Positions 1 to 39,573 of a stretch of DNA of 39,573 nucleotides are shown here, piece by piece; the stretch's first letter is position 1, and every line of letters begins with the position of its first letter. The translations under genes and the position numbers were made by a program. Under the pieces are notes generated by a model that saw only the letters and a list, made by a program, of their open reading frames with translations, was not told where the DNA came from and ran no database searches. The stretch is from an uncultured Bacillota bacterium (GTDB lineage: Bacteria > Bacillota > Clostridia > Christensenellales > UBA1242), in assembly GCA_900545735.1 (NCBI GenBank), contig URAC01000002.1:1-39573 (forward strand), read 5' to 3'.

Positions 1-48
1 TCTACACGAGCCTTATCGTCGGCAGCGTCAGATGTGTATAAGAGACAG
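1..48. other. Illumina Nextera library adapter (technical, not genomic): P5 tail TCTACAC + 8-nt i5 index GAGCCTTA + TCGTCGGCAGCGTC + 19-bp transposase mosaic end AGATGTGTATAAGAGACAG
   Basis: The string matches the Nextera Read-1 transposase adapter as I remember it. Genomic sequence starts at 49. Confidence 0.97.
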
Positions 49-53
49 TTATT

Positions 54-60
54 AAGGAGG
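54..60 (+). promoter_or_regulatory. Shine-Dalgarno site AAGGAGG for giant ORF1
   Basis: AAGGAGG lies 5 nt upstream of the ATG at 66. Confidence 0.85.
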
Positions 61-65
61 AAACT

Positions 66-134
66 ATGAAAAAATTTGCCAAAATATGTACCTTTTTAAT
101 TTTAATTTTATGCGGAGTTGTTTTTGCTGCTTGC
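66..134 (+). other. Lipoprotein signal peptide with lipobox (VFAA|C, Cys23) of ORF1
   Basis: Basic N-terminus (MKKFAK), hydrophobic core, then the A-A-C lipobox followed by GNTSS. Confidence 0.8.
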
Positions 135-3100
135 GGAAACACATCATCAACCCCAATATTATCTTCAAGCGAAAATAATGTTGAGTTAATAATAGGTACA
201 GACGAAAGTAAATCTTTTGATGTTACTTTGTCTAATTATGGCAATGGCAGTGATAGTGTAAGAGTGGAGTCTTATGAGAATAATAAGATTATTGAATTAT
301 CAACTCAAAAAATAGGAGATGGAAAAACAAGGGTTACTTTAAAACCTCTTTATCCTGGAAATGCAACTATCAAAGTTTCTTCTATAACCCATAACGCAAA
401 ACCTATTGAAATATCAGTTAAGGTCATTTTGCCAGTTGGCGATATTGAATTTAATAAAGATTTAGAAAACTCAATCTATGTGATCAAAGGCGAAAGTGTA
501 GATTTTGAAAATTTAGATTTAATTAATTATCTTCCTATTTCAACGGGAGATCCAAATTTAGATGGAGTCAAAACAAATCAAATTGGCGTTACATACACTC
601 TTGAAAATGTTTTGACAACAGATGGTGTTCAACTTGAAAACGGCAAACTTGTTGTTTCAAGTGATTGTGCGTTAAGCGAAGTTGAAGTTAGGGCAACATC
701 AATTTACAATGCTGAAATTTCAAAAACATTTAAAGTTAAAATTTTAAATCCAATTTCCAGCATAGTTTATATTGATGGAAATAAAGTTTTTGAAAATGGA
801 AATTTAGTTGATGGCAGCGGAAATAGTTATGCTTTTGAACTCTATCCTAGAGAAAGCGATATAACAGTAAGTCAAAAAGATGTGCTTTTGTTTGTCAAAG
901 CAGGTTCAGAAGCGGAAGTTATAAAAGTTGAAAAAATCTTTGATGAGAGCAAATATTCAGTTGAATTAAAATCTTTAACCTATGAAGATGGCGTGTTTAA
1001 ATACACCTACACAATTTCAGCGCTTAATGCTGGATATTTGGAAAATATCTCATTTAAAATTTCATACAAAGATTACACTTATGGCGAAAATGAAAAGGAT
1101 TATTATGTTGAAAGCGGAAATTTAAGCGTTGCAACATACAATTTGCCAAATTCAGTTTTAGTTAATGGAAATTCAAGCACAGAAAGTGGGCTTGATATTC
1201 TTGTTTTTGAAAACATAGCAACAATTTCAAAAGGAACCTTGCTTGAATTTACACTTTCTCCATCAAATTTGGCTCCAGAATATGAAACAATTAGATTGTG
1301 GGCAGCAAGTTATGCTAATTGCCCAATAAGTTTTTATAAACTCAATTCAACAAGAACAAGCTATGAACTTGTCTATGGCTATCCAAGAGATGCAAAAGAT
1401 GGAAGTCAATTTGTTTGCACAGGAATTGACCAAAACGGCAACGCATATTTTGATATGCCTATTGGAACAAAATTATATGTTGTAAAAAATCAAATGTTTG
1501 ACAAGGTTGATAACACAAACGCAACACTTTTTGCGTCATCTTTGAATTTTTATAATCTTGGCCTTGAAAGAAGCAAAATTCAACTTAATGTTAAAGTTAA
1601 CCCAGGGGCAAGTTCAGTTGATAGAGCTGAATATGATGGAACAAACTTCACAATCATCAATTCTAATATAATTGTTACAGAATTTATCGATAGCGTTGAA
1701 TTATATCTCGCTATTGCTCCACAAAACTTTGATATCGGCACTTCTTCTATTGTTAAACTTAAAAATTCCAACATTGCTGATGTTTCCGAGTTAAAAGTTA
1801 TAAGCAAAGATGACAACTATGTTTATGTTAAATTCACCTTAACTCCAAAGAAGTTGGGTGCTACAAAATTGACTGTTTATCTCTGCGATGGCTTTGAAAA
1901 GGAATTTGAATTAAAAGTTATCTCAACTCTTGATAATATTGACATTACTGTAAGCGATGAAACAGAAAGCATTGTTGATTATAAGGAAACTTTGACTGGA
2001 AAAATCAACGAAATTGACGAAAATAGCGTTACAGTTCAAAAATTGGCGTTCAAGAGCGGCACAAGCATTCAACTTGCAAAAACTGCTTATCCAATTTCAG
2101 CGGAATATATCGTTGAATATTCTTTCTATGATTTAGCAACTATAAAAACGATTTCAGAATTATCCATCAAAGAAATTTTTGAAGATGCAAGTTTTAACAC
2201 TACTTCAAACATTTTAAATGTCGATACTTTATCAAACTATTCAATTATTCAGGCGAAAACATCACAAAGTGAAGGAAAAACGCTTATCAAAGTTGATGTT
2301 AAAGGAAGATTGGCAACTGGTGAGGGCTATGAAGAAGAGGCTTCACATACTTTCTATTTCTTAATTGAAATCTATAAAGGCGTTGAAAATTTTGATATTT
2401 CTTCAAATGTTCACGAAATTTATTCCTATGACACTTTAGGCGATAGAAACGCTGATAAATCTTTTGCAGAATTTACTGTTACATTGCTTTCAAAGTTTGG
2501 AACTCCAACATATTTAAATTCTCTCGAACTTTATTATGGTGTTGGTGCGGAATCTCCTATTGAATTTAATGAAGCAGGAAGAGCGGTTGTTAAATATAAC
2601 GATAAAGATGTTTTAGTTTTGACAAGGTCTTTAAGTGGCAATGTTTGGACATATCGCGTTCAAGCATTGACAGCAGACATACAAAATTATGTTTTTGTGC
2701 TTAAACTTGTTGAAGTTGATGAAAGCAAAATTTTTGGCGGCGTAGTTCGCGTTATTGTAAAAGAAGCTGTTGAAATAACAGATATTGAAATTGTAAATGT
2801 CGACTTAGAAAATGGCATATATTTGGAAAATAATACTTTAAATGAAGAGGAAGAAGGCCCAACTTTTGAAATAAAATATAATATTTACACAAAAGATGGC
2901 TCAGAGCCTTTAAATTCTGGGTTGGAATTTGAATTATCAAGCAATTTGTCAATGCTTGGTGTAAAAATCGACGCACAAGGGAAAATAACAGTTCCAGCAG
3001 GCGTTGGCGGAAACGGCAGAATTTTAATCTATCCATCAAGCAACTATTTTGCGTCTTCAAATGGAATGAAAGATGGCGAAAAACCTTTCATTGAAATTCC

Positions 3101-6100
3101 TATATCAATCGCAAATGGTGAAAGCGAAGAAACGGCAATTAGAATTGATAGTCAAGAAAAAATAAAATATTTAAAACAAAATCCAACAAAACACTATCTT
3201 TTAGTTGGAGATTTTAGCATTTCTGAAACTATTAGCGAATTTTCAGGCGGACTTTATGGCTTACAAAGTGGAAAAACTTCAACACTTACATTAACAAGCA
3301 CAATGTTTGAAAAATTAACAGGAATTGTTAAAAATATCAACATAATTGGCGAAATTAACGCTCAAAATGCAAATTTAGGCGCAATTTGCTATGAAAATTA
3401 TGGAAAAATTGAAAATGTTAACGCAAGCGGCTTAAAAATTTCAAACACAGAAGCTGGCTCACATACTGGTGCGTTGGTTGGTGTAAACTATGGCGAAATT
3501 TTAGGCGGCGAAATTGTTGCAACAGTTAAGGGCGTTAATGTTGGCGGCGTTGCAGGGCTTAATGGCACAAAAACTGAAAATGAGATAACTTTCACAGGAA
3601 AAATAGAAAATGTAACTTTTGCCGGAAATATCACTGCAAGCGGAAATGCTGGCGGAATTGTTGCAGAAAACAACGGCGAAATTTCAAAATGTAAAGTTGA
3701 AAAATGGAGCAATAATCAAAGTGCATTTATAGCAGCAACATCTGATGCAAACGGCTTTATCGGCGCAATCGCAGGTGTTTCAAGCGGAAAAATCAGCCAA
3801 ACTTATGCTTATTCTTACAATGACACAATGTATGATATAACTGCAACAGCAAATGTTGTTATCGGTGGTCTTGTTGGTCAAGTTTCTGGTGGCACAATTA
3901 CAGAATGTATGACCAATTTCTCGCTTGAAGGCACTCAAATTGGTGCGCTTGTTGGAGAAATTACTAGTGGAAGCGTTAATAATTCATACACTTTAAGCAA
4001 AATTTCAAGAAGCAGTGCAAGTGCTTTGGCAACTGATGGAGCAGATAAAATTTCCTACTCCTATTCTCGCGCATACTATGTAGATGGTGAAACAACTACA
4101 TATTTATCACAAGCAGGTGGAACAAATGTGTATTGTGCTGGAGATTATACAAGTTTAGATAGCTTTAATTTGGCTTTACAAAACAACTTATCTAACACCA
4201 GTCTTTGGGAAACTGATTTATCAACAAATAACAGAATCAATCAAGGGGCGGCATATTTAGTTAATGCAAACCCACCAAAAGCAGTTTCATCAATAGAAAT
4301 CAATATTAATGAAGCGGGCAAAACAAAATATTTATATACTCAAGAAGATGGCAAAACGAATATCGTTTTATACTATTATCAATTACTTGAAGAATTGACT
4401 GACGGCGTTGCAAAAGCCGAATTAGCAAGATTAAATTCAATTTCTTTGGAAAATTTGTTTGGAGAAAACAATAATTTGTTATTCAATGTGATTTCTTCGA
4501 CATCAATATCTTTTGTTGGTAACAACATTAAGATTTTAGGCGTTGGCAAAACCGAAGTTAAAGTTACATCAAAATATGCAACCACAACTTGCCAAGAAGA
4601 AACTATAACATTCTATGTAATTTATCCAATTCAAGATTTCAACTTGTATCGTGGCTCTTCAGCGTTAAATCCTTCAACAATAGTTAAAGATGGCGATGTT
4701 GACCAAGTTGGAATGTCTAAAACTGAAACTTATTCTTCAAAAGTTAAGTCAACAGTGCTTTTGAATGGTCAAAATTATTCAATTTTTACAAATTTATTTG
4801 CTATTGGCTTTGAAATAAGAGCAAATAATAGTGCACCAAGTGTTTTAGGCGGAATTTCTTCAATTTATGATAAGAGTAATAATGAAGGAACTTTTGATGA
4901 TAATTTCACTTTTGTATCTGAAGGAACATACACAATTACGCCAAAAAATTATAATTTTGCAACCGATGAAGATGAAAAATTCTCTATTAATTCAATATTA
5001 GTTTTACAAAATAACGGAATTGGCACATATTTAGGAAATATCTCCGAATTTGCTGATTTTGATGTAATAAATAAGTTAATTTCACAAAATTTCAAGAAAA
5101 ATTATGAAATAAAAGTTGTTAGAGGCGCTAGTCGAATCCAAACAACTTTAACAGATAGCGAACTTTCACCATCAAATGTATTAAATTTTGATGTTGTTGC
5201 TATTTCAGATAAAAAACAAGAAAGCCTTATTATTGACATTTATGAAGGCGATGAAATAGTCGGCTCTTCAAAAGCAGCAGTAGAAAACGCAATTTTTGAT
5301 GTAAATGTAAGCCGCGTTAATTCAGTTGAAAATAACCATTATTTCAATGTATTTATCTCTGTTAAATCAGATGTTAGAAAGACAATTTCAACGACAAGAC
5401 AATTTGCAATAAAAATTTATGACGAAGATAAGAAAGTTGTTTCCGTTTTAAATTTGACATTAATTCCACAAGAAGTTGTAAGCATTTCAAATTCTCATTA
5501 TGCAGCAAATAACGAAGTTGAAAGCGGATTTTCAATTAACACAACTCCAACATCAGTTTTAAGACCTGGCAAAAACGGACTTCTTGCAATAAACTTATAT
5601 CCAGAATATGCTGCTTACAGCAAAATCGAAATTGAAAGTGCAATAATCAATGACAATTATTATGTTTTGTTTGAACAAATGGTCGCAAAAGAACAAAACA
5701 ACTATCAAAATGCTAGCGGAATTATTGGATATTCTTCAGAGCGCGACACAAACAAACTTACAATCTATTATTCAGACCAACTTGCAAATGACGGTGGAAT
5801 GGTCTATGTAAGAACAAAGATTATTGAAAGCGTTCCAGATGGAGTGTATTTCCCAATTACAATCAAAGTTTATCCAGCAGACGAAACAAAAGAGATTAAA
5901 ACATCAACTTTTGTTCTTGCTTCTGAAACAATCAACAAAGCACAAATTACAGTTGACGGCAAGAAAGATGCTGTTGTTTCTCGTGGAAATTCAACAGAAT
6001 TTGAAATTTCAGTAAATGAAGACCAAGAATTAACAGATATTAGAGTTTTAAATCACGATAAAAATAGTGAGGATAATTGCGATTATATCAATTTGATTTA

Positions 6101-9100
6101 CAACCGCACAGAATATGAAATTTCAAACGGCAAGAAAATTTATAAAGGCATAATAAATGTTGGCTTAAATGCTGAACTCAATGGCGATGGCGTTGTAAAA
6201 ATTCAAACCATAATGAGGAAAACAATCAATGGAAAACTTGAAGAAGAATATGATTCAATAACTTTAAGCATTGTTGATTTCACAATAGATGGAATGTATA
6301 TAGAGGGCAATCAAGAAGATGACAATGTTTTTGTTGCACCAATCCAATTAAGGCAAGATATAACTTTTGGCTTTAAGTTATCAAAAACTCCAACATATAA
6401 CAGTTCTAACTTATTAGAGAAAGCAGCAGTTGAGAGAATTGAAAGCAACAAGGCAATGTTTCTTAAAAATATTGCTTTAAATGTTGAATATAGTCAATAC
6501 TTATACGCAATCAACAAAGATTTAGTTACATTTAAAACTGACGATGTAAATAATGGCTATTCAAAAGACATTTCAAACACTGAAAACAAAGCAAATATCG
6601 CATACAGTTTGTATTATAAGAATACAAATTCTAAATATTTTGATGAAAATGGCGTTAAAAATTCAAATAATTACTTTGATATTATTATTGATAAAGATGA
6701 AAGCGATAAACCTTTATCATCAAGGACTTTTGCAATCAATGGTCTAAGAACGGGAACAATTCCTATGCAAATTAAAATTGCATATGCTCTTCCAAGCGAC
6801 CATAATGTAACGAATTATTTCACTTATGATTTTGCAATCAAAGTTCAAACTTATGAAGATGAAGACACACCAATAGCAATCACAAACGAAGAAGAATTTA
6901 TTAGATATATGAATGCAACCACAACAGAAAGTGGCGAGCCTGCAAACTATATCTTAATGAATGATTTATACTTGACTGATTTTACTCCAATAGCAAATAC
7001 TGAAATGATTGCTTCGTTAGACGGCAATAATAAGATAATTACAATAAGAAACTTCAATATTTCATCAATGTTGAATAACAATGCAAATCAAACATTGAAT
7101 TTGGCATTGTTCCAAACAGTTGGAGAAGACACAACACTTAAAAATTTGACAATCAATTTATATGAACTTGAAGACATCATAATTGATGAAGAAAAAGTTT
7201 CAAATGTCAATGCAGCGGGCTTGTTTATAGACAACTATGGAATTATTTATAACTGCGAAGTTACAGCATTGAACCTTTGGAAAGCTTACAACAGTGAAGT
7301 GCTTGCAAGCAAGGGCATTTCAACTATTGAACAAGAAGATTTGAATAAATCTTACAAACCAGCAACTTATTCTGATGGATATGGAATAAGAGTATATTTC
7401 AGTGCTGAAAATATCGGAAAATTGAAAAAAGATAGCACTGTTGTTCAAATTGCTGGATTAGGAATCAAAAACTTTGCTGCAGGAAGAATTACAAACAGCC
7501 GTGTCGGAAACACAACATTTACAAAAGTATTTATGACAAGCGTTGCAAATAATCAATCACAAGATTATGTTATAACGGCGGAACATTTAACATTATTAGG
7601 TCAAGCGGATATCGCAGGCGTTGTTTTAAGCAACGAAGGCGTTATTGCATCATCCTTCTTCTCAAATGGATATATTACCAATTTGTCAGTTTCTGGAACA
7701 GCATCTAAAACTGCAGGATTTGCAATATATAACGCTTATGGCGGAATTATCACAGGAAGTTATGTAAAATCTTTCAAAAAAGCATCAGAATTGAACGGAA
7801 AATTCTATACTGATGGCGGAATTTATTCAGAAGGAATATCTGCCGGATTTGTTTATGAAAATAGTTCTGAAATAACAGATTGTTATGCAAATCTTCTCTT
7901 AGGCGGCAGTTTGTCAGGAAGGTTGGTTTCTGGCTTTGTATATTCAAATACAAATTCTGGAAATATTGAAAGATGTTATTCAGCAGCAACAATTACAGGA
8001 AAATTGACAACTAGAATGCCTTTCTCTGGCAATAATGCCAAAGGCGATAGTATGCAACTTGGAAAATTGACAAATTGCTATTATTTTGTAACAAATTATG
8101 ACTCTGAAACGCTTCTTGAAGAAAAATATTCTACTGGCGCTTATGCAATATTGGCATCTTTGGTGGATAGAGATTTGTTATACGGATTTGCTTACACAAG
8201 CGATTCAAAATCGTTAGAAGGTTCTTCTATTGACGGCGTTTGGAGATATACAAATGGTGAAATTAACCTTTCATCAGCAAACAGCGTTGCAATTTCAGTT
8301 AGATATTTGATAGAGAACTATAACGGAGTTGAAGGCTCAAGAAGATTCCCATATGTTAATGAATATAAGTATGGTTCTAAAAATAATCCAATTATAATTA
8401 GAACGGCAGATGAATTTAATAGGGCGTTTGGTCAAGAAACAAACTTAAAGGAAAACGCTTATTATGCCATAAGTCAATTCTACAACAAGAATGACGGCAC
8501 AGTTTTTGGAAATTATAGGCTTGTTTCACATATTGATTTCAACAATGTTGTAAATATTGCTTCAACAAAAATTGCTTCTTCATTGATGGCATTAACTGGA
8601 AAATCTAACATCGGTGGATTGTTTGACGGCAACGGCTTAACAATTTCTAATATCGAAATTGCTTTAAGTGAACAAGAAAATGTTGGATTGTTTGGTCAAG
8701 TTATCAACGGAGCAGTATTTAAAAACGCAAATTTAACAGTAAAACAAGTAAATGCTGGTAATGGTGTTAATGTTGGCGGTGTTGCAGGTCTTGTATCTTC
8801 TTCATCACTTATCAATATCAGCCTTGAAGCAACAAACTTAAAAGGCGAAAATCGTTCTGAAATCAACGGAAAGAATGTTGTTGGCGGAATTGCAGGTCTT
8901 GTTCAAGGTGATTGCAAATTGTCCAATTTATCATCTTCAATTTCCGTTATCTCAAACTATCGTGGGGAAAATGAGTATAAACGCGGACAAATAGATTGTT
9001 CAAATTTAAGTTATGCAGGCGGAATTGCAGGAATTATAGACATCTATAAAACAGCAGGCGAAAGTTCGGTTTCAGTTGATTACGCTCAAGTCAACAAATT

Positions 9101-12100
9101 GAATGTTTCAGGAGAATCAATAATCATAGAAGCATATTATGTTGGCGGCGTAATAGGTTATTTAGGCAAAAGCACAAAAGCATCTGACTTGCGCTTTGAA
9201 ATTTCTGGAGATTCAAATTTTGAACAACATATCAGTTCAACAGGCAATACTGCTGGCGGAATTGTTGGCGTTAATTTTGGTGATTTGTCAGAAATTAGAA
9301 TTGAGCACGAAGACGATGTTCAAAAACAAATTGAAGATTCAGTTGCAGGATATTACAAGAACAACTCGGTTAAATATGGACACACAAATCTATTCTATGA
9401 TGTTGAAACAACAAACGATGTAAATATTGAATATGTTGGCGGACTTGTTGGTCAAATGCTTGCAGGAAATTTAATCAACAGTTATTCAAAAGTTGATGTT
9501 TCTTTGCCAACAGCAGACTATGCCGGCGGATTAATTGGCTACAATACATCAAATGGCATTTTTGACCAAGTATATGCACTTGGTGATGTTGACGGAAAAA
9601 TTGCCGGCGGATTGATTGGTAAAAATGAAGGAACTACAAAACTTTCTCACGCAGTTGCAATCAATGTCTATTCAAAACAAAATAGCAATTTATTAGAAGC
9701 GTTAAATGATGCATTAAACAATGAACTAACTGAAATAACGCTTGACAAAATTGGTTGTATTGCAGGTGAAGGCGTAAACAATTTAAAAATCGGTGAAGAA
9801 GTTTATGCTAATAAGTCGTTTACATTAAATAATGTTAAATTGATTTTATCAGGAAGCGACACAACAAAAGTTGAAAAATTAATCATCAGCTTAGATGAAT
9901 ATAATGGTGTTGCTCAACACGGCACTCTTCTTAACAGAATGTTCCTTGCAGCTGCTAATGCTTGGGACGTAAGTATGTGGGCTAAAGATGATGATGATAT
10001 GCTTCCATATCTAATTTTTGGTATCGTTTCTAAAGTTCTATACATTGAAAAGCCAAAAGATTTTGAAAGATTATGGAAATATTCAGGGGAAGGCTATGTT
10101 GTAATAATCGGCGATGATCCTGCAACATCATTTAATCCTTATGAATATAAATCTGGAGATGCTTCAACTTATGGCGAATTTACTGCGGCAGAATTAACAG
10201 GATTGTCAGTTAAAGGCAATAATTTGTACTTTAATTTGTCATCTATCCAAGAAACTTTTGTTCCAACAGATTTTAAAGGAACAATTTATGGCGAATATAC
10301 TGGCAAAAACTATTATATCGGCGGATTAACTGAAAAATCGTTATTCAAATCAATTTCAGGCGCAGTTGTAAGAAATATTGCTTTCGGTTATGAAAGTGAA
10401 AATTCATATATACACAAATCTGCACTTATGGCAGAATATATTGAAAATAACGCTTTGGTTACTAATATAAGCGTCAAAAATGTAACGTTGAATATTGATG
10501 TTACTGCAAATGGAAATTATGGGGCATTAGTAAACAGCGTTTCAGGCGTAAGTGAAATAAGTGCATTTACTATTGATAATGTAGAATTTAAACTTAATAA
10601 TAAAGTCGAAAGTTCTTTAATCAATGTTGGTGTTTTTGCAGGTCAACTTGAAAATTGTGATAAATTATCTGCAATCACAATCAAAAACTCTCAAATCGCA
10701 GTTGAAGGTGCAGCATATACATCTGCTTCAGTTGGCTTAATTGCAGGAAATATCACAGGAAGCAATTCAACAATTAAAAATGATGTTGCTACTGATTCTA
10801 ATGCAATAGCAATCAATGTAACATCTGTAAGTGGTGGTGAACTATATGTTGGCGGACATATCGGCAAAGCTGAAAACACCATTGTTGTTGAAGGCAGCAC
10901 TACAAGTTATGATGCGATAAAAGGCTTGACTATTGACTTTACTTCAGTAAACGAAGGAAAAGTTTATGCAGGCTTGATGTTTGGAGGCACTCAAGAGTTA
11001 GCAGTTGAAAGCGGTGCAAAAATAATAGGCCAAATCAAAAATGGCAATAATGCAGTAACTGCATACATTGGCGGATTGGCCGGTCAAGCAAAAGGCACAA
11101 TTAATGGCGTATCAGTTGACGGAAAAGACGGCAACTTAATCAATGTTAATGTTGAATCAACAACAGATTTCTATTCATCTATCGGTGGCCTTGTTGGCTA
11201 TGTTTCTGGCGGCGCTTTAACAATCACTGGAACAAATAATGTCAACGGCAATATATCTATAAAAAATGACAGCGAATTTGCAGTTGCAGTTGGCGGCCTT
11301 GTTGGCTCAATAGGCGCAGATTTAGAAATCAATAATTCTTCAAATATAGTCGTTGGCTCTTCTAATTCAGAAGGAAATAATACAATAAAAGTTGAATCAG
11401 AAATAATTTCTCTTGGCGGCATTGTTGGATTAATTAATCAAAATTCTGCAACTATCTCTGGAACAATTCACGTTTGGTCAATAATTGAAGCTCACGGCAA
11501 AGATATGTGCGTTGGCGGTATTGTTGGAAAAGTAGATAATTTAAACAACTCCAACAATAAAATTGTTACTATTGAAAGCGATAACGCTACAAACTTAACA
11601 TTTAATGGAGATATTAAAGCGTTTGCAACCCAAACAGGCGCAACATTAAATATTGGCGGCATTGTTGGAAGCATAACTGGTGTAAATTCAAACAATAAAA
11701 ACAACTTAAGTAAAATTAACAAAGTTGGCTTTAAAAATGGCTCAATTTATGTTGACAAAAGCGAATCAACATCAGATATTGAAACAATGAATGTCGGTGG
11801 TTTGGTTGGCTTTATGAACCACACGCTTTTGGAAGGAGGACTTGTTTCTGGAAATATTGAGATTAATAAAATTTCAATAACAACAGCAAATATCGGAGGA
11901 GTTGTTGGACAAATCACTGGCGGAACTTCAAGTGTAAAAGTTTGCGTAAATGGCACAAAATCTTGGGGAAATATCAAACTTGCAGATGATATGACCATTG
12001 CAAGTTTATATGTCGGCGGTGTTGTGGGAATTGCTCCAACAGGCACATATTGGCAATTTGGCAGCAACTCAACTTTAACATCTATATATAACAAAAACTT

Positions 12101-15100
12101 GGCAACAGGAAATTTTGCAGATAATGTTCGTGCCTTAGTTGGCTCTGCGCCTGCAGTTGCTAGCTCAAAAAATGGCGAAACTAATTTGCCAATAGAATTA
12201 ACTAACAAATATTCACATATGTTCAATTTGTCGATTGACGACAATTCTTTTGGCAAAAATTCAACTTTTGCAAGCATCAAATCAGATTTCATTAATGAAA
12301 ATAAAGATTTGTTTGGCGATGCTCTTGTAGAAGGCTCAAAATTAAATCCAAAAGTAATAACATTAGATACAACATTTGGCGAAAATGGCAAAAATGATGC
12401 AAAAGATATGCAATATTACATTGCGAATAGTAAAATTAGTTTAAGAGGGGCAACAATTTATGCAAACGCACACTTAATTGGCAATGGACAAATTTGGAGC
12501 ACAACATCAAGCGGCAAAGATTCTTCGCCAATTCTTGAAAACTATGGCTATATTTCTGGCTTCAAGTTTGAAACTTCTTCAATATATACATTAACAAGCA
12601 ATGATATACTAGAAGAAAAAGCACCAAGCGGCGTTGCAAATATCAACAACGGAATAATTTACGCAAACACTGTTGTTGTTTATGGAAATGATGGTTCTTT
12701 CGATAAATCAGCGCAAAAATATTCAATATATGCCGGTGTTGTAGGCGAAAATAACGGATTAATTGCCGATACTGGCGCAATATTGTATGTTAAAAACGCG
12801 CTTGCTGGTTTTGTAGCAAACAATCAAGGTTCAATCATTAATTCTTATGTAAATGGCGTTGTTCATAATGGAGCGATGTATTCTTTCAACGGCTCTGAAT
12901 CTAGTTCAAGCAAAATTTTGAACTGCTACACATCAATCAAGCAAGGCGGAGTTATAGATACTTCAACAGGTGCAAATCCAATCTTCAATGGTAGCTCATT
13001 AGAAGGCAATTTCTATGACCGCAATGGCACTGAAATTGAAGCCGCTCAATCTGGTGTGACAAAGAAAACAACAAGCGAAATGAGCACAATCAATAATGAT
13101 GCAGCATCATTCTTGTCAAGTATTAATACATTAAATCGTTTTGCGCAAAATTACGCCTTCAATTTTGGTTATCCAACGCTTTCTAATGGCGCTTATGCAA
13201 ATTTTGACTATTTGAAAGTTAGCACAGGAGCGGGAACAAATGTTTCAGTGTTGCAAATTCCAAATGTTGGAAAGTTGGAACAAATAAAAAATAATACAGC
13301 TATTAAATATATTCAAATTTTAACAAATTTAGATTATACAAATAGTGGCGTAGATTCGCACGCTCAAATTAATTCAATCACATATTTTGAAGGCAACGGC
13401 TTTGCAATCAACAACATTCCTGAAAACACTTCTGGTGGTTTCTTTGGAAAGTTAAATGAAGTTAAAGAAGAAGTTACTGTATCGGGCGGTCGCTGGACAG
13501 GAAATAGTTGGGTGGAATGGTCTTCTGATAATTATCCTTATAAATTTTATTATAATGAATGGTCAGAAAATGGCACTATTTATCAAACATTAATTGTTTC
13601 AACCGGTACAAAAGAAGAAGGTATTACATTAAAAGAATGGAGTGGAGGCGAATCGTTAAGATATGGAAGGGAATATGCCTGGACATTTAACGGAGATAGT
13701 TTTTCGTTATATACTGGCGAATCATCATATTATTATATAACAGGCAACATTTCCGTTGCGGGAGAAACTAAGACTTCAATCGAAAATATTGAATTTAATT
13801 ATAAAAATGGAGCTGAAGTTGGCTCAGATTCATTGACAAGTGTTGGCGCAGTTGTAAATAAAGCATACAATTTGTCAATGACGAATGTCCGTTCAAGCGG
13901 AGCAACAGTGGTTGGAAATACATCTGTTGGCGGTCTTGTTGGTTATATGAACGGCGGAGCAATATGGAATTGCTATAACTTCAATGATGTTCAAATAAAC
14001 AGCCCAAGCAGCAATAAATGTGCAGCTGGCGGACTTGTAGGTTACGCCGAAAGTGTAAATTTTGGGTATAATGAATCAAATGAAAACGGCAATTATGGCA
14101 ATATTAGCATCTCTGGCAGTGGATATGCTGGTGGCGTTATTGGAAATTCTGTAAATTGTCGCATAAATTACGCTTATAACATTGGAAATGTTAGTTCAAA
14201 CACTTTTGCTGGCGGACTAATTGGTTATTATAGCATGGCATATGCTGGTGCTAATAATGAGACGTTATGCTCACACTTGTATAACTATGGCATAGTAACA
14301 AGTGGAAATTGTGCAGGTGGTGTAATCGGATATGGCTATTCATGGAATGATGCAAACGAAGATTTACAACATCTATTCAATTTTGGAACTGTTAAGGCAG
14401 ATGCTGGTGATAATTCTAATATTGATATATTTGCCGGTGGAATAGTAGGCGCAATCAAAGTGGTTTCTACAAATACTATATCAATAAAATATTCTGGCAA
14501 CGAAGGCTCTGTTAGCGGAATAGGCAAGCGCTGGGTTGGAGTTGGCGGCATTGTTGGCGCACACATATATAGTTTTGATGAAGTTGGAGGTTCTGCAGAC
14601 ACTGCTAAAAACGGCGGAAGTGTATCAGACTGTTACAACTCTGGCAATTTGCTATGTGCAAATTTAAATAATGTTGATGGCTATGTTGGTGGAATTGCTG
14701 GCGGAAATGTTACAACAATAGAAAATTGTTCTATGACTGGCAAAATCACAATTCGCGATGATGAAACATTTGGCTGGATTATGGGCTCAGCGTGGGGTGG
14801 TGCAACAATAAATAATTGTTATGCTGAACCAAGCACAGTTGTTGTGGAAGAAAAAGGCACTGACCCAGGTAAAAATGCTAATAATATGTCAAGTTATACA
14901 TTTAATCCAAAAAGATTCTATTTAGATTATGAAGGTGGAATTTCAGTGTATTCCGAAAGTTATGCAAATGCTGGTGAATATGAAACCAACGAATCGTTAA
15001 ATGTATTTGGGGAATACAAAAACGAGAAAAATAATAGTTCAAAATATGGATTCAATCTTTACTATAAGATGTTGGGCAATAATGAGCAAAATGGCAATTA

Positions 15101-18100
15101 TGATGTACAGAATGTAATAAAAATAAACTCAGTAAACATTACAGAACTCGCTTTAAATTATTATCAAGGCAATAAATGGCACATATATCATGGCTATGTA
15201 CATTGTTGCAATGATAATGGATTTTTAAAGTTGGCTGCAGGATATTATAGTATTGGAGTTTATAAGGAGTGGAAATTAATTCAAGAAGGCAGTGTCCCAA
15301 CAGCAAGTGATGGTTTAAGTACATCTTCTCCAAATTCAGCAGCAAATTTGAGAAAGAGCTTGAATAATGAAGCGCACGCGCTTGATTGGACTTCAAATAT
15401 TTCAGTAACTTCTCCAGACACAGAAGATGCTGAAATTACTACTGCTGAAGAACTTGCATATATTGCAGCAAATATTGAAGATTATAAAGCAACCAATATC
15501 AAATTGATGAATGATATTGATTTGACTGGCTATATTTGGACTCCAATCGGAGATTATCGTAATGGAATTGGACTTAAAGAAACAATTAAAGCAAATAATG
15601 CAAGCGGTTGGAAATTAAGAACAGGCAGCACTACTTGGTCTGATTTAACATTGGATACTGATTATGGAACACTAAAATTGTGCAGATATAATGATACTGG
15701 CGGATATAACAATTATGAAATGTATATAAACGATAGACTAGTTATTAATCAAAGTGAAACAGCACAACAATCTCCTGAAAGAGAAGAAACATTTACTTAT
15801 GGTGGTTATAACTGGCAAGTTGTAATGAATGGTAAAGATTGGACTATTAATATATTTGAATTATCATTAGTTGGCACAAGTTTTGAAGGGGCATTTGATG
15901 GCAACGGCTACACAATCACAGGTATGGCATCATTTAGTGAATGTTTTGGTGGATTGTTTGGCAATATTCATCATAGTTCAAGCAGAACATATATGACTGA
16001 ATTCAAAAATGTTAGAATTTTAAATTCAGTTGTTCAATCTCGCGATTGGGCAGGCTCTATTGCTGGACAAATTGCAGGAGGTAGTGATGCAGTATTGATT
16101 TATAACAACATTATTGATTGCAAAGTTTATGGACAAGAAAATCGAGTTGGTTCGATTGTCGGCCGTCTTGGAAACACTGGAAATGGCTATAAAGCAGTAA
16201 TAGCATTAAATGCTGTAAATTCAAATGTGGCAAACTATGCTTCATCAGATAGTGGAGCAGTTGGACAAGGAACAGCAGCACCTAAAATTACTTATACATA
16301 TAATTACCAAGAGTATAGAAAATGGGCTGGTATTTTTGGGACTTTAGCTTGGAGAACAGATTTGTTTGCATCTAATACAATTAAAATAGAAAACGCAATA
16401 TATAAAAATGCGAATTTAGATGCTGAGAGTTTTATTAAATTTGATGATGAAATATTTATTTCAAATATAGGCGGACAGTTGTCTTTTCCAACTACAGAAA
16501 AGTTCGTTTATAACCCATCATCTGGGCAAAGCAACCCACAAAAAGGCAATAAAAGGTGGACACAAAGAGAAATAACCTTTGGAATAAAGTCTGTAAATGA
16601 ACACACATCAAATATTAGTGATTATGTTGGAAATGACTTTGGTTATTCATATAATGGCTCAAATAGTAGTAGCAATATAATTAGATATGATAACAATTTA
16701 AAAGAATTCTTTGCTCAATATGAATTTATGTTAAAAGTTTTTGACCAAGGCCAAAATATTTTTGATTTAAAATATGTTAAAAATACTTCATATTCATTTG
16801 AAAAGGATATTAAATTGCACTTATTAACAAGTGGAGATCCTATTATTGGATATAAATTAAATAACTCTGAAACATTAACGGAAGATACATTAAGTTATAC
16901 AGATATAAAAAATTATGTACGAGATGGTGTTATAATTTTAGAAATTGTTCGTTCTGCTTCTATTTCTACTATTGACTTCTATATTGGACCTAATGAAAAT
17001 CCAGCAAAAATTTATATGTATGAATTTGATGAAAGCGGAAATATTGTATTTACAGATTATAATGAAACATCAGATCAAACAGATTTATTATATGTCCCTG
17101 ACGGCAGAAGTGGATATTGGGTTGATCAAAATGGAAAAAAATTCACTAAAGAGAACATAAAAGAAGGAATGGGCTCATTTGCTTTGTATTGGATTGACGA
17201 TGAAAGTTCATCGGGAACGCCAAAATATAGCCTTAGCGATTATTTCTACACCATAACCTTTGATTTGAATGATGGAAGCGGAAACTTTGAAGATTGTTAT
17301 ATTTTAAAAGGCGACGAATATGAATTGCCTAATGGTCCAACTCCACCAAGCGGAAAGGTGTTTGTTGGCTGGTCTGATGGCTCAACAACTTATGATGCTG
17401 GTGCAATTATTACAATATCAAGCGATACAGAATTAACAGCTCAATACGTGGACAAAACTTATACAATTTCGTTTAATGCAGGTGAAGGCAGTGGTGAGAT
17501 GGCTGCAACAACTCAAACTTCAACAAATTACACTTTGCCTGAATGCAGCTTTACAGCACCAAATGGAAAAGTTTTTGCTGGATGGTTTGTTAATGATGCG
17601 GCAAAAATCGATGGTTCATATTATCAACCGGGAGAAAAAATAATGCTTGAAGAAGATATTACTCTTACAGCCGTTTGGAAAGAAATCGACCATACAATTT
17701 CTATTTACATTCCCGTTGAAGGAACACCATCATTAAAGGACAGTGAAGAAACATCAAAAACAATAGATGATGTCGAATATACAGTTTCGATAAGTGGCAA
17801 TTATATAATTATTTCCTATGCTTATGCGTTAAAAACCGACACAACCAGTGATAATTACAATAAGAGCGTAGGCGAATTGCTAAAAGATTCAACAACTATC
17901 AATAGCTTATTAGGTTTGGTTCAAGTTGGTGGACAAGATATAGAACTTACATCTTTTGGAGACTATGTTGTTTTAGGTGGAATTAATGGAAAGAGCGATG
18001 CTGTTTTAGATGTAAATGTTGGGCATTCAGTAACAAGCATTCCAAGTGGAAAGGTTGGAAACGCTAAAGTTGGAATCTATGGAACAATAGAGATTGATTC

Positions 18101-19478
18101 AAGTGAACCAACATTAGATGAAAGCAGTTATTTCAGAACTATAAGTTACACATTTAATGGCAATACAATTTATACTCAAACTTTCTCTAAAGAATATGAA
18201 ATTCAAGAAAAAGATATTCCAACAGAATTAAGTAAACAAGGATATAACTTCATTGGATATGGCGAAGATGGAACAAAAACGCGTGCAGAGGTTGCAACAT
18301 ATTTGAATGAAAATGCAACTGTAACAGAATATCAAGTAAACTTTGAGTTAATTAAGTACACTGTAACTTACAACGGCAATGGCGCTACTGACGGCAGCGT
18401 TGGTGGAGGAATTTACAGCATTGAAAACGCTCATATTGTTGCAGCAAATGGATTTACAAATCCTGGATATAAATTTATTGGCTGGAATACAATGGCTGAT
18501 GGCTTAGGAACATCATTCAGCGTTGGAGAATCAATAGGTTACTACACATTTGCAACTCCAAATAACATTACACTTTATGCTCAATGGGAAGAAATCACAT
18601 TGACGATTGTGTTTGAGCCTGGAGAACAAGGTTCGGGAACAAATCCAGAAACAAAGTATTTGCATTATGGTGAAAGCATTACACTTCCAGCAAATCCTTA
18701 TGATTGTTCGTGGTATTATGAATTTGCTGGCTGGAAATGCAATGAAACAAATTACACTGCTGGCGCAACATTTGGCTTTGACAACTCATTAACCGATGAC
18801 GCTACATACACATTCACAGCACAATGGAAAGCAAGAGAATTGACTATTAAGTTTAATAATGCCGGAACAATGAGCGATGAAAAATTTACTTATCCTGACA
18901 AGGGAGGTAATTATACTTTACCTGAATGTGAAGCAAGAACAGGATACTCGTTTGCTGGCTGGTCATTCAACTATGTTTATGAATATGGTGGAAACTATTA
19001 TTCAATTACTAAAGTTGCAAATGCTGGAGAAGTGATTGGGTTGGCTAATATGTTTGCTAACTTATCAGATGGAACAATAAGCTATGTTTATGAAATAACA
19101 CTTACAGCAACTTGGACAGCGAAGTATAATTATCAAATAGTTATAAATCCAAACTCTGACGCTTTCTCAGGACTTGCTTTAGAATCTTACAATCCTATAA
19201 CTTCACATTATAGCTCTGAAGCTTTAGAAGCGGGCACAACAATTTCAGAACCTGGATTTGTTGTAACTAGCGGAGATTATGAACTAATAGGTTATGCTTA
19301 TTCACTCGGAGCAACATCAGTTGATTTAGCATTAGGCGCAACAATCAATTTTGCAACTTTCTTTACAGGAGAAACAGATGGAGTTCCAACCTGTGCAACA
19401 AATGTAACTTACGACGAAGCAACAAAAACATTCACTTTAACGCTCTATGCGGTATGGGGCACAAAATCGGCGGAATAA
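66..19478 (+). CDS. Giant surface lipoprotein, 6,470 aa: BIG2-like Ig stretches + ~7 GLUG-motif modules + C-terminal Listeria-Bacteroides repeat array
   Basis: Uninterrupted 19.4-kb ORF with a strong SD and TAA stop. N-terminus MKKFAKICTFLILILCGVVFAAC has a lipobox. It contains many VGG[ILV][AV]G / GGL[VI]G GLUG-type motifs, BIG2-like signatures (e.g. RVTLKPLYPGNATIKVSS, NIKILGVGKTEVKVTS) and C-terminal YTITFDLNDGSG...FVGW...LTAQY repeats. Confidence 0.9.
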   Translation: MKKFAKICTFLILILCGVVFAACGNTSSTPILSSSENNVELIIGTDESKSFDVTLSNYGNGSDSVRVESYENNKIIELSTQKIGDGKTRVTLKPLYPGNATIKVSSITHNAKPIEISVKVILPVGDIEFNKDLENSIYVIKGESVDFENLDLINYLPISTGDPNLDGVKTNQIGVTYTLENVLTTDGVQLENGKLVVSSDCALSEVEVRATSIYNAEISKTFKVKILNPISSIVYIDGNKVFENGNLVDGSGNSYAFELYPRESDITVSQKDVLLFVKAGSEAEVIKVEKIFDESKYSVELKSLTYEDGVFKYTYTISALNAGYLENISFKISYKDYTYGENEKDYYVESGNLSVATYNLPNSVLVNGNSSTESGLDILVFENIATISKGTLLEFTLSPSNLAPEYETIRLWAASYANCPISFYKLNSTRTSYELVYGYPRDAKDGSQFVCTGIDQNGNAYFDMPIGTKLYVVKNQMFDKVDNTNATLFASSLNFYNLGLERSKIQLNVKVNPGASSVDRAEYDGTNFTIINSNIIVTEFIDSVELYLAIAPQNFDIGTSSIVKLKNSNIADVSELKVISKDDNYVYVKFTLTPKKLGATKLTVYLCDGFEKEFELKVISTLDNIDITVSDETESIVDYKETLTGKINEIDENSVTVQKLAFKSGTSIQLAKTAYPISAEYIVEYSFYDLATIKTISELSIKEIFEDASFNTTSNILNVDTLSNYSIIQAKTSQSEGKTLIKVDVKGRLATGEGYEEEASHTFYFLIEIYKGVENFDISSNVHEIYSYDTLGDRNADKSFAEFTVTLLSKFGTPTYLNSLELYYGVGAESPIEFNEAGRAVVKYNDKDVLVLTRSLSGNVWTYRVQALTADIQNYVFVLKLVEVDESKIFGGVVRVIVKEAVEITDIEIVNVDLENGIYLENNTLNEEEEGPTFEIKYNIYTKDGSEPLNSGLEFELSSNLSMLGVKIDAQGKITVPAGVGGNGRILIYPSSNYFASSNGMKDGEKPFIEIPISIANGESEETAIRIDSQEKIKYLKQNPTKHYLLVGDFSISETISEFSGGLYGLQSGKTSTLTLTSTMFEKLTGIVKNINIIGEINAQNANLGAICYENYGKIENVNASGLKISNTEAGSHTGALVGVNYGEILGGEIVATVKGVNVGGVAGLNGTKTENEITFTGKIENVTFAGNITASGNAGGIVAENNGEISKCKVEKWSNNQSAFIAATSDANGFIGAIAGVSSGKISQTYAYSYNDTMYDITATANVVIGGLVGQVSGGTITECMTNFSLEGTQIGALVGEITSGSVNNSYTLSKISRSSASALATDGADKISYSYSRAYYVDGETTTYLSQAGGTNVYCAGDYTSLDSFNLALQNNLSNTSLWETDLSTNNRINQGAAYLVNANPPKAVSSIEININEAGKTKYLYTQEDGKTNIVLYYYQLLEELTDGVAKAELARLNSISLENLFGENNNLLFNVISSTSISFVGNNIKILGVGKTEVKVTSKYATTTCQEETITFYVIYPIQDFNLYRGSSALNPSTIVKDGDVDQVGMSKTETYSSKVKSTVLLNGQNYSIFTNLFAIGFEIRANNSAPSVLGGISSIYDKSNNEGTFDDNFTFVSEGTYTITPKNYNFATDEDEKFSINSILVLQNNGIGTYLGNISEFADFDVINKLISQNFKKNYEIKVVRGASRIQTTLTDSELSPSNVLNFDVVAISDKKQESLIIDIYEGDEIVGSSKAAVENAIFDVNVSRVNSVENNHYFNVFISVKSDVRKTISTTRQFAIKIYDEDKKVVSVLNLTLIPQEVVSISNSHYAANNEVESGFSINTTPTSVLRPGKNGLLAINLYPEYAAYSKIEIESAIINDNYYVLFEQMVAKEQNNYQNASGIIGYSSERDTNKLTIYYSDQLANDGGMVYVRTKIIESVPDGVYFPITIKVYPADETKEIKTSTFVLASETINKAQITVDGKKDAVVSRGNSTEFEISVNEDQELTDIRVLNHDKNSEDNCDYINLIYNRTEYEISNGKKIYKGIINVGLNAELNGDGVVKIQTIMRKTINGKLEEEYDSITLSIVDFTIDGMYIEGNQEDDNVFVAPIQLRQDITFGFKLSKTPTYNSSNLLEKAAVERIESNKAMFLKNIALNVEYSQYLYAINKDLVTFKTDDVNNGYSKDISNTENKANIAYSLYYKNTNSKYFDENGVKNSNNYFDIIIDKDESDKPLSSRTFAINGLRTGTIPMQIKIAYALPSDHNVTNYFTYDFAIKVQTYEDEDTPIAITNEEEFIRYMNATTTESGEPANYILMNDLYLTDFTPIANTEMIASLDGNNKIITIRNFNISSMLNNNANQTLNLALFQTVGEDTTLKNLTINLYELEDIIIDEEKVSNVNAAGLFIDNYGIIYNCEVTALNLWKAYNSEVLASKGISTIEQEDLNKSYKPATYSDGYGIRVYFSAENIGKLKKDSTVVQIAGLGIKNFAAGRITNSRVGNTTFTKVFMTSVANNQSQDYVITAEHLTLLGQADIAGVVLSNEGVIASSFFSNGYITNLSVSGTASKTAGFAIYNAYGGIITGSYVKSFKKASELNGKFYTDGGIYSEGISAGFVYENSSEITDCYANLLLGGSLSGRLVSGFVYSNTNSGNIERCYSAATITGKLTTRMPFSGNNAKGDSMQLGKLTNCYYFVTNYDSETLLEEKYSTGAYAILASLVDRDLLYGFAYTSDSKSLEGSSIDGVWRYTNGEINLSSANSVAISVRYLIENYNGVEGSRRFPYVNEYKYGSKNNPIIIRTADEFNRAFGQETNLKENAYYAISQFYNKNDGTVFGNYRLVSHIDFNNVVNIASTKIASSLMALTGKSNIGGLFDGNGLTISNIEIALSEQENVGLFGQVINGAVFKNANLTVKQVNAGNGVNVGGVAGLVSSSSLINISLEATNLKGENRSEINGKNVVGGIAGLVQGDCKLSNLSSSISVISNYRGENEYKRGQIDCSNLSYAGGIAGIIDIYKTAGESSVSVDYAQVNKLNVSGESIIIEAYYVGGVIGYLGKSTKASDLRFEISGDSNFEQHISSTGNTAGGIVGVNFGDLSEIRIEHEDDVQKQIEDSVAGYYKNNSVKYGHTNLFYDVETTNDVNIEYVGGLVGQMLAGNLINSYSKVDVSLPTADYAGGLIGYNTSNGIFDQVYALGDVDGKIAGGLIGKNEGTTKLSHAVAINVYSKQNSNLLEALNDALNNELTEITLDKIGCIAGEGVNNLKIGEEVYANKSFTLNNVKLILSGSDTTKVEKLIISLDEYNGVAQHGTLLNRMFLAAANAWDVSMWAKDDDDMLPYLIFGIVSKVLYIEKPKDFERLWKYSGEGYVVIIGDDPATSFNPYEYKSGDASTYGEFTAAELTGLSVKGNNLYFNLSSIQETFVPTDFKGTIYGEYTGKNYYIGGLTEKSLFKSISGAVVRNIAFGYESENSYIHKSALMAEYIENNALVTNISVKNVTLNIDVTANGNYGALVNSVSGVSEISAFTIDNVEFKLNNKVESSLINVGVFAGQLENCDKLSAITIKNSQIAVEGAAYTSASVGLIAGNITGSNSTIKNDVATDSNAIAINVTSVSGGELYVGGHIGKAENTIVVEGSTTSYDAIKGLTIDFTSVNEGKVYAGLMFGGTQELAVESGAKIIGQIKNGNNAVTAYIGGLAGQAKGTINGVSVDGKDGNLINVNVESTTDFYSSIGGLVGYVSGGALTITGTNNVNGNISIKNDSEFAVAVGGLVGSIGADLEINNSSNIVVGSSNSEGNNTIKVESEIISLGGIVGLINQNSATISGTIHVWSIIEAHGKDMCVGGIVGKVDNLNNSNNKIVTIESDNATNLTFNGDIKAFATQTGATLNIGGIVGSITGVNSNNKNNLSKINKVGFKNGSIYVDKSESTSDIETMNVGGLVGFMNHTLLEGGLVSGNIEINKISITTANIGGVVGQITGGTSSVKVCVNGTKSWGNIKLADDMTIASLYVGGVVGIAPTGTYWQFGSNSTLTSIYNKNLATGNFADNVRALVGSAPAVASSKNGETNLPIELTNKYSHMFNLSIDDNSFGKNSTFASIKSDFINENKDLFGDALVEGSKLNPKVITLDTTFGENGKNDAKDMQYYIANSKISLRGATIYANAHLIGNGQIWSTTSSGKDSSPILENYGYISGFKFETSSIYTLTSNDILEEKAPSGVANINNGIIYANTVVVYGNDGSFDKSAQKYSIYAGVVGENNGLIADTGAILYVKNALAGFVANNQGSIINSYVNGVVHNGAMYSFNGSESSSSKILNCYTSIKQGGVIDTSTGANPIFNGSSLEGNFYDRNGTEIEAAQSGVTKKTTSEMSTINNDAASFLSSINTLNRFAQNYAFNFGYPTLSNGAYANFDYLKVSTGAGTNVSVLQIPNVGKLEQIKNNTAIKYIQILTNLDYTNSGVDSHAQINSITYFEGNGFAINNIPENTSGGFFGKLNEVKEEVTVSGGRWTGNSWVEWSSDNYPYKFYYNEWSENGTIYQTLIVSTGTKEEGITLKEWSGGESLRYGREYAWTFNGDSFSLYTGESSYYYITGNISVAGETKTSIENIEFNYKNGAEVGSDSLTSVGAVVNKAYNLSMTNVRSSGATVVGNTSVGGLVGYMNGGAIWNCYNFNDVQINSPSSNKCAAGGLVGYAESVNFGYNESNENGNYGNISISGSGYAGGVIGNSVNCRINYAYNIGNVSSNTFAGGLIGYYSMAYAGANNETLCSHLYNYGIVTSGNCAGGVIGYGYSWNDANEDLQHLFNFGTVKADAGDNSNIDIFAGGIVGAIKVVSTNTISIKYSGNEGSVSGIGKRWVGVGGIVGAHIYSFDEVGGSADTAKNGGSVSDCYNSGNLLCANLNNVDGYVGGIAGGNVTTIENCSMTGKITIRDDETFGWIMGSAWGGATINNCYAEPSTVVVEEKGTDPGKNANNMSSYTFNPKRFYLDYEGGISVYSESYANAGEYETNESLNVFGEYKNEKNNSSKYGFNLYYKMLGNNEQNGNYDVQNVIKINSVNITELALNYYQGNKWHIYHGYVHCCNDNGFLKLAAGYYSIGVYKEWKLIQEGSVPTASDGLSTSSPNSAANLRKSLNNEAHALDWTSNISVTSPDTEDAEITTAEELAYIAANIEDYKATNIKLMNDIDLTGYIWTPIGDYRNGIGLKETIKANNASGWKLRTGSTTWSDLTLDTDYGTLKLCRYNDTGGYNNYEMYINDRLVINQSETAQQSPEREETFTYGGYNWQVVMNGKDWTINIFELSLVGTSFEGAFDGNGYTITGMASFSECFGGLFGNIHHSSSRTYMTEFKNVRILNSVVQSRDWAGSIAGQIAGGSDAVLIYNNIIDCKVYGQENRVGSIVGRLGNTGNGYKAVIALNAVNSNVANYASSDSGAVGQGTAAPKITYTYNYQEYRKWAGIFGTLAWRTDLFASNTIKIENAIYKNANLDAESFIKFDDEIFISNIGGQLSFPTTEKFVYNPSSGQSNPQKGNKRWTQREITFGIKSVNEHTSNISDYVGNDFGYSYNGSNSSSNIIRYDNNLKEFFAQYEFMLKVFDQGQNIFDLKYVKNTSYSFEKDIKLHLLTSGDPIIGYKLNNSETLTEDTLSYTDIKNYVRDGVIILEIVRSASISTIDFYIGPNENPAKIYMYEFDESGNIVFTDYNETSDQTDLLYVPDGRSGYWVDQNGKKFTKENIKEGMGSFALYWIDDESSSGTPKYSLSDYFYTITFDLNDGSGNFEDCYILKGDEYELPNGPTPPSGKVFVGWSDGSTTYDAGAIITISSDTELTAQYVDKTYTISFNAGEGSGEMAATTQTSTNYTLPECSFTAPNGKVFAGWFVNDAAKIDGSYYQPGEKIMLEEDITLTAVWKEIDHTISIYIPVEGTPSLKDSEETSKTIDDVEYTVSISGNYIIISYAYALKTDTTSDNYNKSVGELLKDSTTINSLLGLVQVGGQDIELTSFGDYVVLGGINGKSDAVLDVNVGHSVTSIPSGKVGNAKVGIYGTIEIDSSEPTLDESSYFRTISYTFNGNTIYTQTFSKEYEIQEKDIPTELSKQGYNFIGYGEDGTKTRAEVATYLNENATVTEYQVNFELIKYTVTYNGNGATDGSVGGGIYSIENAHIVAANGFTNPGYKFIGWNTMADGLGTSFSVGESIGYYTFATPNNITLYAQWEEITLTIVFEPGEQGSGTNPETKYLHYGESITLPANPYDCSWYYEFAGWKCNETNYTAGATFGFDNSLTDDATYTFTAQWKARELTIKFNNAGTMSDEKFTYPDKGGNYTLPECEARTGYSFAGWSFNYVYEYGGNYYSITKVANAGEVIGLANMFANLSDGTISYVYEITLTATWTAKYNYQIVINPNSDAFSGLALESYNPITSHYSSEALEAGTTISEPGFVVTSGDYELIGYAYSLGATSVDLALGATINFATFFTGETDGVPTCATNVTYDEATKTFTLTLYAVWGTKSAE
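135..3129 (+). other. ORF1 membrane-proximal Ig-like/beta-sandwich stalk (BIG2-like signatures), approximate bounds
   Basis: Recurrent patterns of the type G.T.I.V.S / LGATKLTVYL / KTLIKVDVKG. No GLUG motifs in this part. Confidence 0.55.
3130..4270 (+). repeat. ORF1 GLUG module 1 (approximate)
   Basis: Entry motif AIRIDSQEKIKYLKQNPTKHYLLVGDFSI, followed by GALVGVNYGEI, VGGVAGLNG, AGGIVAENNGEI, IGGLVGQVSGGTI, IGALVGEITSGSV. Confidence 0.7.
4271..6869 (+). other. ORF1 second Ig-like/beta-sandwich stretch (approximate)
   Basis: No GLUG motifs. BIG2-like strings are present (NIKILGVGKTEVKVTS), and the sequence looks beta-rich and Asn/Ser/Thr-rich by eye. Confidence 0.45.
6870..8290 (+). repeat. 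ORF1 GLUG module 2 (approximate)
   Basis: Entry motif PIAITNEEEFIRYMN...ANYILMNDLYLTDFTPIAN...LDGNNKIITIRNF, followed by IAGVVLSNEGVI, TAGFAIYNAYGGI, SAGFVYENSSEI, VSGFVYSNTNSGNI. Confidence 0.7.
8383..10020 (+). repeat. ORF1 GLUG module 3 (approximate)
   Basis: Entry motif NPIIIRTADEFNRAF...NYRLVSHIDF...GGLFDGNGLTISNIEI, followed by VGGVAGLVSSS, VGGIAGLVQGD, AGGIAGIID, VGGVIGYLG, AGGIVGVNFGDL, VGGLVGQMLAGNL, AGGLIGYNTSNG, AGGLIGKNEG. Confidence 0.75.
10035..12340 (+). repeat. ORF1 GLUG module 4, the longest solenoid-like run (approximate)
   Basis: Has a divergent entry (VLYIEKPKDFERLW...YYIGGLTEKSLF). More than 12 successive [IV]GG[LIV][VA]G motifs follow, spaced roughly 33-47 aa apart. 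Confidence 0.7.
12341..13210 (+). repeat. ORF1 GLUG-like module 5, divergent (approximate)
   Basis: Entry NPKVITLDT...MQYYIANSKISLRGATIYANAHLIGNGQIW, followed by YAGVVGENNGLI and LAGFVANNQGSIINSY. Confidence 0.5.
13240..14830 (+). repeat. ORF1 GLUG module 6 with an aromatic-rich insert (approximate)
   Basis: Entry VLQIPNVGKLEQIKNNTAIKYIQILTNLDY...FEGNGFAINNI...GGFFGKL, then an insert, then VGGLVGYMNGGAIWNCY, AGGLVGYAES, AGGVIGNSVNC, AGGLIGYYS, AGGVIGYGYS, AGGIVGAI, VGGIVGAH, VGGIAGGNVTTIENC. Confidence 0.75.
15432..16400 (+). repeat. ORF1 GLUG module 7 with an aromatic-rich insert (approximate)
   Basis: Entry EITTAEELAYIAANIEDYKATNIKLMNDIDLTGYIWTPIG, then an insert, then FEGAFDGNGYTITGM...FGGLFGNI, WAGSIAGQIAGGS, RVGSIVGRLG. 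Confidence 0.7.
17246..19466 (+). repeat. ORF1 C-terminal array of ~7 Listeria-Bacteroides (Flg_new / InlB B-repeat-like) repeats, with a non-repeat insert around 17690-18150
   Basis: Units of ~70-110 aa, e.g. YTITFDLNDGSG..KVFVGWSDG..TELTAQY; YTISFNAGEGSGEM..KVFAGWFVN..ITLTAVW; YTVTYNGNGATDGS..YKFIGWNT..ITLYAQW; LTIVFEPGEQGSG..YEFAGWKC..YTFTAQW; LTIKFNNAGT..YSFAGWSF..ITLTATW; final unit ..FTLTLYAVW. Confidence 0.85.
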
Positions 19479-19495
19479 ATTTAGACAATTAGAAG

Positions 19496-19502
19496 AAGGG
19501 AG
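19496..19502 (+). promoter_or_regulatory. Shine-Dalgarno site AAGGGAG for giant ORF2
   Basis: Lies 8 nt upstream of the ATG at 19511. The ORF1-ORF2 spacer is only 32 nt and has no hairpin. Confidence 0.8.
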
Positions 19503-19510
19503 AAATTAAC

Positions 19511-19585
19511 ATGAAGATAAAAAAGTTTATAGTATTGATTCTAGCATTGATTATCGGAGTAATTCCGATGGTCTTTGCTGGTTGC
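19511..19585 (+). other. Lipoprotein signal peptide with lipobox (VFAG|C, Cys25) of ORF2
   Basis: Basic N-terminus, hydrophobic core, then F-A-G-C followed by GGVD. Confidence 0.8.
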
Positions 19586-22500
19586 GGAGGAGTTGATACT
19601 AACAATCTTTCAATTAAAATGATAACGGAGGCCGATAGCATAGAAGATAACTTGCAAGTTATCAATCTATCTGTTGATGATGCACGAAATTTGATATTTG
19701 AAATTGAAAATTGGCAAGATGGAATAAGTGCCGGTGTTATTTTCTCCACAGATTCTAAGGCTGTTGTAATTTCTAACCAAAAATATTTGTCAGATGGAAG
19801 AGTTCAAATTACTGTAACTGCCAAAACGGGCGGCAGTGCATTGATAACCGCAACAACTCAACAATATTCTAAACAGACAAGCATTTTAATTAGGATTTCA
19901 GAAAACATTTCAGATTTCAATTTAAAAAATAATGTTGGAACAATTTATTATGAAAAGGGTTCTGAACTAAAATTAAATGTTGAAGAATTATTTAATTTTT
20001 CACCTAGCAGCACAACGCAAAGAGATTTAAAAGCATATATTGGGGAAAACCTCATCACAAACGAACAAGGAGAAAATATAATCAGTGGACTTGAAGAAGA
20101 CACCACAATAACATTTGTTAGCGATTATTTAGACGGCATTTCAAGAAATTTATTTGTAAAAGTTGTTGAAAAACTCGCTAGCGAAGATATACAACTTGAA
20201 AAGCAGGTTTATTCAAACTTAGGCGAAAGTTCTTATGAACAAATTGTTAATGGAGAAACAATCCAAATTTTAAAGAATAACAATGCAAAATCCATTGATA
20301 ATGTTGACATCGCACACAATCAAAGGTTAATAAGATTGACATTGAACTGCAATCAACCTGATTTGAAAGTTAAAGCGGTTGTTTACACCAAAAATGGCGA
20401 AAATTGGGTAAAAAATGAGTTATTGGTTGCAAACATTGTTCAAAATGGCTCATTGACCGACGGAAAATATGAACATATTTACAGTGTTGAATATGCTGGA
20501 TTTAATGAAATGAAAGTTGTGTTCACATATTCAATCGGAGAACATAATTACGAAACATATAATGAAATATATTTTGAGTGCGTTGAAGCGCCATTAAATT
20601 TATCTATCAACAAAAACACTTCAAGCAGCCAAGAAATCACTATTTACGACCCAACGGAAGGCTATATCGGCAAAAGTTTAACTTTTATGGTCTATCCTGA
20701 AAATTGCGTGAATTTTAACATAAATTTGTTGCTAGATGCCAATGCTGACAGCATTTTGAAGATTTTAAATTCAAAAGGAAATGAGAAAGCAAGAGAGTCA
20801 GCAACTGATTTAGGATATTCAAGCAAAGTTTCAATTTCTAATGGGGAAACAATTAGAATTTCAGCAAATAATGCAATAGATTTCAAATATGTTGATGTTA
20901 TTGTTCAAGTTAGATATCAATTTGAAAATGTAACATACGCGTTTGAATATTCATTAAAAGTAAATATAAAACGCTCTCCAACAGCAATGATTGTTACAGA
21001 TGACAAATATGTTAATGGAGAACTAAGCGGAACCGTAACTCAATTTGAAAGTTATATATTTGATTTAAACACTGGCAAAGTGTTAGATGAAAATGGCAAT
21101 TTGATAGATAATTTTGGCAAAAACAGTTTAAAACTTTATGTGTATGCTGAATTAGATGGCTTATTAGAAAACGACCACGATTTTGTTATTGTAAACAATC
21201 TTGGAATAATAGATGTAAAAAACACTGAAGATAACGAAATTTTGATTGAAGCAAAAGATGTAGGAACGGGCAGTTTTACAATCGTTTTAGACAATGGAAT
21301 GAGAAAGGTTTTCAAGGTTGAGATAATCAAATCTCTAAGCAAATTGGAATTATCTTTTCCAACCCCAACTCAAAATTCAAACATCTATTTAAACACGATA
21401 AGCAAAACAGAAGGTTATTTGTATGACATAATTGCATTAACTGGGGCAAAAATTCCACCAATTATTGTAAAAACTGGAAATACAATAAATTATAATTATG
21501 AAAATGACAATTTAGATTATACAAACGGATATATCATAGGCAAAAATGACACTGATGATTTTGTGGATTGTTCGTTTGTTGTTACTCATTATTATTTAGA
21601 TAGTAATAATATTAAACAAGTTAGAACAACAACATATAAATTTAAAATAATGTTCTATTCACAAATCACGAATTTTGCTTTGACAACAAATAAAGGTTCA
21701 ACAAATTTTGATTTATATAATTTGAATAATGTTGGCTATTATTCAGAACAATTAGCAACAGCGGTTGTAACTTTAAATGTTGGACCAGATGCCCTTAGAG
21801 AAAAAATACTTGAAAAAGTAGAATGGCATTCAAACATTGATTGGGACACAGAAGATTATGATGGAAATTTAATTAAATATTCCAATAAAGTCTTTTCATT
21901 CACATTTAATAAGTCAACGGGAACAGGAACAATCATTTGTAATGTTGTTGAAAGATATTACGATGAAGAAGTTGGCGAGTATAAAAACACAGGCTATATT
22001 GATGAAAATGGCAATTTTACATTAGGAAAAATTGTTCTTACAGCAACAATCAATAGAGAGCAAGGCGGCAAAGAGTTAGACAACCTAACAAAAAGCGTTC
22101 AATTTGATGTTGTAAACAACAAGCCTGTTGAAGAAATTGTTTCAAGTATGGACAGCATCAGCATTGATAGATTTAAAGGTGATATGTACATATACACAAC
22201 TGTCTATCCAGTTACGGCAAGCAACAAGCAATTAAGGGCAGTATTCATTCCTGAAGATTTGAGTTATGCAAACGCAATTCAATTTGAATGGGAAGGAGAT
22301 AAGTTAAAAGTATCGCTTGACGAAAAGTATGAAAGCGGAAAAGGAATTATTAGATTAATTGCAATCGATAGTTATTCAAACTCAGACACATTCACAACAT
22401 ATCTTGATATTCCGTTAGTAATCTGCGATGGAAGTGAAGAGTATCCATTCCAAATTATGTCTGAAAAAGACTTGCAAATAATGATTGATACAAATTTTGA

Positions 22501-25500
22501 AAAAAATTATCAAATTATTGGCGCCATTGATGTTTCAAAATATGTTGATATTAACAATAGTTCAATTTGGCAATATTCACAATATGTTCTAACTGGCAAC
22601 ATTATTGGCTTAAACAATGCGTGCTTGACTGGCATTAAAATAACAGGAGCATCAAACACAAATTCCTATGGCTTGTTTGCATCTATTGCAGAAGGCGCAA
22701 GCATTAAGAATGTTAAATTTGAAGGCGAGATTAACTTAAATTTCGCAACTGAAGAAGCCAAAATATCTTATGAAACTATAAATATTGGCTTAGTTGCAGG
22801 AATTAACAACGGGATTCTTGAAAATATTTCAGTTGCTTTAAATGCATCTTCAGTAACAGCAAACTTTGGCTATTCAATTTATATTGGCGGCGTTGTTGGC
22901 ACAAACAATAAAGAAATAATTGTAAATAATAATGCTAATTATAATAGACTTGTAGATTTTAAAGGCGAATTTGCCTTTAAAGATAATTCGCCAAGCAACA
23001 CTTCTTCTCACTTGTTATATGTCGGTGGCGTTGCAGGTTATAATAGTTGGAAAATCATTAGTGAATTAGAAAGCAACACGATGCTTGTTAATGTTAATTA
23101 CAACTTAAAATATATTTTAGCATCAGAAGAAGATATTATAAGAGGCAATAAGTTGGGCGACCAAGAAGGCATTGGAGGCGTTGCAGGATTATCTAAACTT
23201 GGAAGTTCAAGCACTGAAAGCGGACTTGGAATAGTAGGAGTAACTGTTGAAGGCTCTATAATCGCTGGTCAGTTTGAAAATAATAAATTTATAGGACATT
23301 TCAATAATGTTGGAGGAATTGTTGGAAACAATTCGTTAGACATTAAAAACAGCAATTCTCAACTCTTCGTTAGAGGCAGAGAAAATGTTGGCGGCGGAGT
23401 TGGACTTAACTTGGGCGGAGATTTGTTGGAAATAAAAGTCCAAGCATTAGAGAAAAACGACAACACATTAATTATTGGCAATAACAATGTTGGCGGCATT
23501 ATTGGACAATTTGCCGATGGAACAATAATAAAATCCACATTTATAAGCTATATTTCAAAGGAATTTATTTCAGAATATGACGGCGATATTGTCATAAATG
23601 ATGCGGACATTACTCAAACTGGAATAAATGCAGGAAGAATTGTTGGATTGTTTAATTACAATATTGGAAATCTAAATTATGTTGTTGCGATTGCAAATTT
23701 GAAAGCAGACTGCGAAATCAACTTGCAAATTACTGCAATTACAGATGAAAACATTGTAATTTATGGCAATAAGTGCATCAACAATTCAACAGAAGCAGGA
23801 AATTATATAAATGAAGAATTTTTGAATAAATTAACTGCAAGTCAAAGCCATGGCTTGACTTTGAATGGAATCGACTCGCTAGACAAATTTATTTCAAAAA
23901 TTGTTGAATATGAAAATTGGGCAAATGACAATAAAGAAACAAAATTAACTTCTTTCATAATTTTGCCACCAACACAAATTGATAAAACATTAACTGAAGA
24001 AGGTCAAAAACAAGCACTAACAAGCAATAGTGGCAGCGAACTTGTGTTCTATCTTGAACTTCATCAAAAAGCAGATGGAACAATTTCAGAAGAATTCAGT
24101 TTGTTAAATAGTTATGATATTAGCAAATATATTTCAGTTAAGGCAAATTCAAACACAAATCTTGTTTTCACATCAAGCGATGAAAACATATTAAAAATTG
24201 AAGACGGCAAATTTATCGTTGTAAGTCCTGGGCTTGTTAAAATCTCAGCAACAAGCGAATTTAACACAACTTTGTCAACTGACTTCTATATTTATGTTGT
24301 TAGACACGTTGAAGATTTTAAAGCATATAGAAATGCAGATAGAGAAACAAATCAATTAACTTCTGGAACTTATGAAGTTTTAGACCAAGGCACAAGTTAT
24401 ATGATTTATTTCAAATATTTGGACAAATTTAATGTAAAAAATTATTTCGAAAGCCAAGAATTATTAGTTGCGTTAAAGATTGGCGATAAAGTCATTTATG
24501 CTGATGGAAATATTGACTTAGTAACAGGTTTAAGATTTACAAGAATTTCAAGTGAAGCATATCAATTAACTGGAACAAATTTAAGTGAAACATTTAATGA
24601 CATTTCATTCATTTATTATTATAAAGTTACAGTCAATGAAAATGAATATTTAATACAAAATTGTTTTGATAATGTTAAAACTATTAATTTTAAATATAAA
24701 GTTATAAATGAAACCAAAAAAATCAGCGTTTCGGACCCTGAAATTGAAGTTATGCCTTTTTATCAGCCAAATGTTGATGTTTCATTGATTTCACAAAATA
24801 AAAATGAAACTATAACAATTTTGACATATTTGATTGGTGAAAATGGAGCGCTTAGTACCGCAACAAACCTAAGATATAAAATTTGGCTAAACAATGTTTT
24901 ACAAACAAATCCTTTTGAAATAGATGCAACAGAATATAAAAATTTCACTTTGGAATTTTACTTAGATGAAACTGATAGAAACTTGACTTCTGATTTGAAA
25001 TTCAAAGTGGTTATTAGAACATCAAACAATTTAGAAACAAGCGTTTTAATCACATTTAAGCCACAAAAGCCAAATGATATAACAATCAATTTGTATCCAC
25101 AAAAGAGCAATTTAGATGATGAAGTTATTTCAATTCCTGATGGCGAAATGTTCTCATATATTTCATCAAACAAGATTGTCCCAGGAGCAAATTCATTGTT
25201 GGAATTTATAGTCGTTCCTGCCTACACAGATTATGATTACATTTTGATTAGAAATTCAAACAATAATGAATATAAACTTGTTTTTGAATTGTATGATAGA
25301 ACAACAAATAGGGCGATTTTAGGCTCACAAGATGTTGAAGGCGGAATAAAAGTTTTGAAATCTGCTGCACAAGATGGAACATTTGAATTGAGAATTTTCT
25401 TAGATTCAAGAGTTGCAGATATGTCAACAGTTTCGATAGAGATTGATGTGATCAAAAACGAAGAATCCGTTTTGACAAACAAAGTTATTAAAACATTTTA

Positions 25501-28500
25501 TGTTGAGCAGTTGCCAGGCGTAAAAATTGAGATAGACGATGTTTTAAGCGGAAATGAAGAGGAAGACCCATTAAGATTGGCTCTTGGCTTGGAATATCCA
25601 ATGAATGTTATAATCAAGGGCTATGAAAGCGGAACATTAACTTTTGACCAAGCAACAAGCACTTATAGCGATGGCGAATTAAGATTTGTATTGTCAAACG
25701 CATCGCTTGCTAAGATTGTTAAAAATTCAGATGGAACATACAGTTTAATGGTCAATAAAAATATAAACAATGTTGGAAAATTGACGATTACAACTTATGG
25801 AGAAAAGGTTACAGCAACTGGCATTAAAAAGAGTGCAGAAGTTCAATTTTATATTGATATTGTAAAATTTGTTGTTAAATCTTCAGTTAATGGCTCAATA
25901 ATCAAAGAAATTGACAATGGCGTTATCTATTCTGCAGTTGGCAACACATACACTTTTGAAGCAACTTTGAATGATGAAATTTTGATATATGACAAAACAA
26001 ATCAAGAAATTATCAATTTGGTTGAAAACTTCTTAAAGAATTTATCAAGTTATTCAAATAATTCGTGGTTTGTTAAAGACATAAATCAAGTTTATTATGG
26101 CTGGTCACAAATAACTCAAGAAGGATTTAAAAAATATGAAACTTTAACAAATCAAGCCTTTGAAGTTAGAGTAGACAATGGACAAATTAAAATAGTGTTC
26201 AAAAAGGTTCAAAGGGCAGATAATCCATCATTGTTATTCAAGTTTGAAAACACATTCTATTATAAAGATGGATTGCCAACAGTTGGAAAAGTTGATAATC
26301 AACCTTATTTTGCATTGATAGAAGAATTCAAGTTTGATGTTGCTGAAAAGACAAATATTAGAAATCCTTATCCAATTTATAAGGTTGAAGAATTCTTAAA
26401 TATGCGTGAAGGCAATTATTACATTTTGATGAATGATATCGAATTGCCAAAAGATTTCACTCCAATAACAACATTGATTGGCGGATTTGATGGAAACAAC
26501 TACAACATCAAATTGCCTGCTGGATTGGAATATAAAAACACAGGCAATAATCAAACATTCAATTTTGGCATATTTGAAACTATTGCAGAAGGCGCATTGA
26601 TTGCGAATGTAAGGCTTTATGTTGAAGGTGAAATCACTATTGATTTGTCCAGTTATCCAGTTGTAAATTTTGGATTGCTGGCAGCAAATAACTATGGCAC
26701 TATAACAAATTGTGCTATTGCAGGTTCAACATATGCACATATAATTGTTAATGTAACTGACTCAGTTAATAGTTCAGATGAACCTAATAATATTATCGCA
26801 GGCTTTGTTGCAACAAACGGCGCAACAGGCGCAATAACAAATTCTAGAGTTGAAGTTTCTATAACTTCAAAAGGCAATGTCGCTGGATTTGCTTATACAA
26901 ATAGCGGCACAATAGCTTCTTCTTATGTCTATGGCTCTATTGTTAATAACACAACTTCAACAAACTCTAAAACGGCAGGCTTTGTTGGAATAAATGAATA
27001 TGGCGGATTATTGTTTACAAGTTATATTGCGGGAGATTATGAAGGCGAGCATCAATTTGCCACAAGCGATAGCAAGGTTGTTTATACAGCCCATAGAATT
27101 GGCGCATTTGTTTACTTAAACAATGGAAAAATTTCAAATTGTTATGCAAATATACCAGTAAGTTCGGCAGCAAGTCGTGCAAGTGGATTTGTATATAACA
27201 ACGAAAAGAGCGGCGAGATTGAATATTGCCTATCAACTTGCAAAATGACAAACAATAGAAACTCACACACATCATTTATTGGAAGGTCGGCGGATTCTCT
27301 ATTGAATAAGGGCAAAATTATAGAATGTTTTGCGCTGGAAGATGCAGTTTTAGGATTTACTCTTAATGGAAAAGAAGTAAAAGTCACATTTGCAAATAAC
27401 GCCCTTGGTTCAAATGATAATATTTCTGGCTTAACAATTTTAAGGGCAACATTTACGGGAGGAAGTGCAGGAGGCAGCGACTATTATTATGATGATAATG
27501 GTGTTTCTCAAAAAATAAGTTCATCAGAACCAAAACTTTATGACAGTTCAGATTTTGTTGTTTGGTCTAACGAAAAATTAGCAGACCCTAAAACATTTGC
27601 AAAATTTGCTTTGTCAAACGATAGTACAAACACTAATGGAGTTTGGTTCTTTGCAAAATCAGTAAGCGAACAAGCGTATGAAAAGGACGGGGTCTATCTT
27701 GTATTAAAAACAAAGCGTCCAGAACTTGTTGCTCCAAATTTGATTGTAAGCGGACATCAAGAATTCTCGCATACTTCACTAGATGAAGAAACTGGCGAAA
27801 CGATATATCATTATATCTCCGCATCGAATTTAGGAACCTTGCATAATCCATATATAATTGCAAGCGTGGAAGATTTGGAAGCCATAGCAGAAAACAGCAA
27901 CAATTTAGTTGGCGAAGATAAAAATTATAGGCTTGTAAACAACATCATTTATGAAACGGGAACGATTTCAAGCAAGTTATATAAATATTATTTCTTAGGC
28001 AATTTGGAAGGAAATAGCTTCACAATCGGCAATTATGTTATAGACTCTTCTGAAAATTTAGAATATGCAGGATTCTTTGCAGGAATCGGAAGCAAACTCA
28101 AACAGATGGGTTCTGTTAAAAATGTTCAGTTTGCGCCAAAATATATCAATCTTCCAAATACAAATTCAGTTGGTGCTGTAGCAGGTGCAATTTTTGGAGC
28201 AAACATTATAAATGTAAGCGTTGATGGCTATGAGTATGATAATGAAGGCATTGTAATTCTTGGCAAAAACGCGGTTGGCGGCGTTGCTGGAATTGCGTTG
28301 GGAAATTATCAATTAAACAATATAAATTCTAACATTTCAGTCAATGCAACATATAGAGCAAAATTAAGCGAGCACGATGTTGAAATATTTAATGAATTTA
28401 ATACGAATGTAGTTTCACACGCTGGTTTAATAGTTGGCGCTGCTGGCGGATATGGAAAAATTGATTATATGTATGCTGGCGGAGATAATGTTGTAATTGG

Positions 28501-29383
28501 CGAATGCACTGGATTTATGTTCGGAAACTTAGGCAAGAATGTTGTTGCTAACAATTTGCAAGTAAAACAAAGTTCAAAGCAATCGATAAAATCAGATGTC
28601 TATGCAGGCGTTATCGCAGGTGTAAGTGCAGGCACATTGTATGATATTGTGATTGACAAGAACGAAATAAGTAAAAATTCATTCTTTGCAGATTCAATCT
28701 ATATTCCTATCGCTCTTGGCAATGTTGTTGGAAAGATGACAGGCGGAAGCATAACAAAAGCAAAAATTAACACAACAACTTATGTTCCTAGCGGAATAAC
28801 TTTCGTTGGTGGGGCAGTTGGAATTATGGAAGATGGCACATTAGATGATGTTGTCATTACTGGAAACATTTCAGCAGGCGAAGTTATTGGCGGCGTTGTT
28901 GGATATGTCGGAAAGGTTGATGCCAAAGGTTATACTAGCAATGTAACAAGAAATGCGTTGTCTTCTAGCAGCAAAGTTGAAATTAAAAATTCTTACTTAG
29001 TTGGTGATATCAATTCATCTTCATCAACGAATGAAGTCAGAGTTGGAACAATCGCTGGTGTGGTCAACACAAACAATTCAATTTATGTTAAAGGTTTATC
29101 TGGCGATGAAACTTCACAAGTCAAGATAATATTTACAAAAAACTTATCATTTAAAAATACAATTTCAATTAGCAATTATTCCTATAATTCAACTGCAATA
29201 TCAATTAGATATGGAATAGTTACATCAAGAATTAATGATATTGATAATCAAATTTTATATGAACATAATGAAGAAAATAAAGACAAATTCTTGTATATTG
29301 AAAAACCTATGATTTATCAAATCAATTCTGCTAGTGGAAAAGTAACAGTTAATGGGAAGTCTTTTGAAGAATGGAATAAATAA
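19511..29383 (+). CDS. Giant surface lipoprotein, 3,290 aa, paralogous in architecture to ORF1: BIG2-like stretches + 3 GLUG modules, no Flg_new array
   Basis: Uninterrupted 9.9-kb ORF with SD and TAA stop. N-terminus MKIKKFIVLILALIIGVIPMVFAGC has a lipobox at Cys25. BIG2-like strings are present (QITVTAKTGGSALITATT, ILIEAKDVGTGSFTIVL, FIVVSPGLVKISATS), with GLUG motifs in three blocks. Confidence 0.9.
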   Translation: MKIKKFIVLILALIIGVIPMVFAGCGGVDTNNLSIKMITEADSIEDNLQVINLSVDDARNLIFEIENWQDGISAGVIFSTDSKAVVISNQKYLSDGRVQITVTAKTGGSALITATTQQYSKQTSILIRISENISDFNLKNNVGTIYYEKGSELKLNVEELFNFSPSSTTQRDLKAYIGENLITNEQGENIISGLEEDTTITFVSDYLDGISRNLFVKVVEKLASEDIQLEKQVYSNLGESSYEQIVNGETIQILKNNNAKSIDNVDIAHNQRLIRLTLNCNQPDLKVKAVVYTKNGENWVKNELLVANIVQNGSLTDGKYEHIYSVEYAGFNEMKVVFTYSIGEHNYETYNEIYFECVEAPLNLSINKNTSSSQEITIYDPTEGYIGKSLTFMVYPENCVNFNINLLLDANADSILKILNSKGNEKARESATDLGYSSKVSISNGETIRISANNAIDFKYVDVIVQVRYQFENVTYAFEYSLKVNIKRSPTAMIVTDDKYVNGELSGTVTQFESYIFDLNTGKVLDENGNLIDNFGKNSLKLYVYAELDGLLENDHDFVIVNNLGIIDVKNTEDNEILIEAKDVGTGSFTIVLDNGMRKVFKVEIIKSLSKLELSFPTPTQNSNIYLNTISKTEGYLYDIIALTGAKIPPIIVKTGNTINYNYENDNLDYTNGYIIGKNDTDDFVDCSFVVTHYYLDSNNIKQVRTTTYKFKIMFYSQITNFALTTNKGSTNFDLYNLNNVGYYSEQLATAVVTLNVGPDALREKILEKVEWHSNIDWDTEDYDGNLIKYSNKVFSFTFNKSTGTGTIICNVVERYYDEEVGEYKNTGYIDENGNFTLGKIVLTATINREQGGKELDNLTKSVQFDVVNNKPVEEIVSSMDSISIDRFKGDMYIYTTVYPVTASNKQLRAVFIPEDLSYANAIQFEWEGDKLKVSLDEKYESGKGIIRLIAIDSYSNSDTFTTYLDIPLVICDGSEEYPFQIMSEKDLQIMIDTNFEKNYQIIGAIDVSKYVDINNSSIWQYSQYVLTGNIIGLNNACLTGIKITGASNTNSYGLFASIAEGASIKNVKFEGEINLNFATEEAKISYETINIGLVAGINNGILENISVALNASSVTANFGYSIYIGGVVGTNNKEIIVNNNANYNRLVDFKGEFAFKDNSPSNTSSHLLYVGGVAGYNSWKIISELESNTMLVNVNYNLKYILASEEDIIRGNKLGDQEGIGGVAGLSKLGSSSTESGLGIVGVTVEGSIIAGQFENNKFIGHFNNVGGIVGNNSLDIKNSNSQLFVRGRENVGGGVGLNLGGDLLEIKVQALEKNDNTLIIGNNNVGGIIGQFADGTIIKSTFISYISKEFISEYDGDIVINDADITQTGINAGRIVGLFNYNIGNLNYVVAIANLKADCEINLQITAITDENIVIYGNKCINNSTEAGNYINEEFLNKLTASQSHGLTLNGIDSLDKFISKIVEYENWANDNKETKLTSFIILPPTQIDKTLTEEGQKQALTSNSGSELVFYLELHQKADGTISEEFSLLNSYDISKYISVKANSNTNLVFTSSDENILKIEDGKFIVVSPGLVKISATSEFNTTLSTDFYIYVVRHVEDFKAYRNADRETNQLTSGTYEVLDQGTSYMIYFKYLDKFNVKNYFESQELLVALKIGDKVIYADGNIDLVTGLRFTRISSEAYQLTGTNLSETFNDISFIYYYKVTVNENEYLIQNCFDNVKTINFKYKVINETKKISVSDPEIEVMPFYQPNVDVSLISQNKNETITILTYLIGENGALSTATNLRYKIWLNNVLQTNPFEIDATEYKNFTLEFYLDETDRNLTSDLKFKVVIRTSNNLETSVLITFKPQKPNDITINLYPQKSNLDDEVISIPDGEMFSYISSNKIVPGANSLLEFIVVPAYTDYDYILIRNSNNNEYKLVFELYDRTTNRAILGSQDVEGGIKVLKSAAQDGTFELRIFLDSRVADMSTVSIEIDVIKNEESVLTNKVIKTFYVEQLPGVKIEIDDVLSGNEEEDPLRLALGLEYPMNVIIKGYESGTLTFDQATSTYSDGELRFVLSNASLAKIVKNSDGTYSLMVNKNINNVGKLTITTYGEKVTATGIKKSAEVQFYIDIVKFVVKSSVNGSIIKEIDNGVIYSAVGNTYTFEATLNDEILIYDKTNQEIINLVENFLKNLSSYSNNSWFVKDINQVYYGWSQITQEGFKKYETLTNQAFEVRVDNGQIKIVFKKVQRADNPSLLFKFENTFYYKDGLPTVGKVDNQPYFALIEEFKFDVAEKTNIRNPYPIYKVEEFLNMREGNYYILMNDIELPKDFTPITTLIGGFDGNNYNIKLPAGLEYKNTGNNQTFNFGIFETIAEGALIANVRLYVEGEITIDLSSYPVVNFGLLAANNYGTITNCAIAGSTYAHIIVNVTDSVNSSDEPNNIIAGFVATNGATGAITNSRVEVSITSKGNVAGFAYTNSGTIASSYVYGSIVNNTTSTNSKTAGFVGINEYGGLLFTSYIAGDYEGEHQFATSDSKVVYTAHRIGAFVYLNNGKISNCYANIPVSSAASRASGFVYNNEKSGEIEYCLSTCKMTNNRNSHTSFIGRSADSLLNKGKIIECFALEDAVLGFTLNGKEVKVTFANNALGSNDNISGLTILRATFTGGSAGGSDYYYDDNGVSQKISSSEPKLYDSSDFVVWSNEKLADPKTFAKFALSNDSTNTNGVWFFAKSVSEQAYEKDGVYLVLKTKRPELVAPNLIVSGHQEFSHTSLDEETGETIYHYISASNLGTLHNPYIIASVEDLEAIAENSNNLVGEDKNYRLVNNIIYETGTISSKLYKYYFLGNLEGNSFTIGNYVIDSSENLEYAGFFAGIGSKLKQMGSVKNVQFAPKYINLPNTNSVGAVAGAIFGANIINVSVDGYEYDNEGIVILGKNAVGGVAGIALGNYQLNNINSNISVNATYRAKLSEHDVEIFNEFNTNVVSHAGLIVGAAGGYGKIDYMYAGGDNVVIGECTGFMFGNLGKNVVANNLQVKQSSKQSIKSDVYAGVIAGVSAGTLYDIVIDKNEISKNSFFADSIYIPIALGNVVGKMTGGSITKAKINTTTYVPSGITFVGGAVGIMEDGTLDDVVITGNISAGEVIGGVVGYVGKVDAKGYTSNVTRNALSSSSKVEIKNSYLVGDINSSSSTNEVRVGTIAGVVNTNNSIYVKGLSGDETSQVKIIFTKNLSFKNTISISNYSYNSTAISIRYGIVTSRINDIDNQILYEHNEENKDKFLYIEKPMIYQINSASGKVTVNGKSFEEWNK
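22438..23980 (+). repeat. ORF2 GLUG module A (approximate)
   Basis: Entry EYPFQIMSEKDLQIMIDTNFEKNYQIIGAIDV...YGLFASIAEGASIKNVKFEG, followed by IGGVVGTNNKEI, VGGVAGYNSW, IGGVAGLSKLG, VGGIVGNNSLDI, VGGGVGLNLGGDL, VGGIIGQFADGTI. Confidence 0.75.
26363..27740 (+). repeat. ORF2 GLUG-like module B (approximate)
   Basis: Entry NPYPIYKVEEFLNMREGNYYILMNDIELPKDFTPITTLIGGFDGNNYNI...FGIFETIAEGALIANVRL, followed by IAGFVATNGATGAITNS, VAGFAYTNSGTI, TAGFVGINEYGG, ASGFVYNNEKSGEIEYC. Confidence 0.7.
27841..29383 (+). repeat. ORF2 GLUG module C, C-terminal (approximate)
   Basis: Entry HNPYIIASVEDLEAIAENSNNLVGEDKNYRLVNNIIY...GNLEGNSFTIGNY...AGFFAGIGS, followed by VGAVAGAIFGANI, VGGVAGIALGNY, AGLIVGAAGGYG, VGGAVGIMEDGTL, IGGVVGYVGK, VGTIAGVVN. 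Confidence 0.7.
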
Positions 29384-29415
29384 AAGGAAATGCTCAGCAT
29401 TTCCTTTTATTTTTT
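29383..29415. terminator. Putative bidirectional intrinsic terminator between convergent ORF2 and the ABC permease
   Basis: 11-bp stem AAAGGAAATGC / GCATTTCCTTT (29383-29393 / 29397-29407) with a 3-nt loop, followed by TATTTTTT. It overlaps the stop codons of both genes. Confidence 0.7.
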
Positions 29416-30258
29416 AAAGTGTGCCTCGATGCGGCTGATTATGAAATACATTCCTCCAGCGAGCAAGCAAAGGATAACAGTGCTTGTCATAACAAGATCC
29501 AATTTAAAAACGGTTCCGCCATATACAATCAAATATCCAAGACCTGCTTTTGAAACTAGATATTCGCCCATAATTGTGCCAATCCAACTCATTCCAACAT
29601 TGATTTTTAAAACTGAAATAAAGTCTGGCATAGAGTTTGGAACAATCAGTTTAAAGAAAATTTGATACTTTTTAGCGTTCATAGATTTCATCAGCAAGAT
29701 TTTATCTTTATCACAAGACAGGAACGAACCTAATAGGCTCAATGTTGTTACAATTACGCAAATTAATATGCACATCACAATAATTGCTTTTGTGCCAGCA
29801 CCAACCCAAATGATAATCAAAGGCCCAAGTGCAATTTTTGGCAAACTGTTTAAAACAACAATATAAGGCTCTAAAACCTTTTTTAATTTGTCGCTCCACC
29901 ATAGCAACACGGCAAGAATATATCCAAGAGCTGTTGCCAAGATAAAGCCAATAATTGTTTCATAAAGCGTTATGCCAATATGGGTGAACAATTCTCCTGA
30001 AACATACAATCTCCGCACTGTTTCTATCATTCTAGAAGGGGAACTTACAAAGAATGGGTCCAAAATTCCCCATCTAGTAAATAATTCCCAAACTACGAAA
30101 ATTGCAACTAAAATCAAAATTTGGATTGCTCTAATAATCCATTTTTCGCTCTCTATCTTTTTTAAATATTTTTTATGTTCTTGAGAATAATTAGAATATT
30201 TTAGCTTTTTTTCTTTCAATTTGCGTTTGATATTGAAAAACTCAAAAAATTTCTTCAT
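29407..30258 (-). CDS. ABC transporter permease, NitT/TauT (SsuC/TauC-like) family
   Basis: 283 aa, multi-TM, with a family-typical ...LNSLPKIALGPLIIIWVGAG... segment. AAGGAG SD lies in the 11-nt gap after the ATPase gene. Confidence 0.8.
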   Translation of the reverse strand: MKKFFEFFNIKRKLKEKKLKYSNYSQEHKKYLKKIESEKWIIRAIQILILVAIFVVWELFTRWGILDPFFVSSPSRMIETVRRLYVSGELFTHIGITLYETIIGFILATALGYILAVLLWWSDKLKKVLEPYIVVLNSLPKIALGPLIIIWVGAGTKAIIVMCILICVIVTTLSLLGSFLSCDKDKILLMKSMNAKKYQIFFKLIVPNSMPDFISVLKINVGMSWIGTIMGEYLVSKAGLGYLIVYGGTVFKLDLVMTSTVILCLLAGGMYFIISRIEAHFKK

Positions 30259-30269
30259 ATGCGCTCCTT

Positions 30270-31097
30270 TTAACCATTATCATAAATGACAAGTTCTTTC
30301 CAAATTTCATCGAAATAGTCGTGCGCCTTTTTGCTTTCGCGTCTTTTTAATGGCGAGCCATATTCTTTTAAATCAATCTCAACAATCTTTTTCACTGTTC
30401 CTGGCCTTGTAGAAAGGATAATCACTCTATCTGCCATACTAACTGCTTCAGATATGTCGTGGGTTACTAAAACAGCAGTCTTCTTTTCGTTGCTAATGAT
30501 TTCAGAAACATTGTCGCAAACATTCAATCTTGTTTGAAAATCTAGCGCAGAAAAAGGCTCGTCCAAAAGCAAAATTTTTGGATTTAAAGCAAGCGTTCTT
30601 ATAAGTGCAACGCGTTGGCGCATTCCTCCAGAAAGTTCCGTTGGCTTGCTATTTTTGAAATTTCCTAGCCCATATTTATCAATCAAATTTGATACGCGAT
30701 TTAATAGTTCGGTATCTTTTTTCTTCTTTTGAATTTCAATTCCGATGGTCACATTTTTCCAAATCGTTCTCCAATCAAAAAGTTGGTCGCGTTGAAACAT
30801 ATATCCGATATCAACATCTTTGCTTTTCTTTTTCTCGTTGATATCTTTTCCATCTAAGTATATGTGTCCAGTGCTTGGCTGTAAAATGCCCGCTATAAGC
30901 GATAGAATTGTTGTTTTTCCACAACCAGACGGTCCAACAATCGCAACAAATTCCTTTTCGTAGACAGAAAAGTTAATATCTTTTAAAGCGAGCGTTTCAC
31001 CATCTTTTGTGTGATATGTCAAACTCACATTTTCAAATTTAAGCACTTCTTTTTTGTCATTTGTGTTTTCTTTAATTTCTTTTCCTTCCTTTTCCAT
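30270..31097 (-). CDS. ABC transporter ATP-binding protein, NitT/TauT family
   Basis: Walker A GPSGCGKTT, signature LSGGMRQRVALIRTLA, Walker B LLLDEPFSALD, H-loop VTHD. The QRDQLFDWRTIWKNV segment is typical of SsuB/TauB-like ATPases. Confidence 0.9.
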   Translation of the reverse strand: MEKEGKEIKENTNDKKEVLKFENVSLTYHTKDGETLALKDINFSVYEKEFVAIVGPSGCGKTTILSLIAGILQPSTGHIYLDGKDINEKKKSKDVDIGYMFQRDQLFDWRTIWKNVTIGIEIQKKKKDTELLNRVSNLIDKYGLGNFKNSKPTELSGGMRQRVALIRTLALNPKILLLDEPFSALDFQTRLNVCDNVSEIISNEKKTAVLVTHDISEAVSMADRVIILSTRPGTVKKIVEIDLKEYGSPLKRRESKKAHDYFDEIWKELVIYDNG

Positions 31098-31241
31098 ATA
31101 TTTTTTCCTAAATTATTTTAATCTTTTTATCTTTAGCATAGGTTTCCCTATATCATTTTATAAAGGATAGAATAAAAATGTTAAATGCGGAGAGTATCAA
31201 AAATTTACAATAAAACATACAATGAATTACAACGGAGGAAG

Positions 31242-31313
31242 TATGAAAATTATTTGCATCAAACTACCTAAATTTTTGTCATTTTTGTTAAGACCTTTTG
31301 TTAAAAAAGATTA
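31242..31313 (+). CDS. Candidate 23-aa small ORF (MKIICIKLPKFLSFLLRPFVKKD); speculative
   Basis: GGAGGAAG SD ends 1-4 nt upstream of the ATG (short spacing). The peptide is hydrophobic and basic, the stop is TAA, and it lies 30 nt upstream of the next gene, which has no SD of its own. Confidence 0.3.
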
Positions 31314-31343
31314 AAAACAATTTAGTTGTCAAAAATCATACAT

Positions 31344-32771
31344 ATGAAAATTTTGCTAATAGGCGCAGGAGCGATTGTTTGCCTAATTTTAACAATTTTA
31401 AAATTTAGAATTGGCAAAAAGAAAAAAACAATAAATTTCAATGCGGCAAAAATTAAAAGCCGTAAGTTTTTATTTTTAAAAGGCAAGGAAAATTTAATCA
31501 TAAATGAAATTTTAAATAAATTGTTTAATAATGCACCAGCAAATTATTCTCTTACAATAGATTTTAACAAATTGAAAAATTCAGGGCTTTTTGATGGCAG
31601 ATGTGTTTACAAAATTTATGTTGACAAATTGGATATTGAAAGCACCAAACAACTTTTTGTTTTAAATAAACTTTGCAAAGAGTTAAATTTTAACGCCGTT
31701 GCACTTTGCAAAGAGGTTCAAATTCAAAATTCAATTTGCCAAAAATTTAATAATTTAAAATGTTTAAACTTGAATGAAATAAATCCAAAGTTGCTTTTTG
31801 AATTGAACAAAATAAACATAAACTATAATTCAAAAAATCAAAAATGTGAAGAAGGTATTTTTATCGACAATAACAAAGTAGATAATTATTTCTTAAAGAA
31901 TTTAAGACTTGAAAGCAAATGTGTTTTACAAGATTGTGATGTTGAATGTTATAAATTGCTTGATGTGAAAAATCAACAATCAATTTTTAGTAGTTTAGAT
32001 TTTGATATTAACCAACTAATCGAAATAAAGAATGTCAAAAACAAAAGCATTCTTTTAAATATGACATTTAATAAAGAGTTAAAAAATGAATTTGCAAATC
32101 TGACAAAAAAAGATAATTGCTTGACAATCAATTATTTTAATGGAGAAATAGAAAAATTGTATTTTTCAAACAATAATTTCCAATTTTGCATTAAAAAATA
32201 TGAAAAAAGAGCGTTTTTGAGCATCATTTTTGAAAAAATTAAAATTTTAAGCAATTCATATTTATTGATGAGCATATATTCAAATGAGCAAAAAATTGAC
32301 AATCTAAAAAATTTGTTAGCGCAAAATTATATAAATTTATCAAAAATCTTCGATATCAACTTTTATTGTGAGTATAAAAAATTAAACATTTTGATGAACG
32401 AAAAACTTAAAGAAATTTATTGCAGACATTATTTTCAAATAGACAAGGACAAGCCTGTTTCTTATGATAAGTTGGAAAGGGTTGAACAAATTATCAAATT
32501 GCCAAATCAAAAAATATTTTCATTTTGTTTTGCAAAATTTTTCATTGAGAAATTTTTGGGCATAAAGCAGTTGAACGGATTTTTGAAAATTTTGCCGAAA
32601 TCGGACATTAAGAGCTTTAGTTTTAAAATCAACTTTAATAAAAAAATCTACAATATAAAATATGAAAAAAACAAACAACATTTTGTTAGGTTTGGCGGTC
32701 TTGAATTTGTGAATTTAGACAATGTAAATTTAAAATATATTTATGAAAATGATATAACATTTTGCGGATAA
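31344..32771 (+). CDS. Hypothetical membrane-anchored protein (475 aa from ATG 31344), Asn/Lys/Ile-rich, no recognisable domain
   Basis: Long ORF with an N-terminal TM helix (MKILLIGAGAIVCLILTIL) and a KKKK stop-transfer. I prefer the ATG at 31344 to the TTG at 31326 in the ORF track; neither has an SD. Confidence 0.7.
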   Translation: MKILLIGAGAIVCLILTILKFRIGKKKKTINFNAAKIKSRKFLFLKGKENLIINEILNKLFNNAPANYSLTIDFNKLKNSGLFDGRCVYKIYVDKLDIESTKQLFVLNKLCKELNFNAVALCKEVQIQNSICQKFNNLKCLNLNEINPKLLFELNKININYNSKNQKCEEGIFIDNNKVDNYFLKNLRLESKCVLQDCDVECYKLLDVKNQQSIFSSLDFDINQLIEIKNVKNKSILLNMTFNKELKNEFANLTKKDNCLTINYFNGEIEKLYFSNNNFQFCIKKYEKRAFLSIIFEKIKILSNSYLLMSIYSNEQKIDNLKNLLAQNYINLSKIFDINFYCEYKKLNILMNEKLKEIYCRHYFQIDKDKPVSYDKLERVEQIIKLPNQKIFSFCFAKFFIEKFLGIKQLNGFLKILPKSDIKSFSFKINFNKKIYNIKYEKNKQHFVRFGGLEFVNLDNVNLKYIYENDITFCG

Positions 32772-32780
32772 TGTTCAATG

Positions 32781-32789
32781 TGATATAAT
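32781..32789 (+). promoter_or_regulatory. Extended -10 promoter element TGATATAAT immediately upstream of rarA
   Basis: TG-n-TATAAT at 32781-32789. The last T of the -10 is 7 nt from the A of the rarA ATG (32796), and there is no SD between them. Confidence 0.45.
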
Positions 32790-32795
32790 AACTAT

Positions 32796-34064
32796 ATGGA
32801 AGATTTTAATTCAAAGAGAGTGCCACTTGCAGAAAGAATGAGACCGACAAGTTTTGAAGAATTTGTTGGGCAAGAACATATTGCAAGAAAGGGCAGTTTG
32901 TTTAGAAGAGCAATAGAGACTGGAACGCTTGGCAGTGCCATCTTTTTTGGACCTCCTGGAACTGGGAAGACCACGCTTGCGAATATAATTTCAAATTTAG
33001 ATAATGGCATATTTAAAAAATTAAACGCAGTTTCAAGCGGCGTGGCAGATGCAAAAAAGATTATAGAAGAAGCAAAGAAAGATAAATCTTTGTTTTCTAG
33101 GCAAACATATTTATTGTTAGATGAATGCCATAGATGGAGCAAGGCGCAAAGCGATTGCATTTTGGCGGCTGTTGAAGATGGCACTATTGTTTTTATAGGA
33201 ACAACAACAGAAAATCCTTATCATAGTATGACGCCGGCGATTGTTTCGCGTTCTAAAGTGTTTGAATTTAAACCGCTTGAAAAGGAAGATATCAAAAAAG
33301 CACTTGTGCGAGCAATAAACGATAAAGAAAAAGGGCTTGGTCAATTTAATGTCAAGATTTCAGATGAAGCTTTAAATCATTTAGCGTGGGCTGCAGGCGG
33401 AGATTTGCGCTCAGCCTATACTTCTTTGGAACTTGCAACTTTAACAACTAAGCCAAACGAAAATGGCGAAATAGTGATAGATATTTCAGTTGCAGAGGAT
33501 TGCGTCCAGCAGAAAGCCTTTTCTTTAGATGAAACAAAATATTATGACTATTTAAGCGCTTTTTGTAAATCCATTAGGGGAAGCGACCCTGATGCAGCGC
33601 TATTTTATAGTTCTCGCTTGATTGAAGCGGGCGTAGACCCACAAATCATTGCAAGGCGACTTATTGCTCATTGTTCTGAAGATATCGGAATGGCAGATAG
33701 CAACGCATTGCTTCTCGCAACTTGCGCATTATATTCAATTAAAAATTTAGGCGTGCCAGAAGCATTGCTTAACTTGTCGCACGCAATCGTGTATGCTTGC
33801 ACGGCAGAAAAGTCAAATTCTGTTTATCTTGCAATGAGCAAGGCGCAAAATGCTGCCAAAAACTTTCCAGATGCTGAAGCACCTTTCCATTTAAGAAATC
33901 ATCCTTCAATAAATGACAATAAAAAAATAAAATATAAATATCCGCACGATTATGGCGGTTGGGTTAAGCAACAATATTTGCCAGATGAATTGAAAAACGA
34001 AAGGTTTTATATTCCATCTCAAAACGGCAAAGAAAAGAATTTGAAATTAAAAAAAGACAACTAA
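32796..34064 (+). CDS. rarA: Replication-associated recombination protein A (AAA+ ATPase, RarA/MgsA/YrvN family)
   Basis: Has PLAERMRPTSFEEFVGQEHI, Walker A GPPGTGKTTLA, Walker B LLLDECHRWSK and the C-terminal MgsA-type region (DYLSAFCKSIRGSDPDAALFY...RRL...EDIG). 422 aa. Confidence 0.93.
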   Translation: MEDFNSKRVPLAERMRPTSFEEFVGQEHIARKGSLFRRAIETGTLGSAIFFGPPGTGKTTLANIISNLDNGIFKKLNAVSSGVADAKKIIEEAKKDKSLFSRQTYLLLDECHRWSKAQSDCILAAVEDGTIVFIGTTTENPYHSMTPAIVSRSKVFEFKPLEKEDIKKALVRAINDKEKGLGQFNVKISDEALNHLAWAAGGDLRSAYTSLELATLTTKPNENGEIVIDISVAEDCVQQKAFSLDETKYYDYLSAFCKSIRGSDPDAALFYSSRLIEAGVDPQIIARRLIAHCSEDIGMADSNALLLATCALYSIKNLGVPEALLNLSHAIVYACTAEKSNSVYLAMSKAQNAAKNFPDAEAPFHLRNHPSINDNKKIKYKYPHDYGGWVKQQYLPDELKNERFYIPSQNGKEKNLKLKKDN

Positions 34065-34077
34065 TTAATAGTTGTCT
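34055..34077 (-). terminator. Weak hairpin spanning the abutting stop codons of rarA and the convergent HEPN-CBS gene; followed by a T-run only on the minus strand
   Basis: AGACAACTA / TAGTTGTCT 9-bp stem with loop ATTAA. The plus-strand A6 at 34050-34055 reads as T6 after the hairpin on the minus strand (its proximal base is also the first stem base, so about 5 unpaired T). The stem is AT-rich and therefore weak. Confidence 0.3.
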
Positions 34078-34781
34078 AAAATATTGTTCATTATAATTAC
34101 ATCACTGGCAGTAACAATTCCAAGCGGAATTTCCTTAATATTGCCAGTTTTTGTTATTAAAACAGCAATAAGTTTTCTGTTTGAGTAAAATTGATTTAAA
34201 ACTTTTTCAATCGTGGCGTTCATATCCACAACTTCATAATATTTAGATGTTGTTTCTGGCTTTATGATTTCTTCCACCAAAGTGTTGTTTATGTATTCAT
34301 CAACATTTTCGTGCCTTTCTATCGCTTTGCCAATTTCATCAAGTATTCTTTGACCATTTGCAATTCCAATCAAGCCGCCATCTTTATAAATAGGAATGTT
34401 GCTAAATTCAGATGTTGAAATCAATTCAATCACGTCAATAAGTTTGATGTCGCTTTGTGCGCACAATACATCTTTGTGACAAATAACATCAAGTGCCTTT
34501 GGTGGGGTTTTGATTGCATCTGCAATTTTTTCAATTTTCTCAACTATTTCAATATGCGGTTCAGCAATTATGTAATCTTCATTGCCGCCGTGAATAATTG
34601 CATTTCTTAGCCTTCCAAAATCGATTAAATCGTCTTCATATTTTCTAACTAAATAATTGAGCGGGACGGCTCTTCTAATTAGGTCTGAAAAACTCATACT
34701 TCTTTTAAAATTGTGTTGAACTCTAATCGCATAATCAATAGTGTTATATGCGTTGATAAATCTGCGCGCGTTGCTTTCCAT
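34065..34781 (-). CDS. Putative HEPN-like (R-x4-H motif) N-terminal domain fused to a CBS-domain pair, 238 aa
   Basis: AGGAG SD lies 7 nt upstream. N-terminal ~95 aa are probably helical and contain FGRLRNAIIHG (R59-x4-H64, nt 34590-34607). The C-terminal ~140 aa show a CBS-pair pattern (…SNIPIYKDGGLIGIANGQRILDEI… and …LIAVLITKTGNIKEIPLGIVTASDVI…). Confidence 0.75.
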   Translation of the reverse strand: MESNARRFINAYNTIDYAIRVQHNFKRSMSFSDLIRRAVPLNYLVRKYEDDLIDFGRLRNAIIHGGNEDYIIAEPHIEIVEKIEKIADAIKTPPKALDVICHKDVLCAQSDIKLIDVIELISTSEFSNIPIYKDGGLIGIANGQRILDEIGKAIERHENVDEYINNTLVEEIIKPETTSKYYEVVDMNATIEKVLNQFYSNRKLIAVLITKTGNIKEIPLGIVTASDVIIMNNILDNY

Positions 34782-34798
34782 AAATTGCTCCTAATATT

Positions 34799-34826
34799 AG
34801 TTTACACATTTTATGAAAAATATCAA
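34799..34826 (-). promoter_or_regulatory. Candidate promoter of the HEPN-CBS gene (TTGATA-16-TAAACT on the minus strand)
   Basis: -35 at 34821-34826 and -10 at 34799-34804 (plus-strand coordinates), placed suitably upstream of the SD. Confidence 0.4.
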
Positions 34827-34871
34827 AAGATAATTGAGTTTTTTTAATATAAAATTAATTTGTCAAAACTG

Positions 34872-34900
34872 TTGATTTTTTTTTCGAATTAAAATATAAT
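34872..34900 (+). promoter_or_regulatory. Near-consensus sigma-A promoter TTGATT-17-TATAAT for the SRP RNA / tRNA-Arg unit
   Basis: -35 at 34872-34877, exact 17-nt spacer, -10 TATAAT at 34895-34900. The predicted start (~34907) coincides with the first base of the SRP RNA closing helix. Confidence 0.75.
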
Positions 34901-34906
34901 ACTATC

Positions 34907-35174
34907 GTTGCACTAGGCGGGGAGTTAGCGGTGCCCTGAACTTGCAATCCGCTATAGCAAGGTTGAATGGTTGGTGCGGCGGTTAAAAGTTTTTGGATGA
35001 ATTTTATTTTTTTATGATGAAATCAAGGTCTTATGCAATATTTTGTTGTGAACCATGTGAGGTCCTGACGGAAGCAACATTAAGCAAATGTAAATATGTG
35101 ATGTAAGGAAACTTTGGTGGAGTAGAAGGGTAGAGTGGCTCATTAGTTTTTGCCGACAAGCCAACCTGTGCAAT
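34907..35174 (+). ncRNA. ffs: Signal recognition particle RNA, long Bacillus type (~268 nt, with Alu domain)
   Basis: GGTGCCCTGAACTTGCAATCCGCTATAGCAAGG resembles the B. subtilis scRNA Alu-domain sequence as I recall it. GAACCATGTGAGGTCCTGACGGAAGCAACATTAAGC carries the conserved helix-8 GGAA/AGCA core. The terminal helix TTGCAC (34908-13) pairs with GTGCAA (35168-73). Confidence 0.9.
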
Positions 35175-35176
35175 GT

Positions 35177-35251
35177 GTTCCCATAGTTAAACGGATATAA
35201 CATTCCCCTCCTAAGGGAAAATTAGGGGTTCGATTCCCTTTGGGAACGCCA
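35177..35251 (+). tRNA. tRNA-Arg (anticodon CCT), CCA encoded
   Basis: Folds as a cloverleaf by hand: acceptor GTTCCCA/TGGGAAC, D stem GTTA/TAAC with a GG loop, anticodon stem TTCCC/GGGAA with loop CTCCTAA, T arm AGGGG-TTCGATT-CCCTT, discriminator G, then CCA. 75 nt. Confidence 0.92.
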
Positions 35252-35262
35252 AGCACTTGCGG

Positions 35263-35296
35263 ACGGAGAACAGAAATGTTCTCCGTTTGTTTTTTT
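35263..35296 (+). terminator. Rho-independent terminator after tRNA-Arg
   Basis: 10-bp stem ACGGAGAACA / TGTTCTCCGT with GAAA loop, followed by TTGTTTTTTT. Confidence 0.85.
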
Positions 35297-35409
35297 AAAA
35301 AAAACAAGCGGGAAAATTCCCGCCCGCAAGTGCGGGGTATAAGTAATTAGCAAGTTAAAAGAAACGACGCAAGTAGACGCGGCAGCACAACCGCTAGAAT
35401 TATAAAATG

Positions 35410-35433
35410 TCGAGCTTTTGGCTCGATTTTTTT
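35410..35433 (+). terminator. Second terminator-like hairpin in the intergenic island
   Basis: TCGAGC-TTTTG-GCTCGA followed by T7. No obvious transcript is assigned to it. Confidence 0.45.
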
Positions 35434-35613
35434 ATAACTTTTGCTTAAATAAAAAGCGGCAATCCCACAAAAGATTTGAGCGGAAAAAGTTTGCAAAATA
35501 AGAGGCGGCGAGGCCGCAAAAAAATGCAGCGCTCTTTCGCTCGCAATTTTTGCTATTTTTAAAATATTAATTTTATAAATTATTTGTTCATATACATAAT
35601 GTTGAAGGGAATT

Positions 35614-35883
35614 ATGAAATTTAGCAAATTATTTGTTTATTTTAATGTCAACAATTCAAACAAGATTAAAATTTTGTATGGTGTTTCTGATGATTTTTCT
35701 GTTTTAAATTTTTTAGATAACATTGCAGAATTAGATAATTATTGTGGCTTTTCTTTTGAAAATAAACCGCTGACCAAAGAAGAATATTTTTTAGTTCTAA
35801 ACAAAAAAATTAAGTATTGTAATTGCATTGAAAAAGTTAAATCTGATTATGCGCAAAATTATGAATCAAGTTTAGATTTTTAG
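35614..35883 (+). CDS. Hypothetical protein, 89 aa
   Basis: ORF with a GAAGGGA SD-like site upstream of the ATG at 35614 (preferred to the TTG at 35584), TAG stop, no recognisable motif. A possible TTGCTA-17-TTATAA promoter lies at 35550-35578. Confidence 0.5.
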   Translation: MKFSKLFVYFNVNNSNKIKILYGVSDDFSVLNFLDNIAELDNYCGFSFENKPLTKEEYFLVLNKKIKYCNCIEKVKSDYAQNYESSLDF

Positions 35884-35893
35884 TAAAAATTGT

Positions 35894-35922
35894 TTTACAT
35901 TTTTATTGCTCAAAGTTATAAT
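35894..35922 (+). promoter_or_regulatory. Promoter TTTACA-17-TATAAT upstream of the MscS gene
   Basis: -35 at 35894-35899, 17-nt spacer, -10 at 35917-35922. AGGAG SD at 35934-35938. Confidence 0.6.
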
Positions 35923-35943
35923 AACAATATATTAGGAGTTATT

Positions 35944-37011
35944 ATGGATTGGGCAGGTATTTGGGAATCTATTAAAACATTTTTTACAAGCAATGTTTGG
36001 AATATTGTAGGCTTTTTTGCAGCTTTAATTATTGGCATTATCGTTGTGAAATTGCTTTTAAATATGACAAAAAGAATAATGGGCAAAACAAAGGTTGAAA
36101 AGATTGCTCAAAGTTTTATTTATGTTGTTATTAAATTTGTGCTGTACCTAGCATTAGTTTTGATTTTGTTAAGCATTCTTGGAGTGTCGATGACTGGTGT
36201 TGTTGCGGCAATCAGCGCGCTTCTTCTTGCTGTTGGTATGGCATTGCAAAACAATATTGCAAACGTTGCTAACGGAATTATAATCGTATCTTCACATATG
36301 TTCAAAAAAGGCGATTATATCATCGTTAATGGTGTGGAAGGCAGCATTGAGCAAATTAACTTTTTGTTTACAACAATAGTTACAACTGACAATAAAAAGA
36401 TTACACTTCCAAACTCAACGATTGTTAACAATGCGGTTATAAATGCAGGAGCGAATAAGACAAGGAGAATAGATTTTACATTTGGCGTTGCTTATGAAAG
36501 TGATGTTGAGCTAGTAAAGAAAATTGTTATTGATGTAATGATGAGTGATGGAAGGGTTTTGTTGGACCCACCACCATTTTGCAGGTTAAAAACTTTAAAT
36601 AGCAGCAGTTTGGATTTCTTTGCAAATTGCTGGGTTGATAAAGAAGATTATTGGGACGTTTATTATTACATTATTGAAAATGTTTATAATGAATTTAAAC
36701 GCAACAATATTTCAATTCCATACAATCAACTTGAAGTTAGGGAAAGAAAAGACGAAGTTGTGCTTCCAGTTAATGAAGAGCCACTTAAAGAGCGTGTTGA
36801 AAAAGTAAGAAAAGACGATATGCATTTTGATTTAGAAAACACGGATTTGACTGCATATTTTAAACGAATGAAACAGCGCAAGAAAGAAACGCCAAACAAC
36901 AAAAAAGACAAGCGTAAAAAGAAAAATAAAAAGCAAAAAGATTTGCTTTTAGAGAGTATGCCAGAAAATGCTGAAACAGTTGAAGAAATTAAGGAAGATA
37001 AAAAGGATTAG
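35944..37011 (+). CDS. Mechanosensitive ion channel, MscS family, with a long Lys-rich C-terminal tail
   Basis: Start moved to the ATG at 35944 (AGGAG SD). It has three N-terminal TM helices and the MscS core ...GDYIIVNGVEGSIEQINFLFTTIVTTDNKKITLPNSTIVNNAVINAG.... The tail reads KRMKQRKKETPNNKKDKRKKKNKKQKD. Confidence 0.88.
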   Translation: MDWAGIWESIKTFFTSNVWNIVGFFAALIIGIIVVKLLLNMTKRIMGKTKVEKIAQSFIYVVIKFVLYLALVLILLSILGVSMTGVVAAISALLLAVGMALQNNIANVANGIIIVSSHMFKKGDYIIVNGVEGSIEQINFLFTTIVTTDNKKITLPNSTIVNNAVINAGANKTRRIDFTFGVAYESDVELVKKIVIDVMMSDGRVLLDPPPFCRLKTLNSSSLDFFANCWVDKEDYWDVYYYIIENVYNEFKRNNISIPYNQLEVRERKDEVVLPVNEEPLKERVEKVRKDDMHFDLENTDLTAYFKRMKQRKKETPNNKKDKRKKKNKKQKDLLLESMPENAETVEEIKEDKKD

Positions 37012-37211
37012 TTGTCTAAACCAACAAGGTAATCTATTGATACTTTAAAATATTTTGAAATTGCAATCAAATTTGAAAGCGTAGGCTCTCTAAGCCCATT
37101 TTCCCATAGACTTATAATACCTTTGCTAACTCCTAAAATCTTGGCAAGTTCAATTTGTCCAAGATTTTTTTCTTGTCTTAAAAGTTTTAAATTATCTTTA
37201 AACCTATTCAT
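37008..37211 (-). CDS. XRE-family (Cro/C1-type) helix-turn-helix transcriptional regulator, 67 aa
   Basis: LKLLRQEKNLGQIELAKILGVSKGIISLWENGLREPTLSNLIAISKYFKVSIDYL is a textbook HTH_3 pattern. Its stop overlaps the MscS stop by 3-4 nt (convergent genes). Confidence 0.9.
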   Translation of the reverse strand: MNRFKDNLKLLRQEKNLGQIELAKILGVSKGIISLWENGLREPTLSNLIAISKYFKVSIDYLVGLDN

Positions 37212-37245
37212 TATTATAATTTTCTCACAAGTGTAAGAAAAATAC

Positions 37246-37274
37246 TTGACATCTTACAAAAGTAAGAATATAAT
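37246..37274 (+). promoter_or_regulatory. Perfect consensus promoter TTGACA-17-TATAAT with palindrome CTTAC-AAAA-GTAAG in the spacer (candidate XRE operator)
   Basis: -35 at 37246-37251, -10 at 37269-37274, inverted repeat at 37253-37266. A further GTAAG half-site sits at 37233-37237. The site lies between the divergent XRE and small-TM genes. Confidence 0.7.
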
Positions 37275-37303
37275 TAAGTAGAATTTTGTCGTTTGGAGGG
37301 ATT

Positions 37304-37528
37304 ATGAATCAAGATAAAAACAAAAAGGTAGTTGGGGTTCTATTAAGCCTTTTCTTAGGTTTGATTGGTTTGATAATAGGATTGTGTTTATATCCTTATA
37401 ATAGTGAAGAGCGTAACACTTTTTTAAATGGTTGGTTGCTTGGATTTGTAATTTCGCTTTTAATTGGAGTAGTTTTCGTAATCATATATTTTTGTTTTTT
37501 AAGCAGCATAATCAATTCGGTACATTAA
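37304..37528 (+). CDS. Small membrane protein, 74 aa, two predicted TM helices
   Basis: GGAGGG SD upstream of the ATG at 37304. Hydrophobic segments VVGVLLSLFLGLIGLIIGLCLY and WLLGFVISLLIGVVFVIIYFCFL. Confidence 0.7.
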   Translation: MNQDKNKKVVGVLLSLFLGLIGLIIGLCLYPYNSEERNTFLNGWLLGFVISLLIGVVFVIIYFCFLSSIINSVH

Positions 37529-37544
37529 TTTGATATATATCAAA
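37529..37544. repeat. 16-bp perfect palindrome TTTGATATATATCAAA directly after the small-TM gene stop
   Basis: Read directly from the sequence; it is self-complementary over all 16 nt. Confidence 0.9.
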
Positions 37545-37586
37545 AATTTTTAGAGTATTAAAATCATTTTTATTTTTTGAGAAATA

Positions 37587-37595
37587 TGTTATAAT
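37587..37595 (+). promoter_or_regulatory. Extended -10 element TGTTATAAT upstream of the SPFH gene
   Basis: TG-n-TATAAT at 37587-37595. AAGGAG SD at 37613-37618. The -35 is poor. Confidence 0.45.
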
Positions 37596-37624
37596 TATCT
37601 CATAATATATTTAAGGAGAATATT

Positions 37625-38740
37625 ATGGGATTGTTTAAGAAACAACTTTTAGAAGTTATTGAATGGAAAGATAGTTCAAAAGACACTATTGTCTATCGTT
37701 TCCCTATGCAAAAAAGAGAAGAGATTATGACAACATCAACACTTGTTGTTAGAGAAAGTCAAGTGGCTGTGTTTGTTCATAAAGGTCAAATTTGCGATAT
37801 CTTTGAACCTGGAACATATAAATTAAAAACGGAAAATATTCCATTTTTAACAAAACTTTTGAGTTTGCCAACAGGATTTAACTCTCCTATCAAAGCGGAA
37901 GTTTATTTTATAAATACAAAGCAAATGACTGGTCAAAAGTGGGGAACTCAAAACCCAATTATGATGAGAGATAACGAATTTGGGAATGTTCGTTTAAGAG
38001 GCTTTGGTGTTTATTCTTTCAAAGTTGAAGATGCTGCAAAGTTTATGAAAGAAATGTTTGGAACAAATGAAGTTTATAGAACTGCAGATGTTGCTGAACA
38101 ATGCAAACCAATGATTATTGAAGCAATCACAGATGCTATTGCAGAGAGCAAAATTTCTGCTTTGGATTTAGCAGCAAATTATAGAGAGTTTTCAGAAACC
38201 GTTGTAAATTATTCAACAAAATCTTTTGGACAATTTGGCTTAAAGCTTTGCTCAGTTGTCATTGAAAATCTATCACTCCCAGAAGATGTTGAAAAAGCGC
38301 TTGACGAAAGAACAAAACTTGGCGTTTTGGAAGACCAAATGGGAACATACACAAGATATCAAGCGGCACAAGCATTAAAAGAAGCAGCAAAGAACCCAAG
38401 CGGTGGAAATCTTGCTGGGCTAGGCGTTGGCCTTGGCGCAGGTTCAAGCATCGGTCAAATTTTTGGTGAAAACTTGTCAACTGAAAATAAAAAGAAAGTT
38501 AAAATGGCTACTTGCCCAAATTGCAATGAAAGGATAAAAGATGGTTCTAAATTTTGCCCATCTTGCGGACAAAAATTGGTTGCGGTTTGCCCAAAATGCG
38601 GAAAAGAAGTTGAGCAAGGTGCAAAATTCTGCACAGAATGTGGAGAAAAATTGAGCGTAAATAAAGTTTGTCAAAAATGTAATTGCGAATTAGATGCAAA
38701 GGATAAATTTTGCCCAAAATGTGGCACAAAATGCGACTAA
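37625..38740 (+). CDS. SPFH/Band-7 domain protein with three C-terminal zinc ribbons (COG4260, B. subtilis YdjI-like)
   Basis: The N-terminus MGLFKKQLLEVIEWKDSSKDTIVYRFP...VRESQVAVFVHKGQICDIFEPGTY...KAEVYFINTKQ matches the YdjI family pattern as I recall it. The C-terminus has CPNC-x10-CPSC, CPKC-x10-CTEC and CQKC-x9-CPKC (38513-38734). Confidence 0.85.
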   Translation: MGLFKKQLLEVIEWKDSSKDTIVYRFPMQKREEIMTTSTLVVRESQVAVFVHKGQICDIFEPGTYKLKTENIPFLTKLLSLPTGFNSPIKAEVYFINTKQMTGQKWGTQNPIMMRDNEFGNVRLRGFGVYSFKVEDAAKFMKEMFGTNEVYRTADVAEQCKPMIIEAITDAIAESKISALDLAANYREFSETVVNYSTKSFGQFGLKLCSVVIENLSLPEDVEKALDERTKLGVLEDQMGTYTRYQAAQALKEAAKNPSGGNLAGLGVGLGAGSSIGQIFGENLSTENKKKVKMATCPNCNERIKDGSKFCPSCGQKLVAVCPKCGKEVEQGAKFCTECGEKLSVNKVCQKCNCELDAKDKFCPKCGTKCD

Positions 38741-38747
38741 ATAAAAT

Positions 38748-39524
38748 ATGAGTGATACAGAAATAAAAAGCGAAGTTAAGATAACTAAAAATTGCTTGAG
38801 ATGTGGTGGAACATTATCTTTTTCACCAAAACATCAAGCAATTTTTTGCAGTCAATGTGGCACAACTTACGATATTGAAAAGGATAAAAAGGTTGTCAAG
38901 CACAATTTGAATGAAATTCAAGATATAACTTTAGAAAACAAATTGTTTGCTGAAAATAACAGAGTGTTTAATTGTCCAAATTGTGGCAGTAGGCTTGTGC
39001 TTAACAAATATGAGTACACAAAAAAATGCCCTTATTGTGGCAGCGATAGCATAAAAAAGACGAGATTAAATCCAGGCATTTCTCCAGACAACATAATTCC
39101 TTTTAAGTTTGATGAAAAAGATGCAGCAGAAAAGTTTAAAGCAGCAATGAAAAAGAAAATTTTTGCACCAAATGAGTTTAGGAAAAAGCCAGTTACAGAT
39201 AATATTTATGGATTATATATTCCAACATTTTCTTATGATGCAAAATCTCAAACTGCTTATCAAGGTAAAATTCGCGTGGAACACGTGAACATTGATTCAA
39301 ACAATGTAAGAAATGTTACATATTCGTATCGCAATATTAGCGGCAAAATCGCGCTATCTCATTCAAATGTTTTAGTTGAAGATAGCCCAAGTTTGAACCA
39401 ACTGGATTTGAACAACATAAAACCTTTCAATTATCAAGAACTATACAAGTATAATGACGATTTCATTCGCGGTTATACAGTTGAATATCACGAACATCCT
39501 GTAGCAAATTGCTCGGATATAGCA
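38748..39524 (+). CDS. Zinc-ribbon protein, YdjG-like; 3-prime truncated by the contig end (259 codons present)
   Basis: Missing from the ORF track because it has no stop. I translated it by hand from the ATG at 38748 and found no stops up to the adapter. It has two CxxC-x13/14-CxxC ribbons (CLRCGG..CSQCG; CPNCGS..CPYCG) and starts 7 nt after the SPFH gene. No clear SD. Confidence 0.7.
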
Positions 39525-39573
39525 CTGTCTCTTATACACATCTCCGAGCCCACGAGACTAGGCATGATCTCGT
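39525..39573. other. Illumina Nextera library adapter (technical): mosaic end CTGTCTCTTATACACATCT + CCGAGCCCACGAGAC + 8-nt i7 index TAGGCATG + ATCTCGT (start of the P7 tail)
   Basis: The string matches the Nextera Read-2 adapter read-through sequence as I remember it. Confidence 0.97.

Follow-up and report, generated by a model that had tools for sequence, protein, structure and literature searches.

A tandem pair of paralogous giant genes in uncultured gut Firmicutes encodes predicted lipoproteins that may form long surface fibres

Two giant genes, ORF1 and ORF2, lie side by side in the window (the whole stretch of 39,573 nucleotides that we analysed), both free of internal stops, and they raise the question of whether proteins of this size are genuine and what they would do for the cell. 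The reading that we favour, and hold to be somewhat better than an even bet, is that ORF1 and ORF2 form an operon and encode two giant lipoproteins, ancient paralogues of each other, which build ligand-binding surface fibres of two lengths. The features of the locus are collected in Table 1.

Table 1. Features of the giant-gene locus, with positions in the window.
Feature	Position	Strand	Remarks
Illumina Nextera adapter and i5 index (GAGCCTTA)	1..48	.	Assembly artefact, not genome; outside the locus
Shine-Dalgarno of ORF1	54..60	+	AAGGAGG, ATG 5 nt downstream
ORF1	66..19478	+	6,470 aa, ATG start, TAA stop; predicted giant lipoprotein, ORF1-type paralogue
ORF1 signal peptide	66..134	+	Lipobox VFAA/C, Cys23
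ORF1 N-terminal region, aa 24-1019	135..3122	+	Paralogous to the predicted all-beta ORF2 region; no family assignment
ORF1 beta-helix module 1, aa ~1020-1325	3123..4040	+	Module HMM, E 2e-17
ORF1 beta-helix module 2, aa ~2290-2675	6933..8090	+	Module HMM, E 4e-34 and 4e-20
ORF1 beta-helix module 3, aa ~2770-3210	8373..9695	+	Module HMM, E 1e-38
ORF1-specific distal extension, aa ~3335-6470	10065..19475	+	No counterpart in ORF2
Extension beta-helix region, aa ~3433-4021	10362..12128	+	Module HMM
Extension beta-helix-like region, aa ~4409-4891	13290..14738	+	Weak module matches; Glug at aa 4872-4895 below threshold
Extension beta-helix module with FDGNG cap, aa ~5241-5451	15786..16418	+	Motif and module HMM
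C-terminal tip, five Flg_new repeats, aa ~5728-6340	17247..19085	+	Listeria-Bacteroides, InlB B-repeat-like
ORF1/ORF2 spacer	19479..19510	+	32 nt, unstructured; contains ORF2 Shine-Dalgarno AAGGGAG (19496-19502)
ORF2	19511..29383	+	3,290 aa, ATG start, TAA stop; predicted giant lipoprotein, ORF2-type paralogue
ORF2 signal peptide	19511..19585	+	Lipobox VFAG/C, Cys25
ORF2 N-terminal region, aa 26-974	19586..22432	+	Predicted all-beta; proposed membrane-proximal stalk
ORF2 capped beta-helix module 1, aa 975-1399	22433..23707	+	Profile self-comparison, rung motifs
ORF2 central spacer region, aa 1400-2282	23708..26356	+	No family matches
ORF2 capped beta-helix module 2, aa 2283-2612	26357..27346	+	AlphaFold segment residues 1-310, pLDDT mostly 70-90
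ORF2 capped beta-helix module 3, aa 2775-3191	27833..29083	+	AlphaFold segment residues ~480-880, pLDDT ~85-95
Intrinsic terminator hairpin 3' of ORF2	29378..29412	+	16-bp stem, 3-nt loop, then U run

The coordinates and expression signals agree with an earlier note on this DNA, which had described two intact, co-oriented ORFs separated by a hairpin-free spacer, each with its own Shine-Dalgarno and lipobox, and a strong terminator after ORF2. The folding energy of the spacer is 0 kcal/mol, and the terminator folds at -17.7 kcal/mol (z -6.0), with none of 200 shuffles equally stable. A simple terminator scan had missed this hairpin. Judged by this layout, ORF1 and ORF2 are probably co-transcribed, and the terminator probably also serves a convergent ABC-transporter operon. 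Both lipoboxes (VFAAC, VFAGC) pass a PROSITE PS51257-style rule, and the signal peptides are the only hydrophobic segments of either protein. Of 25 complete homologues drawn from genome loci, with identities reaching down to about 25%, 24 keep the lipobox, as do all the full-length cluster representatives that we inspected. As the earlier note had seen by eye, neither protein contains HExxH or LPxTG, and the neighbouring genes include none for secretion or glycosylation.

The reading frames hold up in other assemblies. Genuine upstream sequence, seen in L039, departs from the window at the adapter. The window matches ERZ28624436 scaffold_174 (L031) at 100% and ERZ653939 NODE_43 (L032) at 99.99%; these two possibly share a read set and thus may not count as wholly independent. 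Both carry ORF2 unchanged, exact copies of it standing on three contigs, and in both a gene of 6,470 aa is called upstream of it. Five more assemblies carry ORF2 as an open frame at 98.1-98.6% identity, called at 3,294 aa. Tandem DNA repeats prone to assembly collapse are absent, with a single 57-nt array across 29.5 kb, and we infer that a 6,470-codon open frame could not have arisen by chance in DNA of 32% G+C. ORF2 is under purifying selection, with dN/dS of 0.09-0.13 across five strains that are about 2% divergent.

The solenoid modules of GLUG type proposed earlier were recovered by different means in the two proteins. Pfam Glug exceeds its cut-off of 20.5 bits in ORF1 modules 1 (aa 1157-1190, 23.9 bits) and 3 (aa 3122-3146, 26.7 bits), but the Pfam search of ORF2 gave zero matches, and GLUG is therefore not detected by HMM in that protein. 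The three ORF2 modules are nevertheless mutually homologous in profile self-comparison (probability 98%, E 1e-14 to 1e-16), module 1 matching module 3 at E 3e-16 and module 2 at E 2e-14. All Foldseek matches of the modelled modules 2 and 3 are right-handed beta-helices, including IgA1 protease (7uvl with probability 1.0; also 6xjb and 7uvk), Ag43, SPATE passengers, a PL6 lyase and the HK620 tailspike. The E-values are modest (best 5e-4) because the two modules were searched as a single 990-residue model. As modelled, then, ORF2 modules 2 and 3 are right-handed beta-helices.

Segment-wise prediction fared worse elsewhere in the chain. The AlphaFold model of the ORF2 N-terminal region failed (pLDDT 36.7), with an all-beta DSSP assignment and faint Ig-like hints; a PDB profile search with this region returned one marginal match, the S-layer protein 4uid (E 0.019). 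The Big_2 identity given earlier to the spacer regions is not supported: besides the failed model and the marginal match, Big_2 was found in one of 16 homologues at E 0.04. The N-terminal and central regions, about 60% of ORF2, were left without a fold assignment by AlphaFold, profile and family searches, and the non-module stretches are best termed predicted all-beta. We found no near-identical repeats, as in classical stalks, along the chain, and no recognised adhesive domain.

The earlier note had ascribed one architecture to both proteins. The likeness is real, but it reflects paralogy: ORF2 is colinear with aa 1-3334 of ORF1 (E 6e-93). The remainder of ORF1 holds at least three modules beyond the first three, and a Peptidase_M26_N-like cap (aa 3391-3471) lies just upstream of the extension beta-helix region, scoring 28.7 bits (cut-off 27.7) and aligned only to positions 171-249 of the 250-position profile. 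The distinct C-terminal tip noticed before is well supported by Flg_new (105.7 bits, 5 copies); TIGR02543 also matches, and an internal repeat relates residues 5729-5874 to 6180-6333. An NCBI-style annotation would probably name ORF1 after Flg_new, which occupies less than 10% of ORF1 and none of ORF2.

The duplication is old, since ORF1-type and ORF2-type proteins fall into separate clades across many species. Synteny is extensive: about 15 species-level MAGs carry the tandem pair with short spacers, in most cases directly upstream of rpoB-rpoC, and a TtcA-like gene is divergent from it in relatives. Gene size and number vary, with split genes in L001 and single genes of 6,000-7,300 aa in others. 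One ORF1 orthologue (P0007) has 6,677 aa and is 63% identical; among orthologues, identity falls from 66-87% in the first half of ORF1 to 42-63% in the distal half, a pattern expected if an exposed end meets changing ligands. Every named homologue is a "hypothetical protein", in line with the earlier view that the pair is not a characterised system, and the profile of the N-terminal region retrieves only 41 clusters among 1.84 billion. The suggestion of a wall-less organism is not borne out: the organism uses the standard genetic code, and its relatives carry the labels Clostridia or Firmicutes. Sample names place them in the gut, and one is a 634-kb MAG at 74% completeness, with a very small estimated genome (PMC8772591). 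By sequence comparison, the pair belongs to a small family without a name, retained within one group of uncultured Firmicutes from the gut.

How might such proteins work? In the reading that we favour, Sec would export each protein, and Lgt and Lsp would diacylate and cleave it at the lipobox cysteine (Cys23 in ORF1, Cys25 in ORF2), with the lipid holding the N-terminus on the outside of the cytoplasmic membrane. The N-terminal region of about 950 residues, predicted all-beta, would act as a membrane-proximal stalk that carries the chain through and past the wall. Distal to it would come the capped GLUG-type modules, right-handed beta-helices homologous to one another, with long spacers between them: three in ORF2, and in ORF1 the same three plus about 3,100 residues with at least three modules and the five-Flg_new tip. 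This difference in module content would give fibres of two lengths, about 100 nm and 200 nm when fully extended. The beta-helix faces and the tip may bind ligands; the most plausible candidates are glycans or surface proteins, either of neighbouring microbes or of host mucus. The most likely role of the pair is thus as putative long adhesive or coat fibres.

Several known systems resemble the pair in part. Fibrillar adhesins of Gram-positives (the Monzon and Bateman class; SasG, Ebh, serine-rich repeat proteins) are likewise very long, secreted and anchored; they combine an extended rod-like part with a binding region, beta-solenoid or otherwise, and Flg_new is listed among their stalk domains (PMC9210967). 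The traits that define the class (length, anchor, stalk, beta-solenoid adhesive region; PMC9210967) all have a predicted counterpart here. However, those adhesins carry a C-terminal LPxTG or wall-binding domain, whereas the anchor of ORF1 and ORF2 is an N-terminal lipobox, so the polarity would be reversed and the C-terminus free. The pair also lacks near-identical tandem repeats, spreads several beta-helix modules along the chain in place of one tip module and, in ORF2, matches no Pfam domain recognised as stalk or adhesive. Giant1-5 of Apilactobacillus kunkeei are extracellular proteins of 3,000-8,000 aa encoded by consecutive genes, which make up several percent of a genome that is itself small (PMC12863079). 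Compared by description, they share with the pair a signal peptide, beta-solenoid domains and a predicted elongated shape, but the solenoid is N-terminal, the rods are alpha-helical repeats and the C-terminal end is SH3b-like (PMC12863079); that paper makes no mention of a lipoprotein or lipobox, and the lineage, Lactobacillaceae, is different. M26 IgA1 proteases (ZmpA family; Streptococcus, Gemella) have the GLUG-motif right-handed beta-helix in common with the pair, as seen in the Glug and terminal Peptidase_M26_N matches of ORF1 and the structural matches of the ORF2 modules. Yet ORF1 and ORF2 have no peptidase domain, align to the M26_N profile over only some 80 residues, are anchored differently and are several times bigger. 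Passengers of autotransporter and two-partner secretion (Ag43, Hbp, EspP, SepA) are right-handed beta-helix adhesion or aggregation fibres that match structurally, but they depend on Gram-negative type V secretion through a beta-barrel translocator, a domain absent from the pair, for which Sec and a lipid anchor are proposed. InlB B-repeat (Listeria-Bacteroides, Flg_new) surface proteins share only the ORF1 tip.

The low within-species dN/dS and the housekeeping neighbourhood (rpoBC in relatives) also fit a structural envelope role. A coat of this kind, in which the pair would determine the surface architecture of the lineage as a core scaffold, S-layer-like layer or spacer and not act as ligand-specific adhesins, strikes us as unlikely. 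It would explain why both paralogues were retained since an old duplication, under strong purifying selection and at a conserved position beside rpoB-rpoC and the divergent TtcA-like gene, and in the very small genome estimated for one relative (PMC8772591) some 29 kb for the pair is a large investment. With the N-terminal region, the PDB search gave a single match, to an S-layer protein, but a marginal one, and Pfam and NCBIfam searches found no S-layer homology, cell-wall-binding or self-assembly domains. A lipid-tethered chain of 3,000-6,000 residues would be an unusual lattice former, and the quick distal divergence of ORF1 and the variable gene size and number are more typical of interaction proteins.

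We consider it improbable that the modules are lyases, hydrolases, depolymerases or non-catalytic glycan binders feeding uptake, held on long tethers for foraging. By E-value, Foldseek does rank a PL6 alginate lyase first (8bwk, E 5e-4), GH28, GH55, polygalacturonases and phage tailspike depolymerases are numerous among the other matches, and the habitat is the gut. However, by match probability the first place goes to IgA1 protease, through its non-catalytic GLUG beta-helix (13-14% identity), CAZyme, pectate-lyase and Beta_helix matches are absent in Pfam and NCBIfam, and no sugar-utilisation genes lie among the neighbours. Positions that never vary among homologues are nearly always Gly or Asn, with a few aromatics typical of solenoid rungs, and include no conserved acidic or basic cluster. 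Very improbable, in our view, is a contact-dependent interaction or attack device of a host-dependent, reduced-genome epibiont or predator, as proposed for giants of ultra-small bacteria. A giant-gene survey connects genes of this kind with predatory or epibiotic ways of life and mentions gut Clostridia giants with Listeria-Bacteroides repeats (10.1101/2023.11.21.568195), and the small estimated genome of one relative and the DNA spent on the pair would be in keeping with this; but ORF1 and ORF2 lack the toxin, peptidase, SecA-like and multi-transmembrane features of the survey giants.

Under the reading of lipid-anchored, ligand-binding fibres, the ORF1/ORF2 family would represent a new, clade-restricted form of giant fibrillar surface protein.

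The ORFs, the spacer between them, the Shine-Dalgarno sites, the lipoboxes, and the terminator described in the earlier note were all found again, and its coordinates and direct observations are correct. The finding is real, the observations behind it are accurate, and most of the interpretation stands, except for the Big_2 label and the speculation on a wall-less organism. ORF1 has a Shine-Dalgarno sequence AAGGAGG 5 nt upstream of its ATG, and ORF2 has AAGGGAG 8 nt upstream of its own. The 32-nt spacer folds without secondary structure (0 kcal/mol). A hairpin terminator, which was not flagged by a simple consensus terminator scan, lies directly 3' of ORF2. The two genes are probably co-transcribed.

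Positions of the giant genes and of other features of the window (nucleotides), and of the modules within the two proteins (residues, aa).
Feature	Position	Strand	Details
ORF1	66..19478	+	6,470 aa; ATG start, TAA stop
ORF2	19511..29383	+	3,290 aa; ATG start, TAA stop
Terminator hairpin	29378..29412		16-bp stem, 3-nt loop, then U run; -17.7 kcal/mol, z -6.0
ORF2 modules 1, 2, and 3	aa 975-1399, 2283-2612, 2775-3191		Profile self-comparison
ORF1 counterparts of modules 1, 2, and 3	~aa 1020-1325, 2290-2675, 2770-3210		HMMs from the three ORF2 modules
Weaker module copies in the ORF1 extension	~aa 3433-4021, 4409-4891, 5241-5451		Same module HMMs
XRE-type HTH gene	37008-37211	-	In the 542-bp variable segment
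80-aa membrane protein gene	37286-37528		In the 542-bp variable segment

The first 48 bases of the window derive from an Illumina Nextera adapter (TCTACAC, then the i5 index GAGCCTTA, then TCGTCGGCAGCGTCAGATGTGTATAAGAGACAG). Genomic sequence therefore starts at about base 49, and the promoter region of ORF1 is absent from the window. In practice, then, what looked like a biological contig end was an adapter. We read the true upstream sequence of ORF1 from another metagenome contig (L039, ULTC01062740.1; L039 4754-5691). There, ORF1 and a gene transcribed divergently from it lie on either side of an AT-rich spacer of ~230 nt; this gene encodes a PP-loop ATPase with an SGGKDS motif, and we read its product as TtcA-like from this motif alone. 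Promoter-like hexamers 5' of ORF1 in this contig are no more frequent than expected by chance.

The 29.5 kb locus contains a single array of repetitive DNA (57 nt) and few repeats are detectable in the proteins, which removes the worry of repeat collapse. One contig of another assembly (L031, ERZ28624436 scaffold_174) matches the window at 100% identity and a second (L032, ERZ653939 NODE_43) at 99.99%; ORF2 is exact in both, with a 6,470-aa gene called upstream. The assemblies of these two contigs may share a read set. These two contigs likewise stop ~60-80 nt 5' of the ORF1 ATG, according to coordinate arithmetic (window 49-65). In five further assemblies from other samples, 98.1-98.6% identical, ORF2 is open (called at 3,294 aa) and is followed by the same genes as in the window. 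The dN/dS of ORF2, computed on the 2,195 codons available from these five strains, is 0.09-0.13, which indicates that the frame is under purifying selection. We rejected collapse or chimerism of the assembly because there are no repeats and because other assemblies and strains contain these same ORFs. A single gene split by a stop codon was rejected since ORF2 has its own signal peptide and Shine-Dalgarno site, conserved in ~15 species, and phase variation by homopolymer tracts since bases 1-29,500 hold no A/T run of at least 8 and no G/C run of at least 6. Trp is encoded by TGG at all 63 positions in the two ORFs and TGA never occurs in frame, which led us to discard an alternative genetic code; the code is standard, and the suggestion of a wall-less organism was not upheld.

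Some relatives show other arrangements. In one contig (L001 1-10847, JGI 3300038974), the ORF2-type gene is represented by three consecutive ORFs (>736, 1,492, and 1,408 aa) colinear with ORF2, a state that could result from gene fission, frameshifts, or sequencing errors. Two other loci have shorter versions that may be truncated by contig ends: the frame reaches the contig start in L002 and begins 41 nt from it in L007.

The N-termini of both proteins fit the rule for bacterial lipoproteins that are substrates of Lgt and Lsp (PROSITE PS51257 type: positive N-terminus, hydrophobic core, [LIVMFWSTAG]2-[LIVMFYSTAGCQ]-[AGS]-C, the Cys falling roughly within residues 15-35). ORF1 ends its signal peptide in GVVFAAC (Cys23) and ORF2 in PMVFAGC (Cys25), each with three Lys/Arg among the first seven residues; the fitting N-termini are MKKFAKICTFLILILCGVVFAAC and MKIKKFIVLILALIIGVIPMVFAGC, both followed by G. 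Of the 25 complete homologue N-termini from genome loci, 24 have the lipobox, as does every full-length cluster representative that was inspected. Neither protein has a hydrophobic segment other than its signal peptide. Both proteins would be lipidated and exposed at the surface. They lack LPxTG motifs and C-terminal hydrophobic segments, which sets them apart from sortase-anchored proteins. The C-terminus consists of Flg_new repeats in ORF1 and of a ~100-aa stretch without family assignment in ORF2; neither protein matches a toxin family in Pfam or NCBIfam, and an ABC transporter and housekeeping genes lie downstream, unlike the C-terminal toxin domain and adjacent immunity gene of polymorphic toxins and contact-dependent effectors.

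ORF2 aligns end to end with residues 1-3334 of ORF1 (21.6% identity, E 6e-93), so that ORF1 consists of an ORF2-like body and a distal extension of ~3,100 residues. A neighbour-joining tree of 40 members of the family, computed quickly from distances over their first 1,000 residues and carrying no support values, places ORF1-type proteins (~5,000-6,700 aa) and ORF2-type proteins (~3,100-3,700 aa) in two separate clades. Each clade includes many species, so the duplication is old and both copies were kept. In ORF1, the C-terminal part diverges faster. In the closest species (UMGS1429, locus L003), ORF2 is 70.5% identical and the C-terminus of ORF1 only 43.5%. Compared with a 6,677-aa orthologue (P0007), ORF1 has 66-87% identity across its proximal 3,300 residues and 42-63% in the rest.

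The family is easily missed. Word-indexed searches with the N-terminal 1,000 residues of ORF2, or with a 16-sequence alignment of this region, gave no matches; the C-terminal third gave six, all annotated as 'hypothetical', and the N-terminal third none. The word-indexed protein index missed every giant homologue, including the window's own proteins and relatives with 70% identity. The N-terminus of ORF2 is therefore not an orphan: this was a search artefact, and exhaustive HMMER searches and genome contigs recover the giant homologues. The family remains narrow, since the profile built from this 1,000-residue N-terminal region matched only 41 clusters among 1.84 billion representatives. Full-length members have 3,200-6,700 aa, and the match always starts at residues 25-35, right after the lipobox.

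A pattern scan with one genome per species identified 28 loci, in gut metagenome-assembled genomes (MAGs) labelled Firmicutes, Clostridia, or Christensenella. About 15 of these have an ORF2-type gene of 3,100-3,700 aa that is preceded, across a short spacer, by a large ORF extending beyond the edge of the locus; others have single ORF1-type genes of 6,000-7,300 aa. Ten of the ~15 tandem loci have rpoB directly after the pair, with rpoC next in nine of them. In most related species (L005, L006, L008-L012, L017, and L018, also L001 and L002), rpoB lies ~200-600 nt 3' of the giant pair and is followed by rpoC where the contig reaches that far. In the window's species and in UMGS1429, the genes downstream of ORF2 encode instead a convergent ABC transporter and housekeeping functions, and these two species have lost the adjacency to rpoBC. 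As in the window's species, the ORF1-type gene of five distant relatives is transcribed away from this same TtcA-like gene. These housekeeping flanks and the conserved chromosomal position led us to reject a prophage tail fibre. The literature on the relatives UMGS1429, UMGS687, and UBA6406 yielded only a MAG table. A MAG of the related genus UMGS687 has 634 kb at 74% completeness (PMC8772591), which hints at genomes below 1 Mb.

In other strains, different genes are inserted after the tRNA-Arg(CCT) gene (35177-35251), which appears to be an integration hotspot: a DEAD-box helicase in the related strain L034 (12876-19845), NUDIX genes in L034 and in a second strain, L035, and further differences downstream in a third, L033, where an integrase is present. 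Copies of ~160 nt of window 35231-35395 (the 3' end of the tRNA and ~140 nt downstream), 94-95% identical, occur twice in L034 and once in L035 (12726-12887). A 542-bp segment (37014-37555) is replaced by ~37 nt in L033 and L035, and is thus a small strain-variable cassette. At 31326-32771, a 481-aa Asn/Lys/Ile-rich ORF lies in a trough of 25% G+C and has no Pfam match; every related strain has a called gene of 475 aa in the corresponding place. The gene at 37625-38740 encodes a fusion of an SPFH/Band-7 protein with several zinc ribbons, and the next one, which runs off the window, a second protein with a double zinc ribbon. Just past the zinc-ribbon genes, L033 and L035 encode a KwaA-family protein (Kiwa defence).

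We then analysed the domain composition of the two proteins. The earlier note had placed GLUG modules in both, and this held for ORF1 at the level of Pfam. With a cut-off of 20.5 bits, Glug (PF07581) matches ORF1 at aa 1157-1190 (23.9 bits) and aa 3122-3146 (26.7 bits), with a sub-threshold match at aa 4872-4895. ORF2 has no Pfam or NCBIfam match, including to Glug and Flg_new, and is tied to GLUG only through paralogy and fold. Flg_new (PF09479, cut-off 27) matches the C-terminus of ORF1 with 105.7 bits in five tandem stretches. NCBIfam adds nothing beyond the same repeat type (TIGR02543, 21.2 bits for a cut-off of 20.95). Peptidase_M26_N (cut-off 27.7) matches ORF1 aa 3391-3471 with 28.7 bits, covering only positions 171-249 of the 250 of the profile. 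HExxH is absent from both proteins and neither has a peptidase domain, so we rejected their identification as M26 IgA1 metalloendopeptidases. The segment of the distal extension at ORF1 aa 4636-5048 (window ~13971-15209) contains 11 of the 44 cysteines of ORF1, with a Cys-Cys pair at 5047-5048.

The self-comparison of a profile of 18 ORF2-type proteins revealed three mutually homologous modules (probabilities 98%, E 1e-14 to 1e-16). Each starts with a cap, ...NPY.I....dL......Y.L..DI.L...F.PI....G.FDGN..., followed by rungs of the GG[IV][AV]G type. The AlphaFold model of ORF2 aa 2301-3290, made with a six-sequence alignment, has pLDDT 70-95 in modules 2 and 3. The top 50 Foldseek matches of these modules in the PDB are essentially all right-handed parallel beta-helix proteins, including PL6 alginate lyase, antigen 43, the IgA1 proteases of pneumococcus and Gemella (probability up to 1.0), SPATE passengers, and phage tailspikes. 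Modules 2 and 3 are thus predicted to adopt this fold, to which we also assigned, by profile homology, module 1 and the putative modules of ORF1.

The rest of the chain is harder to class. Neither Pfam nor NCBIfam has a family for ORF2 aa 26-974 and 1400-2282 or for their ORF1 counterparts. The AlphaFold model of ORF2 aa 26-1010, made with a two-sequence alignment, is unusable (pLDDT 36.7), and its secondary structure is nearly all beta-strand. Big_2 (PF02368), the label given to these stretches in the earlier note, matched neither protein at E <= 0.01 and only one of 16 homologues (E 0.04). Sub-threshold matches to Big_1, Big_2, Invasin_D3, and T2SS-T3SS_pil_N are scattered, each in one or two of these 16. 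A PDB profile search with the N-terminal region gave one marginal match, to an S-layer protein (E 0.019), a second profile search none, and PDB sequence searches with ORF1 and ORF2 nothing usable. The Big_2 assignment is therefore not established and the Ig-like hints are marginal. Outside the beta-helix modules, hardly any internal repeat can be detected; a faint one, which is the last of the Ig-like hints, links ORF2 aa 78-138 with aa 558-614. In summary, the chain consists of GLUG-type beta-helices alternating with long spacers without assigned family or known structure.

In the best-supported reading, ORF1 and ORF2 would be exported by Sec, anchored by lipid, and form two long fibres at the cell surface. 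Their all-beta region next to the membrane would act as the stalk, and interactions would take place on the beta-helix modules and on the Flg_new tip of ORF1, which evolves faster. The N-terminal lipid anchor implies that the variable C-terminal end would point outward, where extended fibres might bind ligands. The conservation of the pair and its housekeeping neighbourhood would also suit a structural coat. Alternatively, the proteins could be tethered carbohydrate-active modules, as the fold matches to a lyase and to tailspikes might suggest, but there is no match to such a family and no conserved residue of catalytic type. By analogy with the giant genes of ultra-small bacteria, the pair might also be the attachment device of an epibiont or a predator.

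The closest concept is that of fibrillar adhesins (PMC9210967). In their length and surface anchor (6,470 and 3,290 aa, lipobox), both proteins agree with the criteria of Monzon and Bateman for this class, even if the canonical anchor types listed for it exclude theirs (PMC9210967). The class also calls for a stalk of repeated domains and an adhesive region; here, repeats are faint and the putative stalk has no assigned fold. The closest genomic analogue is the Giant1-5 cluster of Apilactobacillus kunkeei (PMC12863079), and in structure the modules come nearest to the GLUG beta-helix found in M26 IgA1 proteases. ORF1 and ORF2 differ from all three in being anchored by an N-terminal lipid, which reverses their polarity, in their non-repetitive sequence, in having several interspersed modules instead of one, in lacking any catalytic or wall-anchor domain, and in forming a pair of genes that arose by an ancient duplication and were both retained. 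Uncharacterised giants with Listeria-Bacteroides repeats had been noted in gut Clostridia by a survey of such genes (10.1101/2023.11.21.568195), and the general phenomenon was thus already known. The pair is a clade-restricted form of giant, putatively fibrillar surface proteins that was not previously described.

A wider reading, which we regard as rather unlikely, is that such pairs are the lineage-defining surface organelle of a clade of uncultured gut Firmicutes with small genomes. It would be made of two essentially non-repetitive fibres tethered by N-terminal lipids, of ~100 and 200 nm, co-inherited since the ancient duplication and cooperating, e.g., in a two-tier surface layer or in long-reach attachment to host mucus or partner cells. 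If true, this would be a route to build long cell-surface fibres that differs from pili and from the sortase, type V, and type I systems.

In each of the two proteins, ~2,000 residues are apparently new fold space. The pair also provides marker genes for the clade and a handle on how these organisms contact the host or their neighbours. If the inference of surface fibres is right, an uncultured lineage of the human gut devotes ~29 kb to two of them, which would be ~3% of its DNA if the window's species resembles the relative with an estimated genome below 1 Mb.
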